NCBI GenBank assembly: GCA_041495285.1
Contig: JBGQCJ010000001.1
Coordinates: forward strand, 73,182 to 137,181
DNA length: 64,000 nucleotides
From: Verrucomicrobiia bacterium
GTDB taxonomy: Bacteria > Verrucomicrobiota > Verrucomicrobiia > Palsa-1439
Reading direction: 5' to 3'
Shown: positions 1 through 64,000 of the stretch, in pieces
Layout: each line of letters begins with the position of its first letter
Numbering within the stretch: the first letter of the stretch is position 1
Made by a program: the position numbers and the translations under genes
The notes under the pieces: generated by a model
Seen by the model: only the letters and a program-made list of their open reading frames with translations
Told to the model about the DNA's origin: nothing
Databases searched by the model: none

Positions 1-13
1 CGGCACGCCCATC

Positions 14-595
14 GTGGCGGTGCCGGTACGGTGTAGCTACGCGCCCGAACAAGTGCGCCGGTCGCACTTCCGTCCCATCGCTGACTTCGTACGGATCACG
101 ACGATGAACATCGGGCTGGTGTTGCAATCGTGGCTCGTGCCGGCGGAGTTACGACGGACGTGGTCGCTGGGTGGACACAAGACACTCCGGGAAGCTATCC
201 GTGAGTTCTTCACCGAACACGCCCACGAACCGGCGCGACTGGCCGGTGCAGTCGGCTTGGGATTGTTTTGTGGCATCGCGCCGATCTGGGGTTTCCAAAT
301 GCTCGCGACCGCGACGCTGGCGCATTTGTGGCGGTTGAACAAGGCTATTGCGTTGCTCGCCAGTAATGTTTCCATGCCGGCGCTCACGCCGTTCATCGTG
401 TACGGCGGGTTGGTGCTCGGGCATTGGTTGCTAACGGGACAACGGCTGGAGTTAGGGCCGCATGACATCACGTGGGCGCACACGTTTGAGTATTTCTGGA
501 GCTGGTTTTTCGGGAGCGTAGTGTTGGCGGTAATCGTGGCGGCGCTGGGGACGATCGTGACGTATGGCGTGGCGCGGTTGGTGAAGCGAAAATGA
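14..595 (+). CDS. DUF2062-like small membrane protein; start uncertain (GTG at 14 or ATG near 104); frame is open to window edge
   Basis: The 193-aa ORF has hydrophobic helices and a '...LNKAIALLASNVSMPALTPFIVYGG...' segment typical of DUF2062. DUF2062 proteins are common members of aryl-polyene clusters. Its stop overlaps the next start (ATGA). Confidence 0.55.
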   Translation: MAVPVRCSYAPEQVRRSHFRPIADFVRITTMNIGLVLQSWLVPAELRRTWSLGGHKTLREAIREFFTEHAHEPARLAGAVGLGLFCGIAPIWGFQMLATATLAHLWRLNKAIALLASNVSMPALTPFIVYGGLVLGHWLLTGQRLELGPHDITWAHTFEYFWSWFFGSVVLAVIVAALGTIVTYGVARLVKRK

Positions 596-3500
596 AACCC
601 GATCTCTACACACGATTTTATCTGTGGCTCGTGGCGCATCGGCGCTGGGTGCTGGGCCTCACGCTGTTGATCGCGGCGGTGAGTGTCGTCATTTCGCTGC
701 GCATTGATATGGACGAGGATCTTCTCGCCATGCTGCCGGAACGCGATCCGCTCGTGGACGAGTATCGCTACGTGCTGCGCAAATTCCGCCAGATTGACCG
801 GGTCTATCTCGACGTGGGCATCACGACCGGAGATGCCGACACGCTGGCGGCAGCCGCCGGCGCGGTTTTCTCCGCGCTATCAACGAATACCGCCTACGTG
901 CGGATCATGTATCGCTTCGAGGTCAGCGGACAGCAGAAGGTGATTCAGTACCTGACCGGCGCGTTGCCGAATCTGTTCACTGACGAGGATGCCCGGTCGC
1001 TCGCGCCGAAACTCGAGCCCGCCGCTGTGCGCGATTATCTCACCGCGATGCGCCGCAAACTGGCCGGGCCGGAAGGCATGGTGCTCAAGGATGTCGTCGC
1101 CGCCGATCCGGTCGGCATGAGCGGATTGGTCGTGGCCAAAGTGTTGCCGCTGCAAACTGGGTTCGGCGACACGCAAATCGTGGACGGTCGCATCACGAGT
1201 GGCGATGGCCGGCACGTTCTGCTCATGGCCGAGCCGAAATTCCGCTCATCAAATTCCCGCGACAGCGAAGCGCTCGTGAAAGACTTATTGCGGACGGCGC
1301 GCGAAGTGGAAGGTCATTTCCCCGGCGTTCACGTCGCCATCACCGGTGGGCATCGGATGACGGTGGACAACGCGACGATCATCAAGGCCGACGCGACGCG
1401 CTGCATTTCCCTCGGGATGGGAGCAATGTTGATTCTGTGTCTGACAGCATTTCGGCGGCGCTGGCTGGCCGTCCTGGCATTTTTGCCATCGTTATTCGGC
1501 ACGCTCATCGCGGGCGTGGTGCTCGCGCTCTACTGGCCGCACCTCTCCGCCATCGCGACCGGCTTCGCCAGCATCGCCATCGGCATCACGGTGGATTACG
1601 CGATCTATATTATTTATCACCTCGACAACGCCGCGAGTTTTGACCGCGAGTCCGTGGGCCGGCATCTGGGGCGGCTGGTGTTGCCAATCAGCATCGGTGC
1701 GCTGACGACTATCGCAGCGTTCGTGGTCATGGCGACTTCGCCGATGCACGGCTACCAGCAACTGGGCGTGTTTGGCGCGGTTGGCGTCGTGTTTTCGGCG
1801 GCGTTCGCACTTGTGATCCTGCCGTTGCTCGTACCGATGGAGAAAACTACCGGGCAACCGCCGCTGTGGCTGACACAGTTGATGGAGAAATTTCAAACCT
1901 GGCAATCGAACTGGCGATCCTGCGTGCTGATCGCCATGCTCGTGATGACTGTCGTGACCGCGTTCGGTGTACGACGGCTGCGGTTTGAGGGCGACGTCGC
2001 CAAGCTGAACGGCATCACCGAATCCACGCGGAGCGATGAGGCGTTGATCAACCAAACTTGGGGCAGTGCGCTCGGAATGACATTGGTCGTGGCGCGCGGA
2101 GCAACACCGGAGGACGCCTTGGCGCTAAATGATCGCGCCGCGCAAGCGCTCGCCCACGATCCGAATGTGGCTGCGGTGTATTCGCTCGCAGCGGTTTGTC
2201 CATCGAAGGCGACGCAGGTGGCGAACATCCGGCGCTGGCGCGAATTTTGGACGCCGGCACGACGTATGACATTGCGCGAGACGTTGCAGCAGGTCGGCGG
2301 CGAACTTGGTTTTCGCGCCGAAGCATTCGCGAAGTTTTGGCAAAGCGTCGAGGGCGACCCGGCAATGCTGACGCTGGAGGCTTTTCGCGGCACGCCATTG
2401 GATCAGGCATTGAGTGAGCGCGTCGCGCTGGGCGCGGACGACAACGCGGTGAGTACGTTGGTCAAATTGAAGGATCGCGCGAACGTCGGCAAACTGCGGC
2501 AGGCGTTGCCCGGCCTGATTGTGCTCGACCACAAGGCATTCGCCGATCATATCGCCGGGCTGGCGAAAAGCGGACTAAGCCAGTTCGCGTTGTGGACGGC
2601 CATCGTCGTGGCCGCGATCTTGTATCTGACGCTCGCGTCCATTGAACTGGCCGCGGTGACGCTGCTGCCGCTGGCGTTCGGTTTGTTGTGGACGTTCGGG
2701 GCGATGGGCTGGTTGGGATTGAAGATTGACCTGATGAACAGCGTGTTCGTCATCTTCATCATCGGCGTCGGCGAGGATTACAGCGTGTTCCTCGTTACAA
2801 ACAAATTGGACGAATGGCGCGGACGACCGCAACGGACCGCGGCCACCACTGCGTCGGTATTGATCTCCGCCTCGACGACGATCTTTGGCTTCGGCGTGCT
2901 GGTGCTGGCCAATCACCCGGTGTTTTTCTCGATGGGCACGACGGTGTTGCTCGGCATGAGTTTCGCATTCCTCGCCACCCTGATTTTGACACCGCTGTGC
3001 ATGGACTTATTGCTGTTCGCCGACCCGCCGCGCGGCGCACCCCGGTGGTGGCATTTACTCGGCACGCTGTGGGGCGGAACACACCTCTTCCTCGGTCAAC
3101 TGGGTCTGTGGGTGTCTCGTCCGTTTGTCTCGCGCGATCGTTCCCGGCAGATGACGCAAGGGGCAACGCGCTTATTGGTGAATTGGTTTCCGTTCGGCAA
3201 ACTGGATTGGATCGATACCGGTGCCGAAACATTTCAGAAGCCAGCCATCCTCATCAGCAATCATCAATCCGCCGTGGACGTGCTCATCATCAAAGCACTG
3301 TCCGGCAACATCCGCATGACGATCAAGAAACGCGTCTGGGACACGCCGATCCTCGGCCTGACCGCGAAGATGAACGGTGACTTGTTAGTCGACAACGAAT
3401 CCGACGCCACCTTGGCCCGCTGCCGGCAAGCCGTGACGGAGGGCGCGAGTGTCCACTTCTTCGTCGAAGGTACGCGCTCGCGCACCGGCGACCTGCAACG

Positions 3501-4419
3501 TTTTCGCCTTGGCGCGTTTCAACTGGCCAGCGAATCCCGGCAAGACGTGTTACCGGTCTTGCTCTGCGACACCAATACCGCCATGCCGCGCGACGCGTAC
3601 TGGTTCGAGTTGTACCGGGCTGTGGTGCGCGCGTTGCCGCGCGTGACGCCACAGACTTTCGACTACAACCTCGGCGCGCGCGCCTTGATGAAACATTGCG
3701 AGGCGCTGATGCACGACGCATTGCAGACCGAATTGGATCGCGTGAACTCGTCGCCGGTATTGCGCCGCAAAGTAGCACGGCTCTACCGGTATCAAGGCAA
3801 GTGGGTCGAGCAATTCGTTTACTGGAAGATGCGCACCGACCCGTTCTTTGCGGTGCTCGACAAGACCGTGCCGCGTCAGGGTTTCATCCTCGATCTCGGT
3901 TGCGGCTATGGCCTGGCGAGTCACTGGCTAGTCCATAGCAATCTCGACCGGCAACTGCTTGGCGTGGATTACGACGCCGATAAAATTCGCACCGCCCAAC
4001 GCACCGCCCCGCGCCACGACCGGCTCCGCTTCGAGCAAGCCGACCTGCTCACGTGGGATTATCTTGCCTGCGACGCCATTCTCTTATTCGACGTGCTCCA
4101 CTACTGGACGCCCGATAAACAAGAACTCATCCTCACCAAAGCCCGGCAAGCGTTGCGCCCGGGCGGACGCTTGATTCTCCGCGATGCCGCACGCGCCGAA
4201 ACGAAGGCGCACGGGAACGTCGCGTTCTGGGAGAAACTCGCGACCGGCATCGGCCACAACAAGACCGTCGAGGGACTGCATTTCCAGAGCGAGCCGGAAC
4301 TGCGCGCCGCGTTGCAGCGTGCCGGCTTCGAGGACATCCAACTCGTGCCGTCCGCCGGCAACGATTCCAACATCCTGCTCACCGCGTCGGTCGCTGCGCC
4401 GCAATGCTCTGGCGGATAA
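592..4419 (+). CDS. Three-domain fusion: MMPL/RND-type exporter (about 12 TM) + lysophospholipid acyltransferase domain (HX4D 'NHQSAVD', 'FVEGTRS') + class I SAM methyltransferase domain ('ILDLGCGYG')
   Basis: Single 1275-aa ORF. The N-terminal ~830 aa carry two hydrophobic bundles separated by a periplasmic loop (MMPL/RND architecture). Residues ~880-1050 carry PlsC-type acyltransferase motifs. The C-terminal ~220 aa have the SAM-binding motif I. Confidence 0.75.
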   Translation: MKPDLYTRFYLWLVAHRRWVLGLTLLIAAVSVVISLRIDMDEDLLAMLPERDPLVDEYRYVLRKFRQIDRVYLDVGITTGDADTLAAAAGAVFSALSTNTAYVRIMYRFEVSGQQKVIQYLTGALPNLFTDEDARSLAPKLEPAAVRDYLTAMRRKLAGPEGMVLKDVVAADPVGMSGLVVAKVLPLQTGFGDTQIVDGRITSGDGRHVLLMAEPKFRSSNSRDSEALVKDLLRTAREVEGHFPGVHVAITGGHRMTVDNATIIKADATRCISLGMGAMLILCLTAFRRRWLAVLAFLPSLFGTLIAGVVLALYWPHLSAIATGFASIAIGITVDYAIYIIYHLDNAASFDRESVGRHLGRLVLPISIGALTTIAAFVVMATSPMHGYQQLGVFGAVGVVFSAAFALVILPLLVPMEKTTGQPPLWLTQLMEKFQTWQSNWRSCVLIAMLVMTVVTAFGVRRLRFEGDVAKLNGITESTRSDEALINQTWGSALGMTLVVARGATPEDALALNDRAAQALAHDPNVAAVYSLAAVCPSKATQVANIRRWREFWTPARRMTLRETLQQVGGELGFRAEAFAKFWQSVEGDPAMLTLEAFRGTPLDQALSERVALGADDNAVSTLVKLKDRANVGKLRQALPGLIVLDHKAFADHIAGLAKSGLSQFALWTAIVVAAILYLTLASIELAAVTLLPLAFGLLWTFGAMGWLGLKIDLMNSVFVIFIIGVGEDYSVFLVTNKLDEWRGRPQRTAATTASVLISASTTIFGFGVLVLANHPVFFSMGTTVLLGMSFAFLATLILTPLCMDLLLFADPPRGAPRWWHLLGTLWGGTHLFLGQLGLWVSRPFVSRDRSRQMTQGATRLLVNWFPFGKLDWIDTGAETFQKPAILISNHQSAVDVLIIKALSGNIRMTIKKRVWDTPILGLTAKMNGDLLVDNESDATLARCRQAVTEGASVHFFVEGTRSRTGDLQRFRLGAFQLASESRQDVLPVLLCDTNTAMPRDAYWFELYRAVVRALPRVTPQTFDYNLGARALMKHCEALMHDALQTELDRVNSSPVLRRKVARLYRYQGKWVEQFVYWKMRTDPFFAVLDKTVPRQGFILDLGCGYGLASHWLVHSNLDRQLLGVDYDADKIRTAQRTAPRHDRLRFEQADLLTWDYLACDAILLFDVLHYWTPDKQELILTKARQALRPGGRLILRDAARAETKAHGNVAFWEKLATGIGHNKTVEGLHFQSEPELRAALQRAGFEDIQLVPSAGNDSNILLTASVAAPQCSGG

Positions 4420-5044
4420 GTTCGAGGAACTCTTCGCGAGGCAGGGGCAGATAGGTGTCCGTCGCAATCGGTTCGCCGACGTGTACCTCGACCTTGCGCA
4501 GCCCCGTGATGAGGTGAAACCGTCCGGTCTTGGTAGAGACAAGCTGCATGTTCTCGATGAACACCGGCACAATTGGCACGCGCGCTCGCTGCGCAATGTA
4601 GTACAGGCCGGGCTGGCACGGGGCAACATGCACGCCGTCGCCGCGCGTGCCCTCGGGAAAAACCACCAACTGGAACCGGTCACTGAGACGGCCAAACGCC
4701 TCCAACTCACGGATGCGATCGGGATTGATTTTTCCTCGTTCCAGCAAGAAGCCGATCCGGCTGCTCAACGCTCGTCTGATCCAGGAAACCTGCCAAACGG
4801 CTTTGTCCCCCAGCACCAGAATCGGATAGCACCCGCACCGCCAAAACAACGCGCCCAACAGGATCGTGTCCAGCAGACTGACGTGATTGGCCACAAACAG
4901 ATGACGCTGCTCACGACGCAACCGTTCGAGGCCATGCGTCCGTCGCAGGTACGCCAGCGCAAACGTGTAATAGCTGCTCGCACCCAGCAGCGCTTGAATC
5001 AACACCAAAGCCCGCGATATCTGGCTTGAATTTGTTGGCTCCAT
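4379..5044 (-). CDS. 1-acyl-sn-glycerol-3-phosphate (lysophospholipid) acyltransferase family protein
   Basis: 221 aa with HX4D motif 'NHVSLLD' and 'FPEGTRG' motif of PlsC-like acyltransferases. Its 3' end is convergent with and overlaps the 592..4419 gene by about 40 nt. Confidence 0.75.
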   Translation of the reverse strand: MEPTNSSQISRALVLIQALLGASSYYTFALAYLRRTHGLERLRREQRHLFVANHVSLLDTILLGALFWRCGCYPILVLGDKAVWQVSWIRRALSSRIGFLLERGKINPDRIRELEAFGRLSDRFQLVVFPEGTRGDGVHVAPCQPGLYYIAQRARVPIVPVFIENMQLVSTKTGRFHLITGLRKVEVHVGEPIATDTYLPLPREEFLELIRQSIAAQRPTR

Positions 5045-5048
5045 CGAA

Positions 5049-6707
5049 TCAGTTCGAGTGGCCGGCTTGTTCTAACCACTTTTCCAGTTCGCGCTTCTCT
5101 TTCAGAAACGCTGGGTGCGCGGCCAGCGCCGCCGCAAACGCGCGCGCCGCCTCCTGACGCTGACCGAGCGCCAACAGAGCACGACCTCGCAACGCCGCAT
5201 TCTGGTAGAAACCGGGGTTCAACGCTTCCGCCTTGTCCGCAAGCGTCAGCGCGGACGGCGCATCGTTGCTCTTCAAAGCGCGATGGCCATCGTCCAGACA
5301 TTGCTTGGCCTGCTTCGCCCGCTCGAATTCACCCGATGCCAGTGTCGCGTCGGGCGACACGGTTCGGGCGGGCAATTCGTGATCGAAATCCTGCACATCG
5401 AACGCGACGAACTTGCCAATCTGGTGCGGCGGCGAAGCCGCCCAAAAAATGCCGTCAGTCAAATCCATCACCGTGGCGTGTGTGGCGATGAACGCGTTCA
5501 GCGAGGCGCGGTGGCCGTTGCCGGCAAACGCGCCGCCGGACAGGTTGCGGTCGCGGAGCAATTCAGCAGCGTGCGGAGCGTCGATTGTGCCGCGCGCACC
5601 CTGAAGCAGTTCTGTCATGCGCGTGAAGCGTGAAACCGACGTGGCTTCGTCAATGTAAACCTTGTTCCGCTCGGCATCCTTCAAGCCGGAAGTTTGGAAA
5701 TGATTCGCGCAAACGATGGTGTCGCCTTCTGGTTCGCGCACCTGCGTTACGTCGGGTGTTTTTTCCACGACCACAAGTTTTCCGTCCGCCCGGCTGCCCA
5801 CCAGCCAGAGTGTTGAGACAAACACCTTGGCGCGGCGGATGATTTCCAGCGCCTCGGTGAGGTTGTGCGCCTTTTGCAAAACATCGCGCGCCACCATCGC
5901 CACGGGGGTGGCGATTTCGCCTGGCAAACTGGACGGCGCGCCGTTGATCGTGACGGAGACGCCCGCGCGGTTCATTCCCGAAACCACTCCCGCCATGCTG
6001 GCCCACGATAGTGAAATGAACGGAATGCCGTCATCCGGTTCGCACATGATGACGACACGGTCGCGGCTGAAAACCTCGGCGGCTTCCCAATCGAAGTTGC
6101 GCCCGGTGATCAGATGTCCGACGGCCGTCGCGCCGCCCCACGCGCCGAACGCGGTGCAGCCCGCGCGCGCGACGAGCGGGTTGTCAATCATCATATAGGA
6201 AACGTCGTGCGCGGCGTGGTAGTTGAGCATCCGGTTATAGAAACTGCCGAGTTCCGGGTGAACGTCCGGGCAGCCGAGAATCACGCCATAAATCTGCTGG
6301 CGATCTTCCAGCGACACGAAATCGCCCAGATGCCGGTTGCGATAGATCACATACGCCCTGAGCACGTTCAGTTTCCACTGTTGCGACACGTAGCCGTGGA
6401 TCATTTCTAGGAATTCATTCTCCAGCGTGTGCATCTGCTCCTGCAACAACACGCCCGACGCGTAACCCATCTCGAACGGGCTGCCTTTGAGCCGCACGAC
6501 CAGCAATCCCTCGCGTCGGCTCGCCCACGATTTGCCGAGCCACGTTTTCCCATCGTGCGATTCCGGCTTGAGTTGCATGATCGCCACGTCGCGCGGCAGC
6601 GGCGGCGGCTTGGCCGTCCAATGCCGCAACAAGCACACCGCCGCGATCCAGGCGATCAGCCCAAGCAAAATCGCCCCAAACAGAATTCTCTTGAGCCATT
6701 TCTTCAC
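5049..6707 (-). CDS. Peptidase C45 / acyl-CoA:6-aminopenicillanic-acid acyltransferase family protein with C-terminal TPR repeats; N-terminal signal/TM
   Basis: 552 aa. The central region has the 'GCTAF' self-processing Cys context of the C45/IAT-like family. The C-terminal 'ALNPGFYQNAALRGRALLALGQRQEAARAFAAALAAHP' is TPR-like. It has a hydrophobic N-terminus. Confidence 0.55.
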   Translation of the reverse strand: MKKWLKRILFGAILLGLIAWIAAVCLLRHWTAKPPPLPRDVAIMQLKPESHDGKTWLGKSWASRREGLLVVRLKGSPFEMGYASGVLLQEQMHTLENEFLEMIHGYVSQQWKLNVLRAYVIYRNRHLGDFVSLEDRQQIYGVILGCPDVHPELGSFYNRMLNYHAAHDVSYMMIDNPLVARAGCTAFGAWGGATAVGHLITGRNFDWEAAEVFSRDRVVIMCEPDDGIPFISLSWASMAGVVSGMNRAGVSVTINGAPSSLPGEIATPVAMVARDVLQKAHNLTEALEIIRRAKVFVSTLWLVGSRADGKLVVVEKTPDVTQVREPEGDTIVCANHFQTSGLKDAERNKVYIDEATSVSRFTRMTELLQGARGTIDAPHAAELLRDRNLSGGAFAGNGHRASLNAFIATHATVMDLTDGIFWAASPPHQIGKFVAFDVQDFDHELPARTVSPDATLASGEFERAKQAKQCLDDGHRALKSNDAPSALTLADKAEALNPGFYQNAALRGRALLALGQRQEAARAFAAALAAHPAFLKEKRELEKWLEQAGHSN

Positions 6708-7078
6708 GGATTTCGTTCCAAAAGTAAAAGCGTCTCCCCCGCCGGCTGTCCGCCGACGGAAAAACTGGCCCGCGCCTCAATCGTGCCGTTCTTTTCCGAC
6801 AATTTCAAATCCACTCGCACGATCTCGGCCGGTAGGATCGGCCGCCGAAACTTCGCCTTGCAAACCTCGCGGATTGACAACGAACAATCGAGCGCCCATT
6901 CCGCCGCCGCGCGCGTCATCTCCAGTTGAAACACGCCGGGCAGCAACGGCCGCGTCGGGAAATGACCCGCAAACGTCGGATCGTCCGCGCCGAACCGGAA
7001 CTCAATCACCACCGTGCCGTCCGCCTCACGTCGCGGGCCACTGATTTGCGCGGCGGCAATCGAATCGCGCATCGTCAT
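6704..7078 (-). CDS. FabA/FabZ-like hotdog 3-hydroxyacyl-ACP dehydratase (APE dehydratase-like)
   Basis: 124 aa with 'FAGHFPTRPLLPGV' (HxxxGxxxxP dehydratase motif). Its stop overlaps the upstream gene start. Confidence 0.65.
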   Translation of the reverse strand: MTMRDSIAAAQISGPRREADGTVVIEFRFGADDPTFAGHFPTRPLLPGVFQLEMTRAAAEWALDCSLSIREVCKAKFRRPILPAEIVRVDLKLSEKNGTIEARASFSVGGQPAGETLLLLERNP

Positions 7079-7539
7079 GGTGTCGCCTTGCGCGTCTCGT
7101 CAAACAACTCCGGCGGCTGCGGACCGGGCTTGGTCTCCACCGTTCGCACTTCCAGCGTGTAGCCGCGCCGGACGAGCATCACCGGCGACGCCTCGGCCAA
7201 AACGCGCTCCATGTCAGCCGCAACGTTGCGTCGAATCCAAGCCGGCCGAAACGCCCGACCTGATCGCATCACGTGGACTGCGCCGTCGCGTTTCACCAGA
7301 ACGTCCGCCAGCACTGCGCCGAAATTCTCCGTGACGATGAGCCTCTTGCCCCACGCTGCGCTCAGCGCGAGATAGCCGTTCAAGGTGAATTGCTGCCCGT
7401 GCACCGTCAACACGGCGCGTTGTGTTACCAAGGCATCGGCGGGAAACAAAGACGGCAAGGCTTGGGGTGGCGGAAGCGTTGTCGCGCAGCCGACCACCAG
7501 CAACAGCCACGGGAAAAAATACAAATTACGGCGCATTGC
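7075..7539 (-). CDS. Putative lipoprotein (DUF3261-like), signal peptide with lipobox 'VVGCAT'
   Basis: Small ORF with a lipoprotein signal, in the position where DUF3261 lipoproteins occur in APE clusters. The start could be the upstream ATG at 7587. Confidence 0.4.
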   Translation of the reverse strand, partial: AMRRNLYFFPWLLLVVGCATTLPPPQALPSLFPADALVTQRAVLTVHGQQFTLNGYLALSAAWGKRLIVTENFGAVLADVLVKRDGAVHVMRSGRAFRPAWIRRNVAADMERVLAEASPVMLVRRGYTLEVRTVETKPGPQPPELFDETRKATP

Positions 7540-8209
7540 CCACGGCCGCCTTGATCGCGGTGATATCCAGCGGTTTGGCTTGATCAAACGTGCCGGGCGG
7601 AAACTTCACCTCGCGCCGTTCCCGCCGAAATATGATCCGCGTCAGGTCGCCGTTGGGTTCGTTCATTACCACTTCGCGCGTCGCGGAAAAATCCGGCTCC
7701 ATCTTGATTTCCAGCGACGCCAGCATCTCGCGCACGTTGGCGTCCTTCGGCATCAACGTCACGACCGCCACGCTGCCGGTAGCCACGGAGATTGTGTAAT
7801 CGCTGGTCAACGCATCGAGTTTGCCCTGGTGCATCAAAGTCATTTGCTCCATCACACGCCTGAGCATTTGCGGAAACCCCAGCTTCAATTTCTTCCAGTC
7901 GCCGTCCGTGCGCTCGAATTGCGCGACGGATTTGTGGTTGCCGAGCAAAATGGATTGATACGGCGCGGTCGTCTCCCAGCGAATCTGGTCGGGACGTTCG
8001 ATCAACATCACCCCTTCGCTCTTTAACGGCTCGGCGAACAATTTCAACTGTCGTTCCTGCGTGAACTCCAGATACACCGAGCCAAGCGACGACATCTTGC
8101 GCTGCAAGTCTTGCAATACCGGGCGCGGGTCGGCTACCGGCTGCAACGGCGGTTCGGCAACCGCCGCCATCGCGATCATCAACCACGCCATGCCAGCTAA
8201 TCTTTTCAT
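7526..8209 (-). CDS. LolA-like outer-membrane lipoprotein carrier family protein
   Basis: 227 aa with a signal peptide, similar in size and pattern to LolA/LppX-fold carriers. It sits in an APE-type cluster context (ApeL-like position). Confidence 0.55.
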   Translation of the reverse strand: MKRLAGMAWLMIAMAAVAEPPLQPVADPRPVLQDLQRKMSSLGSVYLEFTQERQLKLFAEPLKSEGVMLIERPDQIRWETTAPYQSILLGNHKSVAQFERTDGDWKKLKLGFPQMLRRVMEQMTLMHQGKLDALTSDYTISVATGSVAVVTLMPKDANVREMLASLEIKMEPDFSATREVVMNEPNGDLTRIIFRRERREVKFPPGTFDQAKPLDITAIKAAVGNAP

Positions 8210-8973
8210 GTCAGCATCCGATCCAACCGCACCACTTCATACCCCAGCGCCCGCACTGTTTCCAAGAGTGTTTTCACTGTCGCCACCAACCGCTCGGCGG
8301 AGATGTTGCCGTCGTGCAACAAGATGATCGCGCCCGGCTCAAGCCGCCGGGTGATCCGCGCCACGATCCGTTCCGGCTCGGTCAGCTTCGTGTCCAACCC
8401 GCGCGCGCTCCAGCCCACCACCGTCAACCCCAGCGCCCGCGCCGCGCGAAACACCCGGGGATTCGACAAGCCCATCGGTGGCCGAAACCATCGCGGGGTC
8501 ACTCCCGTGGCCTGCTCAATGACCGCCTGTGTTTTCGCCAATTCCGCTTTCAGGCGGGCAACCGTAAAGAAATTCGTCGCGTTGTTGTGCGCGTACGAAT
8601 GATTCTCCAGCAAATGTCCCTCGCGCACGATCCGCGCCGCCAATTCCGGATGCGCGGCCACTTGTTCGCCAACACAAAAGAACGCCGCCTCGACGCCCGC
8701 CTCCCGCAGCAGTTCCAACAACGCCGGTGTCGAGCGCGCATCCGGCCCGTCGTCGAACGTCAACGCCACGCACCGCCGCGAGCCGGCCCCGCGACACACA
8801 AACGGACCGAACAACCGCAGTTGTGGAATCGCCACGCCGAGTCCGGTCACCGTCAGATGCGCCACGACCACCGCGCCGAGCAGCGCCGCGTTGCCCGACG
8901 CCAGCGCCAGCGCACCGAGCAACACCGCGCCCGTCGTCACCACATGAAACCGGCTCAGGGTTGAACGCAACAT
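8206..8973 (-). CDS. Polysaccharide deacetylase (NodB homology domain) with N-terminal TM
   Basis: 'ALTFDDGPDARSTPALLELLREAGVEAAFFCVGEQ...HLLENHSYAHN' are NodB motifs. The longer ORF (to 9183) overlaps the KS-CLF 3' end, so the internal Met at 8973 is preferred. Confidence 0.7.
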   Translation of the reverse strand: MLRSTLSRFHVVTTGAVLLGALALASGNAALLGAVVVAHLTVTGLGVAIPQLRLFGPFVCRGAGSRRCVALTFDDGPDARSTPALLELLREAGVEAAFFCVGEQVAAHPELAARIVREGHLLENHSYAHNNATNFFTVARLKAELAKTQAVIEQATGVTPRWFRPPMGLSNPRVFRAARALGLTVVGWSARGLDTKLTEPERIVARITRRLEPGAIILLHDGNISAERLVATVKTLLETVRALGYEVVRLDRMLT

Positions 8974-11147
8974 ATCGCTTTCGCGCCGCGCGCCGCCAAC
9001 GTGTACAACAACACCCCGCGCCGGCCGCGACGCACCAAGTCCACCGCGACGGAAAAACCGAACGCTGAGGCCGCGTGAAATTCCCCGCACAGTTGCTTGT
9101 AGGTTTGATGTTCCAGCGTCCGACCGGCGCGAGCCGACAACGCGGCGGCGACTGACGCGTACATCAGATCCAGCGCCGGCCAACCTTTTGCACCACTCAG
9201 CACCACGTCAACCGTCGCCAGATCAACTGCTGCCGCGATCCAATCAGCTTCCTGCTCCGCATCAAACGGTCGGCGATACCGGCCAAGGCGCAGCGCCGTG
9301 ACGCGGGCCAACGGCGCCGCGACAGTTTCCGCACGCACGAGACTGGCCACAGTTGCTCCTTCGCCGGGGCGTGTCTGCTCCGTCCACAACCCCCATCGTT
9401 TGCCGATGCTTAACGGGTACTTGTTCAGCTCATCCACGGCGCCGACCAGCGCAACATCGGCTTCTCCAGTTGCCAGTTGACTCATTCCCTGCCACAGGGC
9501 GCTCTCGAAGGAAATCTCACCGGTCGTTGGCGCCGAGTTCATGCCCCGCGCTCCCAGGTCAATGGCGATCTGCGCGGCGGCGGCGTTGTGGACCGAGTTG
9601 GGAAAGCGTGCCGGCATTGGCTCGCGTTCGTCCTTGGAAATCAAATTCTCCAAGAACGCCGCGGCGTCCTCCAGGAAACCGAGGCCGGTGCCGACCGCCA
9701 CGGCCAGTCGCTGCGACGGGTCGGGCGTGTGGCTGCGCCGGGCGGCCACCAGCGCCATTTGCACGAGCCGGCTTAACCGGCGACGCTGGTTGGAAGTGAG
9801 CAGCGCGGCATCCGCCAGCGCGCCACAACTGTGAACCGTCACTGTTCCCGCGGGCAGAGGCGGCTCGATTTCCCGGACGCCAACCGAGCCGGGTCCGATC
9901 ACGCCCACGCCGGTGACAGCCGCCGGTCCCGGTCGCGGCGCGCGCGTGAATGCCGGTGTTTCAGGCCGGGAAAAAATCAGTACCGCGTTGTTGCCGCCAA
10001 ACCCAAATGAGTTGCTCATCACGTGCATCAACGACGCGCCCCGCAGCGCGGTGACCGGCTCCAGACCGATGGCAGGATCGAGCGTGGTGAAGCCGGGGTT
10101 GGGTGGAATTTCCTGACGCCGCAACGCTTCGACGCACACCACGGCTTCGATTGCGCCGCTTGCGGCCAGAGCATGCCCGAAAAATCCTTTTGTGCTGGAG
10201 ACCGCCGGCACGCGGTTGCCGAACACTGTTTTCAACGCTTTCGATTCCGCCAGGTCGTTGTCGCGCGTGCCCGTGCCGTGCGCGTTCACGTAATGGATGG
10301 CTGTCGGCTCCAACCCCGCGCGACGCAACGCGGCCTGCATCGCGGCCACGGCACCGGCGCCCTCGGGATGCGGCGCGGTTGAATGATATGCGTCGCAGCT
10401 TGCGCCCCAACCGCTCAAGCGCGCCAGAACTTTCGCCCCGCGTCGTTGCGCTGTCTCTTCGGCTTCGAGCACCAGCAGCGCCGCGCCCTCACCGAGGCTC
10501 ATCCCGGCGCGGTTCGCATCAAACGGCCGGCAACCCGCGTCGTCCACCAGCAGCAACGAGTGAAACCCACCCCAGGTCATGCGCGATAACGAATCAGCGC
10601 CGCCCGCCAACATCACGTCCGCTTCTCCAGACTGAATCAGTTCCGCCGCCGTCGCGATGGCCAGCGCGCTCGACGAGCACGCCGTCGCCACCGTCAGGCT
10701 CGGCCCCAACAACCCAAAATCGTCGGCGATCCAATCGACAGTGGAAGTGCATTCGTGGAACCGCGTTGGTCGCGCCAGCATCCGGCCGTGTTTGATCAGG
10801 TTCGTAAGAAATCGCTCACTGTCAAACGAGCCACCGACCGAACTGCCCAGCACGATGCCGGACCGCTCGGCGCAGCGTTGCGTATTGATGCCCGCAGAAA
10901 CGATGGCTTGACGGACGGCCAACCACCCGAGCCGATCACTGCGCGAGCCATGCGACGGCGCGCCCAGCGCGGTCAGGTTGCGTTGGACTTCGCCAGCGAG
11001 GACCTGGCCGTAACGCGGCGATTGAAACAGGCTCAACGGCTTTAGCCCGCTGGTACCGGCGGCGATGGCGTTCCAGACCTCGTCCACACCGCAGCCCGGC
11101 GCGGCCACGATGCCTAGACCGGTGATGACTGGGAAACGCGCCGCCAC
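8955..11147 (-). CDS. Beta-ketoacyl synthase fused to a chain-length-factor-like (Cys-less) KS domain
   Basis: 730 aa. The N-terminal half has the active-site 'ATACSSSALAI' and the His-His region ('VNAHGTGT'). The C-terminal half is KS-fold but has 'NSAPTTGEIS' in place of the active Cys. Its start overlaps the ACP stop. Confidence 0.8.
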   Translation of the reverse strand: MAARFPVITGLGIVAAPGCGVDEVWNAIAAGTSGLKPLSLFQSPRYGQVLAGEVQRNLTALGAPSHGSRSDRLGWLAVRQAIVSAGINTQRCAERSGIVLGSSVGGSFDSERFLTNLIKHGRMLARPTRFHECTSTVDWIADDFGLLGPSLTVATACSSSALAIATAAELIQSGEADVMLAGGADSLSRMTWGGFHSLLLVDDAGCRPFDANRAGMSLGEGAALLVLEAEETAQRRGAKVLARLSGWGASCDAYHSTAPHPEGAGAVAAMQAALRRAGLEPTAIHYVNAHGTGTRDNDLAESKALKTVFGNRVPAVSSTKGFFGHALAASGAIEAVVCVEALRRQEIPPNPGFTTLDPAIGLEPVTALRGASLMHVMSNSFGFGGNNAVLIFSRPETPAFTRAPRPGPAAVTGVGVIGPGSVGVREIEPPLPAGTVTVHSCGALADAALLTSNQRRRLSRLVQMALVAARRSHTPDPSQRLAVAVGTGLGFLEDAAAFLENLISKDEREPMPARFPNSVHNAAAAQIAIDLGARGMNSAPTTGEISFESALWQGMSQLATGEADVALVGAVDELNKYPLSIGKRWGLWTEQTRPGEGATVASLVRAETVAAPLARVTALRLGRYRRPFDAEQEADWIAAAVDLATVDVVLSGAKGWPALDLMYASVAAALSARAGRTLEHQTYKQLCGEFHAASAFGFSVAVDLVRRGRRGVLLYTLAARGAKAICCVQP

Positions 11148-11404
11148 TAGGAAGATCGCTTGGCTTGAATGAAGGCCGCCAGCGCGCGCACCGAGCTGAA
11201 CGCGGGACGCCCCTCTTCGATGTCTTTGATCACGATGCCGTAATGTTTCTCCAGCATCACGACCAACTCCAGCGCATCGATCGAATCCAAACCCAGTCCC
11301 GCGCCGAACAACGGCGCATCGTCGTCAATCTGACCCGGGGTGATGTCCTGCAGTTTCAATGACTCAATGATTCTCGTCTTCAATTCGTTGGCTAACACGT
11401 CCAT
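11147..11404 (-). CDS. Acyl carrier protein
   Basis: 85 aa with 'GLGLDSIDALELV', a phosphopantetheine attachment Ser in a DSL-like motif. Confidence 0.8.
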   Translation of the reverse strand: MDVLANELKTRIIESLKLQDITPGQIDDDAPLFGAGLGLDSIDALELVVMLEKHYGIVIKDIEEGRPAFSSVRALAAFIQAKRSS

Positions 11405-11410
11405 GGCTAT

Positions 11411-11998
11411 TCAACTCGCAGATTTTCGGGCGCAGATTACCGCACACAGCGACTCCATGTCACGGTCATTTTCCCGCAACACATGCCGCCCGTCGCTGCC
11501 GCGCTTGAGCAATAACGCGCAGGCCCGTGCGGCGGCCGGTGTCTGGATTATCTCCGCGGCTGCGGCGCTAACAACGTCGCAGGAAACGCACAAGCACGCC
11601 TCCGCTTCGCCCCGGCGAATCCAATCGCCGGCTTCGGCCAGCACGGCGTCGCCCCTGCCCACGAAACATAGGTTCGGTCCGGTCAGCTGGTAGCGGATCG
11701 CGATCTCGCCGATGGCCGCGCTGGGCAACGTGTAAGCAAACAACGTCGGACTCGGCCCGCCGACAGCGTCCCGTCCGTTCCAATACTCGACATCTGTGGA
11801 CAGCGATCCCACGCGCGCCGCGAGGCAGATACCGATGCGCTCGCGTGGCAGCGTGTCGAAGTCGAGGCCCAGAGATTCGACGGCCAGCAGCGCCAACTGA
11901 CTCGCCAAATCGAGTCGCCCAAAGCGCTGCCCCAACCGCGCCGCGCTCACGTCGGCATCGGTGACCATGCTGGCGGCTGTGACAAAAATATTATCCAT
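11411..11998 (-). CDS. Small KS N-terminal-like protein (stand-alone chain-length-factor/ApeC-like)
   Basis: 195 aa. 'LFAYTLPSAAIGEIAIRYQLTGPN' resembles the KS N-terminal region ('AAGHVSI..GL.GPN'). There is no catalytic Cys. The size is similar to APE CLF partners. Confidence 0.45.
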   Translation of the reverse strand: MDNIFVTAASMVTDADVSAARLGQRFGRLDLASQLALLAVESLGLDFDTLPRERIGICLAARVGSLSTDVEYWNGRDAVGGPSPTLFAYTLPSAAIGEIAIRYQLTGPNLCFVGRGDAVLAEAGDWIRRGEAEACLCVSCDVVSAAAAEIIQTPAAARACALLLKRGSDGRHVLRENDRDMESLCAVICARKSAS

Positions 11999-13127
11999 GA
12001 CCGAGAATGAGTGCGCCGTTGATGCCGCCGAATCCGGTATTGAGTTTCAAAATGTGATCGAGCCGGGCGACGGGACGTGGTTCATGCACGAGGCTGGCCG
12101 GTGCGCCATCCGCTGCCACGCTCAGTCGCGGCGTGCCGGGCAACAACCGGTCTTGCATCGCCAACACGCACAAGATCGTTTCGATGACGCCGGCTGCGCC
12201 GAGCGTGTGGCCGAGCATCCCTTTTGAAGCGCTGACAGGCGGACCGGCGTCGCCGAAAACCGTGTGCAGCGCGAGCGATTCCATCGCGTCGTTGTACGGT
12301 GTGCCGGTGCCGTGGGCGTTGACGTAGTCAATGTCCTGCGGCTCCAGTTGCGCAGCGGCAAGCGCGCGCTGAATCGCCAACGCCAGACCAGAACCATCGC
12401 GCGACGGGCCGGTAGGATGGTTGGCGTCGTTGCTGCCGCCCCAGCCTCGAATAATCGTTGCTCCTACGCCGCGCGCCAACACCAGCGCCGCGCCGGCTTC
12501 GCCGGGACTCAATCCGCAGCGGTCGCGGTCGAAGGGACGACAGCCGGTCGGATCGAGCGCCTTCAACGCGCTAAAACCGGCTACGACAAACGCGGATAGA
12601 TGATCCACCCCAACCACGAGCACGGCGTCCGCCGCGCCGCGCTGGATCAATTTTGCTCCCTGCTGGATCGCGATCAGCCCGGACACGCAGGCGACGGAAA
12701 CGCATTGGACCGGGCCAGCCGCGCCGTGCGCCGCCGCCAAATCCACGGCGAGTAGATCCGCCTGCAAATGCCGGCGGGCCGCGTCAGAACACGGGCGATG
12801 TTCGGTCAGACGTTCCAGCGCTTCGATGTTAGCCTTGGTGGTCGAGAGCACCAACCCAATCCGCGCCGCCGGTATCGCGGGAAGAGCTTTGCCGGCTTGG
12901 CGGCGCGCTTCCTGTAACGCTTCCGCCGCGAGCCGGTAGGCGGGATCGTCGTGGTCGCCGTTCAACGGCGCGACGCCGAAGAGGCTGGGCTGGTAATGCG
13001 GACGATCAAACCGGGCACAGGGACGCAAGCCGCTGGAGTTTTCACGCAACGCCGTCCGCAACGCGACCACGCCCTGCCCCACGGCGGTGATCGCGCCGCA
13101 ACCAGCAATCGAAACCACATCACGCAT
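11991..13127 (-). CDS. Beta-ketoacyl-ACP synthase (FabF/FabB-like KS)
   Basis: 378 aa with active Cys 'SVACVSGLIAI', 'VNAHGTGTPYND' and 'KGMLGHTLGAAG' (Cys-His-His triad regions). Confidence 0.85.
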   Translation of the reverse strand: MRDVVSIAGCGAITAVGQGVVALRTALRENSSGLRPCARFDRPHYQPSLFGVAPLNGDHDDPAYRLAAEALQEARRQAGKALPAIPAARIGLVLSTTKANIEALERLTEHRPCSDAARRHLQADLLAVDLAAAHGAAGPVQCVSVACVSGLIAIQQGAKLIQRGAADAVLVVGVDHLSAFVVAGFSALKALDPTGCRPFDRDRCGLSPGEAGAALVLARGVGATIIRGWGGSNDANHPTGPSRDGSGLALAIQRALAAAQLEPQDIDYVNAHGTGTPYNDAMESLALHTVFGDAGPPVSASKGMLGHTLGAAGVIETILCVLAMQDRLLPGTPRLSVAADGAPASLVHEPRPVARLDHILKLNTGFGGINGALILGHG

Positions 13128-13530
13128 ACAACGTCAACTCCCCGGTCGCAATCACTTGGCCGTCGCACGCGACGCTGCCGGTCACCAACAGCATCGGGCC
13201 GAGCCGGCGGAGTTCGCGAACTTCGATCGTCAATTGTTTCCCGGCCGGCGGGCGTGACCGGATTTGAAAATCGGAGACCACGGTGAGCATGCCGAGTCCG
13301 GGTTTGCTGGACTCGCCCCGCGTTCGCGCCCGGTATCCCATGGCAGCGGCCACGGTCTGCGCCACGCATTCGACGAGTGCCGGCTCGAGCACCATGCCGT
13401 CGACCACGGCAAAATGGTCGGCGTTGAAACAGACGGTCGCTGTGGCGGTCGTATCGGTGCAATCGGTCAGCGCGTCGATCCAGCGCATCGGGTCGCGATG
13501 AGGGATGAGGTTTTCTATGGCGAGGGACAT
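13120..13530 (-). CDS. Hotdog-fold 3-hydroxyacyl-ACP dehydratase (ApeI-like)
   Basis: 'IPHRDPMRWID...NADHFAVVDG' resembles the FabZ-like N-terminal motif. The internal Met at 13530 is preferred; the ORF is open to 13599. Confidence 0.55.
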   Translation of the reverse strand: MSLAIENLIPHRDPMRWIDALTDCTDTTATATVCFNADHFAVVDGMVLEPALVECVAQTVAAAMGYRARTRGESSKPGLGMLTVVSDFQIRSRPPAGKQLTIEVRELRRLGPMLLVTGSVACDGQVIATGELTLYA

Positions 13531-14477
13531 AACGCAGGGGTTGGTTGTGCCGGCTCGCGCGAGGCGGGCTGATCCCAGAACGGATAGAAATTGTACCACT
13601 GCAACGGATCGCGTTTGAGAATTGTTTCGAGGTCACGGGCGAAACGTGCGGCACATTCCCGCAGGAAGGCGTCGCGCTGGTTGTGGGGCGGCATCTCGGG
13701 GTGCTGGGGCGGCGATCCAAAGTAGCGATAATGGCCGCCCGGCTCGCGTAGGTTGAAGACGTGCACGACCGGCGCACCGGCAATCGCGGCCACCACGTAC
13801 GGCCCGACGGGAAACGACGCCGTGCTGCCCAGAAACGGGACGCGCGCCGACGGGCCGCCGTACAAGCGGTCGCCGAGAATGGCCACCACTTCGCCACGAC
13901 GCAGTGCGGCCACCAGCGGAATCACATCGGTCGGCGAGCCGGTCAGCGGGATGAGGCGGAACTTCGCTCGGGAGGCCTGATTGAGCAGGAAACGAATTTC
14001 GACGGATTCGTTGTCGAGACCGGTGACGTTGATTGGCACGTCCAAGCGCGCCAGCAATTGGCCGGCGGCTTCCCAGTTGCCGAGGTGCGCGGTCAGCAAC
14101 AGCACGCCGTGCCCTTCGGCCAGTGCGCGGTGCACGTGGTGTTCGCCATCGAAGGAGAACGAGAACTGCCGGGTTTGCCCCGCGAGGATGGCCGTGCGGT
14201 CAATGATTGCCTTGCCAAACGACAGGAAATGCCGGAACACCAACCAGCGCCGTTTCCACCACGGCACGTTGCCGAAGACGCGGCGGTGGTAATCCATCGT
14301 GGCTGGCACGTCGGGCGACGCGAAGGCAAAGTACGCCGCCGGCGGCGGGAGCAGAGCGTAGGTGATCCGTAATCCCAACACGCGCAGCGCCGTGATGAAG
14401 AACCAGATACCCCAGCGCCCGCCGCGCAGTTGACCGGTGCCGGACCAATGAACGGATTGGGAATTGTGAGCTGCCAT
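13515..14477 (-). CDS. LpxL/HtrB-family lipid A-type (lysophospholipid) acyltransferase
   Basis: 320 aa with an N-terminal TM and 'LTAHLGNWE', the H(X)4(D/E)-type motif of the LpxL family. 'ILGDRLYGG...FLG' is characteristic. Confidence 0.65.
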   Translation of the reverse strand: MAAHNSQSVHWSGTGQLRGGRWGIWFFITALRVLGLRITYALLPPPAAYFAFASPDVPATMDYHRRVFGNVPWWKRRWLVFRHFLSFGKAIIDRTAILAGQTRQFSFSFDGEHHVHRALAEGHGVLLLTAHLGNWEAAGQLLARLDVPINVTGLDNESVEIRFLLNQASRAKFRLIPLTGSPTDVIPLVAALRRGEVVAILGDRLYGGPSARVPFLGSTASFPVGPYVVAAIAGAPVVHVFNLREPGGHYRYFGSPPQHPEMPPHNQRDAFLRECAARFARDLETILKRDPLQWYNFYPFWDQPASREPAQPTPALCPSP

Positions 14478-14478
14478 A

Positions 14479-15204
14479 TCAGGTGTAGACGCCGCCGTTG
14501 ATGTTGAGCACGGCGCCGGTAATGTACGCGGCAGACTCGGAACACAGGAAGACCGCGGCCGCCGCCACCTCTTCGGGTTTACCGAAACGGCCGGCAGGGA
14601 TGATGGAGAGGATTTGTTCGCGCGGAAGATCGCCGGTCATGTCGGTCTCGATGAAGCCGGGAGCGAGCACGTTGACGGTGACGCCGCGTTTGGCCACTTC
14701 GTGAGCGAGCGACTTCGACGCGCCGATGAGGCCGGCTTTGGCGGCGGAGTAATTGACCTGACCGGCCACACCGGTCTGACCGGCGGTGGAGGCGATGGTC
14801 ACGATGCGCCCCCAACGATTCATGACCATCTGCTTCACGACGGGCCGGGTCAGGTTGTAGAAGCTGGTCAGATTTGTGGCGATGACGTCCGCCCATTGTT
14901 CAGGACTCATGAATACCAACAACGCGTCGTGACGGATGCCGGCGTTGTTGACCAACACGTCGATGCGTTCGTGCGCTTCAATGGCCCGCTCGCAGGCGAC
15001 CGGGTCGGTCACGTCGAACGGGCACAACTCGCCGGTGCCGCCGTCGCGTTCGATCTGCGCAAGCGTTTGCTGCGCCTCGTCTTGACGGTTGCGGTAGTTC
15101 ACCAGTACATGATGGCCCGCGGCCGCGAGCGCCAGAGCGATAGCGCGCCCGATTCCGCGACTGGCTCCGGTAACCAATGCCACTTTTTGTGTGTTCGACT
15201 GCAT
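14479..15204 (-). CDS. fabG: 3-oxoacyl-ACP reductase (SDR, FabG)
   Basis: 'KVALVTGASRGIGRAIA' Rossmann motif, 'NNAG', and Tyr-x3-Lys ('YSAAKAG'). Confidence 0.85.
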   Translation of the reverse strand: MQSNTQKVALVTGASRGIGRAIALALAAAGHHVLVNYRNRQDEAQQTLAQIERDGGTGELCPFDVTDPVACERAIEAHERIDVLVNNAGIRHDALLVFMSPEQWADVIATNLTSFYNLTRPVVKQMVMNRWGRIVTIASTAGQTGVAGQVNYSAAKAGLIGASKSLAHEVAKRGVTVNVLAPGFIETDMTGDLPREQILSIIPAGRFGKPEEVAAAAVFLCSESAAYITGAVLNINGGVYT

Positions 15205-15277
15205 CCTTGACTGAAGTGCCGGCGATGTTAACCTTCGTGTCAAGGCAGGTCAATGCGCCTGTCACCCCGTTTGCGAG

Positions 15278-15889
15278 ATGAGGCGTCAGATGAAACGATT
15301 CATTCCTGTCGTACTGCTAATGGTGGTACTTTTCGGAACAGGTTGCGCGAGTAACTATACGATTGGGCGCCGGTCGGGCTTGGGCTTGGAGATGCCGGCC
15401 ACCGGGAAGTCGAAGGTTGTTTTCGTGCGGCCCAGCCAGTTCATGGGTGACGGCATGGACTTCGCTGTTCACGATGGCGACAAACTGATCGGCGTAGTAT
15501 CGGGGTCTTCGTATTTTGTTTACGACTGTGAACCCGGTCAGCATTTGTTCTCGTCAAGCATGGAAGACGTGGCGATGTTGGAAGCCAATCTGTTACCGGA
15601 GCGGATCTACTACGCCAAGGTCTCAAGCCAGTTGGGCGTCTGGATTTCACGGGTGAACATGTACTCCCTGCATCCCGGTTGCGCGGGCGATCTTTGGACG
15701 GAACTGCCGAAGATTCTCTCGAAGACTCGGGAAACGATCGTCAAGCAAGCCGCTGTCACCGACGATCAACGCGGAGCGGCCCGGTACATGGAACGCGTGA
15801 ACCAGTACCTGGCCGAGTACCGGTCGAACCCAAATCGCGAGCAGATTCTACCGGAACACGGCCAGACTCAACCGATTGACGGACCTTAA
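15278..15889 (+). CDS. Hypothetical lipoprotein
   Basis: 203 aa with signal peptide and lipobox 'LFGTGCAS'. No recognisable catalytic motif. Confidence 0.4.
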   Translation: MRRQMKRFIPVVLLMVVLFGTGCASNYTIGRRSGLGLEMPATGKSKVVFVRPSQFMGDGMDFAVHDGDKLIGVVSGSSYFVYDCEPGQHLFSSSMEDVAMLEANLLPERIYYAKVSSQLGVWISRVNMYSLHPGCAGDLWTELPKILSKTRETIVKQAAVTDDQRGAARYMERVNQYLAEYRSNPNREQILPEHGQTQPIDGP

Positions 15890-16362
15890 CGACGATCCGC
15901 CCAGCGGATGGCCACGATCACGCCATCAAAGTTCGTTAGCAAGCGGCTCGACTTGACGCCGGGGCCTTCGTGTGCGCCTAGGGCACGGAGAATCGATGGA
16001 TCGTCGGTCACCAGAACGGCGTCAGCGCCATGCGCTTTGGCTTGATTGCAGGCATTAGCCAAGCGCGTTTCATCGGTCCACAACCACGACGGTAAACCCT
16101 TGCCGCTGATCTCCGGTTCGTCGTTCACGATCAGACCGATCACCCGATACGCCCTTGGTGGCAGCCCTAGATAGGCGGGCACGGCGAAGTCCGCTTCCGT
16201 CAGAGTACTGGCGGCCTGTGGCCAACTGGACTGTTTGCCCTCATACGCCAGAAACGCCGTGTAGCCGGTCGAAGTGGTGGTGTGCGGGGTGGCGCAGCCG
16301 AGCAAACCAACAGCCAACATGACCAACCCGCACGTGCGATACAGAGTTTTCATCTTGATCAT
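15886..16362 (-). CDS. Hypothetical lipoprotein
   Basis: Internal start 'MIKMKTLYRTCGLVMLAVGLLGCATP' (lipobox). The longer ORF to 16590 would overlap its neighbour. Confidence 0.35.
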   Translation of the reverse strand: MIKMKTLYRTCGLVMLAVGLLGCATPHTTTSTGYTAFLAYEGKQSSWPQAASTLTEADFAVPAYLGLPPRAYRVIGLIVNDEPEISGKGLPSWLWTDETRLANACNQAKAHGADAVLVTDDPSILRALGAHEGPGVKSSRLLTNFDGVIVAIRWADRR

Positions 16363-16378
16363 TCCTGATCCTTTCTGG

Positions 16379-17023
16379 TTAATTCTTGGACAACGATTTT
16401 GCTTTCGTGTAGATGGCGGGGAGTTTCTCGACCGTTTTCTTGATCGGCTTGAACCAATAGTTGCGGAAACCAGCGCCTCCTGCCTCCTCACACAGTCGCT
16501 CTGACAACAGCACCTTGCGCGAGGCGAGGTCAAAGAAGACCACGTACAGGCAGCCGGTCTCCTGACTCTTGACCAGCCGATCCATGACAAATACGAGTCC
16601 CATGCCGTGATTGTCCTTCAGATCGTAGGAACGCACCATTTGAGCGATGACCTTTTCGGTAATATCGCTGGGCGTGACCATTTCGGCGCGGGTGCCGTCC
16701 TCGCGAATGATCTGGCTGGCGCGGGCCTTCCCATTATGGGCCTGCACCGATTTGAGGTCGGTCTTGAGACCCGGGGCCATCTTCTCCAGCTTGGGCAACA
16801 ACTCTTTCATGAACAGACTGTTCCACTCGATCAAGTAGCCCGGAAAGATTTTTTCGGGCTGGCGGAAATCGGCGGTACCGATCATCTTGACCTTGGAGTA
16901 ATCCAATCCAACCCAGAGCAGGGTGTCGGACGAGGTTTCTGCCGCGCGGATTTGCCACGCGCTGGCGACGCTCAACAAACAAACCACGATCGGAATTCGT
17001 TGCATCAACCTGCTCTCCTTCAT
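16379..17023 (-). CDS. Hypothetical secreted protein
   Basis: 214 aa with N-terminal signal peptide 'IPIVVCLLSVASAWQIRA'. Confidence 0.4.
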   Translation of the reverse strand: MKESRLMQRIPIVVCLLSVASAWQIRAAETSSDTLLWVGLDYSKVKMIGTADFRQPEKIFPGYLIEWNSLFMKELLPKLEKMAPGLKTDLKSVQAHNGKARASQIIREDGTRAEMVTPSDITEKVIAQMVRSYDLKDNHGMGLVFVMDRLVKSQETGCLYVVFFDLASRKVLLSERLCEEAGGAGFRNYWFKPIKKTVEKLPAIYTKAKSLSKN

Positions 17024-17227
17024 TTCCGTTATCGAGAGCGATTTCTACTGCGCTGTGCCTGCTTGTTCAAGCAGTTTATTGGACGGAAACCACCGCCGAT
17101 CAAATCCTTTGCGGGCCGTGAAACTCATTTGACAAAACAACTGATTCTTCCTAGTTTTTTGCCAACGAAGCTGAGGCAGGCTCGATGGCACACGCCTGAC
17201 GATCCCGCCGGGACAGCTCGCACATTC

Positions 17228-17234
17228 AATAAGG
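17228..17234 (+). promoter_or_regulatory. Shine-Dalgarno 'AAGGAGG' 8 nt upstream of ATG 17243
   Basis: The sequence 'aataaggaggtagttATG' is seen directly. Confidence 0.6.
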
Positions 17235-17242
17235 AGGTAGTT

Positions 17243-17821
17243 ATGAGGATCAATCGGAATCGGAACGCGAGTCTCGCCGGGATGTTGCTACTGGCGTTCT
17301 TGGCCACAGCTTCGCCCCTGTTGGCGGCAAAAGCCAAGACGGAAGATGAACTCATCGCAGACTTGGGAGCTGCGAAGCCCAAGACTGTCACGGATGCGCT
17401 CCTGCACTTGGAGAAGGAGTATCCGACCAGCTCGAAGGCGTTGCCCATTATCAAGGGGCTTTTGAAGGATTCGCGCTCGGAAGTCCGCTGCAAAGCGGCG
17501 CGCGTACTCGGCGCCCTCCATACCGACGTAGATCAAGCCGACCTCAAGAACATCTACGCGCTTTTGAAGGCGTCCGACCCGAAGGAAGTCATGGAGGGTT
17601 TAAAGGCGCTTCGAGGACTGAGGGCGCCCGATGCTGTGCCGGAGATATTGCCTCTTCTGAAGCACTCCACCGCGAATGTCGTTCGTGACGCCTGTCGAAC
17701 CTTGGCGGTTCTCGGCAACAAAGACACGATTCCGGCCATTGAACCCCTGTTGAAGGACTCGGACGCGAAGATACAGAAGGACGCTCAGGACGCGATCTTT
17801 GCCTTGCGCTCAAAATCCTGA
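17243..17821 (+). CDS. Secreted HEAT-repeat (PBS-lyase-type) protein
   Basis: Signal peptide followed by repeated 'D/S..VR..A..AL..LG....AIP.L..LLKD' units. The strong RBS supports this start over the longer antisense-overlapping ORF starting at 16607. Confidence 0.55.
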   Translation: MRINRNRNASLAGMLLLAFLATASPLLAAKAKTEDELIADLGAAKPKTVTDALLHLEKEYPTSSKALPIIKGLLKDSRSEVRCKAARVLGALHTDVDQADLKNIYALLKASDPKEVMEGLKALRGLRAPDAVPEILPLLKHSTANVVRDACRTLAVLGNKDTIPAIEPLLKDSDAKIQKDAQDAIFALRSKS

Positions 17822-17892
17822 AGGTCGCGCCCCTGACAGAGGTTTGCTGCAGACCTTCGTGAACGCTCACTGCTCACAATGGTCGTGAGGCG

Positions 17893-19395
17893 CTACGGTA
17901 GACTCGTCGCGAAGCGTTTCCCGTCGCGGCGACACAAGATCTGAATCACGTGCCGCCCGGAGTAGAGGCAGGGCGGCACGCCGCCGCCAGGCACGACCCA
18001 TTGCCCGGCCATGTAAAAATTGTCCAGCCCCGGCAGCGTCTTCCGAAAAATCGCGCGGAGCGCCTTGGGCGTGGGCGCCCAGCCCATGAACGCGCCTTCG
18101 TGGTTCAACGTGTAGCGCCACGTCGTGTGCGGTGTCGCCATGTCGGTGAGTTCGACTTGCGAGGTGATGCCCGGATAATGCGGTTCAAGTCGCGCGAGCG
18201 CCTCGGTGCACATCCGTTTTTTTTCGGCTTCGTAACGCGCCCGGTCCGGGAGCAGATCGTTCCAGTATTTCCAGTCGGTGATGAACAAGACTTGAAAGAC
18301 CGTCCGGCCCGGCGGCGAAAATTTGTCGCTGTAGTTGAAGACGCGGATGGGAAATCCGTCAATGGTCACGTTGCCGACCTTCATCGGTTCTTTGAGCAGG
18401 AGAAATCGCAAAGGCGGTTCGCCGGCAAATTCACGGCGCAAGCCGAAGCTCAAAGTGACGAGCGGACGAAGCTGTTTCCAGTTTTGATAGCGATCCTTGA
18501 TCGTCTTGCCCACATACTTTCCGCCGAGCAGATTGAAAATCGTGCTCGTGCCGTCGCCCGCCGAAACCACGACATCCGCGCGTTGTTCCGTGCCATTTTC
18601 CAGACGCACGCCGACGGCACGGTCGTTTTCGACGATGATTTCCTTCACCGTGGAATCGAACGCGATTTCGCCGCCAAGATTCTGGTAGCGTTCCATCAGG
18701 CTGTCCACAAAATCGTGGCAACTGCCCGCCAGCAATCCCAACTGCCGGTTCGCCAGCAGCGACAGCATGAGCAGGTTGAACCACATCGGCACTTCCGGCA
18801 AAAACAGGTGCGTCAGCATCCGGCGCAACGCGGCATTCTGGAAGCGTTCCGAGAATTCCTTGTTCGGCAGATTGTAAGCCCCGCCGAAATAGCGCAGCGT
18901 GTGGCGCAGATGCCACAACTGTTTCAACGGCCCGAAAATCCCCGCCAGTTCCACCGGCGTTTCCATCAGGCTAAACATGTCGGTGCGCTGGAACGACCGC
19001 ACGCCCGCGATGAAATCGTCAATCGCCCGCGCGTCTTCCGGCGCGAGCGATTTCAAATCGCGCGCCAGTTTGTCCATGTCGCCGGTGAACGCGACGTGCT
19101 GGCCGCTGATCTCATCCGTGAAATCACAATAGTTCGTGAGGTCGGGATAAGTGCGGTTGTGAAAGATTCCCAGCTCCCGGTAAATCTCATGGCACGCCAC
19201 GCCGGGACGATGTCCCATCAAATAATGGATGCCGCCGTCAATGAGGTAATCCCCGTGCTTCCACGCCTTCGCCACGCCGCCCGGCTCGCTATGGTGTTCG
19301 AAGATATGGCTCCGATAGCCGTTCATCCGCGCATAGCAGCCGGTGGACAGCCCGGCCAGTCCGGCTCCGATGATGATGATGGATTTCTCGGCCAT
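17893..19395 (-). CDS. FAD-dependent oxidoreductase, phytoene-desaturase (CrtI)/amine-oxidase family
   Basis: 'KSIIIIGAGLAGLSTG' dinucleotide-binding motif. Length and C-terminal pattern match the CrtI-like family. It is divergent from the ammonia-lyase gene. Confidence 0.7.
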   Translation of the reverse strand: MAEKSIIIIGAGLAGLSTGCYARMNGYRSHIFEHHSEPGGVAKAWKHGDYLIDGGIHYLMGHRPGVACHEIYRELGIFHNRTYPDLTNYCDFTDEISGQHVAFTGDMDKLARDLKSLAPEDARAIDDFIAGVRSFQRTDMFSLMETPVELAGIFGPLKQLWHLRHTLRYFGGAYNLPNKEFSERFQNAALRRMLTHLFLPEVPMWFNLLMLSLLANRQLGLLAGSCHDFVDSLMERYQNLGGEIAFDSTVKEIIVENDRAVGVRLENGTEQRADVVVSAGDGTSTIFNLLGGKYVGKTIKDRYQNWKQLRPLVTLSFGLRREFAGEPPLRFLLLKEPMKVGNVTIDGFPIRVFNYSDKFSPPGRTVFQVLFITDWKYWNDLLPDRARYEAEKKRMCTEALARLEPHYPGITSQVELTDMATPHTTWRYTLNHEGAFMGWAPTPKALRAIFRKTLPGLDNFYMAGQWVVPGGGVPPCLYSGRHVIQILCRRDGKRFATSLP

Positions 19396-19476
19396 GAATG
19401 AAGCGCAAGTCTTATTGCCGGGCACTTGCTTGTTCAAGTCGTTTGTTGTAGAACCGGCATTCGATTAGCAAGCTAC

Positions 19477-21045
19477 ATGATCGCCTTCAACGGACATAAT
19501 CTCACGATTGACGATGTCTGGCGGGTTGCCGGTCTGCAGTCTCCGTGTGCGCTCGCCGACAGCGCTCGCCCGCAAATCCGCAAGAGTCGCGCCTTTGTTG
19601 AAACCGTCGCCGCGCAACCGCGCGCCATTTACGGAATCAATACCGGCTTCGGCCCGTTGAGCGGGTTTCGCGTTCCCCCGGAAGAACTGGCGCAACACCA
19701 AGTCAATCTCCTCAGCCATCTCTGCGTCGGCCAGGGCGCGTTGTTTTCTCCGGCCGAAACGCGCGCGATCATGCTGGCCCGCGCCAACACGCTGGCACGC
19801 GGCTATTCCGGCATCCGGGAAGAGACGATCGAACTGCTCCTCGCGGCGCTCCGGCACGATGTGTTACCGGAGATTCCGAGTGAAGGTTCGGTCGGCGCGA
19901 GCGGCGATCTCGTGCCGTTGGCGCACATGGCCGGGTTGTTGGTCGGAAACGGCTTTGCGCGCGTGAACGGTCAACGCTTGCCCGCCATCGAGGCGTTGCG
20001 CTCTGTCGGGCTGAAGCCAATCGAATTGCAGAGCAAGGAAGGTCTGGCGCTCGTCAACGGCACATCGGTGATGACCGGGCTGGCGGCGTTGGCGGCCCAC
20101 GAAGCGTCTGCGCTGCTCGGTTGGATGGAATTGTTGACGGCGTGCTTGTTTCAAGTCTTGCAGGGCGAGCCGGAGGCGTTGTGCGAGCAGGCGCAAAAAG
20201 CGCGCGGGTTTCGCGGTCAATTTGTCTCCGCGGAACGCATCGCCAACCATTTGCGGACTCATCCGGATTTTGCCCGGCGCATTGACGAGCATCAATGGGG
20301 TTCGCTGGCCAAGCCGGTGGATCCCGGCGCCGAAATCCAAGACCCGTACTCGCTGCGGTGCGCGCCGCAGATTCTCGGGGCGTTCCAGGAAGCGCACTGG
20401 CACGTCGAGGCGGTCATCACGCGCGAACTGAATGCGAGCACCGACAATCCGTTGATCTTCGCCGAGACGGAAACGGTGATTCACTGCGGCAATTTCTACG
20501 GCCAACAAATCGCGATGGTCAGCGACTACGAACGGATGGGCTTGATCAAACTCGCGCTGTTAGCCGACCGGCAAATCGAGCGGCTGCTCAACTGGCGTTA
20601 CAGTCGCGGCCTGCCGCCGTTACTGGCCGGGGGCGAACCCGGTTTGAATTCCGGCTTTGCCGGCGCGCAACTGCTGGCCACGTCACTCGCCGCCGAAGCG
20701 CGCTTGCTCGGCACGCCGGCCTCCATCCAGACGATCCCCACCAACGCGAACAATCAGGATGTCGTCAGCATGGGTTGCATCGCGGCGAAGATGACGCGCA
20801 CGACGTTGCCATTGCTCTGGAAGCTGACGGCCATCGAAGCGCTCGCGTTGGCGCAGGCCGCCGACTTGCGTAACCGTCCGGACGTGATGGGCGGCGATTA
20901 CCGGAAACTTTACGACCTCGTACGCGACGTGTCGCCAACACTGACGACCGACCGGCCACTCGCCGAAGACATCGAACGCGTGACCGCGCTGCTTCAATCC
21001 GAGTCGGCCCAACAACAATGCTTACCGGCCCGCGATGCAGACTGA
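19477..21045 (+). CDS. Aromatic amino-acid ammonia-lyase (HAL/TAL/PAL family, MIO cofactor)
   Basis: 'GSVGASGDLVPLAHM' contains the Ala-Ser-Gly triad that forms the MIO prosthetic group. The whole length matches the HAL/TAL fold. It is adjacent to polyene genes, as for flexirubin TAL (FlxA). Confidence 0.85.
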   Translation: MIAFNGHNLTIDDVWRVAGLQSPCALADSARPQIRKSRAFVETVAAQPRAIYGINTGFGPLSGFRVPPEELAQHQVNLLSHLCVGQGALFSPAETRAIMLARANTLARGYSGIREETIELLLAALRHDVLPEIPSEGSVGASGDLVPLAHMAGLLVGNGFARVNGQRLPAIEALRSVGLKPIELQSKEGLALVNGTSVMTGLAALAAHEASALLGWMELLTACLFQVLQGEPEALCEQAQKARGFRGQFVSAERIANHLRTHPDFARRIDEHQWGSLAKPVDPGAEIQDPYSLRCAPQILGAFQEAHWHVEAVITRELNASTDNPLIFAETETVIHCGNFYGQQIAMVSDYERMGLIKLALLADRQIERLLNWRYSRGLPPLLAGGEPGLNSGFAGAQLLATSLAAEARLLGTPASIQTIPTNANNQDVVSMGCIAAKMTRTTLPLLWKLTAIEALALAQAADLRNRPDVMGGDYRKLYDLVRDVSPTLTTDRPLAEDIERVTALLQSESAQQQCLPARDAD

Positions 21046-22249
21046 CGTTGATGTTTTGATCATTGGAGCCGGCCCCGCCGGCTCAACCGCGGCGGCGCTT
21101 CTCCACCGCGAAGGCTTCCGGCTCCTCGTCGTCGAGAAGCAACACTTTCCCCGGTTTGTCATCGGTGAAAGTCTCCTACCCCACAGCATGGACTTGTTGA
21201 AGGAGGCCGGGCTGTTGGAAAATGTCGAGCAGCAACATTTCATGCACAAGGGCGGCGCGGTTTTTTTGCGCGGCCTGGAGACGTGCAACTTTGATTTCTC
21301 CAGCCAGTTCACCGCCGGCTGGACGTATACGTATCAAGTGCCTCGCGCGGACTTTGACAAGACGCTCGCCGACGCCGTGGCCGCCAATGGCGTGGAAATC
21401 TTGTACGGACAAAGCGTGACCGCCATCAACTTCGCGCCAACGCACGCCACCGTGACTGTCGAAGGGCGACCGGTGACGGCGCATTTCGTTCTCGATTGCA
21501 GTGGCTACGGGCGCGTTTTGCCGCGCTTGCTCGAATTAGAAAAGCCCTCACACTTTCCGGTGCGCGAAGCCTTGTTCACTCACGTGACCGGCGACCATCG
21601 CCTGGCGGGCCGCGAAGAAGGCAAGATTTGGATTTGCATGCATCCCGGCGGCGCATGGATTTGGATCATCCCCTTCTCGGACGGTCGCACAAGCGTCGGC
21701 GCCGTGGCCGAGCCGGAGTTTTTCAACCGGTATCCCAGCTTGCGAGACATCCTTGCATCCGACCCCAATGCCGCGCCGCGATTGGCGGAGACGAAGTTCT
21801 TGTTCGAGCCGCAACGGATTACCGGCTACGCGTGCTCGGTCAAACAACTCTACGGCCCGCAATTCGCGCTCGTCGGCAATGCGACGGAATTCCTCGATCC
21901 GATTTTTAGTTCAGGCGTCACCCTCGCGCTGGCGTCGGCGAACCGCGCGGCCCGGTTGCTGACCCGGCATCTGCGTGGCGAAACGGTGAATTGGCAGACG
22001 GAGTACGCCGACCATCTGATGCAAGGCATCAACACGTTTCGCGCCTACGTGACCGCGTGGTACGACGGCAACTTGCCGGAGATTTTCTTCGCGGCTCAAA
22101 AGAACCCGGTCATCATGAAACAAATCTGCTCGGTGCTGGCCGGTTACGTGTGGGACACATCCAATCCATACGTCTCCCAACCGGAGCGGGCGTTGCCGCT
22201 GCTGTCAAAAATCATCCGGGGCCAAGCCCGGCACGGCGCGACTCGATGA
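21035..22249 (+). CDS. Flavin-dependent halogenase (tryptophan-halogenase-like fold)
   Basis: 'VLIIGAGPAGSTAA' FAD motif plus the 'GGAWIWIIPF' WxWxIP signature of flavin-dependent halogenases. Overlaps the ammonia-lyase stop by 11 nt and the next gene start by 4 nt (ATGA). Confidence 0.75.
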   Translation: MQTDVDVLIIGAGPAGSTAAALLHREGFRLLVVEKQHFPRFVIGESLLPHSMDLLKEAGLLENVEQQHFMHKGGAVFLRGLETCNFDFSSQFTAGWTYTYQVPRADFDKTLADAVAANGVEILYGQSVTAINFAPTHATVTVEGRPVTAHFVLDCSGYGRVLPRLLELEKPSHFPVREALFTHVTGDHRLAGREEGKIWICMHPGGAWIWIIPFSDGRTSVGAVAEPEFFNRYPSLRDILASDPNAAPRLAETKFLFEPQRITGYACSVKQLYGPQFALVGNATEFLDPIFSSGVTLALASANRAARLLTRHLRGETVNWQTEYADHLMQGINTFRAYVTAWYDGNLPEIFFAAQKNPVIMKQICSVLAGYVWDTSNPYVSQPERALPLLSKIIRGQARHGATR

Positions 22250-23313
22250 AGTATTTTCGCAACGATTCGAAGACGGCTTACGAAGCGAAATCCGAGGCGC
22301 AAAGAATCGCCTTCGCTCCCATGGTGTTTCAGGCCTGCCGCTTCCTGCGCGACTCGGGAATACTGGAACTGGTCCAACAAAGCGGCGACGCAGGAATGAC
22401 CTTGCCGGAAGTGGTTGCCAAGGTCGGACTGCCGCGCTACGGAGTCAAAGTCCTCCTGGAATCGGGTCTGGGCAGCGGGTTGTTTTGCCTCAATGACGAT
22501 CGTTTTACTCTGACCAAGTTGGGCCACTTTATCCTTCGCGATCCCATGACGCGCGTGAATATGGATGTCGTGCATGACGTGTGTTATCGCGGTCTGTTCG
22601 ATCTTGATAAGGCCGTCAAAGAGGGCAAACCGGCAGGCCTAAAAACTTTGGGCGATTGGAAAACTTTTTACGAGGGGTTTTCCTCGTTACCGGCGCATGT
22701 GCGGGAAAGCTGGTTGGCCTTCGATCATTATTATTCTGACATTGCCTTTCCCGCCGCGTTGCCCTTGGTGTTTGCCGATCATCCCCAGCGGTTGCTGGAT
22801 GTCGGCGGCAATACCGGCAAATGGGCGCTTCAGTGCGCGAAGTTCGATCCCGACGTGCAGATCACGATTGCCGATTTGCCGCAACAACTGGAGTTTGCCC
22901 GGGAAGCAATCCGGAAGAATGACCTGGAGAACCGGGTCGATTTTCTTGCGGTCGATCTTCTGGATGAATCAAAACCGTTTCCCGGCGGTTATGATGCGAT
23001 CTGGATGAGCCAGTTCCTCGATTGTTTTTCGGAGAAGGAGATCGTCTCGATTCTGCAGCGCGCCGCCCGGGCCATGAAGGCCGGCAGCACGTTGTATATT
23101 CTCGAACTCTATTGGGACCGCCAGCCAAACGAAACTGCGGCCTTCTGTCTGCAACAGACTTCTCTTTATTTCGCCTGCATCGCCAATGGCAACAGCCAGA
23201 TGTACCACTCCGCCGACATGCTGCGGTGTCTGGATGAAAGTGGCCTCAAAGTGATTGAGGAACGCGACGAGGTGGGTCTGTATCACACCTTGTTCAAGTG
23301 CCGGAAAGCGTGA
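22246..23313 (+). CDS. Class I SAM-dependent O-methyltransferase (with N-terminal dimerisation domain)
   Basis: 'LLDVGGNTGKWA' motif I, with the motif II/III pattern of plant/Streptomyces-type O-MTs. The start is set at ATG 22246 (ATGA overlap with halogenase stop). The upstream 85 aa of the 440-aa track ORF is out-of-frame overlap. Confidence 0.75.
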   Translation: MKYFRNDSKTAYEAKSEAQRIAFAPMVFQACRFLRDSGILELVQQSGDAGMTLPEVVAKVGLPRYGVKVLLESGLGSGLFCLNDDRFTLTKLGHFILRDPMTRVNMDVVHDVCYRGLFDLDKAVKEGKPAGLKTLGDWKTFYEGFSSLPAHVRESWLAFDHYYSDIAFPAALPLVFADHPQRLLDVGGNTGKWALQCAKFDPDVQITIADLPQQLEFAREAIRKNDLENRVDFLAVDLLDESKPFPGGYDAIWMSQFLDCFSEKEIVSILQRAARAMKAGSTLYILELYWDRQPNETAAFCLQQTSLYFACIANGNSQMYHSADMLRCLDESGLKVIEERDEVGLYHTLFKCRKA

Positions 23314-23472
23314 GTCGCAAAGAAGCAAACTCTTTTTTTGGTCGGCTTTGCCTAAAAACTCTTGCGAAGCGATTCAGCAACTCAGAGAGGCGTTGCTGAA
23401 GTTTAATTAGATTCTATTGCCTACTCACAGCCTCAACCATAAGCTATCAAAAGACCTCAGACATCAAATGCC

Positions 23473-24435
23473 ATGGCAATAAAACGACCACTGAAAATAT
23501 CAGTGCCTGGACAAGGCTGGGCGCAGTTTCTTACTGCGAGGCAAGAAATGCTTGATGCTTATGACGCTGCCTACGAGAAGGCAAAGAAAGCTAAAGTCAA
23601 AGTGGCTCACGGAAAAGTCGCAGAAGCCAAGTTCAGAGAATGGCTCAGCAACTTTCTTCCAAGGCGCTTTGCGGTTACATCGGGCTATATAATTTCTCAG
23701 GGCCTGAGCAGCACCGAAAAGCTGCCTCACTACGACGTGATAATCTATGATCAAATGGAGTCTCCGATTCTGTGGATCGAGGGCAGTCCAGATACATCTG
23801 ATCGGGGGCGTTCGTTGGCGATTCCCGCAGAGTTTGTGAGGGGAGTGGTAGAAGTAAAATCTGCGTTTTCAAGTTCAACCGTAAAAAAAACTATTGAGCA
23901 TTTGGGTGATCTACAAGTTCTGTTCGATGGAAAAGATAAGCCCGACGATAAATACAAACTGTATCTACCTCCTCAATTCTTTTGTGCGGCGGTCTTTTTT
24001 GACTTGCGGTCGTCTGATTCCAGAAGCAAGGCGGCTCTAAGGCGCTTTGCTGAAGACGAGATGACCACCCGGAGAGAATTCATAGGCGGGCTGATTCTTC
24101 GTGGTGAAGGCCACAAATGGCCATCTACTGCCAGAATTCGCGTATTCGGCTTTGATAAGCCAGAGAAATTCTACAACAGAGACGGACATACCTTACTCAG
24201 TGAGGACGGGTCGGACACGTTCTCTGAACTTGTAAAAGGACGCGATAATCTTTCTTTCGCGGCCAAACTATCGTGGCACGAAATATATTTTCCAGAGTTT
24301 GCCTTTGAATTAGTCAAGCGCCTCCAAGGCACGTTCGATGGATCGATTCCTAGCTTCTACTGCTGGGGATCGGAACGTTGGGAAGAATTGAGAATCAAGG
24401 AGCTTAAACAATTTGATGAACAAGAAGATGAATAG
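23473..24435 (+). CDS. Hypothetical protein in low-GC island; candidate restriction endonuclease partner of the adjacent methyltransferase
   Basis: 320 aa, convergent with and 6 nt from the DNA MTase. AT-rich codon usage unlike its neighbours. Possible PD-(D/E)xK elements 'HYDVIIYD ... VVEVKSAF'. No confident family assignment. Confidence 0.35.
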   Translation: MAIKRPLKISVPGQGWAQFLTARQEMLDAYDAAYEKAKKAKVKVAHGKVAEAKFREWLSNFLPRRFAVTSGYIISQGLSSTEKLPHYDVIIYDQMESPILWIEGSPDTSDRGRSLAIPAEFVRGVVEVKSAFSSSTVKKTIEHLGDLQVLFDGKDKPDDKYKLYLPPQFFCAAVFFDLRSSDSRSKAALRRFAEDEMTTRREFIGGLILRGEGHKWPSTARIRVFGFDKPEKFYNRDGHTLLSEDGSDTFSELVKGRDNLSFAAKLSWHEIYFPEFAFELVKRLQGTFDGSIPSFYCWGSERWEELRIKELKQFDEQEDE

Positions 24436-24441
24436 CCAATC

Positions 24442-26064
24442 CTACAACATCTCCTCCTGCTTTCCCTTCTCCGCTTTCGGCGCGGCTTTCAAACCTGTGA
24501 CGGCTTGTTTTGGGAACTCAAAATTCTTTCCCGCGAACAACTGCTCTACTGTGCGGATTTGAATGCGCGGGAACTTGCCCCAACTCTCCGATTCAAACAC
24601 GCCGCCGTGCGCCGCTTCTTCCAGCATGTCCTTTGTCGGTTTGGCGTTGCAGATGTAGAAACCCATCGCCGCTTTTTCCCGCTGCACGACGCCGATTAAA
24701 TCCCGAATCTCACTCACGCCGATATTTGCGCCGCTTTTCACTTGAATGATGGCGCGCTGGACTGAATTTTTTGGGCCGTCGAGGAATGGAATGTAGCCAT
24801 CCATCCCTTGGTCGCTGCCTTTCTTATTTTCGCCGCCCATGGGAAAGCCGCCAATTTTTGAGACCGCCCAATATTGAAACTGATACTTGTCCTTGAGCTT
24901 CTTCGACTCCGCCAACGACGACGCGCTTGCCGCGTCCTTCGGCTCGCCAATCACTTCGTAATCTTTGTCCTCCTCCGCGCCGAGTCCTTTGAGGCGGAAC
25001 TTGATCAAGCCGATGGCCAGATGCGTAATATCAATGCCAATCCATTTTCGTTTCAATCCGTGCGCCACCGCCACCGCCGTGCCACATCCGCAGAATGGAT
25101 CGAGCACTACGTCACCTTCGTTGCTGCTAGCTTTGATAATGCGCTCCAATAGCGGTTCGGGCTTTTGCGTCGCGTAGCCCATGCGCTCCTCTGCCTGCGA
25201 GTTAATCGGGAGAATGTCAGTCCAAACATTGCCTGTCAGCGTGCCTTGCATCTCATCCAGATAGCGCTTTAACTGCGGACGTTTTGATTTACTGTCTGGA
25301 TACCAGATACGCCCTTCTGCTTCCAATTTCGCCATCGTCTCTTTTGAATAACGCCAACCTGCAGGAGGTGAAGCGTGTCCCTTCCATTCATACATCATGT
25401 TAGGGCGCGGGTTCGGACTGGTCATGTTATCCAATCTGTATACCCGTCCATCTGGATCGGCGTGACGATATTTGGATTTGAGATATTCGTCGGAATGCGG
25501 AGTGTAAATCGCATTCCACGCAAATCTGTCGGACTCGGTGTAAAAGAAAATTGTGTCGCTAACCTTGCTCCACGTTTTGCTGTCGCTGTGAACGTTTGTG
25601 CGCTGCCAAATAATTTCATTGCGAAAATTCTTCGCCCCAAAAATCGCATCCAAAATCATCTTCAAGTAATGCGACACGGTCGGGTCGCAATGGAGGTAGA
25701 GCGAGCCGGTTGGTTTAAGGACGCGGCGCAGTTCGATGAGGCGCGGCGTCATCATCACGAGGTAAGCGGTCACGTCGTTGTGTTTGCCGAGGACTTTCTG
25801 GAATTGCTCGATGAGGACAGCGATGTCGGAATACGCGGAAGTCTTTAGCGCGTTGAACGTCAACTCTGCATCTTCCGTCCAGTGCCACGAATCCTCGAAG
25901 GCGGTGATCTGCGAAGCGGCAAGCGCGCCCGTGCGTTCCTTGAAGATGACGTTGTAGTCGCGCTTGGAATTAAACGGCGGGTCGAGATAAACGAGGTCAA
26001 CGGATTCGTCGGCGATATGCTTTTGCAGGACTTCCAGATTGTCGCCGAAGAAGAGTTGGTTCAT
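24442..26064 (-). CDS. Beta-class N6-adenine/N4-cytosine DNA methyltransferase with C-terminal Mrr/PD-(D/E)xK-like domain
   Basis: Motif IV 'DLVYLDPPFNS' precedes motif I 'VLDPFCGCGTAVAVA' (beta-class order). A ~150-aa C-terminal extension carries 'GMDGYIPF...AIIQVKSG' (D...QVK). Confidence 0.8.
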   Translation of the reverse strand: MNQLFFGDNLEVLQKHIADESVDLVYLDPPFNSKRDYNVIFKERTGALAASQITAFEDSWHWTEDAELTFNALKTSAYSDIAVLIEQFQKVLGKHNDVTAYLVMMTPRLIELRRVLKPTGSLYLHCDPTVSHYLKMILDAIFGAKNFRNEIIWQRTNVHSDSKTWSKVSDTIFFYTESDRFAWNAIYTPHSDEYLKSKYRHADPDGRVYRLDNMTSPNPRPNMMYEWKGHASPPAGWRYSKETMAKLEAEGRIWYPDSKSKRPQLKRYLDEMQGTLTGNVWTDILPINSQAEERMGYATQKPEPLLERIIKASSNEGDVVLDPFCGCGTAVAVAHGLKRKWIGIDITHLAIGLIKFRLKGLGAEEDKDYEVIGEPKDAASASSLAESKKLKDKYQFQYWAVSKIGGFPMGGENKKGSDQGMDGYIPFLDGPKNSVQRAIIQVKSGANIGVSEIRDLIGVVQREKAAMGFYICNAKPTKDMLEEAAHGGVFESESWGKFPRIQIRTVEQLFAGKNFEFPKQAVTGLKAAPKAEKGKQEEML

Positions 26065-26146
26065 CGCGACAAGGTGTAGCGAAATGCCTCAAAAAACACA
26101 AGTGCAAGGGAACGGCAAGCGGAGGCACTTATTTGGCAAAGCTGGG

Positions 26147-27667
26147 TCAGAGAAAAAAACCGACGCCGGCAACGATAGTATTTCCTCTCGCCAATTGACT
26201 TTCCAGACCGTAACTCTCGGCGCGGATGAAGACCTTGCCCGCGGGCCGGCGCACTCCCAGCTCTCCGAGCCAGTCCGGCGTTTCGTTGCCAATCGAACCG
26301 ATGCCGCGCGTGTAGATAACGTAGCCTTGAATCGTCGCCACGTCCCAGTTCAACCCGAGTTGCGCGGCGAGATTGCCTCGCCCCCGAGAATGATGAAAGT
26401 CGCAACCGATCGTGACGCGCCAATCGAAATCGTTCAGCCACTCGGTTTTCGTCTGGTACATGCTGGGATCGCGGTAGGGGATGTCCCAGCCCAGCGTCTG
26501 CAGTCGCAGACGCATGAGATTGATGCTGTCGTGCTCCAACACCGTTGGAGGCGGAACGCGGGACGCGTCCGGCGCCAGCGCATGGGCGCTGCGGTGCAAA
26601 TATTCCGTGCCGAGCACCAACGGTTGGCCTTGCGACAACAGCGACGCCAGACCGATCTGCGTCTGGCCGCCGAAGCTGACCGAGTAGGAAACGTTGTCGA
26701 AATCTCCAGGCCGGTATTCCTGCCGGGATTCATACCAGAGCACCGCGGTGATCACATGGTCGGCGAGTTTCAGATCGTGCACCTCCGCATTCAATTCGGT
26801 CCGTTGAATGGTGCGGTCGCCGCCGTAACCAACATCGTACTGGCCCCAGACTAGCGGCAGCCAGCCGATCGGTCGGTGGTCGCGGGCGTCAAACACGGTA
26901 TCCTTGTCGAGCGACGCATTGACCTCGACGCCCAACAGCAAACCGGCATCCCGGGTCTCCAAGAACGGATTGCCATCGTTGGCGAACCAGCGGGCATGGA
27001 AGCGCACGCGGTTACCGTTGCCGGACATCACATCCAGCACCGGCCCCACCTTGTACAGCGCATGGAACCGCCCTCCGTCGTTGGATGACTCGACGTCCAC
27101 CGCCAGCTTGAGCGACGGTCGAAACGCCGTTTCCAGCATCTGGCCTTCGGGAAATTCATACACGCGCCATGCCAGATGCAGGTCTGCCCACCAATCGGAA
27201 TTGAGGCTCTCGCGTGATAGATACCCGCCGGCCACCACCGACCACTCCAGCCACGGCAGTTCCCGGCCCACTGGCGAACCGACGCCGGCACCAATCGTAT
27301 ACGCGTGAAGCGAACCGGCGCGGTCTTCAAAGGAACTGTTGCGGTAGCCGCCAATGGCGATCAGGCGCACGTGTTCACCCAACGTGACATCCGCCTCGAT
27401 CTCATGGCGCGAGTACAACAACTGCGTCTGTGACCCTTTCTTCAACACGGGTGTGAACTCGTACGAGCGATACAACAGGGAGAACGGTTCGACGCGATAG
27501 ATGGGCAATTGCACTCGAGTCTCAGCCACGTAGCTATGATCGGAACTGAACAGCCATCCGCCGATCATCGACTCAATTGTTGGCTGCAGCTGGTCCTCGG
27601 CGCACGCCGGCAGGACAAAGCACAAACACGCCAGACCCAGCAGGTTGTTTGTCAATCGCCGTTTCAT
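26147..27667 (-). CDS. Putative outer-membrane beta-barrel protein
   Basis: Signal peptide 'LLGLACLCFVLPACA'. Alternating amphipathic beta-strand pattern throughout. C-terminal '...VGFFL' aromatic terminus typical of OMPs. Confidence 0.4.
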   Translation of the reverse strand: MKRRLTNNLLGLACLCFVLPACAEDQLQPTIESMIGGWLFSSDHSYVAETRVQLPIYRVEPFSLLYRSYEFTPVLKKGSQTQLLYSRHEIEADVTLGEHVRLIAIGGYRNSSFEDRAGSLHAYTIGAGVGSPVGRELPWLEWSVVAGGYLSRESLNSDWWADLHLAWRVYEFPEGQMLETAFRPSLKLAVDVESSNDGGRFHALYKVGPVLDVMSGNGNRVRFHARWFANDGNPFLETRDAGLLLGVEVNASLDKDTVFDARDHRPIGWLPLVWGQYDVGYGGDRTIQRTELNAEVHDLKLADHVITAVLWYESRQEYRPGDFDNVSYSVSFGGQTQIGLASLLSQGQPLVLGTEYLHRSAHALAPDASRVPPPTVLEHDSINLMRLRLQTLGWDIPYRDPSMYQTKTEWLNDFDWRVTIGCDFHHSRGRGNLAAQLGLNWDVATIQGYVIYTRGIGSIGNETPDWLGELGVRRPAGKVFIRAESYGLESQLARGNTIVAGVGFFL

Positions 27668-27711
27668 GCGCAGTTTGTCACGAAATTGATGTTTCAAATT
27701 TTCTCCGTATC

Positions 27712-28971
27712 TCAGCGGATCATCATTTCCCGCGGATCTTCGTCGCGCAACCCGTGGTTCACAAGCAATCGCAACAGCTTTATGCTGTAAGGCGAGGTGG
27801 AGGCCGACCCGAGGAAGATGCGGCCCATGTGTTTGTTGATGTGCGGAAAAGCCAGCCGCATCAGCAGCCGGTCTCGCAACTTTTCCCCGACATTAAATGA
27901 GGTGAACAAGCGCCCATCGTAGAAGTAACTGACAATCTCATGCCAGATTTTGAGATGATGCGTCACTTCCTGTTCGTAGTTTTTGAATGCTTCCGTCGAA
28001 CCTTTCCTGATGGCATCAGCTAGTGCGAATGCGCTGTGCATCCCGATGAACAGTCCACTGGAAAATACCGGGTCAATGAATCCCGCCGTGTCGCCCACCA
28101 ACGCCCAGCCGTCTCCGGTCATCCGGTCGGAGACGAGCTGATAGTTCGTATATTCCATCACCGGCGTCAGACGTTTCGCGTCGCCTGCCACCTTGCGCAA
28201 CATTGAATCCTGCCGCAACAGATTGTCGTAACGCTCCTCCTTCGTCGTCCCAAACTTGGGCAGGAACTCCGAGCCGATGACCACGCCCACCGACACCCGG
28301 CCCGGCAACGGAATCCGCCAGCTCCAACCGTGATCGAGTCGCGTCGAATGAACATACCCCTCGTGGTACAATTGCGTCTTGTCCACATGGGCGAACAGCG
28401 CGGTGTCCTTCCGTCCGCCTTCGTGACCGGGAATATCCAGCAGTTTAGGCAACAGCCTGGCACGTCCCGTCGCATCCACAATCAAGTCCGGTGATTGCGG
28501 GAAAAGACCGCCTATGGCGTCCAGCGTTTCGCGGTTCAAGCGGACTTGGTCGGTGCCGGTTACCCGTTCAGCGCCGGCGGCGGCATCGATCACTGTTGCG
28601 CCCGCCTTTCGCGCCGCCGCCAGCAAGGTCTCTTCAAACTGGATGCGCGGCACGTTATAGGCGTAAGGCGGAAACGATCCGCAAAAATCCTTGAACGCAA
28701 ACGGAAAATCCGCCTGCTCGCCGATGTTGAAACACGCGCCGGGCTTATACCGGCTATAAGCGGCCACCTTCTCTTCCACACCCAGTTTGCGCAGCATCAG
28801 GACGATTGCCGGCACAAGCGATTCGCCCACCAGCAACGGCGCGGTGCGCGGACGGCGCAGCATCGCCACCTTCACCCCCGCGCGGGCGAGCAGGGTGGCC
28901 AGCGAGCTAGCCGCCGGTCCGGCACCGAGGATAACCACGGTGTTAATTCTGCCGTTACGATGCGCGTTCAT
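27712..28971 (-). CDS. Second flavin-dependent halogenase-like FAD monooxygenase
   Basis: 'TVVILGAGPAASS' FAD motif plus a 'GWSWRIPL' WxWxIP signature. The start is set at the internal Met to avoid overlap with the antiporter. Confidence 0.6.
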   Translation of the reverse strand: MNAHRNGRINTVVILGAGPAASSLATLLARAGVKVAMLRRPRTAPLLVGESLVPAIVLMLRKLGVEEKVAAYSRYKPGACFNIGEQADFPFAFKDFCGSFPPYAYNVPRIQFEETLLAAARKAGATVIDAAAGAERVTGTDQVRLNRETLDAIGGLFPQSPDLIVDATGRARLLPKLLDIPGHEGGRKDTALFAHVDKTQLYHEGYVHSTRLDHGWSWRIPLPGRVSVGVVIGSEFLPKFGTTKEERYDNLLRQDSMLRKVAGDAKRLTPVMEYTNYQLVSDRMTGDGWALVGDTAGFIDPVFSSGLFIGMHSAFALADAIRKGSTEAFKNYEQEVTHHLKIWHEIVSYFYDGRLFTSFNVGEKLRDRLLMRLAFPHINKHMGRIFLGSASTSPYSIKLLRLLVNHGLRDEDPREMMIR

Positions 28972-29032
28972 TCTTGAAAAATGCCGGGACGGAGAATAGC
29001 GCACGGCCACAGAAAGGCAATCATGCGGTAGC

Positions 29033-30277
29033 TCATGACCTCCCGCGTGCATGCCGGCCGTAAACCCACTCAAACACTGGAGACGCCATCAGGGTTGTGA
29101 CAATGGCCATCAGTACCATGATGGAGAATAGCGCGGGTTGAATGATGCCCTTTTGCAGGCCGATGTTGAGCATGATTAACTCCATCAGACCGCGTGCATT
29201 CATCAGCGTGCCCACGGCCAGTGCCGTGCGATTGTTTTCGCCGCTGAGTCGCGCTGCAGCCCAACACGCGCCACCTTTGCCTATCATGGCGGCCAGCAAG
29301 ACCAGCAGTGCTATGAGAAGCATGGAGCCGCTGTTCACCAGATCCAGACGCGTGTTGAGTCCGGAAAAGATGAAGAACATCGGCAACAGAAATGCGACCA
29401 CGAAAGGTTCGAGTTTCGCCGTCAATTCTTTCGTGAACGCCCCGCGCGGCATGGCGACCCCCAGCAAGAATCCACCGAACACAGTGTGCATGCCGATGGC
29501 GTCCGTAGTCCACGCAGCCAGGCAGAACAACATCAATGTGATGGCCAACTGCGTTGAGGTGATTCTGCCTTCGCGTTCGGCGGCAGCGCCCAGCCGTCCA
29601 AGTAGTTTGCGTCCAATGGTGAGTATCAACACACCGTAAGCGATGCCGCCACCGATGGCCTTTACGGCAACCATCGCGCCGCCACCGAAATTCGCGATGA
29701 CGATGGCGAGAACGCACCAAGCCGCCGTGTCGTCAATCGCGCCAGCCGACAACGCGAGCGTTCCCAAAGTTGTGCCGGTAAAGCCGCGCTCATGAATGAT
29801 CCGCGCCATCACCGGAAAGGCCGTAACGGACATGGCTGCGCCGAGGAAAAGGACGGCATCGAAGCCCGTCGTCTCTTCTGCAAAGAAGAGACCGGTCTGT
29901 TTGTGCAGCCAAAGGGCGAACAGCGCTCCAAGCGCGAACGGTGCGAGCATTCCAGAAACGCTCACCGCGACAGCGCTGCGCATTCGGCTTCGAAACAACG
30001 CCATCTCAAATTTCACCCCAACAAGAAACATATAGAGACCGATACCGAGTTGTGCGCCGACGAAAAGCACCTTGAGCGAGTCGGGTGGAAAAATCAGTTT
30101 TTGCGCGTCCGGCCAGAACAACCCGAAAAGGGACGGCCCCATGAGCACCCCGGCGATCATTTCGCCGACTACCTGTGGTTGGCCGATACGCCGGGCCAGC
30201 GCGCCAACGACGCGGCAAACGGCAAGAATCAAAAACATTTGCAGGAAAAATGCGACGGAAAGTTGCGGGCCGGTCAT
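29033..30277 (-). CDS. Monovalent cation:proton antiporter (CPA2, KefB/NapA-like)
   Basis: About 12 TM helices. The N-terminal 'QPQVVGEMIAGVLMGPSLFG' is characteristic of the Na_H_Exchanger family. Confidence 0.75.
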   Translation of the reverse strand: MTGPQLSVAFFLQMFLILAVCRVVGALARRIGQPQVVGEMIAGVLMGPSLFGLFWPDAQKLIFPPDSLKVLFVGAQLGIGLYMFLVGVKFEMALFRSRMRSAVAVSVSGMLAPFALGALFALWLHKQTGLFFAEETTGFDAVLFLGAAMSVTAFPVMARIIHERGFTGTTLGTLALSAGAIDDTAAWCVLAIVIANFGGGAMVAVKAIGGGIAYGVLILTIGRKLLGRLGAAAEREGRITSTQLAITLMLFCLAAWTTDAIGMHTVFGGFLLGVAMPRGAFTKELTAKLEPFVVAFLLPMFFIFSGLNTRLDLVNSGSMLLIALLVLLAAMIGKGGACWAAARLSGENNRTALAVGTLMNARGLMELIMLNIGLQKGIIQPALFSIMVLMAIVTTLMASPVFEWVYGRHARGRS

Positions 30278-30380
30278 GCGCGGATATCCCCAAATGTTAT
30301 GCCGTGTCGAGGCCAGTGTGCCAGCCACCAGTCCACCACCGAAGATGACTTCGGAATGGATCTTGAGGTGCGTCGGTCGT

Positions 30381-31196
30381 CTATTTCCTTCCCTCCAGGA
30401 CCATGCGGAAAAACCAATGATGCCGGTTGATTTGAAAGCGACGCAACCCCGCTTGCCGCGCCAGCGCCCGTAGTTCGCGAACGGTAAACGCCGCGCGACA
30501 GGACTGTGGCGCGTCATGGCAAACAATCGGGCTTCTGATCACGGTGTGCGTCAACAGTTCCGTTGACCAGATGGCCAGCCAGTTGCGGCGCAGATCATTT
30601 ACCACGTAGCCCAGACGCGACATCTCCTGCATGCGCTGCAGAATCGTCACGGCGTCCGCCGAGGCAAAATGATGAAGCGCCAGCGAACACAACACGAGAT
30701 CGAAACTGTCTGCCGCATAAGGCAGGGCTAGGAGGTCGTGACGCTTCAGCCGGATTTCAGGCCAGTCCCGACACGATTCCTGAGCGATTTGGAGGACATC
30801 GGGATTGCCATCCACCGCTGTGATGGCGACGGGCAGTTGGTGTTGCCTGGCCCAGGCCACGATGGCGCGGGGAATGTCTGCGACGCCCGTCCCCAAATCG
30901 AGGATGCTCAACGATGACCGCCGGGTCGGACTGAGAAGTCGCTGCACGTACTGAAGCATCAATTGATGCCCCCCAGAACGCCGATTCATGGATTCCAGTA
31001 TCTGCAATTCCTCCCGCAGCAACACGCGATCGATGCCGGGCCGGTCCATCAGTTCCGGGTAATTCGGGTCGAAGCATCGCGGCGGCGCGAACAGGTTCAT
31101 CCCGTTGGAACCAAAAGCGACTTGCGAGACGGACTGTCGGGTTGACTGCAACGAGCGTTGGTGCCCCACGGCCTGTCCCTCCTTCAGTAAGTCCAT
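30381..31196 (-). CDS. Class I SAM-dependent methyltransferase
   Basis: 'ILDLGTGVADIP' motif I and 'DLVLCSLALHH' motif II/III. Confidence 0.65.
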   Translation of the reverse strand: MDLLKEGQAVGHQRSLQSTRQSVSQVAFGSNGMNLFAPPRCFDPNYPELMDRPGIDRVLLREELQILESMNRRSGGHQLMLQYVQRLLSPTRRSSLSILDLGTGVADIPRAIVAWARQHQLPVAITAVDGNPDVLQIAQESCRDWPEIRLKRHDLLALPYAADSFDLVLCSLALHHFASADAVTILQRMQEMSRLGYVVNDLRRNWLAIWSTELLTHTVIRSPIVCHDAPQSCRAAFTVRELRALARQAGLRRFQINRHHWFFRMVLEGRK

Positions 31197-31391
31197 GCCC
31201 GATGAGACTAACGCGTCTCACGGACAAAGGCAATCCCGGCAGTCGACCGACAATTCCGGAGACTGGTCGTAGGGTAAACAAACACGTTCGTCGTGATCAC
31301 CAAGGGCCAATTAGGACACTACCGAACGATTGGCAGAGGTGTAGCCGGCGGGGGTTATTCGTGTTAAATTCGCCCGTTTCGTATCGCAGCC

Positions 31392-31520
31392 ATGGTCGAG
31401 TACTTACGCCTGATTGGTAAAGATTTGTTCACCGGCAACTGGCACAGCCCGGAGACGCTGGTCGTGGTGGTCATTATTGCCGGGCTCATCGTCATCGGCT
31501 ATCTCATCGCGAGGAAGTGA
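31392..31520 (+). CDS. Possible 42-aa single-TM small protein (not in the ORF track, below its size cut-off)
   Basis: ATG at 31392, then 'MVEYLRLIGKDLFTGNWHSPETLVVVVIIAGLIVIGYLIARK*', in an otherwise gene-free 300-nt gap. Speculative. Confidence 0.2.
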   Translation: MVEYLRLIGKDLFTGNWHSPETLVVVVIIAGLIVIGYLIARK

Positions 31521-32073
31521 AGTCGTCATCCAAGTAGTCCCGTTGGACAATTCCTTGAATCGTTAGTTGCGACGGGTCGGTCTTGATTCGTTGGATCGGG
31601 TCGCCGGCGCCGACTTCGCCTTCTTCGAGCACGCGCAGGTAAAAGCCGGTACGACCACTGGCCAGAAACGGTTTGGCCAACCGGAAGTTGTTCATCTTCG
31701 TCATCAGCTTGAAGCACGGCACGCGGGGCCGGGTCACTTGCACGAGCGCACCGCCGACGCGAAACACGTCGCCGACGCGCACTTCGGCCTCCAACAAACC
31801 CTCGGTCGTAAAGTTTTCTCCAAACTGACCGAAACTGAAATCGTTCCGGCTCAATTCGCGTGACCAATACGCATAATGTTCGTGCGCATAAATGTACACA
31901 GCTTGGTCCGGCCCGCCGTGGACTTTGAGGTCGGCCTGCTGATCGCCGTCAACATTCAGCGTGCGCACCATCACGCGTCCAGACACCGGCATCTTGTAAA
32001 TCCCGGTCATGACCTTCTGGCCGCGGTAGGCCATTTCCTGCGGAAGCGATACATTGACGGAAAGCAGCTTCAT
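31504..32073 (-). CDS. MOSC-domain protein (YcbX/YiiM-like)
   Basis: 'DGDQQADLKVHGGPDQAVYIY' and 'QVTRPRVPCFKL' (the conserved Cys of the MOSC domain). Confidence 0.7.
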   Translation of the reverse strand: MKLLSVNVSLPQEMAYRGQKVMTGIYKMPVSGRVMVRTLNVDGDQQADLKVHGGPDQAVYIYAHEHYAYWSRELSRNDFSFGQFGENFTTEGLLEAEVRVGDVFRVGGALVQVTRPRVPCFKLMTKMNNFRLAKPFLASGRTGFYLRVLEEGEVGAGDPIQRIKTDPSQLTIQGIVQRDYLDDDFTSSR

Positions 32074-34355
32074 CAGTGTTTGGCCATCTCCCGCATCCGC
32101 ACGGGCGATGCCGGCAACTTGTCCAAGATGATTTCATTACCGCGACCGTACCGGCCGAAGGACAGCACGCCGGTTGGACACTCCTGCACGCAAGCCGAGC
32201 ACCGAACGCACTCGGGGTCTTCCATTGGCATTCCCTTGTTCGCGAAATTCATGATGTCAATGCCCTGATGGCAGACCGAGGTGCACACGTTGCACGAGAT
32301 GCACTTCGATTTCTCCGAAAAAATGCGGAAGCGCGCGAACCGCGCGTAGATGTGCATCAGCGCCGCCAACGGACACGCGAACCGGCACCAAACGCGTCCG
32401 CTAAACCAGAAATACATGCCGACACCGACGATGCCCGCCAAGAAAATGTCGACGACGTGGTAGTAGTTCAGCTCGACGCCGAAAACTGACCAACTCGACA
32501 ACAGACCTTGATAGACACGCCCTGCCAGACCGCCCGGCCACGTCCAACTCACAATCCGCAGCGCAAACAACAGAAACGCGATCACCAGAATCACCTGCCC
32601 GGTCATGTTCAGGCGATTCCACAGCGGACCGTGAGGCATTTTCTGACGGTGCCGATCTCCGAGCGTCTCGGCCAGCGCGCCGCACGAACAAATCCAACCG
32701 CAGTACGCGCCCTTGCCCCAACGCCGGATGATGAGCGGGATGATGACGAAGGTCTGGACCGCGCCAATCCAGAGCCACCACCACATCGGGTACGGCGTGA
32801 AAAAGTTCCAGATGAACAGCGGCCAGGCGAGGATCAGCCCGAACGCGCGCCAATACTCCCGCCCCTGACCGTAATTCACGGCCGGAAACAGATTGTCCGC
32901 GATGGTTTTTCCAACGCCCGCATCGAACCATCCCCAGCGCCCCATGTACGGCAGCACAATGTACGGCAACAAAAACAGTGGGATGCACTGAATCGCCATC
33001 AGGGCCAGCGTCTGCACCTTCACATACGGCGTCATGCGACGCTTCATGCGCCCGATTCCGAACAGCACGACGCACGTGCAATACGCCAGCGTGTAGTAGA
33101 ACCCCGGCTCGCGCAGCGACACGCCCAGCGGACCGAGCGCCTCGATGCTTAGATTGTAAGGAAACCAGTTGTGACGTTGAAATGCCCGATTCAGCGTCCC
33201 GCCTGACTTCCAGTTGTAGAGAAACACGCAGAACGCGAGAAACAATAGGAAAACGATCCACGTCTTCGCCGTCCACTCCCCGCGAATCGCAATTCCGGAA
33301 CGACGGAAGAAATCCAACGGTGCTTCCCGGCCGATCATTACGAAGACGACATCGTTCTTGATGGTTTCGCCATTCACGACGACCGAGTCCGGCCGGATTT
33401 CTTTCACATTGGTCGCCATCATCAACCGCAACGAGCCGGCCGCGTGCGGTCCGGCCCTGTCGGAATCCATCGCCGTCGTCACGCGCTCGGAAGTCGGATG
33501 CTCGACTGCTGCCGGCGCCATCGGATTTTTCTCCAGCCTCCGAATCTTCTCGATGTTCTCCGGTTTCGGTCGCGAAAACTCCTTGTTCCGGTAACTCAAC
33601 ACCACGAGCGCGCCGCAAATCGCCAGCGCGATGGCTGTCTCCAGCGCCGAGTCGCCGCCGCCAACCACGAGCGCGTTCTTACCGGCATACTCCTGCGGGT
33701 CGTAGAGGCGATTGTAAACTTTATCGAGGTTCTCGCCCGGTACGCCGAGCTTCCGGTAATTGCCGCTGCGACCGATGGCGACGATCACGCGCTTGGCCCG
33801 GATTTTTCCATTCAACAACAACTCACCGGCCTTGCGTTCGATTTTCTCGATGCGCGCCGGTGTGACTTCGATGCCGGCAGCTTTGCGTTGCGCCTCCAAC
33901 TCGTCGAGCAACGTTTCCTTTACGTCGGCGGTCAGCTTCATCTGACCCGCCGGCACCATGTCGGTCGGATACGTGTAAATCGGTTTGGCTTTTGGGAAGT
34001 TAACGATCGTGGAAAACGTCTGTGTCGCCTCGAACACTTTGAACTTCAGGCCGGCCTTCTTCGCTTCGAGCGCCGCGGAGATGCCGGACACGCCCGCGCC
34101 GACAATCGCCAGATCAAGCACCTCACCGGCACCGCTGCCGCGCTTGAAGTCCGGTTCGCGCAGAATCGCCTGCACAGCGCGCGCGCCGGTGTCAGCGGAA
34201 AATTTCAAGAGCGGAATGCCGGTGAGATCGCCGGTGATGCGTACTCCCGGCACCGTGGTCGCGCCGTCCGGGCCGACCTCCGGCAGTTTCTCGACCGTGC
34301 CCGCCGGCCAGCGTGTGTGCAGCCAATGGACGTAATGCGAAATGGGATTCGTCAC
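32073..34355 (-). CDS. FAD/NAD(P)-binding oxidoreductase fused to polytopic membrane 4Fe-4S polyferredoxin (NapH/MauN-like)
   Basis: N-terminal 'LAIVGAGVSGISAALEA' and second Rossmann motif 'ALVVGGGDSALE'. C-terminal ~6 TM with 'CGWICSCGA' and 'CISCNVCTSVCH...CVRCSACVQECP' ferredoxin clusters. Confidence 0.6.
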   Translation of the reverse strand: MTNPISHYVHWLHTRWPAGTVEKLPEVGPDGATTVPGVRITGDLTGIPLLKFSADTGARAVQAILREPDFKRGSGAGEVLDLAIVGAGVSGISAALEAKKAGLKFKVFEATQTFSTIVNFPKAKPIYTYPTDMVPAGQMKLTADVKETLLDELEAQRKAAGIEVTPARIEKIERKAGELLLNGKIRAKRVIVAIGRSGNYRKLGVPGENLDKVYNRLYDPQEYAGKNALVVGGGDSALETAIALAICGALVVLSYRNKEFSRPKPENIEKIRRLEKNPMAPAAVEHPTSERVTTAMDSDRAGPHAAGSLRLMMATNVKEIRPDSVVVNGETIKNDVVFVMIGREAPLDFFRRSGIAIRGEWTAKTWIVFLLFLAFCVFLYNWKSGGTLNRAFQRHNWFPYNLSIEALGPLGVSLREPGFYYTLAYCTCVVLFGIGRMKRRMTPYVKVQTLALMAIQCIPLFLLPYIVLPYMGRWGWFDAGVGKTIADNLFPAVNYGQGREYWRAFGLILAWPLFIWNFFTPYPMWWWLWIGAVQTFVIIPLIIRRWGKGAYCGWICSCGALAETLGDRHRQKMPHGPLWNRLNMTGQVILVIAFLLFALRIVSWTWPGGLAGRVYQGLLSSWSVFGVELNYYHVVDIFLAGIVGVGMYFWFSGRVWCRFACPLAALMHIYARFARFRIFSEKSKCISCNVCTSVCHQGIDIMNFANKGMPMEDPECVRCSACVQECPTGVLSFGRYGRGNEIILDKLPASPVRMREMAKH

Positions 34356-35689
34356 ACCACGCCTTGATCGAGCATCGCCTCGGCGACCTTGTGGAAGCCG
34401 GCAATGTTCGCGCCGTCCACGTAGTTAATGAAGCCGCCGGGCTGCGTGCCGTAGCGGACGCATTGGTTGTGGATGGCTTTCATGATTTCCAGCAACCGTT
34501 TGTCCACTTCATCGCTGCTCCACTGCAGGCGCAGACTGTTTTGCGACATCTCCAAACCGCTCACTGACACGCCGCCGGCGTTGGCGGCCTTGCCGGGGCC
34601 GAAGAGGATCTTCGCGGCAAGAAACACGTCCACCGCCTCGAGGGTGCTCGGCATGTTGGCGCCCTCGGCGACGCAGATGCAGCCGTTGTGCACCAACTCC
34701 TTCGCTTCGGCGCCGCTGATTTCGTTTTGCGTGGCGCACGGCAACGCGATGTCGCACTTCACGCCCCATGGGTGTTTACCTTCGACGTACTGACACTTGA
34801 ATTGCTTGGCGTATTCGCTGATGCGGCCGCGCCGGACATTCTTGAGGTCCTTCAAGAACGCGAGCTTCTCGCCATTGATGCCCTCGGGATCGTGGATGAA
34901 GCCATTGGAATCGGAAAACGTGACGACCTTCGCGCCCATCAGCAGCGCCTTCTCGGCGGCGTACTGCGCAACGTTGCCGGAACCCGAGATGACGACAATC
35001 TTATCCATCAACGACTCGCCGCGGGTGCGCAACATTTCCTCAACGAAATAGAGCAGGCCGTAGCCGGTCGCCTCTTCGCGGATGCGGCTGCCGCTCCAGT
35101 TGATGCCCTTACCTGTCAACACGCCGGTAAACTCGTTGCGTAACTTCTTGTATTGCCCGAAGAGATAGCCGATCTCGCGTCCACCCACGCCAATGTCACC
35201 CGCCGGCACGTCGGTATTCGGGCCAATATGCCGGGAGAGCTCGGTCATAAAATTCTGGCAGAACCACATCACTTCCTCGTCGGATTTGCCTTTCGGATCG
35301 AAATCCGAACCGCCCTTGCCACCGCCCATCGGCAGCGTCGTCAGCGCGTTCTTAAAGACCTGCTCGAACGCCAGAAACTTCAGCGTCCCCAGCGTGACCG
35401 ATGGATGAAACCGCAGCCCGCCCTTGTACGGGCCGATGGCGCTGTTCATCTGCACCCGGTAACCGCGATTGACCTGCACCTCGCCGTGACTGTCCACCCA
35501 TTCCACGCGAAACATGACCACGCGCTCCGGCTCGACGATGCGCTCCATGATTTTGGCTTTTCGATATTTCGGGTTCTTCTCGACGAACGGCCAGACCGAC
35601 TTGGCCACTTCCGTGACCGCTTGATGAAATTCCGTCTCGGCCGGATACCGCGCGACCAACTTCGCCAGAAAATCAGCCATCTCGTTTGA
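34352..35689 (-). CDS. gdhA: NADP-specific glutamate dehydrogenase
   Basis: 'LPMGGGKGGSDFDPKGKSD', the Glu/Leu/Phe/Val dehydrogenase active-site Lys region. Full-length match to GdhA architecture. Confidence 0.9.
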   Translation of the reverse strand, partial: SNEMADFLAKLVARYPAETEFHQAVTEVAKSVWPFVEKNPKYRKAKIMERIVEPERVVMFRVEWVDSHGEVQVNRGYRVQMNSAIGPYKGGLRFHPSVTLGTLKFLAFEQVFKNALTTLPMGGGKGGSDFDPKGKSDEEVMWFCQNFMTELSRHIGPNTDVPAGDIGVGGREIGYLFGQYKKLRNEFTGVLTGKGINWSGSRIREEATGYGLLYFVEEMLRTRGESLMDKIVVISGSGNVAQYAAEKALLMGAKVVTFSDSNGFIHDPEGINGEKLAFLKDLKNVRRGRISEYAKQFKCQYVEGKHPWGVKCDIALPCATQNEISGAEAKELVHNGCICVAEGANMPSTLEAVDVFLAAKILFGPGKAANAGGVSVSGLEMSQNSLRLQWSSDEVDKRLLEIMKAIHNQCVRYGTQPGGFINYVDGANIAGFHKVAEAMLDQGVV

Positions 35690-35946
35690 CATATGCATAG
35701 TCTCCCCGGGGTGAACAACAACCCCATTTCACGCCTTGCGCGGCGTTCCGTCAACACTCTTTCGTGACAGTGCATCACGCCGCCCTTGCCCAGAACCAAT
35801 GGAGTGGTTGTTGCCGAGAGAAGTTCTGAGACTCTCGCGCCAGCCCGGATCTGCGTGCGTCTGGCTCAAAGCTCGATCCGCAAAGCTATGAACGGCGACG
35901 GCTGTTTGCAGCCGCGTTGGAAGGCCCGTAGATCAGTCCTGCATAA

Positions 35947-36375
35947 CTAAGGCAGACTCCAATCAAAGAGGCGTTTCACTTGCCCGATGTTGGCAATCGC
36001 GTGATCCTTGTCATCTGCCGTCGTAGTCGTCCAAGGATAAGCGTTCGTGTAGCCGGTTTCGATGAGGCGGTCATAGAAAACCTTGGCTAGATTCTTCAAC
36101 TGACCGACATTGACCGCCCGGTAATTGTTGGTGGGAGAGAAACTATTGATCATCGCTGTCACGTTTGAACCAGCGCCACCCAGCAGCTTCGTTTCCATTT
36201 CCAAGTACGCATGATACGAGACATTCTTCACTTGGCCTTGGTTGACAGCAGCAAAGTCATTCGTGGTAACGCCGGACTTAAGAACGTCATTTGTCCACCA
36301 AGCGGGCCCCGCCGCGTGTACGACGGACGATGTCAACATGCAACCAACGAGGGCGAATTTGAGTCTTCGTCTCAT
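35947..36375 (-). CDS. Hypothetical secreted protein
   Basis: 142 aa with a signal peptide. No motif recognised. Confidence 0.35.
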   Translation of the reverse strand: MRRRLKFALVGCMLTSSVVHAAGPAWWTNDVLKSGVTTNDFAAVNQGQVKNVSYHAYLEMETKLLGGAGSNVTAMINSFSPTNNYRAVNVGQLKNLAKVFYDRLIETGYTNAYPWTTTTADDKDHAIANIGQVKRLFDWSLP

Positions 36376-36377
36376 GG

Positions 36378-37382
36378 CTATGGCCCGTTGGTATAGCTTC
36401 CCATGGATAGATCGCCTTGCGGCGGTGTGTTCAAGACCACCGGCACATAAAAGTAGGCGGCGTCCTTGGTTAGCGCGACATAGTTAGTGCCCAAGTGGCC
36501 GAACACATGAGAGTAATCGGCGACGTTGTTGGTCGCGCCGTAGCCGTACACGAACCGGTATCGAGAATTGTTAGCCACCGTGCTTGAACCACCAAAGATA
36601 CCGCAATTCGGTGCGTTCACTGCGTTTTGACCGGCTTTAGCTCCGACCGCCACGGTATTGGTGCAGTTTACAGCGGAGGCATGCGCACTGCTGCCGATGG
36701 CCACCGAAGACGGACACGATGACGCGGAGGATTCGGCACTGGCTCCCACTGCCACAGCAGAACCACAGGAGGTTGCGCCGGATTGAGCCGACTGGCCTAC
36801 GGCAACGGACGTCGTGCAATTTGAAGCGCCGGTTTGGCTATTCTGCCCGATGGCTACCGACCACAGGCCGCCAGCAGCTCCTTTCTGCGCCTGATAGCCA
36901 ATAGCAACGGAGATTGCACAGGCGGACGCCTGAGCCTGCGCCGCGTATCCAACCGCAACGGAAGAGCTGCAGTTCGTTGCCTGCCACTGAGCGAGCCCTC
37001 CAAGCGCTTCGGCACTAAAGCAGCCGGCAGCGTCCAGTTGCGACCACGGCCCGGCAGCAAGAGATGCACTGCAATTGTTGGCCTGGTATTGTGAGTACAT
37101 GCCGAGGGCGGTGGACTGCCAGCAATTCGAAGCCAAAGAATGCGCGTACAATCCCGCCGCAAGGCTGGAGTCGGATGCTGATGCGCCCACCGCAGCTTGA
37201 TCGCCGTAGCCGGTAGCGTTGACAAACCCGCTGACGACCTCATTGCTGGATACACCCAAGTTGCCCTGCACATTCAGGTCGCCTGCCCATGCACAACACC
37301 CTGCCAGCCCCATAGCGAGTGCGACTACCGCTGGGAATCCTAAACTGTCTCTTCTTGTTTTCATAGCTGCTCTCCTTTTCAT
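36378..37382 (-). CDS. Secreted Cys-punctuated repeat protein with YadA-head-like 'SVA(I/V)G' repeats
   Basis: Signal peptide followed by at least 10 tandem ~17-20-aa units, each with 'N/S-C-[ST]..SVA[VI]G..AQ/AS'. Confidence 0.5.
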   Translation of the reverse strand: MKRRAAMKTRRDSLGFPAVVALAMGLAGCCAWAGDLNVQGNLGVSSNEVVSGFVNATGYGDQAAVGASASDSSLAAGLYAHSLASNCWQSTALGMYSQYQANNCSASLAAGPWSQLDAAGCFSAEALGGLAQWQATNCSSSVAVGYAAQAQASACAISVAIGYQAQKGAAGGLWSVAIGQNSQTGASNCTTSVAVGQSAQSGATSCGSAVAVGASAESSASSCPSSVAIGSSAHASAVNCTNTVAVGAKAGQNAVNAPNCGIFGGSSTVANNSRYRFVYGYGATNNVADYSHVFGHLGTNYVALTKDAAYFYVPVVLNTPPQGDLSMGSYTNGP

Positions 37383-38629
37383 GGAATTGTGACTGTACCT
37401 ACAGGTTTGAGGGTGACCGTCTTGGCTTGTGGATCAAAGGTCGTCTCACTGTATTGTCCCGACGCGATTTCCACGCTGTCGCCACTGAATGAGGCGGAGA
37501 TTGCCGCTTGAATATTGTGTTTCGGGCCGTGGTTGCCGGTGACTATCGGAGTCAAACCATCGTAACCGTTATCGCCGGTGCTGCTGTTGGCATACAGCGT
37601 CACATTCTTGCTCAGCGGATCGGTCGGATCGGTGCCGCGTCTATATTCATCGAGGTTGCTGATTCCGTCACCATCGAGGTCAGAATCGGCGTCATCGGGG
37701 TTTCCGGGGTCAAGCCCGTACTGATTCTCCCACCAGTCGGGCATGAAGTCCTCATCAGTATCAAGGCTACCCGAAGGGCCTGAACAGAAAAGCGTCTGAG
37801 CCAATGGCCGCTGCTCGACGCCCCAGCGACCGACGAAACCGCGCACGGTGTAACAGTCCGCCGGTAAGTCGTAAATCTGGTACACGCCATCAGAGCCGGT
37901 CTTCATGCCGACGAACACGCCGGTATCCTTGCCGAGGAATCGAACCCGCGCGTCGGCGAGAAGATTACCCAGCGCATCGCGCAGCACGCCTGAAGTCGTG
38001 AGACTGTTCTTTGGTTTGTGCCATGAAATCGAAACGTTGTTCGTCACACCGGCAGTCAGCGCCGGCAACGGCACCACCCGCTCGTCGAAGTAAAAACCGT
38101 CTTGATAGATCAATCGCATCGTCTGCTGATACTTCGGCAATTCGGGAATGAGGAACGTCCCATTCGTCGCCACGTCCACTTCCGTCGCGTTGACCTCGAC
38201 TCTGAACTTGGTCAGATCGGTTGTGCCGTTGGTAATCGTGATCGTCCCCGACAACGCTGCCGCCGGCCCGGCGCGAAAGATCACTTCGTTGGTCGGAGTC
38301 AGTGTGCTCAAGCGCACAATTCCTTTCATTGGCACGACGCCATTCACAGGCAATTCCAGTATTTGCAACTCGCCGGAAAGCTCTCCTCCGAGGTCACCAA
38401 AATCGAATTCTCCATTTGCATCTGAATTCGTGCTGACCAAGGTAGGCAAGGCGTCAACGGGCAAGGACAGTGTCGCGTATAGAAAGTCGATGGTAACACC
38501 GGCCACCGTTTGGGTGCTGGTGCCATCAAAGACTTTGCCATGGACTCGGAAGCTGCTGGCATCGACGCTCACATCCAACAGGAATAGCGAAATGCCAACG
38601 ATAAACGCATGCGAGAGTTTCTTGTTCAT
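37379..38629 (-). CDS. Secreted protein with carboxypeptidase-regulatory-like beta-sandwich domains, thrombospondin type-3 Ca-binding repeats and a truncated beta-helix start
   Basis: 'DTDEDFMPDWWENQYGLDPGNPDDADSDLDGDGISNLDEY' are TSP3 repeats. Two 'R..G.V.D...G.....TNSDANGEF' CarbopepD_reg-like units. Confidence 0.45.
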   Translation of the reverse strand: MNKKLSHAFIVGISLFLLDVSVDASSFRVHGKVFDGTSTQTVAGVTIDFLYATLSLPVDALPTLVSTNSDANGEFDFGDLGGELSGELQILELPVNGVVPMKGIVRLSTLTPTNEVIFRAGPAAALSGTITITNGTTDLTKFRVEVNATEVDVATNGTFLIPELPKYQQTMRLIYQDGFYFDERVVPLPALTAGVTNNVSISWHKPKNSLTTSGVLRDALGNLLADARVRFLGKDTGVFVGMKTGSDGVYQIYDLPADCYTVRGFVGRWGVEQRPLAQTLFCSGPSGSLDTDEDFMPDWWENQYGLDPGNPDDADSDLDGDGISNLDEYRRGTDPTDPLSKNVTLYANSSTGDNGYDGLTPIVTGNHGPKHNIQAAISASFSGDSVEIASGQYSETTFDPQAKTVTLKPVGTVTIP

Positions 38630-39066
38630 AGTAATGACTCCGCTTCGTTGTATTTCCGCTCGTTCTGAATACCGATGACCTTATCGCCGACGTGAACCGA
38701 TCCACTCTTTCGTTCAAAAATTGCCCTTCTCTTGTTGTCTCCATCGTAGGCCCCCATTGTTCTAACCCTTCCTACGATTCTACTTTCGCGGATTACTAGC
38801 AGCACTACGCCATCGTGTTGCGGCGGGGGCATCGTCCCGAAATCGATTCCAACGGTGTCTTGATCCACCCACTTAACAACTCCGGTTCCGTAGTAGGATT
38901 CACGGGAACGGTCCGGTCCCGCTTTGCCATACGTGCGCATCGCAAACTCGTGCACCGAACAGCCCATCTCCAAGACACAAGCCAGAACCGTAACAAGGCG
39001 AAGCCGCCATGCATATCGGCTGATACTGTCGCCGATGGCCTCAAGGTTGAATGAACAAACTTTCAT
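38626..39066 (-). CDS. Hypothetical protein
   Basis: 146-aa ORF in tight 4-nt overlaps with both neighbours. No motifs. Confidence 0.3.
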   Translation of the reverse strand: MKVCSFNLEAIGDSISRYAWRLRLVTVLACVLEMGCSVHEFAMRTYGKAGPDRSRESYYGTGVVKWVDQDTVGIDFGTMPPPQHDGVVLLVIRESRIVGRVRTMGAYDGDNKRRAIFERKSGSVHVGDKVIGIQNERKYNEAESLL

Positions 39067-41770
39067 CGCTCCCTAAGAGTTGTTCGAACAGTTCTCCCGT
39101 CCGTGGATTCGGCCCGGGAAGTTCAAAATGGACGACGCCATTGATAACGCGATTGGTATTGGACGCGTTCAAATTGCGGGCACTCGCGGAGGGCACAATT
39201 GCATCGCTGTTCGAGGCGCGAAGATCACTCGGCGCCGGGGCGGTCAAAGTAAAGCCCGCAATGATTCTAAACATCCCCGTCTCAAAACTGTTCCATAGAG
39301 AACCCCCTGCTGCGATTCCTTCGATGGGAGCATACGCCACCGGTATCGGCGCAAGCGCATTAAGCGCCACGGATTTCGATGGCGCCGGGCTTCCGCTCAA
39401 CGGGTGCGGCCCATACGCTGCAAGATCGATCAGCGACATGCCTTGTGGGCCGGCGTCTCCCGGGTCTGTCAGCGCAATCGCGTGAAATCCCAATATCTGT
39501 TCCACTCCACTCCAGACGCGGCGCTGAATATCGCCCGGCTCGCTTCGACGATTGATGCCGTTGTTGACCATTCGAATCGCCGCGCGACTCCAATCCGTTC
39601 CAGTGTGTGGGGTACCCAGGGTGATGAACCGCCGAATGTCCCCAATACCGAAATTATCCGGTCTTATGAACTCGTGTTCTGCCGCACGCGGCTGAGATAC
39701 GATCAGGCTTGTCTTGAAGAGCGGCGCAGGATCAGCACCCACGCTCCGATCTGCCCTATTCGGCAAGTCGGTACTGCGAGTCATATACCATCGCGTCACC
39801 AGACCGCCCATGCTGTGGGCAACCACGTCGACACGGGTTGCGGCAATGCCTTGGTTCTGCCGCATATCGACGAGTGCGTTATGAATCGTTTGAGGTGCGT
39901 TCTGAAATATCACATCCAAACCATAGGCACTTTGGTCATGATAGTCGGCCTTATACTTATCCACTTGAATGTTTGCTGCTTGGAGAGCGTCAACGAAATC
40001 GTCCCATCTCTCTTGCCCTGAAATCCACCCATGCACCAGCACGAGCGGCGGTTTGCGGAGAGTGAGGGTTTTAGTGGCGACCACATCGTTGCTCGGATTG
40101 TGCAACTCGATTTGGATGTTGTGCTCCTTTGAGCCGCTGCCGAATGCCCAACTCGGCGGAGAACGGTAGAAGATGGCGGTATCGTTTGCGCCGAGTGCGA
40201 GGTTGGTGTTGCCGGGATAGGCCAGCGTAGCCGGCAGCTGTGGCAACGAGTTATCACTCCCGTGATGGAGGCTGCCGAGTTGCGCCGCGTCATTGGTGGA
40301 CGAGACCGAATCCTTAACACCCACCTTCCAGCCGGCGTACGAGCAAGGATTTGATGAAAGTTGGACGACGATCAACGACGCACCATCGGTGAGCGCTCCG
40401 ACGCGGTTAAACGAACTCTGCACTGTGTTGGTGATCGGAGTTTGCAGCGAGGGAGTGCTGCCGATCAGTTGCGGTTGGAATCCTTGTGCATCCACCAGCT
40501 TTACCGAATAGTCGTTGTACCAAACCTTCCAAGTGATGCTGACATTTTGCCAACCGATATTCCCGCAACAGTTTGTGTCATCGGTTGCAGTAATGTCCAC
40601 TTGGAGCCGCTTTCCGACAATGGTTACCTTTTCCGGTGGAATTACGGTGCCCGGCTGATGTCTATTGGCGGGCCGGCGACACGATCCGCCGATCGTTACG
40701 GGAAGTCCGGCAATTGTGCCTTCGTCATCAAAAAAGGAATCGTTAATGACCACCTGAAAATGGTCCGCAGTCGGCTGAAAAGGAAATTCATCGCTCTGCA
40801 AAATATCGGTGATTGTCTTTCCGCACCCTGGTGACCCTTTATTACCAATCCAGTCCGATCGGGTGTATGTCTTGGTCTGGCTGACGATACAGCCCGATCC
40901 TGTTTGCATCAAGCTTGTGGCTTGAGTCACTGCATTGCTTGAGCCACCAGAAGGATAACTATTCGGATCGTTCGGGTTGGTGCCGGCATCGACTTCCATG
41001 AAATCCGGAACGCCGTCCCCATCGGAATCAGCATAGTATAAGGCCAGCAGTTCGTTCGTGCTCAGCGCCGCGCCGTAGATTCGCACGTCATCCAACTGTC
41101 CGGCCAGTAACCCAATCCGTAGCGGGTCGGTGACTGTATCCACGGTGCCGCTGGCTGCCGCGCTGCCGGCGAGCGTCGCGTCTAAGTACACGTTGATAGC
41201 GGTGCCGTCATAGACTCCGGCCACTTGGTGCCAATTCGTGTCCGTCAAGCCGCTCGACCCCGTGACTGCCGTGTAGTTGCCGCCAAGCATCAATTCCAGT
41301 TTGGGAAGGCCGTTGGTCAACGACAACAGATAACTGCCGGCTACCTGATTCGTGCTCCATTTGGCCACAACCTCGCTGGTCAGATTCGTCGCCGCCTTCA
41401 CCCACGCCGCGACGGTTAACGCGTTGGTCGGAATCAGCCCGGCATCGTGCGGCACCTGCACTTCATTCTGAATTCCATCGAAGCTCAACGCGTTGGAACT
41501 CACGCCACTCGTCCATGTCGGAAGCGGATTGCCTTCGAGTGTCCCGTGCCAGGCGTTGCTCGACACGTCTACCACGTTCGTGCCCGCGCCTTCATCCAAC
41601 GGCCAGCGACCGACAAGGTTGTCCTCGGCATATCCCGGCCATTGCAGAATGACGATCAGAAGTGCAGTGAGAAAAAATTTCTGCTGGATGAAACGACTGC
41701 GAGAGAACCGAGTGGCGATTGACCGTCGTCTTTGCTTTCCCCTTGCGCCCCTTTTGTCTCTCTCGCACAT
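39041..41770 (-). CDS. Large secreted LamG(ConA-like)-TSP3-alpha/beta-hydrolase (lipase/esterase) protein
   Basis: Signal peptide, then a LamG-like region ('SNALSFDGIQNEVQVPHD...LTVAAWVKA'). 'DSDGDGVPDFMEVDAGTNPNDPNS' is TSP3. The lipase core is 'PLVLVHGW...VDVVAHSMGGLVTRWYM' (GXSXG nucleophile elbow). Confidence 0.6.
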   Translation of the reverse strand: MCERDKRGARGKQRRRSIATRFSRSRFIQQKFFLTALLIVILQWPGYAEDNLVGRWPLDEGAGTNVVDVSSNAWHGTLEGNPLPTWTSGVSSNALSFDGIQNEVQVPHDAGLIPTNALTVAAWVKAATNLTSEVVAKWSTNQVAGSYLLSLTNGLPKLELMLGGNYTAVTGSSGLTDTNWHQVAGVYDGTAINVYLDATLAGSAAASGTVDTVTDPLRIGLLAGQLDDVRIYGAALSTNELLALYYADSDGDGVPDFMEVDAGTNPNDPNSYPSGGSSNAVTQATSLMQTGSGCIVSQTKTYTRSDWIGNKGSPGCGKTITDILQSDEFPFQPTADHFQVVINDSFFDDEGTIAGLPVTIGGSCRRPANRHQPGTVIPPEKVTIVGKRLQVDITATDDTNCCGNIGWQNVSITWKVWYNDYSVKLVDAQGFQPQLIGSTPSLQTPITNTVQSSFNRVGALTDGASLIVVQLSSNPCSYAGWKVGVKDSVSSTNDAAQLGSLHHGSDNSLPQLPATLAYPGNTNLALGANDTAIFYRSPPSWAFGSGSKEHNIQIELHNPSNDVVATKTLTLRKPPLVLVHGWISGQERWDDFVDALQAANIQVDKYKADYHDQSAYGLDVIFQNAPQTIHNALVDMRQNQGIAATRVDVVAHSMGGLVTRWYMTRSTDLPNRADRSVGADPAPLFKTSLIVSQPRAAEHEFIRPDNFGIGDIRRFITLGTPHTGTDWSRAAIRMVNNGINRRSEPGDIQRRVWSGVEQILGFHAIALTDPGDAGPQGMSLIDLAAYGPHPLSGSPAPSKSVALNALAPIPVAYAPIEGIAAGGSLWNSFETGMFRIIAGFTLTAPAPSDLRASNSDAIVPSASARNLNASNTNRVINGVVHFELPGPNPRTGELFEQLLGSDESLFIQP

Positions 41771-41955
41771 GGTCGCAGCCTTGGCCACCGCGACACTCAA
41801 ACACCTGTTAGCCTTATACACCCCCCCCCTGCACAAACTGTCAACAACGAAATGAGTTTCTTTTTCCAAGAAGCAAATGCTCCCTTCAGCGCTCCCGGCA
41901 ACAATTTCCTTCCGCGTCGCATCCAAGCAATAGTAAGGTTGCTCCGTCGCGAGTC

Positions 41956-43479
41956 ATGCAACAGCCCACTCTCTCAACCAACCCGCTCCGGGAGGGAATT
42001 GACACACGTCACGCCGTCGAACCGTGCGCCGTGGTAATTTTCGGTGCGACCGGCGATCTCACTCACCGCAAACTCGTGCCGGCCTTGTACAACCTCGCAC
42101 ACGAAGGCCAGCTTCCGCATTCCTTCGCCGTCGTCGGTTTCGCGCGGCGACCGAAAACGCACGACGAATTTCGGGCCGAACTCCGGCAAGCCGTCGAACA
42201 ATTTGCCCGCTTTCAACCAATCAATCCGGCCGTCTGGGACGCGCTCGCACAGGGAATCTTTTACCACCGGTCTGAATTCGCTGACGCAAAAGGATACGCA
42301 ACGTTGGCAAAGTTTCTGGAGCAACTCGACCGTGAGCGTGGCACCGCGGGCCACCGGCTCTACTATCTCGCGACGGCACCGACAGAGTTTGAGACGATCA
42401 TTAAACAACTCGGCGCCCACCACGAGACCGACCATGCGCGCATCGTGATCGAGAAGCCATTTGGTCGCAGCCTCGCGACGGCGCAAGAACTCAACCGGGT
42501 GCTCGCCGGCGTGTTCGACGAACCGCAGATTCTCCGCATCGACCACTATCTCGGCAAGGAAACTGTTCAGAATATTCTCGCGCTCCGATTCGCCAACGAG
42601 ATTTTCGAGCCGCTGTGGAACTCGAAATATGTGGATCATGTTCAAATTACCGTGGCGGAGTCGCTCGGAGTTGAAGGCCGGGGCGGTTACTACGACCAGT
42701 CCGGCGCGCTGCGCGACATGGTGCAGAACCACATGATGCAGTTGCTCGCGCTCACGGCCATGGAGCCCCCGATCTCACTGGAGTCGGAGGTCATCCGCGA
42801 CGAGAAGGTGAAGGTGCTGCGTGCGATTCGACCGATTCCGCCCGACCAAGTCGCGCAATTCACCGTCCGCGGCCAATACGCGCGCGGTTCGCTGGCCGGC
42901 AAGCCGGTGACAGCCTACCGCGAGGAGAAGAATGTCGCACCCGATTCGCGTACCGAGACCTACCTGGCGCTGAAGCTGTTTATCGACAACTGGCGCTGGG
43001 CCGGTGTGCCGTTCTACCTGCGTCACGGCAAGCGGCTCCCGAAAGGCGTTGCCGAGATCGCCATCCAATTCAAAGCGCCGCCGGCAGTGCTCTTTGCCAC
43101 CGAAAACGTCGCGCCGCTGCAACCCAACGTACTGGTGCTACGCATCCAGCCGGACGAAGGCATTGCGATCCGCATGAACGCGAAGGTGCCGGGCACGACA
43201 TTGAACATCCAGCCGGTCAAGATGGATTTCCGGTACGGCGGCAGTTTCGGTGCGCGTTCGCCCGAAGCGTACGAGCGGCTGCTTCACGACGCGCTGGCCG
43301 GCGATGCGACGTTGTTCATTCGCCGGGACGAAACCGAGCGGTCGTGGGCGATCATGGACGCGGTGCTGGAAGGCTGGCAGAGTGCACCGCCTCCGTTCGC
43401 GTATGAGTCCGGAACATGGGGGCCGGTTGAGGCCGACGCGTTCATTGAAAAGGACGGAAGGCAATGGCAACGACCGTAG
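41956..43479 (+). CDS. zwf: Glucose-6-phosphate 1-dehydrogenase
   Basis: 'VIFGATGDLTHRKL' NADP motif and 'RIDHYLGKE' active-site motif. Confidence 0.9.
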   Translation: MQQPTLSTNPLREGIDTRHAVEPCAVVIFGATGDLTHRKLVPALYNLAHEGQLPHSFAVVGFARRPKTHDEFRAELRQAVEQFARFQPINPAVWDALAQGIFYHRSEFADAKGYATLAKFLEQLDRERGTAGHRLYYLATAPTEFETIIKQLGAHHETDHARIVIEKPFGRSLATAQELNRVLAGVFDEPQILRIDHYLGKETVQNILALRFANEIFEPLWNSKYVDHVQITVAESLGVEGRGGYYDQSGALRDMVQNHMMQLLALTAMEPPISLESEVIRDEKVKVLRAIRPIPPDQVAQFTVRGQYARGSLAGKPVTAYREEKNVAPDSRTETYLALKLFIDNWRWAGVPFYLRHGKRLPKGVAEIAIQFKAPPAVLFATENVAPLQPNVLVLRIQPDEGIAIRMNAKVPGTTLNIQPVKMDFRYGGSFGARSPEAYERLLHDALAGDATLFIRRDETERSWAIMDAVLEGWQSAPPPFAYESGTWGPVEADAFIEKDGRQWQRP

Positions 43480-44552
43480 AACCTCGACTGGAAACGTTCG
43501 CTGCCGGTGTCGAAACCGCTGTTGATGTGGCCGGCATCGAGCGGCAGCTTCGCGAGTTGTGGCAGTTGGCTGCCGAATCCGAGCAAGACCCATCGCGCCG
43601 GCAGATCACGCGTGCCAGCTTGTTCAACTTCGTCGTCTTCTGCGAGACGGATGCTGCGCGTGATCATGCGACGACGACGATCAGCGAATTGACGAGCCGC
43701 GAGCCGTGCCGGGCCATCGTGTTGCTGGCGAAACCCGACGAACCGCAAAGCGAATTGTCCGCGTCCATCACCGCGCATTGTCACTTGGCAGGCGCCGGTC
43801 AGAAACAGGTTTGCTGCGAGCAGATTTCAATTCGCGCGTCGGGTACCGCCGTCGAACACATCACGTCGGCGGTCTTGCCGCTGCTGGAGTCCGACCTGCC
43901 GATCGTCGTCTGGTGGCAGGGCAACTTTCTCTTGCAGCCGCAACTGTTCACGCGGCTTGGTGTGGTGGCCGACCGGGTCCTGTTCGACACCTCGCTGTGG
44001 GACGCGCCCGAGCAACACCTCGCGGCGCTGGCGAAAACGATTCAGACAATGCCGCACACCAACTTCGGCGACCTGAGTTGGACCCGGCTGGGGTTGTGGC
44101 GCAAACTGACCGCCGAGTTCTTCGACGAACCGCATTGCCGGGCCGAATTGGAGCGCATCCGCTCCGTCGAAGTGGTTCACGGCTGCGGACCGGGTGCACG
44201 ATTGCGCGCCAGGTTGTTTGCCAGTTGGTTTGCGGCGCAACTTGGTTGGCCACCGGTAGATGCCGCGGAGAAAGTCCGGTTGGAAGCGCGCCGCGACACC
44301 GACGCCACGTCCGTCGGTATCCTCTCCGTCACACTGACGAGTCCCGGCGCAACGTTTTGCGTCCGCAAGAATTACGGCGAACGCACCGCCAGCGCCACGG
44401 TGACGATGCCGAACGCTTGCGGCCTCCCGCGCAAGCGTGCCTTCTGGCCGACCGACGACGTTTCCCTGCTCTCGCAAGAACTCGACCATCCCGCCCGGCA
44501 CACCGTGTACGAACGCGCGCTGAAGATGGCGGCTGCCATTCCGCTTTTATGA
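43464..44552 (+). CDS. opcA: OpcA-like glucose-6-phosphate dehydrogenase assembly protein
   Basis: 362-aa ORF immediately downstream of zwf with a 16-nt overlap. This is the conserved zwf-opcA synteny, and the size is typical. Confidence 0.6.
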   Translation: MATTVEPRLETFAAGVETAVDVAGIERQLRELWQLAAESEQDPSRRQITRASLFNFVVFCETDAARDHATTTISELTSREPCRAIVLLAKPDEPQSELSASITAHCHLAGAGQKQVCCEQISIRASGTAVEHITSAVLPLLESDLPIVVWWQGNFLLQPQLFTRLGVVADRVLFDTSLWDAPEQHLAALAKTIQTMPHTNFGDLSWTRLGLWRKLTAEFFDEPHCRAELERIRSVEVVHGCGPGARLRARLFASWFAAQLGWPPVDAAEKVRLEARRDTDATSVGILSVTLTSPGATFCVRKNYGERTASATVTMPNACGLPRKRAFWPTDDVSLLSQELDHPARHTVYERALKMAAAIPLL

Positions 44553-45784
44553 AAGTCCTCGTCATCGGCGGTGGCGGGCGCGAGCATGCGCTGGCGTGGA
44601 AATTGGCGCAGAGTGGCCGGGTCACGAAACTTTTCTGTGCGCCGGGCAATGCCGGTATCGCTCAACTCGCCGAGTGTGTTGCGCCGGCTGATCTCGCGCA
44701 GTTCGCTTCGGAGAAGCAAATCGATCTGACCGTCGTTGGCCCGGAAGCGCCGCTCTGTGCCGGTATCGTGGACGTGTTTCAGGCGAAAGGACTGAGAATC
44801 TTCGGACCGACGAAACGCGCGGCGCAATTGGAAGGCAGCAAGGCATTCTGCAAACGGTTTCTTCTCCAGCACGGCATCCCGACGGCGGACGCCGGTATCT
44901 TCGACAACCCGGTCGCGGCGCGAGATTACGTTCGCCAGCGCGGCGCACCGATCGTGGTGAAAGCGGACGGACTTGCCGCCGGCAAAGGTGTCGTCGTCGC
45001 GCAGACCATCGAAGAGGCCGAGCGTGCGATTGACGACATCATGGTGCAGCGCGCGTTTGGCGAGGCCGGCAAGCTGGTGGTGATCGAAGAATGTCTGACC
45101 GGCGAGGAGACGAGTGTGATGGCGTTGGTGGACGGCAAGACGTTCAAACTATTGCCGGCCGCACAGGATCACAAGCGCGTCGGCGACGGTGATACCGGCC
45201 CGAACACCGGCGGGATGGGCGCGTATTCGCCCACGCCGCGAAAGGTGGACGCGACGGAGATTTTCGAGCGCACGGTGGCCGGCATGAAGGATTACCGGGG
45301 TGTGTTGTATGCGGGGTTGATGGTGACGGAGGCCGGGCCGAAGGTGCTGGAGTTTAATTGCCGGTTCGGCGATCCGGAGACGCAGGTGGTGGTACCGCGC
45401 ATGGATTTTGATTTGGTGGACGCGCTGGAGGCAACGGTGACCGGCCGGCTGGAAGGCGCGCGGTTGGATTGGAAGCGGGAGGCGGCAGTGTGCGTGGTGA
45501 TGGCGGCAGGCGGCTATCCCGGCGCGTACGAACGGGGCCAGGTGATTGAGGGATTGAAAGAGGCGTCGGGATTGGATAACGTGTGCGTGTTTCACGCCGG
45601 CACGAAACGCAATGCCGCCGGCCAGATCGTGACCGACGGCGGGCGCGTGCTGGGTGTGACGGCGTTGGGCGAGGACATCGAAGACGCGGTGCGCAAGGCG
45701 TACGGCGGCGTGGCGCGGATTCGTTTTGACGGGGCGCAGTATCGGCGCGATATTGCCGCCCGCGCGTGGCGTGTGCGGGTCTGA
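44549..45784 (+). CDS. purD: Phosphoribosylamine--glycine ligase
   Basis: 'MKVLVIGGGGREHALAWKL' canonical PurD N-terminus with an ATP-grasp body. The ATG overlaps the opcA stop (ATGA). The upstream 281 aa of the 692-aa track ORF is frame overlap, not coding. Confidence 0.9.
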   Translation: MKVLVIGGGGREHALAWKLAQSGRVTKLFCAPGNAGIAQLAECVAPADLAQFASEKQIDLTVVGPEAPLCAGIVDVFQAKGLRIFGPTKRAAQLEGSKAFCKRFLLQHGIPTADAGIFDNPVAARDYVRQRGAPIVVKADGLAAGKGVVVAQTIEEAERAIDDIMVQRAFGEAGKLVVIEECLTGEETSVMALVDGKTFKLLPAAQDHKRVGDGDTGPNTGGMGAYSPTPRKVDATEIFERTVAGMKDYRGVLYAGLMVTEAGPKVLEFNCRFGDPETQVVVPRMDFDLVDALEATVTGRLEGARLDWKREAAVCVVMAAGGYPGAYERGQVIEGLKEASGLDNVCVFHAGTKRNAAGQIVTDGGRVLGVTALGEDIEDAVRKAYGGVARIRFDGAQYRRDIAARAWRVRV

Positions 45785-45813
45785 AGGTGCCGTCGCGGAA
45801 GGGTCATATAATC

Positions 45814-47043
45814 ATGATGAAGAAAACTATCGTCTTGCTGAGTTTGTTGGTCTGGGGGATCGGACCGGCGTGGGCCGCATCCGAGGCTGTCGAATTGCCG
45901 GTCACGGCCGAAGTGATCAAGCTGTTGAAATCGCGCTACGTGGACAAGGACAAGCTCGACGGGAAGTTGTTGAACGACGCCACTACTGATGGCATCCTCC
46001 GCGCGCTCGGCCAGGGGGCGACGATCATCACGCCGGAACCGGCGGGCACGAATGGCGTGGAGGCGGCGACGTCTGCCGCGAATGCCGGTGGCCCGTTGGC
46101 CCGGGCGGAGGTGATTGATCCTGAGATCGGCTACATTCGCATTGCCGACGTGGTCGAGGGCACCGTCACCGCGATGGATGCCGAGTTGAAGAAATTTTCG
46201 GATGCGAAGGTCATCGGCTACGTGCTGGATCTCCGGTACGCCGACGGGACGAATTACGCCGCCGCCGCCGAATTGGCGAGTCGGTTTGTTTCAGGTGACC
46301 GGGAATTGTTCGCGTTGAAGAGCGCGGGACGCGGCGAGAATGTGTTTCGTTCCAGTGCGCATCCGTTGACGGCGGAGATCAAGGGGCTGGAGGATGCGCC
46401 GTTGATGGTTTTGGTGAACGCACAAACCAGCGGCGGGGCTGAGGTGTTGGCGGGCGCGTTGAGTACGCAGCATCGCGGCATTGTGCTGGGCGGCAAGACG
46501 GCTGGTTCGGCTGCGGCGTGGGAAGACATCAAGCTCAGCGATGGACGGTTGCTGCGGTTGGCGTCGGCCAAGATCATGTTGCCGGCACATGAGGAAAACG
46601 AAGCGATGACGGTGGACGTGTTTCCCGGCGGCATCACGCCGGACATTGCAGTGAAGATTGACGCGCAAGTGGAACTAGACGCGGTACTCAACGCGCAGAC
46701 CAACGTCACGCTCACGGCCAGCTTGCAGCCGCGCGAGGCAAAGAAGCACCTCAGCGAGGCGGAATTGGTGAAAGCGTTCCGCGGCGAAGCGGTCGACCTA
46801 AAACTTGGAGTGAACACCAACGTCACGACGGCGCCGAAAATTTTCTACCGCGAGATGCCCGGAACCGAGATGATCGTGACCAACGCACCCGCCAACCCGA
46901 CGCCCGGCGACCTCAGCGAAGCGAAGTCGTCCGCCGCCGAGGGCGAGGAGGACCGCGAGATTCAACAGGTACGCGACGTTGTGCTGCAACATGCCGTGGA
47001 TATTTTGAAGGGAATCCGCGTGATGCTGTCGTGGCGGCAGTAA
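45814..47043 (+). CDS. Secreted S41 (C-terminal processing peptidase)-like protein
   Basis: Signal peptide 'MMKKTIVLLSLLVWGIGPAWA'. 'IGYVLDLRYADGTNYAAAAELASRF' resembles the S41 'IIDLRNNPGG' region. The catalytic Ser/Lys are not clearly identified. Confidence 0.4.
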   Translation: MMKKTIVLLSLLVWGIGPAWAASEAVELPVTAEVIKLLKSRYVDKDKLDGKLLNDATTDGILRALGQGATIITPEPAGTNGVEAATSAANAGGPLARAEVIDPEIGYIRIADVVEGTVTAMDAELKKFSDAKVIGYVLDLRYADGTNYAAAAELASRFVSGDRELFALKSAGRGENVFRSSAHPLTAEIKGLEDAPLMVLVNAQTSGGAEVLAGALSTQHRGIVLGGKTAGSAAAWEDIKLSDGRLLRLASAKIMLPAHEENEAMTVDVFPGGITPDIAVKIDAQVELDAVLNAQTNVTLTASLQPREAKKHLSEAELVKAFRGEAVDLKLGVNTNVTTAPKIFYREMPGTEMIVTNAPANPTPGDLSEAKSSAAEGEEDREIQQVRDVVLQHAVDILKGIRVMLSWRQ

Positions 47044-47079
47044 CGCGGCCGGTCAGCGTCGCGCGGCACCGAAGAATTC

Positions 47080-49290
<2,211 letters not shown>

Positions 49291-49336
49291 CGGCGATCTC
49301 ACACAGAGTTCGCAGAGCCAGCAGAGTTTGTCACTG

Positions 49337-49370
49337 GAGGGCCACGCTCCGTCGTGGCCGCTCCTTTTCT
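49337..49370 (+). terminator. Rho-independent terminator downstream of the glyA fusion
   Basis: 'GGAGGGCCACG ctccgt CGTGGCCGCTCC' hairpin followed by 'TTTTCT', 47 nt after the stop. Confidence 0.55.
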
Positions 49371-49400
49371 GTCACCCTGAGCTTGTCGAAGGGTCTCGCC
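49371..49400. repeat. Short dispersed-repeat unit 'GTCACCCTGAGCTTGTCGAAGGGTCTCGCC' ('SLSKG' unit)
   Basis: Translates to '...VTLSLSKG...' in the spurious 48798..49469 ORF. Only one copy is visible in this window, so repeat status rests on prior knowledge. Confidence 0.3.
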
Positions 49401-49692
49401 GTCGCTACACTCTCGTTCAGGAGAAACTATCGAGACCGATTAACTAACTCACACAATCATTTCGCGTAGCTTCGGCTGCTGTTCTCCACGAAACGGACAA
49501 TTTCGACTTCAAGGACGGCGCTCGAAGGCACGCCCCGCAAGGGCGTGTCTGAAAGCGTTCCTTGAAGGGCATGTCCGTGCCTGTGGAGGAGCGTGAGTAG
49601 GTCACGCCCCTTCGTTTTACTGGCACAAGCATCCCTTCAAGGAAGCCATCCCCTCAGACAGGGCTGAATCGCACACGCGAGCGAGGAAGCCC

Positions 49693-51501
49693 ATGTCTTA
49701 CCTAGAACGCTCACTCAAAGACGGCCATGCCAAACTTACCGGTGAAGGCAAGCAACAGAAGATTCTCTACGTTGCCGTCAATCACACCGAACGCTACTCA
49801 GACCCTGAGGAGCAGGTTCGCGCGGAGTTTTGGGCCGAGTTGATTTACCGGTATGGGTACGAGCCGGCGCGAATTGGCGTCGAAGTCGTCGTACCGGACC
49901 GGACGCCTTCCGATCGCGCTGATCTGGTTGTGTTCCGCGACGATGAGCGCAAGAAGCCTTACGCAGTTGTGGAGTGTAAGCAAGACGGCATCACTGACGC
50001 CGAGTTCAATCAGGCAGTCGAGCAGGCTTGCGGAAACGGCACGTGGGCAAAGTTCCGCGCCACATACGTCGGCGTTGTTGCCGGCATGACACGTCGCTTC
50101 TTGGATTTCTCCGAGAAGTACGGCGTTCTGGAACGTGAAGCAAACATCGTTGCCGATCTGCCGGGCAAATACGGACGGCCAGAGGAATACCGGTTTTACA
50201 AGGGCGACCAGAACAACGACATCCAACTCGTCAGCAAAGAAGCCCTCATCGCCGCCATTAAGAAATGCCATCAAACGCTTTGGGGTGGTGGCAAACTCTC
50301 GCCGCCTTCGGCCTTCGGTGAACTCTGCAAAATCATCTTCGTCAAAATCAGCGACGAGCAGGCCAAGCGGAAGAAGGGCGAACCTTACGAATTCCAAATC
50401 AAAACCTACGAGCAAAGCCGCCGGCTGGCGGAACGCATCAAATCACTGTACGACGTCCAGAAGCTGAAAGACCCGGATGTCTTCACCGACACCATCAAGA
50501 TTGACGACGCGAGTCTCCGCACCGTCGTTTCACACTTGGAGAGCATCAACCTCAGTAAAACCGACCTCGACACCAAGGGCGTCGCCTTCGAGCAATTCAT
50601 GGATGGATTCTTCAAGGGCGACTTCGGACAATTTTTCACCCCACGCGAAATGATCGCCTTTGCCGTGGACATGCTACCGCCCGGCAATGAAGACCTTGTT
50701 CTCGATCCCGCCTGCGGTTCCGGTGGTTTCCTGCTCCACGTACTCGACGCCATCCGCCGGGAAGCGACCGAGTACCACCCGGAAGGTTCGGAAGAGCACT
50801 ACAAACATTGGCACGACTTCGCCAAAGAACGGTTGTTTGGCATCGAGATCAACGACGAAATTGCCCGCGTCGCCAAGATGAACATGATTATCCACGACGA
50901 CGGCCACAGCAACGTCATCGGCGCAGACGCGCTCGACCGCGTTGAGCGGCTCAACTCCGTGAACCGTGGATTTTCCAAGGGGCGCTTTACTCGCATCTAC
51001 ACCAATCCGCCTTTCGGCTCGCAGGTAAATCTCGCTGAGCGGCCTTATCTTGCCGATTACGTTCTCGCCTCTGCCGTGGACGCAAAGGGCAATTCCAAGC
51101 AGCGCAAGAACCAGAAAACCGAAATCCTGTTCATCGAACGTATCTGGCATTTCCTCAAACCCGGCACCGGTCACGCCGCCGTTGTGTTGCCGGATGGTAT
51201 TCTCACCAACTCATCGCTGCAACCCGTCCGCGATTTCCTGTTGGAACACTTCCAAGTCTTGGCCGTGGTCAGCGTGCCGCAGACGGCGTTTAGTCATTAC
51301 GGTGCTGGCGTCAAATCCAGCTTAGTCTTTCTTCGCAAACGTGCAGACGACGAGAAACCCAAGGATTCCGAAGCCATTTTTATGGCCGTGCCGGAACTGA
51401 TCGGCTACGACGCGACTGGCCGCAAGTGCGACAATCAACTCCCCGAAGTCGCGGAACAATATCGGCAGTTCCAGAAGGACGCTCAACCTTTTTTCGTCTA
51501 A
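49693..51501 (+). CDS. hsdM: Type I restriction-modification N6-adenine methyltransferase subunit with N-terminal HSDR_N-like PD-(D/E)xK domain
   Basis: 'LDPACGSGGFLL' motif I and 'IYTNPPFGSQ' motif IV. The N-terminal 'RADLVVFRDDERKKPYAVVECKQ' is a PD-(D/E)xK-type core. Confidence 0.85.
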   Translation: MSYLERSLKDGHAKLTGEGKQQKILYVAVNHTERYSDPEEQVRAEFWAELIYRYGYEPARIGVEVVVPDRTPSDRADLVVFRDDERKKPYAVVECKQDGITDAEFNQAVEQACGNGTWAKFRATYVGVVAGMTRRFLDFSEKYGVLEREANIVADLPGKYGRPEEYRFYKGDQNNDIQLVSKEALIAAIKKCHQTLWGGGKLSPPSAFGELCKIIFVKISDEQAKRKKGEPYEFQIKTYEQSRRLAERIKSLYDVQKLKDPDVFTDTIKIDDASLRTVVSHLESINLSKTDLDTKGVAFEQFMDGFFKGDFGQFFTPREMIAFAVDMLPPGNEDLVLDPACGSGGFLLHVLDAIRREATEYHPEGSEEHYKHWHDFAKERLFGIEINDEIARVAKMNMIIHDDGHSNVIGADALDRVERLNSVNRGFSKGRFTRIYTNPPFGSQVNLAERPYLADYVLASAVDAKGNSKQRKNQKTEILFIERIWHFLKPGTGHAAVVLPDGILTNSSLQPVRDFLLEHFQVLAVVSVPQTAFSHYGAGVKSSLVFLRKRADDEKPKDSEAIFMAVPELIGYDATGRKCDNQLPEVAEQYRQFQKDAQPFFV

Positions 51502-52883
51502 GCCCCGTCGCCGTAGGCAAGCCGGCTTGCTTTGCGGTCAGACGGGGCGAAGTCAAAGATCGGATCGATCCGAAGTTCATCCTCCTCGGTGGACATCAGA
51601 AGATCGCCGGCTTGCCAACTGCCACACTCGGTAGCCTAACTATTCGCGAACCCGATTACGGTTCGAGCGTGCGCTCCGTGCCGATGAAATCTACGGACGA
51701 CGTGAAATACATCCGTATCACCGATTTTGACGACGACGGGATTCCGCTCGGTCATGAGTTTGTTACCGCAGAAGTGATTGAGGAGGATGCCAGACTCCAG
51801 CACAACGACGTGCTATTTGCACGAAGCGGGGCGACAGCGGGGAAAACCTACATTCACAACAAGGAAATCGGACCGGCTGTGTTTGCCGGGTACTGCATTC
51901 GATTCAAGTTCGACGCGCAGCGTGTCTTACCCAAATTCGTGTACTACTACACGAAGACCACTCGATACCAAGCATGGGTGCGCTCCATTCAGAGGCCGGC
52001 AGGCCAACCCAACATTAACAAGGAGGAATTCAAGGCTTTCATAATCCCTGTGCCTGATACGGATATTCAGGCGAAGCTGGTATCTGAGCTTGAGGTGGCC
52101 CGGTCGACCACAAAGAACAAACTCGCACAGTCGGATGATTTGTTAGACGGATTCGACAACTTCATACTGGATGCACTCGGCCTGACTGCGCCGTCGCAAG
52201 AAAAGCGGATGTGTTTCGCTGTCAGACTAGGCCAAATCGACGGCGCGCTGAACGCCGAACGTTACGCCGGGCTGAGATTGGCGCAACCGATTCAAGGAAC
52301 GGTTGTCAACAAGGTTGCTGAAATCCTTGAAACAAAAATTGCTCCATCGAAGGTCGCGCCCAATGCCAACTGGGATTGGATTCGGATTGATGACTTGGAG
52401 AACCATCCTCTTACAATTGACAAGATGCGAACGGCAATTGGTTCGGAGATAGATGGAACATTTTTTGAAGTCAGCGAGAACGACATTTTGCTTGCGCGCC
52501 TTGGCCCGACGATTCAGAACGCAAAATTCGTTCTCTGTCCCCAAACGAAACGCCGCACTGTCGCTTCCGGCGAGTTCCTCGTGTTGCGGTGTCGGGGCGG
52601 CTGGAATCCGGCAGCCGTGTTGTGGGTCTTGCGGACAAAGTTATTGAGAAACTTGATGTATTCAAAAGCCCGTGGCGGCACACCAAGTCGGTACCGGCTG
52701 CACCGCGATGACCTTGCAGCAATGCCTTTTCCGGAAATGAACAGCCACAAGCAGAACGCCCTAATCGAAGAAATTAATCGCCGCATTCTTCGTGTTCAAC
52801 ACTTGCGCGCAGAGGCGGTAGCCGAGTGGACGGCCGCGAAAACCCGATTTGAGCAACAACTATTGGGGACCGGCAAGCCATGA
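51426..52883 (+). CDS. hsdS: Type I R-M specificity subunit (two target-recognition domains); true start probably near 51500
   Basis: Duplicated TRD pattern ('VLFARSGATAGKTYIH' / 'ILLARLGPTIQNAKFV') with conserved coiled-coil spacer regions. It directly follows hsdM. Confidence 0.75.
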   Translation: MRQSTPRSRGTISAVPEGRSTFFRLSPVAVGKPACFAVRRGEVKDRIDPKFILLGGHQKIAGLPTATLGSLTIREPDYGSSVRSVPMKSTDDVKYIRITDFDDDGIPLGHEFVTAEVIEEDARLQHNDVLFARSGATAGKTYIHNKEIGPAVFAGYCIRFKFDAQRVLPKFVYYYTKTTRYQAWVRSIQRPAGQPNINKEEFKAFIIPVPDTDIQAKLVSELEVARSTTKNKLAQSDDLLDGFDNFILDALGLTAPSQEKRMCFAVRLGQIDGALNAERYAGLRLAQPIQGTVVNKVAEILETKIAPSKVAPNANWDWIRIDDLENHPLTIDKMRTAIGSEIDGTFFEVSENDILLARLGPTIQNAKFVLCPQTKRRTVASGEFLVLRCRGGWNPAAVLWVLRTKLLRNLMYSKARGGTPSRYRLHRDDLAAMPFPEMNSHKQNALIEEINRRILRVQHLRAEAVAEWTAAKTRFEQQLLGTGKP

Positions 52884-53548
52884 ACCAGCTTCCCTATCTG
52901 TTGGATGAGATTTGCGCGGGCGTGGAAGTCTATTACACCGGGCGCACGGGTGGGCAGTATTTCAAAACCGCATTTATCCTCTGCGACGATTATACCGAGC
53001 TAACCGCCAAACTGTTTCTGCTGACTGACAACACACATTGGTCGGATGCGAAAGGCGGCGGCTTCAAGAATTATTCCGATATTCAAACCGACGTTGAAGC
53101 AGTTTTCACCGCTAAGCGCGCTGCTGCCTTGCCAACGGTGACTGCGCTCCATTCCAATTTGCTGTCGCGGCGCGCAAGTCGGAACGGCTTCTTTCATAAA
53201 ACGCATTTCCTCAACCTGAGCGTCACGCCACGAGGCTGCGTTGAGTCTTTTTGTGATCTGTTCAGCTATGGAGAGTTGCTATTCGGCAATGACTGGACTC
53301 AGGCCGTTGCCGCGACGCGGAACTTGGAAACGCTGGTCATCTTGCTCAAATTGGAAAAGAAGAGTTTCAGCGAGCCATTGGTGTGGCCGAAAGTTGAGGA
53401 AATCATCAAGACATGGCCGCGCAACAAAAAGAACTCAGCGCAGACCGGCGTTCACCTGACCATGCACCCCGAAGACATGCACCTGCGCTTGACCGTGACG
53501 TATGGCCACAAAGCCCTACGCGATAAACTGGCAGCGCTGTTGCTTTGA
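52880..53548 (+). CDS. Hypothetical 222-aa protein translationally coupled (ATGA) to hsdS; no recognisable domain
   Basis: Start overlaps the hsdS stop and it has the same lower-GC composition as hsdMS. It occupies the slot where hsdR would be expected. Confidence 0.4.
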   Translation: MNQLPYLLDEICAGVEVYYTGRTGGQYFKTAFILCDDYTELTAKLFLLTDNTHWSDAKGGGFKNYSDIQTDVEAVFTAKRAAALPTVTALHSNLLSRRASRNGFFHKTHFLNLSVTPRGCVESFCDLFSYGELLFGNDWTQAVAATRNLETLVILLKLEKKSFSEPLVWPKVEEIIKTWPRNKKNSAQTGVHLTMHPEDMHLRLTVTYGHKALRDKLAALLL

Positions 53549-53698
53549 GAGGGTGATGGGTGACGCCATTCCATCCGTAACCAATGGACGCGACGGAGCG
53601 CGTCCCTCCAAAATCAGGTTTGACCTCCCGGCAGGGCTTCGCTAGTGTCGGGGCTGCGAGGACGTAGCACCCCGGTTGTTTAATCAGGAGAACTCAAG

Positions 53699-54655
53699 AT
53701 GATTGTCACCACCGCGCAGTTGTTCAAGGTCGCCTACGGCAAGTACGCCTTGGGCGCCTACAACATCAACAACCTCGAACAGACCGTCGGCCTGTTCAAA
53801 GGCAACGTTGGAAGCAAGGCGCCGTTCATCATCCAACTCAGCAAAGGCGCGCGCAAGTACACGGACAAACGTTATCTCGAAGCGATGATCCGCACGTCGG
53901 AGCAAGTGTTCCCGGAGGCGATTTTCGCGGTGCACCTCGATCACGGTGACGAGGAGACTTGTTACGACTGCATCAAGTCCGGTTTTTATAGCTCGGTCAT
54001 GATCGACGCGAGTCATCACGACTTTGAGGAGAACATCGCCATCACCAAACGCGTCGTCGAGGCGGCGCACGCTCGCAACATCAGCGTCGAAGCCGAACTC
54101 GGTATGCTCGGCGGCGTCGAGGAAGACATCGTCGGCTCGGTCTGCCTCACGAAGCCGGACGAAGCCGAGGAATTCGTCAACCGCTCCGGCTGCGATTGTC
54201 TCGCGGTCGCGATTGGCACCAGCCACGGCGCGTACAAGTTCAAGGCCGAACCCGGCAAGAAGATGGGTCTCCACTTCGACGTGATCGAGGCAATCCACAA
54301 GAAACTGCCCGGCTATCCGATGGTGATGCACGGCAGCTCCAGCGTGCCGAAGGATGAAGTGGATCGCATCAACAAAGCCGGTGGCCACATGCCGGACACC
54401 AGCGGCGTGCCGGAAGAAGATTTCCTGCCGGCCGCGAAGATGGGCGTGTGCAAAGTGAACATCGACACCGATGGCCGGCTGGTCTGGACGCGCGTGCACC
54501 GGGAATTCTTCCGCGACCACCCGGACAAGTTTGACCTGCGCGATCCCGGTAAGATTTACATCGAAGAGTACGCCAAGATGATTGCCCACAAGAATCAAGT
54601 GCTGGGTTCGGCGGGCCAACTCGACGACGTGCGCGCGAAAGTCGGCAAAAAGTAA
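53699..54655 (+). CDS. fba: Class II fructose-bisphosphate aldolase
   Basis: N-terminal 'AYNINNLE' and 'VHLDHGD' Zn-binding motifs. SD 'AGGAGA' at 53685-53690. Confidence 0.9.
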   Translation: MIVTTAQLFKVAYGKYALGAYNINNLEQTVGLFKGNVGSKAPFIIQLSKGARKYTDKRYLEAMIRTSEQVFPEAIFAVHLDHGDEETCYDCIKSGFYSSVMIDASHHDFEENIAITKRVVEAAHARNISVEAELGMLGGVEEDIVGSVCLTKPDEAEEFVNRSGCDCLAVAIGTSHGAYKFKAEPGKKMGLHFDVIEAIHKKLPGYPMVMHGSSSVPKDEVDRINKAGGHMPDTSGVPEEDFLPAAKMGVCKVNIDTDGRLVWTRVHREFFRDHPDKFDLRDPGKIYIEEYAKMIAHKNQVLGSAGQLDDVRAKVGKK

Positions 54656-54660
54656 ACCCA

Positions 54661-55806
54661 CTACCGGGTCTTTGCGGCGGGAACGATGGTTGGCCCTTGC
54701 TCCGCCGATCGGATGAAGGGAAACTCCGGCACCGGCCTCGCGGAAGCGGTTTCCAACAGAGGCGGCGAGCCGACGGTGAGTGAGACTTGTTGTTCCTTGC
54801 CCTCGCGCAGGACGGTGACGGTTACCTTGTCGCCGCTGCGAAAATAAAATATCGTGTTCAGCACGTCGGCCAATTGCCGGACGTCATTGGTGTAAATCTT
54901 CACGAGAACATCGCGGTCTTGAAATCCGGCTTCCGCCGCCGGTGTGTTCGAGAACACTTGCTGCACGAACACCTGGTATTTATCCAGTCCGGTCTCGGTG
55001 GAGGTCATTTGCTTTTCGGTGATGCCCAAGCCGACCCACGCGTGTTGCGCTTGTCCGTATCGCAGAAAATCGTCGCACACCTTTTGCGCGGCATGAATCG
55101 GCAGCGCGTAGCACTGGTCGTCGCTATCCGCGGCCACGGCAATGCCGACGACCTCGCCGCGCACGTTCAACAACGGGCCGCCGCCCTGCCCGCGACTCAG
55201 CTTGCAGCCGGCGCGGATGTGGCTCGTCACAAACATGTGCGAGCCGCGCTTGATGTCAATGCCGCTGACGAAGCCGACGACCGGCGCGCTTGGCAATCCA
55301 AAGGGAAATCCGATGGCAATCACCATCGAACCAACGCGCAATTCGTCCGAATCGCCGTGTGGCAGAAACGGCAACTGGTGACCGGCCTCCACGCACTCGG
55401 CCGGGTCAACCTTCAGCAAAGCGAGATTGGTGCGCGGGTCTTGCCCCACCAACTTGGCCGGCACGCGCCGCCCGTGCCACTCAATCCAGTGAGACTCCGC
55501 ACCGTCCACCACTGTGTTGGCCGTCAGCAACAGTCCGTCACCGGTGATGAAGAAACCTGTGGCGCACCGGTGTGGGGGCACCGGCGAGAGACTGCTCATC
55601 TGAAGTTGGCGCTCGGCGTGGATCTTGACGACGGCATCCTTGGATTTGTCGTAGATGGAACTGACTTCGCTGTTGATGGTTTCCAGCAGACTCGCCGCTT
55701 GCAGATTCGCGACGCCCGCCACGACCAACAACACACCGCCCCACAGCGCGGGCCGGTTAGAAATGAACGCTCGTGGCAACTTCATAACTCGCCGGGGTGA
55801 TCGCAA
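54661..55806 (-). CDS. Trypsin-like serine protease (S1C, DegP/HtrA-like, no obvious PDZ), signal peptide
   Basis: 'GTGFFITGDGLLLTANTVV' (His region), 'DLALLKV' (Asp) and 'SRGQGGGPLL' (GDSGGP-like Ser) catalytic-triad contexts. Confidence 0.75.
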   Translation of the reverse strand: MRSPRRVMKLPRAFISNRPALWGGVLLVVAGVANLQAASLLETINSEVSSIYDKSKDAVVKIHAERQLQMSSLSPVPPHRCATGFFITGDGLLLTANTVVDGAESHWIEWHGRRVPAKLVGQDPRTNLALLKVDPAECVEAGHQLPFLPHGDSDELRVGSMVIAIGFPFGLPSAPVVGFVSGIDIKRGSHMFVTSHIRAGCKLSRGQGGGPLLNVRGEVVGIAVAADSDDQCYALPIHAAQKVCDDFLRYGQAQHAWVGLGITEKQMTSTETGLDKYQVFVQQVFSNTPAAEAGFQDRDVLVKIYTNDVRQLADVLNTIFYFRSGDKVTVTVLREGKEQQVSLTVGSPPLLETASARPVPEFPFIRSAEQGPTIVPAAKTR

Positions 55807-56398
55807 TGTGATCCAACATGTACCGGGGAGTGCTCGGTTCGGCGCGGCTGGTGGCGGGCATGATCAGCACGCTGCCGGCGGGCACGATCTCCGATGGCGC
55901 CGGCAACGTGGCGGCGATTGATTTCGGCGTGGATTGCGGGGCAGGAAGAACATCACTAGCGAACGTCAGCGGCGAACGGGCAGCGGCGCTGGGGCCGGTC
56001 ACGGCGGCGGGCTGGCCGGGCTGGCGCACGCCCATCCACACGGTGCCGATGGCCAACACGGTGGCCATGGCGCCGGCAAATCCGTACCGCCAAGTATGAC
56101 CGGGTTTGACGGTCAGAGCGTTTTCCATCCGGGCGATGATTCCTTCCCACACGCCCACGCGTTCTGTGGTTTCCGCCAGCCGGTTGTGAAACTCGTTCAG
56201 AAAATTGTGGAAATACTCCGGGGCCGGTTGCTCGTGGCGTTTCAGGGCCAGCAACCGCTGCAACCGGGCGGCGCGTTGCTCCATCACCCGGCAATCGGTG
56301 CAGTCGTCGAGGTGTTGGCGGAGTTCCCGGGAGAGTTGTTCGGGCAGACGGTCGCGGGACAGGTCGTCGAAAAGCCGTTGTGCTTTGCTGCAGTTCAT
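55757..56398 (-). CDS. Anti-sigma factor (zf-HC2 type, single TM)
   Basis: 'HLDDCTDCRVMEQ' H-x3-C-x2-C zinc motif. Mid-protein TM 'FAGAMATVLAIGTVWMGV'. Starts 12 nt after the sigma stop. Confidence 0.6.
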   Translation of the reverse strand: MNCSKAQRLFDDLSRDRLPEQLSRELRQHLDDCTDCRVMEQRAARLQRLLALKRHEQPAPEYFHNFLNEFHNRLAETTERVGVWEGIIARMENALTVKPGHTWRYGFAGAMATVLAIGTVWMGVRQPGQPAAVTGPSAAARSPLTFASDVLPAPQSTPKSIAATLPAPSEIVPAGSVLIMPATSRAEPSTPRYMLDHIAITPASYEVATSVHF

Positions 56399-56409
56399 GC
56401 GTCGTCCAT

Positions 56410-57081
56410 TCACAAGTAATCGCTCAAGAGCGCCTGGAGTTGCTGCCTGGCGTAAAACAGCCGTGAGCGGACTGTTCCTTCCGAGCATTTCATCACCTTC
56501 GCAATATCAGCATGGGTCATACCCTGAACATCGTGCATCGTTACCACCGCTCTATGGGGTTCAGACAGTTTCTGCAGTGCTTCGTTCAATCTTTGCTGCA
56601 GTTCGTTCAGCCCCACTTCCCGCCGGGGGGTCACATGCGACATGAGTTCTACAAAATCGGGATCGGTCTGGATGCCGCTGTCCGCATCGTCGAGACTGTA
56701 CTGGTTGCGATTGCGGCGGCGTTTCAGGAAATTGATCGTGCGATTCACGGCGATCCGGTAGACCCACGTGTAGAAACTGGAGCGGCCCCGGAAGCCGTTC
56801 AAACTCTTGTATGCCTTGATGAACGTTTCCTGCACGAGATCGTTGGCGTCCTCGTGATTGCTCGTCATGTGATAAACGGTCGCGTACAGCCGCTCCTTGT
56901 AGCGCTCGACCAACACATCGAACGCGGCCGCTTCGCCGCGTTGCGCGCGGGTCACGAGCGTCTCGTCGTCCTCGTGCCGGAGATCAATCGTGTGTTCTTC
57001 TGGCGGGGCCGCGTGCGCGGGCCGGCGGGCCGCCTCGCCTTGGGCGGCGAATCCGAGCTTCAGTTTCTGGGAAAGTTTCAT
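56410..57081 (-). CDS. ECF (sigma-24/RpoE-like) RNA polymerase sigma factor
   Basis: Region 2 'ERYKERLYATVYHMTSNHEDANDLVQETFIKAYKS' and region 4 'GMTHADIAKVMKCSEGTVRSRLFYAR'. Confidence 0.8.
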   Translation of the reverse strand: MKLSQKLKLGFAAQGEAARRPAHAAPPEEHTIDLRHEDDETLVTRAQRGEAAAFDVLVERYKERLYATVYHMTSNHEDANDLVQETFIKAYKSLNGFRGRSSFYTWVYRIAVNRTINFLKRRRNRNQYSLDDADSGIQTDPDFVELMSHVTPRREVGLNELQQRLNEALQKLSEPHRAVVTMHDVQGMTHADIAKVMKCSEGTVRSRLFYARQQLQALLSDYL

Positions 57082-57091
57082 GATCGCTGTC

Positions 57092-58135
57092 TCACGCGGC
57101 GGCGGATTCCTTGAGCAAGAAGCGGCTGCGATCAGCAAGATACCGGGCCAGCGCGCCCAATGTCTTTGAACAAGCACTTGCCGGCAGGGTGGCGAGGTTG
57201 GCTTCCGCGCGCGCGATGTATTTTTCGATGACCGCCAACGATTCGCTGACGACGCCGTTGCCCAGCACCAGCGCCAGCAACTGCTTGTGTTGCTGCGGCT
57301 CGTTGCGAAAAATCATGGTCCCGAGTTCCTGACGAACATCGGCGCCGATGTGCTGGAGCAGCAGCATGAGTGGTAGTGTCAGCTTCCCTTTTTTCATATC
57401 GGTTCCCAGCGATTTACCGGCTTGGAGTTCCTTGCCGAAAATGTCCACGCAATCATCGTAAATCTGATAGGCGATACCCAAATTTGCTCCAAACTCCCGT
57501 AATGATTCGACAACCGGAAGAGGCGCGCCGTTCAATTGCGCGCCCAGTTCGCAACTGACCGCGAAGAGCGCCCCGGTCTTCATATTGATGATCTCAAGGT
57601 ACTGCTCGATCGGCAGATCCAAATCGTACCGGCGTTGGGTCTGCAGGATCTCACCGGAACAGACCGTATTGGTCGCCTCGCTCACCCGCCGGCAGACCTC
57701 CGTGGTCGGATAACTGGCGGCAAGCCGCAACGCATGGGCAAAGAGACAGTCCCCGAGAAGCACGCTGATCTCATTGCCCCAACGGGAGTTAGAGGTTGGC
57801 AACTCATGCCGGAGTTCCGCCTCGTCCAACACATCGTCATGGACAAGGGTAGCCACGTGAATCAGCTCGACGATGACGCCGAGTTTGACGTGGTTCTCAT
57901 CCACCCGCCCGGTCGCTCCGCCGGCCAGCAATGCCAAGCTCGGGCGCAGCCGCTTGCCGATTCCTCCCAGAGTGTATTGAACGTACTGAGTGATTCTCGG
58001 ATCAAATCCGTTCACTTGCTGGGCCAGAACCTTTTCCACGCGAGCCAATTCAGTAGCAATCGGGTCCAGCAACTTCGCCAAACTTACGGTCGGAGCGCTC
58101 TGTGGCGCGGAAATAGTCAGTGTCGGCGACCCCAT
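57092..58135 (-). CDS. Polyprenyl diphosphate synthase (IspB-like, long-chain trans-IPPS)
   Basis: First aspartate-rich motif 'LVHDDVLDEAELRH' and second 'IYDDCVDIFG'. The internal Met at 58135 gives a 347-aa protein. Confidence 0.8.
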   Translation of the reverse strand: MGSPTLTISAPQSAPTVSLAKLLDPIATELARVEKVLAQQVNGFDPRITQYVQYTLGGIGKRLRPSLALLAGGATGRVDENHVKLGVIVELIHVATLVHDDVLDEAELRHELPTSNSRWGNEISVLLGDCLFAHALRLAASYPTTEVCRRVSEATNTVCSGEILQTQRRYDLDLPIEQYLEIINMKTGALFAVSCELGAQLNGAPLPVVESLREFGANLGIAYQIYDDCVDIFGKELQAGKSLGTDMKKGKLTLPLMLLLQHIGADVRQELGTMIFRNEPQQHKQLLALVLGNGVVSESLAVIEKYIARAEANLATLPASACSKTLGALARYLADRSRFLLKESAAA

Positions 58136-58280
58136 GATGAACTCTACATTACGGGCGACCCCAAGGGGTGTCAACCTAGAAGCCGAGTCGGTGCCGGCCA
58201 TCTTCGGTCTTGACCGGTCACCGGAGCAGAGGCGAAGATGCTTTGTTTGATCGCCTCCGCGCGAGCGATCGCTCATCTCG

Positions 58281-59201
58281 ATGACACGCTGCATTTTCAT
58301 CGCACTGCTCCTGCTGGCAGGGTGCGCGCAAAGCCCTGAACGCTCCACCGTCCGCACGGCCAACGCCCTCATGAAGGAAGGCCGGCTGCAAGAGGCCATG
58401 GATGTCGTTGAGAACTACCTGGAGCAACATCCCGGCGCCACCGAAGTGCTCCGCTTGCGAGTGTTCATTCTCCTGAAAGCCCAGCGCGTGGAGCTGGCGG
58501 CCCTGACAGTGAAACGCCTACCGGCTGGCGACCCCGTTCTCGGTCAAGCCCTTCGTTATCGGGACCCGACCGTGCGCTCCAATGCCGCCAAGCTGATCGC
58601 GGACGATCCAACTTCCGTCAGCTTCCGTGCGCTGACGGACGGGCTTGATGATTCCGACGCCTCCGTTCGCCAGTACTGCGCCCGCGCGTTGGGCAAATTG
58701 AAAAATCCGCGGGCGCTCAAACCGCTCTTTCGCCTCCTCCACGACCGCGAGTGGTTTGTTCGCGCCGAAGCGGTGACCGCTCTCGCCAAAATCGGCGATC
58801 CCCGCGCCGCCGGTTGGATCGTCTATCTGCTAAGCGACGCCGATGGTTTCGTCCAATACAGCGCGATGCACGCCCTCCAGCAACTGGCCTGCGAATCCAA
58901 CCGGGCGCTCCTGCTGCGCGCGTTGGCGAAAGCCCCCAGCAACCGGCAATTCGGCATCGCCTTCGCCCTGGCCAAACTTCACGAGCCAGCTGCGTTGGGA
59001 CCGCTCCTGCTTGGCGCCTCCGACGCGAACCCGGAAACTCGCCAACACGCCGCCGAAGCTCTTGGCGACTCTGGCCTGCCGGCCGCCACAAATGCACTGG
59101 CCAAGCTGCTCAAAGACCCCGAACCATTGGTGCGCGAAGAGGCGTCCCGGTCTCTACGCAAACTCGAAGGTAAAACCGCCGCGGCGGACTCCGCGCTCTA
59201 G
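58281..59201 (+). CDS. HEAT-repeat lipoprotein
   Basis: Lipobox 'LLLAGCAQS'. Repeated 'D..VR..A..ALGK..DPRA...L' HEAT/PBS-lyase units. Confidence 0.55.
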   Translation: MTRCIFIALLLLAGCAQSPERSTVRTANALMKEGRLQEAMDVVENYLEQHPGATEVLRLRVFILLKAQRVELAALTVKRLPAGDPVLGQALRYRDPTVRSNAAKLIADDPTSVSFRALTDGLDDSDASVRQYCARALGKLKNPRALKPLFRLLHDREWFVRAEAVTALAKIGDPRAAGWIVYLLSDADGFVQYSAMHALQQLACESNRALLLRALAKAPSNRQFGIAFALAKLHEPAALGPLLLGASDANPETRQHAAEALGDSGLPAATNALAKLLKDPEPLVREEASRSLRKLEGKTAAADSAL

Positions 59202-59283
59202 CAGGCTGCTAAAGAAGTCCGGATTTCGCCGCGTGAGGTCACGCGGCCTATAGCATTCTTGAAGAAAACCGCTGGTCGTTGTA

Positions 59284-59312
59284 GGCCGCGTCACCGACGC
59301 GGCGCATTTTTT
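59284..59312 (+). terminator. Rho-independent terminator
   Basis: 'GCCGCGTC acc GACGCGGC' stem followed by 'GCATTTTTTA'. A related hairpin lies at 59228-59247. Confidence 0.55.
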
Positions 59313-59421
59313 AGCATCCTGCTAGACGCCGGTGGGAGTCACAAGGAAAGAATGTAACTGCAGAGAGCGCGGAATGTGTCTTCCATTCCGCATTACGCTC
59401 AAGCTTTGGTTGTGTCGCCGA

Positions 59422-59679
59422 TCAGGTCTTGGGCGAGAGAGTTTTGCTGAACTTGATGACCTCGTTCAGCACATCGCGGAACTCTTCGATACCCGTCAAG
59501 GGGATAATGATGGCGTCGCGGCGACCATTGACCTCCTCGATAATTCTTAAAAACCTTCCCCGCGGGTTCTCTCTAAGGTCGAACGTGAAATGCTTGCGTT
59601 CGACGCGGACACTGAGGTTCTGCAGCGGCGTATCCGCCGTTGCCGGGCCTCCAGACCATGGCTGTGCAGCTGTTCGCAT
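59422..59679 (-). CDS. DUF3276/PUR-alpha-like nucleic-acid-binding protein
   Basis: 'RKHFTFDLRENPRGRFLRIIEEVNGRRDAIIIPLTGIEEF' matches the PUR-like repeat of the DUF3276 family. The start may be internal. Confidence 0.45.
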   Translation of the reverse strand: MRTAAQPWSGGPATADTPLQNLSVRVERKHFTFDLRENPRGRFLRIIEEVNGRRDAIIIPLTGIEEFRDVLNEVIKFSKTLSPKT

Positions 59680-59770
59680 AATTCACCGCCGACGCTGTTA
59701 TCCCCAACGCCTTCTCTGGGGCGTTACCAATTGTCTCTGTAGCACAAATACCGCGATAACGTCAACACTT

Positions 59771-61189
59771 TCAATCTTTTAGATGAAAACAGACCATCTT
59801 CAACTCGGTCATTTCCTCCACGGCATACCGTGGCCCTTCCTTCCCGAAGCCACTATTTTTCAGGCCTCCATAGGGCATGAGATCCGCGCGCCATTGCGGT
59901 CCCCAGTTGATGTGAATATTTCCAGTTTCCAGCTCTCGCGCGAACTTCATCGCGGTGTCCACGCTCTCCGTGAACACTCCCGCCGCCAGTCCAAACTCAC
60001 TGTTGTTCGCCAGCGCAATCGCTTCGTCCACGTCATCGAACGGTGTGAACGCCACCGCTGGACCGAAAAGTTCTTCACAGGAGATGCGCATCTCCGGCTT
60101 CACATCGGCGACAATCGTCGGCGCGTAAATCGCCCCTTTGCGTACGCCGCCGGTCACCACCCGCGCTCCGGCTTTCACCGCTTCATCCACCCACTGCTCG
60201 ACGCGCACCGCTTCCGCCTCGCGAATCATCGGCCCGACTTTCGTTTTCTCATCGAGCGGATTGCCAACTGTAATCGCCTCCACCTTTGATTTCGATGCCG
60301 CAAGCACGTCGTCATACACCTTGCGTTGCGCCATCACCCGTTGTGTCGAGATGCAAATTTGTCCGGCATTCGAGTAGCCGGTGGCGGCGACGGCTTCCGC
60401 CACCTTGTTCAAGTCCGCATCCGGCATCACGATGATCGGCGAGTTACTGCCCAGCTCCATCGTCACCTTCTTGATGCCGGCCATCTCGCAAATGCGCCGG
60501 CCCACCGGCACGCTGCCGGTAAACGTGATCTTGCGCACGCGCGTGTCTCGGCACAGCGCATCGCCGAGTTCCCCGCCGGGTCCGGTCAGACACGAGATCG
60601 CTTCCGGCGGCAAGCCGGATTCCAGCAGCACCTCGGTAAGTTTCAGCGCCGACAACGGCGTGTTCGTCGGCGGCTTGATGACAATGGCGTTACCGGCTGC
60701 GATGGCAGGGGCGACTTTGTGCGCGACAAGATTGAGCGGAAAGTTGAACGGCGTGATCGCCACCACGACGCCGCAGGGCACCCGCAACGTGAATCCCATC
60801 TTGCCGGCACCGCCGGGCGAGGCATCCAACGGAATCGTCTCGCCGTGAATCCGTCGTGCTTCTTCCGCCGAAAGCATCAATGTCTGCACCGCGCGGCTGA
60901 CCTCAAACCGACCTTCGGTGATGGCCTTGCCTTCCTCCAGCGTGATCGTGCGACCAAAGTCCTCTGTCCGGGCTTCCAGTTTCTCGGAGGTCTTCTTCAA
61001 AATCTGGTACCGGTCCCACGCCGTCAACTTCGCCATGACTTTCGCGCCACGCACCGCCGCCGCGAGTGCCGTGTCCACATCCGCCGCCGTGCCGTGCGGC
61101 ACCGTGTCCACAACGTGACTGTCGAACGGATGGAGAACTTCGATCTTGTCGCTCTTATCGATCCACTGGCCGCCCACGCACATTTTCAT
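59771..61189 (-). CDS. NAD(P)-dependent aldehyde dehydrogenase
   Basis: 'ELGSNSPIIV' (catalytic Glu), 'GQICISTQRV' (catalytic Cys) and 'FTGSVPVGRRI'. Confidence 0.9.
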   Translation of the reverse strand: MKMCVGGQWIDKSDKIEVLHPFDSHVVDTVPHGTAADVDTALAAAVRGAKVMAKLTAWDRYQILKKTSEKLEARTEDFGRTITLEEGKAITEGRFEVSRAVQTLMLSAEEARRIHGETIPLDASPGGAGKMGFTLRVPCGVVVAITPFNFPLNLVAHKVAPAIAAGNAIVIKPPTNTPLSALKLTEVLLESGLPPEAISCLTGPGGELGDALCRDTRVRKITFTGSVPVGRRICEMAGIKKVTMELGSNSPIIVMPDADLNKVAEAVAATGYSNAGQICISTQRVMAQRKVYDDVLAASKSKVEAITVGNPLDEKTKVGPMIREAEAVRVEQWVDEAVKAGARVVTGGVRKGAIYAPTIVADVKPEMRISCEELFGPAVAFTPFDDVDEAIALANNSEFGLAAGVFTESVDTAMKFARELETGNIHINWGPQWRADLMPYGGLKNSGFGKEGPRYAVEEMTELKMVCFHLKD

Positions 61190-62214
61190 GAATGCACCTC
61201 GATTCTCATCCCGCGTTTCCGCAGTTCCTTGAAGAACAGCTCAACCGGTACCGCGGCCTCCGCCGGCAACACACCGCGCTGCGTGATCATCCCGGTCGCC
61301 ACCATCTGAGCCACGATAGACGGCGGACAGCCGGTGTCAATGTCCCCGGCGCTCGCGTGCCACCGCTTCTTCGCCCGGGCATGGCAATCGTACACGAGCT
61401 TGTCGTCCACGATCACGCGCGCGATTTCATAGTCATCCGGCCTTCCCCGCGATGCCGGGCGATTCGGGATTTCTCCTCTGATGACTTTACGAACGAAATC
61501 CCGGTCAAACCCCACCTTGAAATCACATTGCCGGAGTTTGAAGCTGACCGGTAACGTCGCCAATTCACTATGCCGCGTGCGCACGAGCCATTGCGGTCCA
61601 ACCGGCTTCGGAAACTTGACGCGTTCCCAGCCCGTGCGCGGCCTCACTTCACGGTATTTTCCATTCTCGACGATCCACGGCGTCAACGTCAGTTCTTCGA
61701 GGATCGTCTGCGCCGAGTACGGAAAACCCGGCGAGGGATTGAAATCCTTCGAGCCGACACGGATCTTCACCGACTTCGCACCGCCGAGTTTCTCGATGGC
61801 AGCACAGGTCATCACGTTGGTGATACCGGGTGAACAACCCATCCCGAGAATCGCCGTCAACCCGGCATGCTTGAATTGCCGGTGAAGCTTGAGTTGCCGA
61901 CGTGTCCAATGGAACAACCCGCCAAGATCAAGGTAGTGCACGCCGGCCAACAGCGCGGCACGCATCACGCACAGATTGAAACCATGTTGCGTGCAGTTGA
62001 TGACGACGGCGTGACCGCGTAAGACTCTAGCTGCATCGTGCGCATCCGCAAACACGGTGCGCACGCGGGGACTGCGGATTAGTTGCACGGGCCGGTAATC
62101 GGCAACGGTGATGTGGTTTTGCCGGTGTGACTCAAACAAATCGCGCACCACGACGCGCCCGATTGCGCCGCAGCCGCCGAGGACCACGAACTTACGCTGT
62201 GAGCTGGCGCTCAA
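61186..62214 (-). CDS. Saccharopine-dehydrogenase-family NAD(P)-binding protein
   Basis: 'KFVVLGGCGAIGRVVVRDL' N-terminal Rossmann with Sacchrp_dh-type architecture. ATGA overlap with the ALDH gene. Confidence 0.7.
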   Translation of the reverse strand: MSASSQRKFVVLGGCGAIGRVVVRDLFESHRQNHITVADYRPVQLIRSPRVRTVFADAHDAARVLRGHAVVINCTQHGFNLCVMRAALLAGVHYLDLGGLFHWTRRQLKLHRQFKHAGLTAILGMGCSPGITNVMTCAAIEKLGGAKSVKIRVGSKDFNPSPGFPYSAQTILEELTLTPWIVENGKYREVRPRTGWERVKFPKPVGPQWLVRTRHSELATLPVSFKLRQCDFKVGFDRDFVRKVIRGEIPNRPASRGRPDDYEIARVIVDDKLVYDCHARAKKRWHASAGDIDTGCPPSIVAQMVATGMITQRGVLPAEAAVPVELFFKELRKRGMRIEVHS

Positions 62215-63532
62215 TGACGTCGAGTCCTTCGTTGAGCTGTTCGTCGGTAATGATCAGCGGCACGAGGAAGCGCAGACAGTTGCTGTGGGTGCCGGCGTAG
62301 ATGAGGATGACGCCGCTCTCGACGCAGCGTTTGACGAGGCCGACGGTGAACTCTTTGGCCGGCTCCTTGGTCTTGCGGTCCTTCACCAACTCCATCGCCA
62401 TCATCGCGCCCAGCCCGCGCACATCGCCCAGCAGCGGATGTTTCTTCTGCCAACCGAGCATCCGGTCGCGCAACTTCTCGCCAATCTTCACCGCGCGTGC
62501 CGGCAATTTCAGTCGTTCGATTTCTTCGATGGTCGCCAACCCGGCCACGCACGCGAGTGGATTGCCGCCGTAGGTGCCGCCGAGTCCGCCGACGTGAACG
62601 CTGTCCATGATTTCCGCGCGCCCGGTCACCGCCGATACCGGCATCCCGCCGGCCAACGACTTGGCCATCGTGACCAAGTCCGGTTCGATGTCATAATGCT
62701 CCGTCGCGAACATCTTGCCGGTACGCGCGAAGCCAGTCTGGATTTCATCGGCGACGAACAGAATGCCATTGTCCCGGCAGAATTTTGCCAAGGCCTGCAC
62801 GTACTTTTTCGGCGCGACGACGAACCCGCCTTCGCCGAGCACCAGTTCCATTACCACGCACGCCGTCTGCTTCGGGTCAACGTGCGTGTGGAAGAACTCG
62901 TGCATCTGTTCGATCATGCCGTCCTCGTCCAACTCGCTCCGGTAGGCGTACGGATACGGCAACCGGTAAACTTCTGGCGCGAACGGACCAAAGCCAAACT
63001 TGTACGGCATGACCTTGCTGGTGAGCGACATCGCCAGTAGCGTCCGCCCGGCAAAGCCGTGTTCAAAGCCGATGACGCCGGGACGTTTCGTGTAGTAGCG
63101 CGCGATCTTGACGGCGTTCTCCACCGCTTCCGCACCGCTGTTCACCAGCAACGTCTTCTTCGGAAACTTGCCGGGCGTGATGGCGTTGAGTTTCTCCGCC
63201 AGCGCGACGTACGGTTCGTACTGCGCGATGTGGAAACAGGTGTGCAGGAATTTTCGCGCTTGCGTCGTAACCGCCTCGACGACCTTCGGGTTTGTGTGCC
63301 CGGCATTCAACGAGCCGAGGCCGCCGGAGAAATCCAGGAAAACGTTGCCGTCAACGTCCGTCAACGTCGCGCCCTCACCGCGCTCGACGAAGATCGGTGC
63401 GATATTGAACGGTCCTTGCGGCACCGCTGCCTTCCGTCGCGCCAGCAACGCTTGGCTCTTGGGACCGGGAATCGAACTTTTGAGAGAGATTGCCTTCAGA
63501 GTTTCCTCTCCATGAGATGACGGAGCATACAC
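62192..63532 (-). CDS. Class III PLP aminotransferase (4-aminobutyrate/omega-amino-acid aminotransferase-like)
   Basis: 'LFVADEIQTGFARTGKMFA' PLP-Lys region and 'HGFAGRTLLAMSLT'. 446 aa. Confidence 0.85.
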   Translation of the reverse strand: MYAPSSHGEETLKAISLKSSIPGPKSQALLARRKAAVPQGPFNIAPIFVERGEGATLTDVDGNVFLDFSGGLGSLNAGHTNPKVVEAVTTQARKFLHTCFHIAQYEPYVALAEKLNAITPGKFPKKTLLVNSGAEAVENAVKIARYYTKRPGVIGFEHGFAGRTLLAMSLTSKVMPYKFGFGPFAPEVYRLPYPYAYRSELDEDGMIEQMHEFFHTHVDPKQTACVVMELVLGEGGFVVAPKKYVQALAKFCRDNGILFVADEIQTGFARTGKMFATEHYDIEPDLVTMAKSLAGGMPVSAVTGRAEIMDSVHVGGLGGTYGGNPLACVAGLATIEEIERLKLPARAVKIGEKLRDRMLGWQKKHPLLGDVRGLGAMMAMELVKDRKTKEPAKEFTVGLVKRCVESGVILIYAGTHSNCLRFLVPLIITDEQLNEGLDVIERQLTA

Positions 63533-63608
63533 TGTCAGTTTCAGTCAGTCACTCCCCAAAGTCTTCCGGCTTGTGAGGACTCCGGTCGGCTGCTAAGAGT
63601 TGGGCCGC

Positions 63609-64000
63609 CATGGGCGCCCAATGGAAACAGAAAGGCCGCGAAATCAGCGCGCTGAAGCGCGGCCAGTTGTTCGGCAAACTCGTGAAGGAAATTCAGGTTG
63701 CCGCGAAGAGCGGCGGTGCCGATCCCGACCTCAATGCCCGGCTGTTCGTCGCCGTCGAAGCGGCCAAGAAGCATTCCGTGCCCCGCGACACCATCGAGCG
63801 AGCTGTCAAGAAGGGCGCCGGCCTCACGGGTGAACAGGTCAACTACGAACTCGTCACCTACGAAGGTTTCACTCCGCACAAAGTGCCGGTCATCGTCGAG
63901 TGTCTTACCGATAATCGGAACCGTACTGCGCCCGAGATCCGGGTGCTGTTCAAAGACGGCCACCTTGGCGCGATCGGCAGCGTCACGTGGATGTTCAACC
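63609..64000 (+). CDS. yebC: YebC/PmpR-family transcriptional regulator, 5' partial (runs off window, so absent from the ORF track)
   Basis: My own translation from ATG 63609: '[40 protein letters not shown]...[17 protein letters not shown]...GSVTWMFN'. It matches the YebC family nearly motif-for-motif. Confidence 0.85.

What the first reader, a model, noticed from the sequence alone, without database searches (positions are those of the whole stretch)
1..23313. Aryl-polyene/flexirubin-like lipid-pigment cluster with ammonia-lyase, halogenase and O-methyltransferase tailoring operon
Positions 14-15204 hold the near-complete APE gene set.
- Core genes: two KS, a KS-CLF, a CLF-like protein, ACP, KR, two hotdog DH, two LPLAT plus one LpxL-like acyltransferase, a LolA-like protein, DUF3261, DUF2062 and an MMPL exporter.
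- 4-8 kb further on, a tightly overlapped operon encodes an MIO ammonia-lyase (ASG triad), an FAD halogenase (WxWxIP) and an O-MT, with a divergent CrtI-like oxidoreductase.
This predicts a (hydroxy)cinnamate-primed, halogenated and O-methylated aryl polyene attached to an outer-membrane lipid by the acyltransferases. Xanthomonadin- and flexirubin-like chemistry is combined here in one locus.
No DarAB (dialkylresorcinol) genes are present.
No adenylating/CoA-ligase gene is visible; it may lie upstream of position 1, since the first gene's frame is open to the window edge.
Basis: partly seen in the sequence, partly recalled or inferred. Interest (0 to 1): 0.7.

Follow-up and report, generated by a model that had tools for sequence, protein, structure and literature searches.

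The report
Flexirubin-type pigment gene cluster in Verrucomicrobia
This is a real gene cluster for a membrane-bound yellow-orange aryl-polyene pigment. It matches the flexirubin cluster of Bacteroidota almost gene for gene, but it sits in an uncultured Verrucomicrobiota lineage and carries a few extra genes of that lineage, so it is a solid but only moderately novel find.

Summary
Window 1-15204 carries a type-II-FAS-like aryl-polyene core, and 17893-23313 carries a divergent CrtI-like gene plus an overlapping lyase-halogenase-methyltransferase operon.

The "xanthomonadin plus flexirubin hybrid" reading is not needed. Lyase, halogenase, methyltransferase, polysaccharide deacetylase, C45 acyltransferase, LolA, GT2, CrtI-like reductase and even the 1275-aa exporter+acyltransferase+methyltransferase fusion are all annotated components of the Chitinophaga pinensis flxA-flxY cluster, and part of the gene order is the same.

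DUF3261 is not supported.

The cluster is larger than reported. Downstream, past an inserted restriction-modification island, lie a second halogenase and another methyltransferase (to about 31196).

The host is an uncultured Verrucomicrobiota subdivision-3 bacterium. The core block (upstream module through LpxL) keeps its gene order in about 20 of the 32 related species loci long enough to judge.

No darAB genes are in the window, but in C. pinensis they are unlinked too, so a dialkylresorcinol partner is not excluded.

Verdict: new variant of a known kind, moderate interest.

The parts
2..595 (+). C-terminal 197 aa of a 374-aa GT2 glycosyltransferase-DUF2062 fusion, the counterpart of FlxT. 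The N-terminus lies upstream of the window.
   Evidence: Pfam DUF2062 at E 2e-22. The full gene in sibling contig L004 (8880-10004) has GT2+DUF2062 and shows 0 mismatches over the 591 shared nt.
592..4419 (+). 1275-aa fusion of MMPL/RND exporter, LPLAT acyltransferase (HQSAVD) and SAM methyltransferase (ILDLGCGYG). It is the counterpart of FlxU.
   Evidence: Pfam and NCBIfam hits and motifs. All 120 listed relatives match over 99-100% of the query, and it is found in 76 Verrucomicrobiota MAG loci. [quoted passage not shown]
4379..5044 (-). Stand-alone LPLAT (PlsC-type) acyltransferase with HVSLLD motif.
   Evidence: Pfam Acyltransferase at E 1.6e-18. Syntenic in 34 loci.
5049..6707 (-). C45 / acyl-CoA:6-APA acyltransferase-like Ntn enzyme with the GCTAF nucleophile motif.
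   Evidence: NCBIfam C45_proenzyme at 187.8 bits, above the cutoff of 85. Pfam AAT. flxW and Fjoh_1076 carry the same annotation.
6704..7078 (-). ApeI-like hotdog dehydratase, in the FlxS position.
   Evidence: Pfam ApeI-like at 38.9 bits, above the cutoff of 28.5. FabZ equivalog at 38 bits, far below the cutoff of 155.
7075..7536 (-). Conserved lipoprotein of unknown family, in the FlxR/ApeN position. DUF3261 membership is not shown.
   Evidence: Lipobox VVGCATT. No Pfam hit. 2 of 20 orthologues hit DUF3261 weakly at E 0.044. Syntenic in 27 loci.
7526..8209 (-). LolA-like periplasmic carrier, the counterpart of FlxQ and ApeL.
   Evidence: Pfam LolA at E 8.7e-14. Best NCBIfam hit is LolA2_flexi at 81 bits, below the cutoff of 125.
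8206..8973 (-). NodB-type polysaccharide deacetylase with TFDDG and HSYAH motifs.
   Evidence: Pfam Polysacc_deac_1 at E 3e-35. Motifs. flxP and Fjoh_1086 carry the same annotation.
8955..11147 (-). KS-CLF fusion of 730 aa. The N-terminal half is a KS with Cys-His-His (ACSSS, HGTGT, GHALAASG). The C-terminal half is a Ketoacyl-synt_2 chain-length-factor-like domain. It is the counterpart of FlxN+FlxO.
   Evidence: Pfam hits. FabF equivalog at 377 bits, below the cutoff of 494. Motifs.
11147..11404 (-). Acyl carrier protein with a DSI serine, in the FlxM position.
   Evidence: Pfam PP-binding. NF006617 at 81.6 bits, above the cutoff of 70. Housekeeping AcpP model at 30 bits, below the cutoff of 70.
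11411..11998 (-). Small 195-aa condensing-enzyme-like protein without the Cys or His motifs (CLF-like), in the FlxL position.
   Evidence: Weak Pfam ketoacyl-synt hit at E 2.3e-5. No active-site motifs found.
11991..13127 (-). Ketosynthase of 378 aa with ACVSG, HGTGT and GHTLGAAG motifs.
   Evidence: Pfam KS N and C domains. FabF equivalog at 216 bits, below the cutoff of 494.
13120..13530 (-). ApeP-like hotdog dehydratase, in the FlxF position.
   Evidence: Precomputed Pfam hit to PF22817 ApeP-like for the identical gene. FabZ models far below their cutoffs.
13515..14477 (-). LpxL/HtrB-type lipid A-family acyltransferase, the counterpart of FlxE.
   Evidence: Pfam Lip_A_acyltrans at E 3.4e-24.
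14479..15204 (-). FabG-like ketoreductase, the counterpart of FlxB and ApeQ.
   Evidence: Best NCBIfam hit is FlxB at 317.5 bits, below the cutoff of 340. It passes a generic FabG model.
17243..17821 (+). Secreted HEAT-repeat protein. It is conserved between the core and tailoring blocks in relatives. Its role is unknown.
   Evidence: Pfam HEAT_2. Present in L016, L049, L081 and L082.
17893..19395 (-). CrtI/amine-oxidase-family flavoprotein, divergent from the lyase operon. [quoted passage not shown]
   Evidence: Pfam Amino_oxidase and NCBIfam crtI_fam, below cutoff. flxV and Fjoh_1077 annotations. Also next to the lyase in L083.
19477..21045 (+). MIO aromatic amino-acid ammonia-lyase, predicted to be a tyrosine ammonia-lyase. 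It is the counterpart of FlxA.
   Evidence: Pfam Lyase_aromatic at E 2.5e-160. It carries GASGD, and has H-L where PpHAL has S82-H83. The motif [H/S/Y]HL recurs in about 100 of the 120 closest relatives, of which 16 did not match the search pattern. Closest solved structures are tyrosine aminomutase and RsTAL. It misses the HutH cutoff.
21035..22249 (+). Flavin-dependent halogenase with GAGPAG, K72 and WIWIIP. It is the counterpart of FlxK.
   Evidence: Pfam Trp_halogenase. 52% identical to PDB 3nix from Cytophaga hutchinsonii at E 1e-130. Next best matches are PltA, CmlS and CndH-type halogenases.
22246..23313 (+). FlxJ-family SAM methyltransferase (Methyltransf_2 fold). Whether it methylates carbon or oxygen is not established.
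   Evidence: NCBIfam FlxJ_fam_MTase at 530.3 bits, just below the cutoff of 560. Pfam hits.
26147..27697 (-). 516-aa protein with a signal peptide and no family hit. It lies next to the second halogenase here and in relative L083. Tentatively part of the cluster.
   Evidence: No Pfam or NCBIfam hit. A 59%-identical homologue is in L083. The single-sequence structure model was unusable at pLDDT 28.
27712..28971 (-). Second flavin-dependent halogenase-like protein with WSWRIP, 30% identical to the first.
   Evidence: Precomputed Pfam Trp_halogenase. NCBIfam hits and motifs. Conserved after the methyltransferase in L081, L082 and L083.
30381..31196 (-). Second stand-alone SAM methyltransferase (Methyltransf_11/25 type).
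   Evidence: Conserved next to the tailoring genes in L016, L049, L081 and L082.

Best explanation
This is the Verrucomicrobiota (subdivision 3, Limisphaerales/Pedosphaera-like) version of the flexirubin (flx) branch of the aryl-polyene gene-cluster family.

Proposed pathway:
1. The MIO lyase deaminates tyrosine to 4-coumarate.
2. The FlxY-like ligase just upstream of the window activates it.
3. The KS, KS-CLF fusion and small CLF-like protein extend it with malonyl units on the dedicated ACP. The FabG-like ketoreductase and the two Ape-type dehydratases leave each unit unsaturated, giving an aryl-polyene acid.
4. One or two flavin halogenases and the FlxJ-type methyltransferase (plus a second methyltransferase) decorate the phenol ring.
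5. The GT2-DUF2062 protein, NodB deacetylase, C45 acyltransferase, two LPLAT domains and the LpxL-like enzyme attach the chromophore to a lipid or glycolipid anchor.
6. The FlxU-type RND exporter, the LolA-like carrier and the lipoprotein take it to the outer membrane.

A lineage-specific module upstream probably adds or transfers a further acyl group. It consists of an AMP-ligase, an ACP, a stand-alone condensation-fold protein with an invariant HxxxD, and an FAD oxidoreductase.

What is shown: gene content, catalytic motifs, synteny, and correspondence to the published flx annotation tables.
What is inferred: every substrate, the order of steps, the anchor and the final structure.
For: Domain content and motifs.

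Flexirubin-named NCBIfam models are the best hit for four proteins, and a flexirubin model also matches a fifth:
- ketoreductase: FlxB, 317 bits
- LolA-like: LolA2_flexi, 81 bits
- ligase: FlxY, 430 bits
- methyltransferase: FlxJ, 530 bits
- lyase: FlxA, 394 bits (fourth-ranked hit, behind two HAL models and the tyrosine aminomutase model)

The halogenase is 52% identical to a Cytophaga hutchinsonii protein, PDB 3nix.

The published tables for C. pinensis flxA-Y and F. johnsoniae Fjoh_1075-1110 list the same functions, including the deacetylase, C45, CrtI-like reductase, GT2 and the exporter+acyltransferase+methyltransferase fusion. The F. johnsoniae order DH / hypothetical / LolA / deacetylase / CLF / KS / ACP / CLF-like / KS matches window genes 6704-13127 (PMC3992019). 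[quoted passage not shown]

Lyase specificity: H-L at the HAL S82-H83 position, NQDVVS, and closest solved relatives specific for tyrosine.

Synteny: 20 of the 32 related loci of at least 20 kb keep the order from the upstream module through the core to LpxL or the locus edge. The lyase-halogenase-methyltransferase trio is kept in all 5 relatives inspected and lies next to the core in 4 of them.

Upstream module: present in 32-43 loci. The condensation fold is supported by a profile hit to PDB 8s6l at E 2e-4, a model with pTM 0.83, and a Foldseek match at E 1e-20 with TM 0.73.
Against: - All five flexirubin equivalog models score below their trusted cutoffs, so these are diverged counterparts, not certified equivalogs.
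- No thioesterase (FlxH), PPTase (FlxX), third KS/ACP pair (FlxC/D) or dar gene is in the 40 kb examined.
- In one relative (L083) the tailoring module is on a different contig from the core. In L016 and L049 the LPLAT-to-ACP block is missing next to FlxU, so the parts can be separated.
- Motif 1 does not predict lyase specificity reliably. FlxA itself has a HAL-like motif and is nevertheless a TAL. An aminomutase activity cannot be excluded from sequence.
- There is no chemistry, no expression data and no cultured host. All 76 related loci are MAGs.
Confidence: 0.8

Rival explanations
1. It makes a genuine flexirubin. The aryl-polyene acid is esterified to a dialkylresorcinol made by darA/darB genes located elsewhere in the genome, as in Chitinophaga pinensis.
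For: The gene-for-gene correspondence to flx includes the C45 enzyme FlxW, which was proposed to join the polyene to the resorcinol. In C. pinensis the dar cluster (Cpin_6843-6852) is far from flx (Cpin_1853-1877), so absence from this window says little.
Against: No KAS III or DarA-like gene is found in the window ORFs of at least 180 aa that were scanned, in the 9.4 kb upstream, or among the genes listed for the three lyase-centred relatives L081-L083. The FlxU-centred loci were compared only with this cluster's own proteins, which would not detect dar genes. A conserved extra acyl-transfer module occupies the cluster instead. Flexirubins are regarded as typical of Bacteroidota.
Confidence: 0.25
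2. The lyase-halogenase-methyltransferase block is an independent small pathway that merely neighbours an aryl-polyene core primed by another acid through the upstream AMP-ligase/ACP pair, in the manner of ApeH/ApeE. The small pathway might make, for example, a halogenated hydroxycinnamate.
For: The two blocks are 2-4 kb apart and on opposite strands. In relative L083 the tailoring block is unlinked from the core. An ApeH-like AMP-ligase plus ACP exists upstream. In E. coli, ApeH loads 4-hydroxybenzoate directly onto the ACP.
Against: The trio sits beside the core in 4 of 5 relatives and on the same contig in at least 5 genomes. In both Bacteroidota clusters the lyase and halogenase are cluster members, and tyrosine labelling of flexirubin is established. 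A FlxY-type coumarate ligase sits directly in front of the GT2-exporter genes.
Confidence: 0.1
3. It is a xanthomonadin-type or hybrid cluster: a brominated, O-methylated aryl polyene primed by 3- or 4-hydroxybenzoate.
For: Halogenase and methyltransferase genes are present. Halogenation is the tailoring step usually cited for xanthomonadin.
Against: No XanB2-type chorismatase or any hydroxybenzoate-forming enzyme is found in the 40 kb examined. A tyrosine-type lyase and a FlxY-type ligase are present instead. Halogenase and methyltransferase are standard flx genes, flxK and flxJ.
Confidence: 0.04
4. These are ordinary fatty-acid synthesis paralogues plus a histidine-catabolic HAL, so there is no pigment cluster.
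For: The ketoreductase passes a generic FabG model. The lyase's highest NCBIfam bit scores are to HAL models.
Against: The KS, dehydratase and ACP proteins all miss the FabF, FabZ and AcpP cutoffs, and the dehydratases hit the Ape-specific families. The lyase misses the HutH cutoff, lacks HAL's S-H, and has no hut neighbours. The 30-kb synteny with export and lipid-attachment genes argues against it.
Confidence: 0.01

Closest known systems
Flexirubin (flx) clusters of Chitinophaga pinensis (flxA-flxY) and Flavobacterium johnsoniae (Fjoh_1075-1110), Bacteroidota
   Same: Nearly the whole parts list is shared:
- TAL, FabG-like ketoreductase, KS/CLF sets, ACP, two hotdog dehydratases, LpxL-like acyltransferase
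- FlxJ methyltransferase and FlxK halogenase
- NodB deacetylase, LolA, small hypothetical lipoprotein, GT2
- exporter+acyltransferase+methyltransferase fusion (FlxU)
- CrtI-like reductase (FlxV), C45 enzyme (FlxW), F390-synthetase-type 4-coumarate ligase (FlxY)

The local order DH-hypothetical-LolA-deacetylase-CLF-KS-ACP-CLF-like-KS is the same, and the lyase is adjacent to the halogenase as in F. johnsoniae.
   Different: - The phylum is different (Verrucomicrobiota).
- All flexirubin equivalog HMMs score below cutoff.
- KS and CLF are fused.
- No thioesterase, PPTase, ABC transporter or dar genes are nearby.
- There is an extra conserved module of AMP-ligase, ACP, stand-alone condensation-fold protein and FAD oxidoreductase.
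- There are also a second halogenase, a second methyltransferase and a HEAT-repeat protein.
- The tailoring genes form their own block.
E. coli CFT073 / Xenorhabdus doucetiae ape cluster, which makes aryl-polyene lipids (APELs)
   Same: - Type-II-FAS-like core with KS, CLF, ACP, ApeI/ApeP-type dehydratases and FabG-like ketoreductase.
- LPLAT and glycosyltransferase for lipid attachment.
- RND (MMPL) exporter, LolA-like carrier and a lipoprotein.
- The product is expected in the outer membrane. The APEL structure (APE on GalNAc-phosphate-glycerol) shows what such attachment genes can build.
   Different: - The ape clusters are primed by 4-hydroxybenzoate through ApeH and have no ammonia-lyase.
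- They have no halogenase, NodB deacetylase, C45 enzyme or CrtI-like gene.
- Their exporter is not fused to acyltransferase and methyltransferase domains.
Xanthomonadin cluster of Xanthomonas
   Same: An aryl-polyene core, a halogenated and methylated head group, and outer-membrane localisation.
   Different: Xanthomonadin is primed by 3-hydroxybenzoate from XanB2 (my own knowledge, and the He et al. reference cited). No such enzyme is here, and a tyrosine-type lyase and a FlxY-type ligase are present instead.
FAAL/ACP/PapA5-type acyl transfer and stand-alone NRPS condensation domains. This comparison applies to the upstream module only.
   Same: An adenylating enzyme, a carrier protein and a free-standing condensation-fold protein with a conserved HxxxD. 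The profile matches PDB 8s6l, PapA5 (1q9j) and NRPS C domains. The model superposes on 8s6l at TM 0.73.
   Different: Sequence identity is only 11-18%. The motif is AHxxxD rather than HHxxxDG. The family carries no Pfam domain and only 'hypothetical' names, and is seen essentially only in Verrucomicrobiota. The two best structural matches are described as dehydrating variants, so ester or amide formation is not certain.

Membership tests
Aryl-polyene (APE) biosynthetic gene cluster family | Core set used to call ape clusters: KS (apeO/R), CLF (apeC), ACP (apeE/F), DH (apeI/P), KR (apeQ) and RND transporter (apeM), as listed in the Fig. 1 legend of 10.1101/2020.12.19.423268. | tested here: met
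   KS, KS-CLF fusion, CLF-like protein, ACP, ApeI-like and ApeP-like dehydratases, FabG-like ketoreductase and MMPL domain are all present in 592-15204.
Aryl-polyene (APE) biosynthetic gene cluster family | The condensing, dehydratase and carrier proteins are distinct from the housekeeping FabF, FabZ and AcpP. | tested here: met
   FabF equivalog at 377 and 216 bits against a cutoff of 494. FabZ at 34-38 bits against cutoffs of 113-155. AcpP at 30 bits against 70. The Ape-specific dehydratase families are hit.
Aryl-polyene (APE) biosynthetic gene cluster family | LolB-like DUF3261 lipoprotein (ApeN). | tested here: inconclusive
   A lipoprotein is in the right position, but it has no Pfam hit. 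2 of 20 orthologues hit DUF3261 at E 0.044.
Flexirubin (flx) cluster | Tyrosine ammonia-lyase (FlxA) supplying 4-coumarate. | tested here: inconclusive
   An MIO lyase with a TAL-type H-L motif is present, and its closest solved relatives are tyrosine-specific. However, the FlxA equivalog scores 394 bits against a cutoff of 700, and activity was not assayed.
Flexirubin (flx) cluster | F390-synthetase-type 4-coumarate-CoA ligase (FlxY). | tested here: inconclusive
   It is not in the window. In the 99.8%-identical sibling contig L004 (7678-8883), FlxY is the top hit at 430 bits against a cutoff of 520.
Flexirubin (flx) cluster | Accessory set FlxJ (MT), FlxK (halogenase), FlxP (deacetylase), FlxQ (LolA), FlxT (GT2), FlxU (exporter+AT+MT fusion), FlxV (CrtI-like) and FlxW (C45). 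| tested here: met
   Every one has a counterpart with the same domain make-up, and part of the order is shared. This is a match at the level of domains and synteny. No direct sequence comparison with the Bacteroidota proteins was possible.
Flexirubin (flx) cluster | Dialkylresorcinol genes darA and darB, and a polyene-resorcinol ester product. | tested here: not met
   None in the window ORFs scanned, the 9.4 kb upstream or the genes listed for relatives L081-L083. This does not settle the matter, because dar is unlinked in C. pinensis and a genome-wide search was not possible with these tools.
Flexirubin (flx) cluster | Orange pigment with a reversible KOH colour shift, located in the outer membrane. 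| not testable with these tools
   This needs cells or heterologous expression. All related loci are MAGs.
Xanthomonadin cluster | XanB2-type chorismatase supplying 3- or 4-hydroxybenzoate as the starter. | tested here: not met
   No such domain is found in any ORF scanned across the upstream 9.4 kb and window 1-31 kb.
Histidine utilisation (hut) HAL | HutH equivalog score, the S-H motif, and hutU/hutI neighbours. | tested here: not met
   473 bits against a cutoff of 539. H-L instead of S82-H83. The neighbours are a halogenase, a methyltransferase and a CrtI-like gene.

The most novel reading that the evidence does not exclude
Verrucomicrobiota subdivision 3 bacteria, abundant but almost uncultured in soil and freshwater, make a dialkylresorcinol-free flexirubin analogue. 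The head group would be di-halogenated and methylated. The lipid partner would be installed by a lineage-specific trio of AMP-ligase, carrier protein and stand-alone condensation-fold enzyme, giving a new class of aryl-polyene lipid. If so, flexirubin-type pigments would not be a marker exclusive to Bacteroidota.
Probability: 0.3. Interest if true: 0.55.

Novelty: new variant of a known kind. Interest (0 to 1): 0.38.

Why it matters
[quoted passage not shown] Their full lipid products are known for very few organisms.

Flexirubin-type pigments are used as a chemotaxonomic trait of Bacteroidota. A complete flx-type cluster conserved across dozens of Verrucomicrobiota species shows that this pathway reaches beyond that phylum.

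It also offers a natural variant for working out how the chromophore is joined to its membrane anchor. The variant has a fused KS-CLF, two halogenases, an extra condensation-fold acyl-transfer module and no linked dar genes.

On the practical side, the fused FlxU-type exporter is a convenient single-gene marker for finding these clusters in metagenomes.

Tried and rejected
1. **Looking up window proteins from the 42-kb and 57-kb regions** to get precomputed annotation. Both exact look-ups failed, probably because of different start calls. I used Pfam instead.

2. **Single-sequence PDB search with the upstream 405-aa protein.** It found nothing. A profile, and then a structure model, were needed.

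3. **Structure prediction of the 516-aa protein next to the second halogenase,** without an alignment. The model was unusable at pLDDT 28.5. Its outer-membrane-barrel character rests only on my reading of the sequence.

4. **Searching for direct or inverted repeats flanking the restriction-modification island** at 23.4-26.1 kb. Only short, chance-level matches were found, so the insertion is inferred from GC content and from comparison with relatives.

5. **DUF3261 for the 7075-7536 lipoprotein.** It is not supported for the window protein and only faintly for 2 of 20 orthologues.

6. **Literature searches for flexirubin or aryl-polyene clusters described in Verrucomicrobiota.** They returned only generic antiSMASH counts.

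7. **The Cimermancic 2014 paper** is not held in the library.

8. **Not possible with these tools:** direct sequence comparison with C. pinensis or F. johnsoniae Flx proteins, and any search for DarA or DarB.

Full report
**What is in the window**

On the plus strand:
- The window opens inside a DUF2062 domain (2-595).
- A 1275-aa ORF follows (592-4419) that fuses an MMPL/RND exporter, an LPLAT acyltransferase and a SAM methyltransferase.

On the minus strand, reading from 15204 down:
- FabG-like ketoreductase
- LpxL-like acyltransferase
- ApeP-like dehydratase
- KS
- 195-aa CLF-like protein
- ACP
- 730-aa KS-CLF fusion
- NodB-type polysaccharide deacetylase
- LolA-like protein
- small lipoprotein
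- ApeI-like dehydratase
- 552-aa C45/acyl-CoA:6-APA-acyltransferase-like enzyme
- stand-alone LPLAT

After three small genes of unknown role (two lipoproteins and a secreted HEAT-repeat protein) comes the tailoring block:
- a CrtI-like flavoprotein on the minus strand (17893-19395)
- an MIO lyase (19477-21045), a flavin halogenase (21035-22249) and a methyltransferase (22246-23313) on the plus strand, overlapping by 11 and 4 nt

Catalytic motifs are intact throughout:
- KS Cys-His-His in both KS domains, absent from the CLF-like parts
- ACP DSI
- HX4D in both LPLATs
- TFDDG and HSYAH in the deacetylase
- GCTAF in the C45 enzyme
- GASGD in the lyase
- GAGPAG, K72 and WIWIIP in the halogenase
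- SAM motif I in all three methyltransferase domains

**Not housekeeping genes**

- The KS proteins score 377 and 216 bits against the FabF equivalog (cutoff 494).
- The dehydratases score 34-38 bits against FabZ models (cutoffs 113-155), but hit Pfam ApeI-like and ApeP-like.
- The ACP misses the AcpP model.
- The lyase misses the HutH cutoff (473 against 539).
- In a direct alignment with Pseudomonas putida HAL, the lyase has His-Leu where HAL has Ser82-His83. From my knowledge of Watts et al. and Louie et al. 2006, H-L is the tyrosine ammonia-lyase pattern, F-L the PAL pattern and S-H the HAL pattern.
- About 100 of the 120 closest relatives carry [H/S/Y]-H-L together with GASGDL and NQDVVSMG. 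The other 16 did not match my search pattern and were not inspected.
- The nearest solved structures are tyrosine aminomutase and Rhodobacter TAL, ahead of HAL.
- One caution: the flexirubin paper shows that FlxA has a HAL-like motif 1 yet is a TAL with 1000-fold selectivity. The motif is therefore supportive, not decisive.

**Source and true extent**

Exact-protein look-ups place the window in JGI metagenome 3300053058 and in a sibling MAG, GCA_041488115.1. The sibling contig L004 has 0 mismatches over window 1-591 and 11 over the next 5510 nt, so it shows what lies upstream.

The first window gene is the tail of a 374-aa GT2-DUF2062 fusion. In front of it sits a 401-aa ligase whose best NCBIfam hit is FlxY, the flexirubin 4-coumarate-CoA ligase (430 bits, cutoff 520). 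Further upstream lie:
- a FadD-like AMP-ligase
- an 88-aa ACP
- a 405-aa protein
- a PF12831 FAD oxidoreductase
- a non-conserved 290-aa protein

Downstream, 23473-26064 is a low-GC pair (0.47-0.52, against about 0.60 for its neighbours). It consists of DUF6602 and a DNA methylase fused to an Mrr-type nuclease domain.

Beyond that pair lie a 516-aa signal-peptide protein, a second halogenase-like gene (WSWRIP, 30% identical to the first), a CPA2 antiporter and a second methyltransferase, reaching 31196.

In relatives without the restriction-modification pair, the second halogenase and methyltransferase follow the FlxJ-type methyltransferase closely: directly in L082, and after one 822-aa gene in L081. 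The cluster therefore spans roughly -7.4 kb to +31.2 kb in window coordinates.

**Host and conservation**

All 120 listed relatives of the 1275-aa fusion match over 99-100% of its length at 63-85% identity. Almost all that carry a name are Verrucomicrobiota, Verrucomicrobiae or Limisphaerales MAGs.

A scan of one genome per species found 76 loci. All are MAGs of Verrucomicrobiota subdivision 3, although several carry obviously wrong titles.

A tblastn comparison of all cluster proteins against these loci gave the following:
- The order AMP-ligase, ACP, 405-aa protein, FAD oxidoreductase, FlxY-like ligase, GT2-DUF2062, fusion | LPLAT, C45, DH, lipoprotein, LolA, deacetylase, KS-CLF, ACP, CLF-like, KS, DH, LpxL is kept in 20 of the 32 loci of at least 20 kb, as far as each locus reaches.
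- Individual genes are detected in 14 to 59 of the 76 loci. Low counts mostly reflect genes lying beyond the 10-kb flank or on short contigs.

The lyase is even better conserved, at 77-88% identity. Judging from matching contig lengths, it shares a contig with the fusion in at least five assemblies.

Neighbourhoods of three lyase homologues, plus two loci where the lyase falls inside the flank, all show lyase-halogenase-methyltransferase. Usually a second halogenase and a second methyltransferase follow. In four of the five the block is adjacent to the core. In one MAG it is on another contig, with the halogenase and methyltransferase fused.

**What it corresponds to**

The supplementary tables of Schoner et al. 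2014 (PMC3992019) annotate C. pinensis flxA-flxY as:
- lyase, SDR, KS, ACP, lipid-A acyltransferase, dehydratase-like, hypothetical, thioesterase, KS
- methyltransferase (flxJ), tryptophan halogenase (flxK)
- condensing enzyme, ACP, KS, condensing enzyme
- polysaccharide deacetylase (flxP), LolA (flxQ), hypothetical (flxR), dehydratase-like (flxS), GT2 (flxT)
[quoted passage not shown] Every accessory gene that looked unusual here, including the triple fusion, is thus a standard flx component.

The F. johnsoniae order Fjoh_1081-1093 is collinear with window 6704-13127, and its lyase and halogenase are adjacent, as here.

Independent support:
- Flexirubin-named NCBIfam models are the top hit for the ketoreductase, LolA-like protein, ligase and methyltransferase, and the FlxA model also matches the lyase as its fourth-ranked hit. 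All are below their trusted cutoffs.
- The halogenase is 52% identical to a Cytophaga hutchinsonii protein, PDB 3nix.

Hence the 'xanthomonadin + flexirubin' hybrid idea is unnecessary. There is no XanB2-type enzyme anywhere in the 40 kb.

**What differs from the described flx clusters**

1. The phylum is different.
2. KS and CLF are fused.
3. No thioesterase, PPTase, ABC transporter or dar genes are nearby.
4. There are a second halogenase and a second methyltransferase.
5. There is a conserved HEAT-repeat protein.
6. There is an upstream module.

On the upstream module, the 405-aa protein family has an invariant W-x-H-x-x-M-D-A (HxxxD). Further evidence on this family:
- Its profile hits PDB 8s6l (E 2e-4), PapA5 and NRPS condensation domains, with the histidine motifs aligned.
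- 15 of 26 members weakly hit Pfam Condensation.
- An AlphaFold model (pLDDT 77.6, pTM 0.83) superposes on 8s6l at TM 0.73 with E 1e-20, followed by dozens of NRPS C domains.
- In the protein database the family carries no Pfam domain and mostly 'hypothetical' names. Nearly all named members are from Verrucomicrobiota.

An adenylating enzyme, a carrier protein and a free-standing C-fold enzyme together form the logic of FAAL/PapA5-type acyl transfer. I infer that the module adds or transfers an acyl group. The substrate is unknown, and the two best structural matches are described as dehydrating variants.

**Mechanism**

The proposed steps are: tyrosine to 4-coumarate (lyase); activation (FlxY-like ligase); iterative elongation on the ACP by KS/CLF with ketoreductase and dehydratases; ring halogenation and methylation; attachment to a lipid; export.

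Only the first two activities have been demonstrated, and only for the C. pinensis homologues.

For attachment, the solved aryl-polyene lipid of Xenorhabdus (APE esterified to GalNAc-phosphate-glycerol carrying two acyl chains) shows what a GT2 plus LPLAT set can build. A NodB deacetylase together with a C45 enzyme, whose family transfers acyl groups to an amine, would fit removal of the N-acetyl group from a hexosamine followed by re-acylation. This is my inference only. Schoner et al. instead proposed that FlxW joins the polyene to the resorcinol.

Whether the FlxJ-type enzyme methylates carbon or oxygen cannot be read from the sequence. Flexirubin and E. coli APE head groups are described as methylated.

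**The dialkylresorcinol question**

No KAS III or DarA-like gene is in the window ORFs scanned, in the upstream 9.4 kb, or among the genes listed for the three lyase-centred relatives L081-L083. The FlxU-centred loci were compared only with this cluster's own proteins, so they say nothing about dar genes.

However, the C. pinensis dar genes (Cpin_6843-6852) are far from flx (Cpin_1853-1877). Absence in cis therefore proves nothing, and I could not search whole genomes for them.

**Verdict**

It is best described as the Verrucomicrobiota subdivision-3 form of the flexirubin cluster, larger than reported and with lineage-specific additions.

I found no description of it in the searchable literature beyond generic 'arylpolyene' counts.

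I rate the novelty as a new variant of a known kind and the interest as moderate.

Noticed in passing
window 23473-26064: A low-GC pair (0.47-0.52, against about 0.60 around it) sits between the FlxJ-type methyltransferase and the second-halogenase block. It consists of a DUF6602 protein and a DNA N6/N4 methylase fused to an Mrr-type nuclease domain. The pair is absent at this position in relatives L016, L081 and L082, so it looks like a restriction-modification island inserted into the pigment cluster. No flanking repeats were found.
   Followed up: partly
window 47080-49290: A single 736-aa ORF combines a low-molecular-weight phosphotyrosine phosphatase, ribose-5-phosphate isomerase B and serine hydroxymethyltransferase domains. 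This is an unusual triple fusion if the ORF is real.
   Followed up: no
window 49693-53548: A type I restriction-modification module: an N6 methylase with an HSDR_N domain, a specificity subunit, and a 222-aa protein with no family. It lies in a lower-GC stretch (0.54-0.55).
   Followed up: no
L083 11568-13874 (MAG GCA_022072455.1): In this relative the halogenase and the FlxJ-type methyltransferase are fused into one 768-aa protein. The whole tailoring block (CrtI-like, lyase, fusion, second halogenase, antiporter, 535-aa protein) lies on a different contig from the core cluster.
   Followed up: partly
L016 and L049, 13825-14400: In two relatives the block from LPLAT to ACP (eight genes) is missing between the exporter fusion and the CLF-like gene. 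As a result the lyase operon lies within 5 kb of the exporter. The missing genes may be elsewhere in those genomes or may have been lost.
   Followed up: no
loci L009, L017, L020, L022, L029, L032, L051, L057: Contigs that clearly belong to Verrucomicrobiota carry record titles such as 'uncultured Bifidobacterium sp.' or 'Bifidobacteriaceae'. They share the same 24-kb synteny at 61-73% identity. Others are titled Akkermansia, Methylomirabilota or Sulfotelmatobacter. These public MAG labels look wrong.
   Followed up: no
window 29033-30277; L083 15166-16467: A CPA2-family cation/proton antiporter sits next to the second halogenase in both the window and one distant relative. The link to the cluster, if any, is unexplained.
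   Followed up: no
window 57092-59201: A polyprenyl synthetase gene is followed by a protein with many HEAT repeats. A different, secreted HEAT-repeat protein is conserved inside the pigment cluster (17243-17821). No role is known for either.
   Followed up: no
window 43706-45784: The PurD (GAR synthetase) domains begin only at residue 282 of the longest ORF, which overlaps another 362-aa ORF (43464-44552). The true start is probably much further downstream.
   Followed up: no

What the first reader, a model, noticed from the sequence alone, without database searches (positions are those of the whole stretch)
592..4419. 1275-aa fusion of MMPL exporter, lysophospholipid acyltransferase and SAM methyltransferase
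In described APE clusters the exporter, acyltransferase and methyltransferase are separate proteins. Here they form one uninterrupted ORF with intact HX4D and 'LDLGCGYG' motifs. This would physically couple acylation, methylation and export of the polyene lipid. I am not aware of this tri-domain architecture being described.
Basis: seen in the sequence. Interest (0 to 1): 0.6.

Follow-up and report, generated by a model that had tools for sequence, protein, structure and literature searches.

The report
FlxU-type exporter–acyltransferase–methyltransferase fusion protein
The 1275-residue three-domain protein is real and strongly conserved, but it belongs to a fusion family already catalogued in flexirubin pigment gene clusters, so the architecture is not new, although nobody has tested what it does.

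Summary
The ORF at 592-4419 is real. It has 1275 codons and no stops. Pfam finds MMPL, a PlsC-type acyltransferase and a class I SAM methyltransferase, and the HQSAVD, EGTR and LDLGCGYG motifs are intact.

It is not a frameshift or assembly artefact. At least 120 full-length Verrucomicrobiota orthologues (64-85% identity) share the architecture. So do at least 101 more 50%-identity clusters (22-43% identity); named members come from Bacteroidota and Planctomycetota. The domain junctions are gap-free and as conserved as the domains.

The architecture is not undescribed. The protein matches a Chitinophaga protein end to end (E 2e-152). [quoted passage not shown] It corresponds to FlxU / Fjoh_1078 of the canonical flexirubin gene clusters.

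The surrounding cluster is flexirubin-type. It encodes an aromatic amino-acid lyase, CoA ligase, halogenase, KS/CLF, ApeI-like dehydratase, LolA, deacetylase, C45 and GT2-DUF2062.

The fused methyltransferase is not the aryl-polyene ring methyltransferase. A 50%-identical ApeB orthologue is encoded separately at 22246-23313.

Verdict: a genuine new member, from a different phylum, of a catalogued but experimentally uncharacterised family. Interest is low to moderate.

The parts
14..595 (+). 3' part of the upstream GT2-DUF2062 gene (FlxT-like). The window starts inside it, and its stop overlaps the ATG of the fusion.
   Evidence: DUF2062 1.9e-22. The full 374-aa GT2+DUF2062 gene is seen in L001. 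It is 39% identical to Chitinophaga FlxT and 39% to the ApeJ N-terminal half. ATGA overlap.
592..4419 (+). FlxU-type trifunctional ORF, 1275 aa: MMPL exporter, PlsC-like acyltransferase, class I SAM methyltransferase.
592..3045 (+). RND/MMPL transporter module (residues 1-818). Inferred topology 1+5+1+5 TM segments with two ~210-230-residue periplasmic loops. Asp-Tyr pairs in TM4 (nt 1594-1599) and TM10 (nt 2776-2781).
   Evidence: Pfam MMPL. HpnN/HAE3/actII NCBIfam hits, all below cutoff. Hydropathy. HpnN 5KHN 1.3e-12. D729 invariant and D335 78/103.
3046..3183 (+). Two amphipathic/hydrophobic helices (residues 819-864) that match the N-terminal two-helix membrane anchor of PlsC. They link TM12 to the acyltransferase core.
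   Evidence: AF2 helices H180-206 and H209-225 of the 640-1275 fragment. Foldseek aligns 237-239 columns of the 241-residue 5KYM chain, TM 0.78-0.79. Kyte-Doolittle mean is below the 1.5 TM threshold.
3187..3741 (+). PlsC/LPLAT acyltransferase core with HX4D (nt 3262-3279) and EGTR (nt 3466-3477).
   Evidence: PF01553 3.4e-18. 5KYM 1.3e-6 by sequence. N890, H891 and R962 invariant, D896 101/103. ApeD E 2e-15.
3742..4416 (+). Class I SAM-dependent methyltransferase domain with motif I LDLGCGYG (nt 3889-3912). A family distinct from ApeB/FlxJ.
   Evidence: Methyltransf_25/12/11. G1107 invariant; D1101, G1103, G1105, D1126 and D1167 at 96-101 of 103. Generic small-molecule MTase folds. ApeB E 8e-4. 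The cluster's own ApeB-like MTase E 1.5.
4379..5044 (-). Stand-alone second PlsC-type acyltransferase. It is convergent and overlaps the fusion's 3' end by 41 nt.
   Evidence: PF01553 1.6e-18. Only E 8e-4 to the fused AT. Conserved position in 8 Verrucomicrobial loci.
5049..6707 (-). C45/AAT Ntn-hydrolase-type acyltransferase (FlxW-like).
   Evidence: PF03417, NF040521 3e-55. 34% identical to Chitinophaga FlxW.
6704..7078 (-). ApeI-like dehydratase (FlxS/ApeI).
   Evidence: PF22818 1.2e-9. tblastn hits to FlxS and ApeI.
7526..8209 (-). LolA-like periplasmic lipid carrier (FlxQ/ApeL).
   Evidence: PF03548 8.7e-14. NF053544 LolA2_flexi 5.7e-23, below cutoff.
8206..9183 (-). Polysaccharide deacetylase (FlxP-like).
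   Evidence: PF01522 3e-35. 42% identical to FlxP.
8955..11147 (-). Ketosynthase fused to a CLF-like domain (FlxN+FlxO / ApeO+ApeC equivalents).
   Evidence: ketoacyl-synt, Ketoacyl-synt_C, Ketoacyl-synt_2. tblastn hits.
11150..11404 (-). Acyl carrier protein (ApeE-like).
   Evidence: PP-binding. 54% identical to ApeE, 51% to the Chitinophaga ACP.
11991..13127 (-). Second ketosynthase.
   Evidence: tblastn hits.
13515..14477 (-). LpxL-type lipid A biosynthesis acyltransferase (FlxE; equals the C-terminal half of E. coli ApeJ).
   Evidence: PF03279 3.4e-24. ApeJ residues 247-556, 30% identity.
14479..15243 (-). FabG-type ketoreductase (FlxB/ApeQ).
   Evidence: adh_short_C2 7e-59. 48% identical to ApeQ.
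17893..19437 (-). Amine-oxidase / phytoene-desaturase-like flavoprotein (FlxV-like).
   Evidence: PF01593. Weak tblastn hit to FlxV.
19426..21045 (+). Aromatic amino-acid ammonia-lyase. In the flexirubin pathway this role is the tyrosine ammonia-lyase FlxA (starter unit). No FlxA sequence was compared here.
   Evidence: PF00221 2.5e-160. The FlxA role is taken from PMC3992019 (abstract).
21035..22249 (+). FAD-dependent halogenase (FlxK-like).
   Evidence: Trp_halogenase 7e-27. 48% identical to FlxK.
22246..23313 (+). Separate ApeB/FlxJ-type methyltransferase, the canonical aryl-ring methyltransferase of the pathway.
   Evidence: Dimerisation2-like + Methyltransf_2. 54% identical to FlxJ (E 4e-140) and 50% to E. 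coli ApeB (E 5e-117).

Best explanation
The ORF encodes a FlxU-type trifunctional inner-membrane protein. It belongs to a flexirubin-type aryl-polyene pigment gene cluster in a Verrucomicrobiota (Pedosphaera/Limisphaerales-like) metagenome-assembled genome.

Residues 1-818 form an RND/MMPL lipid transporter. It is inferred to have 12 TM segments and has Asp-Tyr pairs in TM4 and TM10. Its closest solved relative is the hopanoid shuttle HpnN.

Behind TM12 lie two domains. I infer they sit on the cytoplasmic face, because the standard RND topology ends in the cytoplasm. The first is a PlsC-like monotopic acyltransferase with its two-helix membrane anchor. The second is a class I SAM methyltransferase.

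Proposed mechanism (inferred):
- At the inner leaflet, the acyltransferase domain moves an ACP-bound acyl chain onto a lyso-(glyco)lipid acceptor. The chain may be the aryl-polyene or a companion fatty acyl. This is the role assigned to ApeD in aryl-polyene lipid synthesis.
- The methyltransferase adds a methyl group at a position not yet identified. It is not the ring methylation, which the separate ApeB/FlxJ orthologue supplies.
- The MMPL module, driven by proton-motive force, then extracts the finished pigment lipid. It hands the lipid to the LolA-like periplasmic carrier for delivery to the outer membrane.

Shown here: gene integrity, domain identity, motif conservation, family membership and cluster context.

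Inferred: substrates, order of steps, orientation of the soluble domains, and whether substrates are channelled between domains.
For: Domains and motifs.

Family-wide conservation across 103 sequences at 22-70% identity: D729, H775, P776, N890, H891, R962 and G1107 are invariant. D896, E959, G960, D1101, G1103, G1105, D1126 and D1167 are at least 93% conserved.

Junctions are gap-free and as conserved as the catalytic cores. The AF2 model of residues 640-1275 is compact and confident (pLDDT 87.9, pTM 0.84).

The acyltransferase superposes on T. maritima PlsC over almost its whole length, including the N-terminal helices (TM 0.78-0.79, rmsd 2.9 A).

MMPL module: HpnN 1.3e-12 and a 1+5+1+5 hydropathy pattern.

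Orthology to FlxU: collinear end-to-end alignment with Chitinophaga sp. YR573 WP_089782844.1, named 'trifunctional MMPL family transporter/...', E 2e-152. PMC12968099 Table 3 equates that product with FlxU and Fjoh_1078.

Shared gene blocks with the Chitinophaga flx cluster: KS-CLF, deacetylase, LolA and ApeI-like dehydratase in the same order, plus GT2/DUF2062 directly upstream of the fusion. The same context recurs in the 11 Verrucomicrobial loci that carry the intact fusion and have flanking DNA.

Published roles for the separate E. coli/Xenorhabdus proteins: ApeD acylates lyso-PG, ApeM exports, ApeL/ApeN are Lol-like. ApeD's best match in the window is the fused acyltransferase (E 1e-14).
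Against: No member of the family has been studied experimentally. Literature searches found only cluster tables and the label 'predicted exporter'.

From my own knowledge, flexirubin carries a single SAM-derived methyl group, on the ring. The separate FlxJ/ApeB enzyme would account for that, so the fused methyltransferase has no known product.

The cytoplasmic placement of the soluble domains rests on the standard RND topology and the PlsC analogy, not on geometry.

darA/darB were not looked for, so the end product may not be a flexirubin in the strict sense.

Similarity to E. coli ApeM is weak (21-23% identity, E 6e-9 by BLASTP; 4e-13 by tblastn).

An acyltransferase-less MMPL-methyltransferase variant exists. 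The three activities are therefore not obligatorily coupled.
Confidence: 0.75

Rival explanations
1. The long ORF is an artefact. A frameshift or mis-assembly has joined two or three adjacent genes (exporter, acyltransferase, methyltransferase).
For: In E. coli-type ape clusters the three functions are separate genes. In proteobacterial xanthomonadin-type clusters an acyltransferase gene lies next to the exporter gene. The window comes from a MAG.
Against: 120 independent full-length homologues of 1266-1323 aa come from NCBI, JGI, ENA and Logan assemblies. At least 101 more 50%-identity clusters of 1205-1305 aa exist. Complete genomes of cultured Chitinophaga, Mucilaginibacter and Panacibacter carry the same collinear protein. 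The junctions show no gaps and high conservation.
Confidence: 0.01
2. One reading: the protein is simply ApeM + ApeD + ApeB of the aryl-polyene pathway joined together. The fused methyltransferase would then carry out the known methylation of the aryl head group.
For: The MMPL and acyltransferase parts are the window's best matches to ApeM and ApeD. All three domain types occur in ape clusters.
Against: A bona fide ApeB/FlxJ orthologue is encoded separately at 22246-23313 (50% identity to ApeB, E 5e-117; 54% to FlxJ). It has the Dimerisation2-like + Methyltransf_2 architecture. The fused domain matches ApeB only at E 8e-4 over 114 residues. It matches the cluster's own ApeB-like enzyme at E 1.5. 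Chitinophaga also keeps FlxJ alongside FlxU.
Confidence: 0.1
3. The protein is a lipid-remodelling or recycling machine rather than a pigment exporter. By analogy with LplT-Aas fusions (a lysophospholipid flippase fused to an acyltransferase), the MMPL module would deliver a lysolipid or glycolipid acceptor to the acyltransferase. The product would then be methylated. Pigment export would depend on other proteins.
For: The acyltransferase domain hits NF006386/PRK08633 'acyl-[ACP]--phospholipid O-acyltransferase' at 1.3e-12. From my own knowledge, that family includes transporter-acyltransferase fusions. F. johnsoniae flexirubin clusters also carry ABC-2 transporters that have been implicated in pigment localisation.
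Against: The gene sits inside the pigment cluster in three phyla, next to a LolA-like carrier. Its closest solved relative, HpnN, is an outward lipid shuttle. ApeM is genetically required for the APE-lipid in E. coli.
Confidence: 0.1
4. The C-terminal methyltransferase fold is a SAM-binding regulatory or structural module with no catalytic role.
For: No methyl group in the known flexirubin structure needs it (my own knowledge). It is retained even when the acyltransferase is lost, which would suit a module that controls the pump.
Against: The cofactor-binding motif is highly conserved, and so are residues outside it: D1167-x-L-H-Y, R1197 and E1214. That pattern is typical of an active site. 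The fold matches active small-molecule methyltransferases.
Confidence: 0.05

Closest known systems
FlxU (Chitinophaga pinensis flx cluster, Cpin_1853-1877) / Fjoh_1078 (Flavobacterium johnsoniae). [quoted passage not shown] WP_089782844.1, WP_119406298.1.
   Same: Same three domains in the same order and at the same length (1275 vs 1284 aa), collinear end to end (E 2e-152). Same catalytic motifs. Same immediate upstream neighbour (GT2-DUF2062) and the same flexirubin-type cluster content.
   Different: Only 26% identical and from another phylum (Verrucomicrobiota). TM4 carries Asp-Tyr, where the aligned Chitinophaga YR573 protein has Asn-Tyr; 18 of 103 aligned family members have Asn there. 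The cluster is rearranged into two convergent operons. KS and CLF are fused, and there is an extra stand-alone PlsC-type acyltransferase. [quoted passage not shown]
ApeM, ApeD and ApeB of the E. coli CFT073 / Xenorhabdus doucetiae aryl-polyene (APE-lipid) cluster.
   Same: An RND exporter and a lysophospholipid acyltransferase in an aryl-polyene lipid pathway with a LolA-like carrier. ApeD and ApeM are homologous to the fused modules (E 2e-15, 6e-9).
   Different: They are separate genes in E. coli, at only 21-24% identity. ApeB corresponds to a different, separately encoded gene in this window (22246-23313), not to the fused methyltransferase. E. coli instead fuses GT2 with an LpxL-like acyltransferase (ApeJ); these two are separate genes here.
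HpnN hopanoid transporter (Burkholderia multivorans, PDB 5KHN/5KHS), in the HAE3/MMPL branch of the RND superfamily.
   Same: Closest solved relative of the transporter module (E 1.3e-12; TIGR03480 2.2e-38). It is an inner-membrane shuttle that moves a hydrophobic lipid towards the outer membrane.
   Different: No fused enzymes. The scores are far below the HpnN equivalog cutoffs (131.8 vs 751.85 bits), so this is not an HpnN orthologue.
[quoted passage not shown]
   Same: Same fold, including the N-terminal two-helix membrane anchor (TM 0.78-0.79, rmsd 2.9 A). HX4D and EGTR motifs are present.
   Different: 20% identity. Here the anchor helices follow TM12 of a transporter directly. The acceptor and donor substrates are unknown.
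Transporter-acyltransferase fusions of the LplT-Aas type (NF006386/PRK08633), and the non-covalent coupling of MmpL transporters to lipid biosynthetic enzymes in mycobacteria. Both are recalled from my own knowledge.
   Same: The concept of a membrane lipid transporter physically tied to an acyltransferase acting on the transported lipid. The acyltransferase domain hits NF006386 at 1.3e-12.
   Different: A different transporter superfamily (MFS) and the opposite direction of flow in LplT-Aas. The mycobacterial cases are protein-protein complexes, not single polypeptides, and neither includes a methyltransferase.

Membership tests
FlxU-type trifunctional MMPL/LPLAT/methyltransferase (RefSeq-named family) | Single polypeptide of about 1280 aa with MMPL, PF01553 acyltransferase and class I SAM methyltransferase domains, in that order. 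| tested here: met
   Pfam hits above gathering score for all three, in order. Length 1275 aa.
FlxU-type trifunctional MMPL/LPLAT/methyltransferase (RefSeq-named family) | End-to-end homology to a member that carries the name. | tested here: met
   BLASTP against Chitinophaga sp. YR573 WP_089782844.1 (P0376): query 5-1263 aligned to subject 4-1278, 26% identity, E 2e-152.
FlxU-type trifunctional MMPL/LPLAT/methyltransferase (RefSeq-named family) | Catalytic residues of all three modules conserved. | tested here: met
   The invariant or near-invariant columns of the 103-sequence alignment are all present in the query: D729, H891, D896, E959-G-T-R962, D1101, G1103, G1105, G1107.
Flexirubin-type (flx) biosynthetic gene cluster | Cluster context: GT2-DUF2062 directly upstream, plus LolA, polysaccharide deacetylase, KS/CLF, ApeI-like dehydratase, C45/AAT, LpxL-like acyltransferase, ketoreductase, aromatic amino-acid lyase, CoA ligase, halogenase and FlxJ methyltransferase. 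| tested here: met
   The context is conserved across the 11 Verrucomicrobial loci that carry the intact fusion and have flanking DNA.
Flexirubin-type (flx) biosynthetic gene cluster | Dialkylresorcinol genes darA/darB, and a KOH-reactive flexirubin pigment. | not tested
In C. pinensis these genes lie at a distant locus. The pigment phenotype cannot be tested in silico.
RND superfamily, MMPL/HAE3-like lipid transporters | 12 TM segments in a 1+5+1+5 arrangement, two large periplasmic loops, and charged proton-relay residues in TM4 and TM10. | tested here: met
   Hydropathy segments at 20-38, 269-414, 442-460 and 671-809, with loops at 39-268 and 461-670. Individual TM segments within the two multi-helix blocks were not separately resolved. 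D335-Y336 and D729-Y730 are present. Pfam MMPL 3e-23.
RND superfamily, named subfamilies (HpnN, HAE3 TIGR00921, actII MMPL TIGR00833) | Score above the curated NCBIfam cutoff. | tested here: not met
   131.8 vs 751.85, 124 vs 351.9 and 86.3 vs 874.7 bits. The protein is related to these subfamilies but is a member of none.
PlsC/LPLAT acyltransferases (PF01553) | HX4D and (F/V)xEGTR motifs, and a PlsC fold with an N-terminal membrane-anchoring helix pair. | tested here: met
   HQSAVD and EGTR motifs. Foldseek hit to 5KYM, TM 0.78-0.79 over 237-239 of 241 residues. Actual 1-acyl-G3P specificity was not shown; it scores below the TIGR00530 cutoff (70.2 vs 102.95).
Class I SAM-dependent methyltransferases | Rossmann-like fold with motif I (D/E)xGxGxG and an acidic residue at the end of beta-2. 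| tested here: met
   LDLGCGYG; D1126 conserved in 101/103. The fold matches CmoA, CysG(N-16), RedM and SgvM. Catalysis and substrate are not testable with these tools.
ApeB/FlxJ aryl-ring methyltransferase (for the fused C-terminal domain) | Orthology to ApeB: Dimerisation2-like + Methyltransf_2 architecture and high similarity. | tested here: not met
   E 8e-4 to E. coli ApeB over 114 residues. E 1.5 to the window's own ApeB orthologue. No dimerisation domain.

The most novel reading that the evidence does not exclude
The covalent and rigidly conserved link between an RND lipid pump, a PlsC-like acyltransferase and a methyltransferase of a family other than ApeB reflects true substrate channelling. 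The pigment lipid would be acylated, then methylated at a position absent from all published flexirubin and APE-lipid structures (for example on the anchor head group or a carboxyl). It would then be fed directly into the exporter. If so, the native membrane form of flexirubin-type pigments is still chemically unknown. FlxU would also be the first RND transporter shown to be fused to the enzymes that make its own substrate.
Probability: 0.3. Interest if true: 0.55.

Novelty: new member of a known kind. Interest (0 to 1): 0.3.

Why it matters
As an architecture it adds nothing new. The fusion sits in the textbook flexirubin clusters and already carries a RefSeq product name.

Its value is as a Rosetta-stone observation. 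At least 101 diverged 50%-identity clusters, with named members from three phyla, tie an RND/MMPL lipid pump to an acyltransferase and to a methyltransferase that is not the known ring methyltransferase. That argues that the final tailoring of aryl-polyene/flexirubin lipids happens at the exporter. It also argues that one SAM-dependent step in this very widespread pigment pathway is still unassigned.

The Verrucomicrobial copies extend the family, and flexirubin-type clusters, beyond Bacteroidota.

Tried and rejected
- The full-length protein exceeds the 1200-aa limit of the representative search and of structure prediction. I used residues 640-1275 instead.
- A profile search with the 103-sequence alignment returned only the same Verrucomicrobial proteins and gave no new taxonomy. 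A single-sequence search with the medoid of the largest distant clade solved this.
I scanned eight clade representatives instead.
- The first cluster look-up gave an organism name for only 1 of 10 clusters.
- Literature searches found no functional study of the fusion. [quoted passage not shown]
- Rejected: frameshift artefact.
- Rejected: equivalence of the fused methyltransferase with ApeB.
- Rejected: membership of the HpnN, HAE3 or actII subfamilies (all below cutoff).

Full report
**Observation.** The window holds an uninterrupted ORF from ATG 592 to the stop at 4417-4419, 1275 codons. Its ATG overlaps the TGA of the upstream gene (ATGA at 592-595). Pfam-A finds three domain types above gathering score. 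They are MMPL (two stretches, 3e-23), Acyltransferase PF01553 (residues 877-989, 3.4e-18) and several class I SAM-methyltransferase models (residues 1094-1250, about 1e-14).

**Is the fusion real?** Yes. A search of 5.8 billion proteins returned at least 120 full-length homologues. They are 1266-1323 aa long, cover 99-100% of the query at 64-85% identity, and all carry the three Pfam families. They come from independent NCBI, JGI, ENA and Logan assemblies, and nearly all named ones are labelled Verrucomicrobiota, Verrucomicrobiae or Limisphaerales. In an alignment of these 121 sequences, the two junctions (residues 801-875 and 1026-1100) have no gaps. Their column identity is 72-88%, the same as the catalytic cores. 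These are therefore not flexible linkers, and a frameshift artefact is excluded. The exact protein is on record in NCBI assembly GCA_041488115.1, contig JBGPOQ010000063.1.

**How widespread is the architecture?** I ran a phmmer scan with residues 640-1275 against 1.84 billion representatives clustered at 50% identity. It gave 469 hits at E <= 1e-30. Among the best 150, 101 are 1205-1305 aa long. Their alignment typically covers the last MMPL half, the acyltransferase and most or all of the methyltransferase, at 26-42% identity. In an alignment of 103 such proteins (22-70% identity to the query), several residues are invariant. These are D729 (TM10 Asp-Tyr), H775-P776, N890-H891 (the HX4D histidine), R962 (EGTR), G974 and G1107 (SAM motif I). 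D896, E959, G960, D1101, G1103, G1105, D1126 and D1167 are at least 93% conserved. Representatives of every major clade carry all three Pfam domains. Named members include a Planctomycetota MAG, and Flavobacteriales and Bacteroidales MAGs. They also include many cultured Bacteroidota: Chitinophaga spp., Mucilaginibacter celer, Panacibacter and Ferruginibacter. A second class of about 1020-1056 aa has MMPL plus the same methyltransferase but lacks the acyltransferase.

[quoted passage not shown] Examples are WP_119406298.1, WP_295118285.1 and WP_089782844.1. The query aligns collinearly with WP_089782844.1 from residue 5 to 1263 (E 2e-152, 26% identity). A 2026 taxonomic paper lists this product as gene U of the Chitinophaga pinensis flexirubin cluster and as gene 78 of the Flavobacterium johnsoniae cluster (PMC12968099). 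Schöner et al. 2014 defined that cluster as flxA-flxY, Cpin_1853-1877. They called the last gene of the flxP-flxU block "a predicted exporter". They also noted that the region Fjoh_1078-Fjoh_1089 complements a flexirubin-negative mutant (PMC3992019). I found no paper that discusses or tests the three-domain nature.

**The surrounding cluster is flexirubin-type.** Upstream, seen on the source contig, lie AMP-ligase, ACP, a 405-aa unknown, an FAD oxidoreductase, a 290-aa unknown, a second AMP-ligase and GT2-DUF2062. The second AMP-ligase is 44% identical to FlxY, and GT2-DUF2062 is 39% identical to FlxT. The fusion follows directly.

Downstream, on the opposite strand, lie:
- a stand-alone PlsC-type acyltransferase
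- a C45/AAT protein (FlxW-like)
- an ApeI-like dehydratase
- a 170-aa unknown
- a LolA-like protein
- a polysaccharide deacetylase
- a fused KS-CLF
- an ACP
- a second KS
- a dehydratase
- an LpxL-like acyltransferase
- a FabG-type ketoreductase

Further on are an amine-oxidase-like flavoprotein, an aromatic amino-acid ammonia-lyase (2.5e-160) and a FlxK-like halogenase. An ApeB/FlxJ-type methyltransferase follows at 22246-23313. The block KS-CLF, deacetylase, LolA, unknown, ApeI-like dehydratase has the same order as flxN-flxS in Chitinophaga sp. YR573. There, GT2/DUF2062 also immediately precedes the fusion. The same organisation recurs in the 11 Verrucomicrobial loci that carry the intact fusion and have flanking DNA. 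I did not look for darA/darB.

**Relation to the E. coli-type APE cluster.** I retrieved the CFT073 ape cluster. ApeM matches the MMPL part weakly (23% identity, E 6e-9). ApeD matches the fused acyltransferase (23% identity, E 2e-15), and that is ApeD's best match in the window. ApeB matches the fused methyltransferase only marginally (E 8e-4 over 114 residues). By contrast, ApeB is 50% identical (E 5e-117) to the separate gene at 22246-23313. That gene has the ApeB/FlxJ architecture, Dimerisation2-like plus Methyltransf_2. The fused domain and this gene show no BLASTP similarity (E 1.5). The fused methyltransferase is an additional enzyme from another family. Fusion patterns also differ between lineages. 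E. coli ApeJ combines a GT2 with an LpxL-like acyltransferase, and these are two separate genes here.

**Anatomy and likely mechanism.** Hydropathy gives the RND pattern: TM1, a loop of about 230 residues, a five-helix block, TM7, a loop of about 210 residues, and a second five-helix block ending near residue 809. Asp-Tyr pairs sit in TM4 and TM10. The nearest solved relative is the hopanoid shuttle HpnN (1.3e-12). All NCBIfam RND subfamily scores are far below cutoff. The stretch 819-864 is not hydrophobic enough to be a TM helix.

An AlphaFold2 model of residues 640-1275 is confident and compact (pLDDT 87.9, pTM 0.84). It shows two helices in the 819-864 stretch, followed by an alpha/beta domain. 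That domain superposes on almost the whole of T. maritima PlsC, including its N-terminal helices (TM 0.78-0.79, rmsd 2.9 A). The C-terminal domain resembles generic small-molecule methyltransferases such as CmoA, CysG(N-16), RedM and SgvM. This gives no clue to the substrate.

RND proteins end in the cytoplasm, and acyl-ACP and SAM are cytoplasmic. I therefore infer that both enzymes sit at the inner leaflet next to the pump. The published model for APE-lipids has ApeD acylating a lysophosphatidylglycerol. ApeJ then adds a sugar and the polyene. ApeM with Lol-like proteins moves the product to the outer membrane.

By analogy, the proposed sequence for the FlxU-type protein is:
1. It acylates a lipid acceptor.
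2. It methylates the product at an unknown position.
3. It exports the product to the LolA-like carrier.

The substrates, the order of steps and any channelling between domains are inferred, not shown. From my own knowledge, flexirubin has only one SAM-derived methyl, on the ring. FlxJ would explain that one, so the fused methyltransferase currently has no known product.

**Verdict.** The architecture is neither rare nor undescribed. This is a Verrucomicrobial member, only 26% identical to the named Chitinophaga protein, of the FlxU family of trifunctional exporter/acyltransferase/methyltransferase proteins, inside a flexirubin-type cluster. The unassigned methyltransferase activity and the possible coupling of synthesis to export remain open and testable. 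These questions apply to the whole family and are better addressed in cultivable Bacteroidota. Interest 0.3; novelty: new member of a known kind.

Noticed in passing
window 47080-49290 (+): A 736-aa ORF combines a low-molecular-weight phosphatase domain (LMWPc), ribose-5-phosphate isomerase B (LacAB_rpiB) and serine hydroxymethyltransferase in one reading frame. It is another triple fusion in the same window.
   Followed up: no
window 8955-11147 (-): The ketosynthase and the CLF-like domain (Ketoacyl-synt_2) are fused in one 730-aa ORF. They are separate genes in Chitinophaga (FlxN/FlxO) and in E. coli (ApeO/ApeC). tblastn hits spanning about the full 2.2 kb occur in 7 Verrucomicrobial loci.
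   Followed up: partly
window 4379-4419; also L002, L003, L007, L010: The 3' end of the fusion and the 3' end of the convergent stand-alone PlsC-type acyltransferase (4379-5044, minus strand) overlap by 41 nt. Similar convergent overlaps, or near abutment, occur in related loci. The two acyltransferases are only distantly related (E 8e-4).
   Followed up: partly
L015 7553-10621; L016 2586-5192; P0122, P0139, P0146, P0159, P0163, P0164, P0167: A variant of the family of about 1020-1056 aa keeps the MMPL and methyltransferase domains but lacks the acyltransferase. In L015 only about 40 nt separate the MMPL and methyltransferase matches. The methyltransferase therefore stays tied to the pump even without the acyltransferase.
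   Followed up: partly
window 13515-14477 (-) and 14-595 (+); L019 8212-9888: E. coli ApeJ is a fusion of a GT2 with an LpxL-like acyltransferase. In this window the two halves are separate genes (GT2-DUF2062 and the Lip_A_acyltrans gene). Different lineages have fused different pairs of steps in the same pathway.
   Followed up: partly
window 27712-31196 (-): A second Trp-halogenase-like gene, a Na+/H+ exchanger and a small class I methyltransferase lie 4-8 kb beyond the ApeB-like gene. The Azoarcus arcuflavin cluster also contains a Na+/H+ antiporter gene, arcG. The pigment cluster may therefore extend to about 31 kb.
   Followed up: no
window 23473-26064 and 49693-51501: Restriction-modification-like genes are present. 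A DUF6602 protein lies next to an N6_N4 DNA methylase fused to an Mrr_cat nuclease domain. A separate 602-aa ORF carries HSDR_N_2, N6_Mtase and Eco57I domains, resembling a type IIG enzyme.
   Followed up: no
L001 4249-5466 and 6618-7490 (upstream of the window start): Two ORFs of 405 and 290 aa in the upstream operon have no Pfam hit. The 405-aa ORF is conserved in the Verrucomicrobial clusters. No counterpart was seen in the part of the Chitinophaga cluster that I examined.
   Followed up: no

Follow-up and report, generated by a model that had tools for sequence, protein, structure and literature searches.

We propose that the low-GC segment at 23314-26146 of the window (the whole 64-kb stretch of DNA that was analysed) carries two independent, solitary genes that share one small acquired islet and do not form a cognate restriction-modification (R-M) pair, a reading to which we give a probability of roughly 0.65. 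To the eye, a low-GC islet in which a methyltransferase gene adjoins a gene for a PD-(D/E)xK protein suggests an R-M pair, and the original prediction had named the two as a candidate R-M or defence pair, but the comparative context says otherwise. Since ORF A, a 320-aa NucC-like protein, and ORF B, a methyltransferase with an Mrr-type domain, were found together at this locus only, their proximity is probably accidental and not that of a matched pair (Table 1).

Table 1. Positions in the window of the insert, its flanking genes and the features of ORF A and ORF B.
Feature	Position	Strand	Basis or remark
Left flank: 355-aa O-methyltransferase, host biosynthetic cluster	22246..23313	+	Gene call; Pfam Methyltransf_2/Dimerisation2; outside insert
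Inserted low-GC segment, 2,833 bp	23314..26146		Lies where two convergent host genes meet, between their stop codons
Inverted repeat, left arm, 14 nt, imperfect	23345..23358	+	GCTTTGCCTAAAAA; close to the island edge
ORF A: 320-aa stand-alone NucC-like PD-(D/E)xK nuclease (predicted), Pfam DUF6602	23473..24435	+	Profile, model and fold matches
ORF A catalytic core (putative): D88 (23734-23736), E120, E127-V-K129 (23851-23859)	23734..23859	+	Invariant in 46 homologs
ORF B: 540-aa beta-class N6/N4 DNA methyltransferase with C-terminal Mrr-type domain	24442..26064	-	Pfam
ORF B Mrr/MspJI-type PD-(D/E)xK-fold domain, residues about 406-500	24565..24849	-	D418, D422, Q441-V-K443, E463
ORF B motif I FCGCGT, residues 324-329	25078..25095	-	Translation; F324, G326, C327, G328 and T329 invariant
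ORF B motif IV DPPF, residues 28-31	25972..25983	-	Translation; invariant in the family
Inverted repeat, right arm	26129..26142	-	GCTTTGCCAAATAA on the - strand
Right flank: 506-aa protein, no Pfam family	26147..27667	-	Named homologs all Verrucomicrobiota; outside insert

The segment is a recently acquired foreign insert between two convergent genes of a biosynthetic cluster of probable verrucomicrobial origin, as indicated by three related gene clusters that do not have it. In these empty sites (L171, L173 and L172) the left-flank O-methyltransferase gene directly adjoins the gene for the right-flank 506-aa protein, with 320, 23 and about 40 bp between them, respectively; both ORF A and ORF B are missing from all three, and the flanking protein is 72-82% identical in these relatives. 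Horizontal acquisition had been predicted, as had a sharp drop in GC between 23314 and about 26100, and both predictions held. The GC content of the segment is 0.500, the lowest of any 2.8-kb stretch in the window (mean 0.592, sd 0.032), and it runs at 0.47-0.54 over 23250-26000 versus 0.58-0.64 in the flanks, with the fall already starting within the O-methyltransferase gene on the left (GC 0.545). GC at third codon positions (GC3) is 0.464 in ORF A, 0.652 in ORF B and 0.66-0.76 in the flanks.

The two ORFs take up the whole segment and leave no space for an integrase or transposase gene. As possible integration sites, we found no tRNA in the 64-kb window and no Rfam match to a non-coding RNA at 22-28 kb or within the segment, and comparison of the insertion borders with the empty sites revealed spacers without a recognisable common sequence. 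Promoter and terminator scans of the island gave counts no higher than those of shuffled sequences. The arms of the imperfect inverted repeat are complementary at 12 of 14 positions, a level reached in 9 of 1,000 shuffles, and no further copy of the motif was found in the window or at the other loci. The repeat flanks ORF A and ORF B together, and the two ORFs themselves are convergent, with their stop codons 6 bp apart.

Across related loci, the two gene types did not travel together: no homolog of the methyltransferase fusion lay within 8 kb of an ORF A-type gene at 79 genome loci, and no DUF6602 gene, the family to which ORF A belongs, was present at 80 methyltransferase-fusion loci. Of 271 genes in first (141) or second (130) position beside ORF A homologs, one encoded a DNA methyltransferase, and no neighbour family recurred more than three times, in a survey that used a crude ORF caller and covered the 25 most frequent Pfam families, such that rare partners could be hidden. 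The 129 neighbours of methyltransferase-fusion genes, surveyed in the same way, were heterogeneous (PIN 4, N6_N4_Mtase 2, integrase 2), and no nuclease family recurred among the families listed. The closest homologs of ORF A and of ORF B (52-63% identity) are unpaired, plasmid copies of the methyltransferase fusion are solitary, and the combination was seen in one genome lineage, in which L001 and L002 are the same locus. Tight convergent packing, joint absence from the empty sites and the bracketing inverted repeat count against independence. Because the repeat brackets both genes, they may have arrived as one unit, as a functional module would also look.

ORF A had been described as belonging to no recognisable family, which proved wrong: the protein matched Pfam DUF6602 (PF20247; 2.6e-19, 69.5 bits, above the gathering cut-off of 27) and the PADLOC models PD_DExK (2.9e-17) and NucC effector (2.8e-13). 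These matches place it in a defence-type nuclease family rather than in a non-defence one. The suggestion that it might be a new effector comes closer, although the DUF6602 family has been catalogued already. The start of ORF A lies at 23473, versus the shorter 295-aa NCBI call; the N-terminal 25 residues are kept in homologs, and JGI annotates the 320-aa form. A Foldseek search of the PDB with the AF2 model (pLDDT 85) returned NucC chains only, at E about 1e-9 and over about 285 aligned columns (TM 0.65-0.69 on the target). Alignment to the NucC profile with hhalign gave 98% probability (E 2.7e-13) over the N-terminal halves; in the C-terminal half no similarity could be detected by sequence, and the likeness there is structural only. 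As modelled, ORF A has a full NucC-like fold and belongs, as a stand-alone protein, to the NucC/DUF6602 family. Genuine NucC genes likewise carry the NCBI label 'DUF6602 domain-containing protein'.

The EVK element that had been noticed in the convergent ORF corresponds to E127-V-K129. Together with D88 and E120, it aligns to NucC D73, E97 and E104-A-K106, with 38 residues of spacing from D88 to E127 versus 30 in NucC, where the D73N substitution abolishes activity. Judged from the sequence, the Mg-dependent PD-(D/E)xK site D88/E127/K129, of the ID...EAK type, is intact.

NucC, the closest characterised relative of ORF A, is activated by a cyclic trinucleotide and is under the control of a second messenger, not of methylation. 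From the cA3-binding set of NucC (Arg53, Tyr81, Thr226 and the latch His136/Tyr141), ORF A keeps the phosphate-contacting Arg53 as R65, inside an LP(K/R)R(Y/F) motif, but has lost Tyr81, while Thr226 and the gate-loop residues His136/Tyr141 are not alignable to it by sequence or by profile-profile comparison, which covers the N-terminal halves only. In place of Tyr81, an invariant residue of NucC that stacks on the cA3 adenine, ORF A has Glu96, at a position that is variable in the ORF A family and is followed by an insertion of 8 residues with W101, D107 and G112 invariant. The ORF A family has a conserved gate-loop-like motif of its own, D.P.ERYKLYLP.

The genuine NucC genes used as controls adjoin CBASS cyclases, whereas CD-NTase, HORMA/TRIP13, Cap2/Cap3 and Cas10 were not found near ORF A-type genes at the surveyed loci. 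A tblastn search for CBASS partners (cyclase, HORMA, TRIP13, Cap2 and Cap3), made with few queries and of low sensitivity, detected none at ORF A-type loci or in the window, its sole match being a weak one at L019 to the TRIP13 AAA ATPase query (E 5e-4). With no cyclase linkage found by these queries and Tyr81 lost, ORF A was rejected as a canonical CBASS or CRISPR NucC; given the conserved insertion as well, canonical cyclic tri-AMP from a neighbouring cyclase is probably not its trigger. We infer that ORF A, like NucC, would be held inactive until an allosteric or oligomerisation trigger, would then cleave double-strand DNA non-specifically, and could in this way, as a single gene, provide anti-phage defence or abortive infection much like the DUF6602 cassette 'Damona'. 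Homologs of ORF A occur sporadically, in variable and mobile surroundings rich in defence genes; among the genes beside them are integrases, transposases, a resolvase, DUF4238, AbiH, SIR2_2 and NTase-conflict genes.

ORF B is the beta-class methyltransferase that had been predicted from DPPF preceding FCGCGT: motif IV comes before motif I, and Pfam N6_N4_Mtase (PF01555) matches at 6.9e-44 (150.9 bits, above the cut-off of 26.7). The extra C-terminal PD-(D/E)xK-like domain, predicted from a D...QVK signature, was likewise recovered, with matches to Pfam Mrr_cat (PF04471; 2.7e-8, 34.4 bits, above the cut-off of 21) and to NA-iREase1, 'NACHT-associated inactive REase 1' (2.1e-7). It is not a TaqI-like target-recognition domain (TRD) devoid of nuclease residues: D418, D422, K443 and E463 are invariant, and at position 441, of 36 homologs, 19 have Q and 17 have S. 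The model of this domain (pLDDT 85) matched Rpb5-N, MspJI, AspBHI, HamA, Avs4 and AF1548 in Foldseek (E 1.5e-3 to 6e-2, probability 0.84-1.00). Rpb5-N, which stands among the top matches, is a non-catalytic REase fold. A profile of the domain retrieved nothing meaningful from PDB sequences, and no PADLOC effector model matched it. The nuclease-fold domain may cut DNA, as in a single-chain R-M enzyme, or may bind DNA only.

The best 120 of more than 8,000 ORF B homologs are 534-614 aa long and 55-64% identical over 95-100% of the query, and 119 of these 120 carry the C-terminal domain (Mrr_cat or NA-iREase1 in the Pfam record). By these comparisons, ORF B belongs to a family of solitary beta-class N6-adenine/N4-cytosine DNA methyltransferases that is very large, highly conserved and uniform in architecture. 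Within the family, pairwise identity is 73% in the TRD-like region versus 66% in the N-terminal catalytic region; since the target-recognition region is the best conserved outside the cofactor (motif X/I) region, ORF B would be expected to methylate one fixed target sequence.

A more ambitious reading, which is tentative and on balance unlikely, takes ORF A as a cyclase-independent branch of the NucC fold whose remodelled pocket senses a ligand other than cyclic tri-AMP and, separately, the widespread methyltransferase-Mrr fusion as an unrecognised class of single-chain R-M enzyme. ORF A could then be a self-contained, allosterically gated DNA endonuclease that responds to a phage-derived ligand or to the signal of an unlinked system, and the ORF B family could have an MspJI-type cutter joined to the C-terminus of a beta-class methyltransferase.

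It is quite unlikely that neither gene serves in defence, with ORF B as an orphan epigenetic or housekeeping methyltransferase bearing a dead, DNA-binding nuclease fold and ORF A as a repair or recombination nuclease. The ORF B family, large, highly conserved even in its TRD-like region and often found among housekeeping genes, would suit such a role, as would the match of its C-terminus to an inactive REase family, the Q/S variation at position 441 and the fold match to Rpb5-N; yet the other four residues of the Mrr-type domain are invariant, as an active site would be. For ORF A, the only structural relatives are immune nucleases, and the sporadic, mobile and defence-rich distribution of its homologs also argues against this reading, as does the arrival of both genes here as recent foreign DNA.

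We consider very unlikely a new, lineage-specific two-gene system built on cooperation between the methyltransferase-Mrr protein and the NucC-like nuclease, where one could sense or mark foreign DNA and the other execute, or one could be the antitoxin to the other. Both are nuclease-bearing, defence-type proteins whose genes end 6 bp apart, and the inverted repeat around them is compatible with joint mobilisation, but the pairing is confined to one genome lineage, each gene evidently works alone in many other genomes, and the unlike GC3 values argue for separate histories. Defence genes often cluster in defence islands without interacting. Least probable of all is a cognate Type II R-M pair, in which ORF A is the restriction endonuclease and methylation by ORF B protects host DNA: despite the close convergent arrangement, the shared absence from empty sites and a restriction-enzyme-type catalytic core in ORF A, whose relative NucC has NgoMIV and SgrAI as structural relatives, we rejected it on the lack of co-occurrence at the 79 and 80 loci and among the closest homologs (with a single methyltransferase among the 271 neighbours, families listed), on the unlike codon composition of the two genes and on the biology of NucC, which reportedly cuts without sequence specificity and regardless of DNA methylation, and the high conservation of the TRD-like region of ORF B is unlike that of specificity-diversifying R-M enzymes.

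We therefore retain the reading of ORF A and ORF B as two independent solitary genes. Both families are already catalogued, so there is no surprise at the level of kind, but the case is a caution for automated defence-system calls. It also makes two questions concrete: how a NucC-fold nuclease is controlled without a linked cyclase or the adenine-stacking residue, and what an Mrr/MspJI-type domain does in a very large, conserved family of solitary beta-class methyltransferases.

Among known systems, ORF A is comparable to NucC (PDB 6P7O, 6P7P, 6UXF and 7ZGV), the effector endonuclease of CBASS type III and type III CRISPR, with which it has the Pfam family DUF6602 in common. The embellishments of the NucC fold outside the core (trimer and pocket) also appear in the ORF A model, but ORF A is longer, at 320 aa versus about 241 aa. 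The chromosomal integron of Vibrio cholerae holds 'Damona', an anti-phage cassette of one gene whose product has a DUF6602 domain (bioRxiv 10.1101/2024.07.02.601686). Damona resembles ORF A in its domain, its solitary gene, the mobile contexts of its homologs and its matches to the PADLOC Cas PD_DExK and CBASS endonuclease models, a comparison made by domain and solitary habit. Homologs of Damona are reported in Acinetobacter prophages, whereas ORF A had no match in the phage collection, the plasmid collection or PHROGs.

Among proteins of solved structure, those closest to ORF B are MboIIA, CcrM, RsrI and, of the type III Mod kind, EcoP15I Mod. Type III Mod subunits and beta-class Type II methyltransferases share its IV-I motif order and N6_N4_Mtase fold, but ORF B has the added C-terminal Mrr-type domain. 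A Type III Mod was ruled out, as the Res helicase-nuclease gene is absent: neither a Res subunit nor an endonuclease partner lies beside ORF B, and none recurs among the 129 neighbours at the 80 related loci (families listed). Classical Type IIG enzymes consist of an N-terminal nuclease and a gamma-class methyltransferase. Single-chain Type IIG/IIC R-M enzymes resemble ORF B in joining a methyltransferase and a PD-(D/E)xK fold in one polypeptide encoded by a solitary gene, as do the N6_N4_MTase-Shedu fusions on record (bioRxiv 10.1101/2023.08.10.552793). The nuclease-fold domain of ORF B, in contrast to that of Type IIG enzymes, is C-terminal, and its methyltransferase is beta-class; Shedu was ruled out for this C-terminus, with no DUF4263 Pfam match at E <= 1 and no PADLOC Shedu model. 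The C-terminus shares its GxDxGxDG ... QxK signature and its fold with the modification-dependent Type IV enzymes Mrr, MspJI and AspBHI, and differs from them in its fusion partner, a methyltransferase where they have a modified-base reader, and in Q441, which about half of the homologs replace by S.

The low-GC island that carries our two genes of interest is an insertion. Between the stop codons of the genes for a 355-aa O-methyltransferase and, on the right flank, a 506-aa protein (23314-26146), GC content falls to 0.500, the lowest of any 2.8-kb stretch in the 64-kb window (mean 0.592, sd 0.032); the composition profile runs at 0.47-0.54 over about 23250-26000 and at 0.58-0.64 on both flanks. 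In three relatives (L171, L172 and L173), these flanking genes lie convergent and side by side with no insert. Both the sharp fall in GC and the horizontal acquisition put forward in the original prediction are borne out by these data. The named members of the 506-aa protein family are all from Verrucomicrobiota, and, apart from the window, the identical two-gene locus turned up solely in one other assembly of this lineage (loci L001 and L002).

Coordinates of the features of the insert, and the three sites that lack it
Feature	Position in the window	Strand	Length	Detail
ORF A (NucC-like protein)	23473-24435	+	320 aa	
ORF B (methyltransferase-Mrr fusion)	24442-26064	-	540 aa	
Imperfect inverted repeat, left arm	23345-23358		14 nt	near insert edge; GCTTTGCCTAAAAA
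Imperfect inverted repeat, right arm	26129-26142		14 nt	near insert edge; GCTTTGCCAAATAA
Empty site L172				flanking protein identity 82%; intergenic spacer about 40 bp
Empty site L173				flanking protein identity 73%; intergenic spacer 23 bp
Empty site L171				flanking protein identity 72%; intergenic spacer 320 bp

Two long convergent ORFs, with stop codons 6 bp apart, fill the island and leave no space for an integrase or transposase. No tRNA was found in the window, nor any Rfam match at 22-28 kb. The imperfect inverted repeat near the two edges of the insert (edge motif GCTTTGCCWAAWAA) has arms that match at 12 of 14 positions (9 of 1,000 shuffles do as well) and no other copy in the window or among 181 loci; it could mark the ends of a cassette or be the two arms of a split terminator. 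GC3 is 0.464 in ORF A, 0.652 in ORF B and 0.66-0.76 in the flanks, and this difference suggests that the two genes have separate histories, even if their arrival was joint.

The pairing of ORF A with ORF B is not conserved. In a survey of one genome per species, covering 79 loci from many phyla, no ORF B homolog lay within 8 kb of an ORF A homolog. No Pfam family occurred more than three times among the 141 nearest neighbours, and the families listed for them included no DNA methyltransferase; integrases, transposases, a resolvase, DUF4238 and SRAP were recurrent, with single matches to AbiH, NTase-conflict and YhcG. The 130 second neighbours held one N6_N4 methyltransferase, three SIR2_2 proteins and three integrases. 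Conversely, a DUF6602 gene, the family of ORF A, was present at 0 of 80 metagenome loci with full-length ORF B homologs, where the 129 neighbours were mostly unrelated housekeeping genes (PIN, 4; N6_N4_Mtase, 2; integrase, 2). Plasmid-borne copies of the fusion stand alone amid maintenance and toxin-antitoxin genes, and the nearest homologs of each protein, on contigs with context, are unpaired. A single ORF A-type locus, in a Candidatus Thermodesulfobacterium syntrophicum MAG (L048, 5528-6481 and 7974-8879), has a beta-class DNA methyltransferase nearby, two genes from the ORF A homolog and not an Mrr fusion. We consider a lineage-specific cooperative system unlikely. The cognate R-M pair that was originally proposed is not supported and is very improbable, since neither gene accompanies the other's homologs in either survey.

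ORF A had been described as belonging to no recognisable family, a view that did not hold: it matches Pfam DUF6602 (2.6e-19), PADLOC PD_DExK (2.9e-17) and two NucC effector models. A PDB sequence search returned NucC chains only, weakly by single sequence and at 2e-8 by family profile, and profile-profile comparison with six genuine NucC proteins aligned residues 18-147 with NucC 8-124 (probability 98%, E 2.7e-13). The AlphaFold model (pLDDT 85, pTM 0.85) gave 14 Foldseek matches in the PDB, all of them NucC (E about 1e-9 to 2.5e-8), mostly over about 285 aligned columns and with TM scores on the target of 0.56-0.69, mostly 0.65-0.69; the first non-NucC match had E = 0.26. Genuine NucC genes are named "DUF6602 domain-containing protein" by NCBI, which places ORF A and NucC in one Pfam family. 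The ORF A family is modest in size: when 1.84 billion representatives were searched exhaustively, the matches comprised 286 clusters with E <= 1e-30, 500 with E <= 1e-10 and 1,731 with E <= 1e-3. Across 46 aligned homologs (45-58% identical), H86, D88, E120, E127 and K129 are invariant and the N-terminus is kept; because of this conservation we place the start at 23473 and not at the 295-aa NCBI call, and the JGI gene call is also the 320-aa form. In the NCBI record (GCA_041488115.1), ORF A begins 25 codons too late, which leaves out 23473-23547 and with it a family-conserved segment (LK..P.QGW.QFLTAR) that begins the long N-terminal helix.

The NucC active site consists of D73, E104 and K106, and cleavage is non-specific and apparently methylation-insensitive (bioRxiv 10.1101/694703). 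These catalytic residues are retained in ORF A. Of the NucC residues that bind cyclic tri-AMP in the three-fold pocket (R53, Y81 and T226; bioRxiv 10.1101/694703), the arginine R53 is retained as R65 within LPRRF, whereas Y81 is replaced by E96 at a position that varies within the ORF A family. Unlike NucC, ORF A carries an 8-residue insertion after E96 with invariant W101, D107 and G112, and the C-terminal halves of the two proteins, in which T226 and the gate loop of NucC lie, can be aligned by structure only. The gate loop of NucC is latched by H136 and Y141 (bioRxiv 10.1101/694703); at the corresponding place in ORF A there is a coil (residues 152-169, about 18 in all) with its own conserved motif, D.P.ERYKLYLP.

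Control genuine NucC genes directly adjoin CBASS cyclases and HORMA/TRIP13 or Cap2/Cap3 partners. With a cyclase and these partners as queries, tblastn found no CBASS partner either in the window or in the ORF A-type loci, where a single weak match came from L019 (E 5e-4) with the TRIP13 AAA ATPase; E. coli NucC as query detects 65 of those loci. The trigger of ORF A is thus probably not locally made cyclic tri-AMP. A plasmid of Euzebya pacifica (L181, 2920-3681) carries a 39%-identical NucC homolog amid many small hypothetical genes and no annotated cyclase, which suggests that solitary NucC-type genes are also present nearer canonical NucC. The surroundings of ORF A homologs form a defence-island pattern. 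In L007, L005 and the neighbours of L008-L086, homologs were repeatedly seen near defence or mobility genes: DUF4238, DUF4365, HEPN_RiboL-PSP, SIR2_2 (three times), AbiH, integrases, and ISL3 and rve transposases.

The assignment of ORF B as a beta-class methyltransferase was upheld, with DPPF (residues 28-31) preceding FCGCGT (324-329) and an N6_N4_Mtase match over residues 22-348 (6.9e-44), as was the presence of nuclease motifs in both proteins: a DUF6602/NucC-type site in ORF A and, in ORF B, a Mrr_cat domain at residues 412-486 (2.7e-8, over the curated cut-off; NA-iREase1, 2.1e-7). The catalytic motifs of both are intact. By sequence, the closest solved relatives of ORF B are EcoP15I Mod, another type III Mod, MboIIA, CcrM and RsrI. 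A search of 5.8 billion proteins gave at least 8,000 candidate homologs, the best 120 of which are 534-614 aa long and 55-64% identical over 95-100% of the query, 119 of them with the C-terminal domain on their Pfam record. Among 36 aligned members, K415, G416, D418, G420, D422, G423, V442, K443, G445 and E463 of that domain are invariant, and position 441 is split between Q (19 members) and S (17). Modelled separately, the C-terminal 156 residues (pLDDT 85) matched Rpb5-N, MspJI, AspBHI, HamA, the Avs4 nuclease and AF1548 at weak E values (1.5e-3 to 6e-2; Foldseek probability 0.84-1.00), and on this predicted structure the domain belongs to the Mrr/MspJI branch of the PD-(D/E)xK fold. On its own, the domain gave no match to Shedu, to any other PADLOC effector model or to a phage family. 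Mean pairwise identity is higher in the TRD-like region (166-290; 73%) than in the N-terminal catalytic part (66%), and is 54% in the Mrr-type domain. ORF B would methylate one fixed motif.

Elsewhere in the window, a second, unrelated R-M-like locus (49693-53548, +; GC3 0.59-0.68) encodes a 602-aa protein that joins an HSDR_N_2 nuclease domain to an N6_Mtase/Eco57I methyltransferase. A Methylase_S specificity subunit of 485 aa and a familyless ORF of 222 aa follow, and the locus is similar to Type IIG/BcgI-like or Type I-derived systems. In a bulk scan, PADLOC Type I MTase, specificity, mad2 and REase_MTase_IIG models matched window proteins, which the scan does not name. The insert itself lies within an apparent biosynthetic cluster (about 5000-35000) with an aromatic amino-acid lyase (19426-21045), two Trp-halogenase-like FAD enzymes, an O-methyltransferase and a phytoene-desaturase-like oxidoreductase; a bulk Pfam scan also detected two ketoacyl synthases, acyltransferases and a polyprenyl synthase among the proteins of the whole window. 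The cluster product may be a halogenated aryl-polyene-type pigment. A run of lower-GC3 genes (35947-41926, -; 0.56-0.65), encoding large Laminin_G_3/CarboxypepD_reg proteins and several familyless ORFs, may be a further acquired segment.

ORF A and ORF B are new members of families already catalogued though functionally uncharacterised, and they raise the questions of what controls a NucC-fold nuclease that has no cyclase and what task the Mrr-type domain has in a very common solitary methyltransferase. We propose that the solitary gene ORF A encodes a gated, NucC-like DNA endonuclease, which may serve as a single-gene defence or abortive-infection effector. The effector reading fits the single literature report that lists a DUF6602 cassette, "Damona", among anti-phage systems (bioRxiv 10.1101/2024.07.02.601686). 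The Mrr-type domain of ORF B may be either a DNA cutter, making the protein a single-chain R-M system, or a mere DNA binder; if it cuts, ORF B would be comparable to the N6_N4_MTase-Shedu fusions, for which single-chain R-M action has been suggested (bioRxiv 10.1101/2023.08.10.552793).
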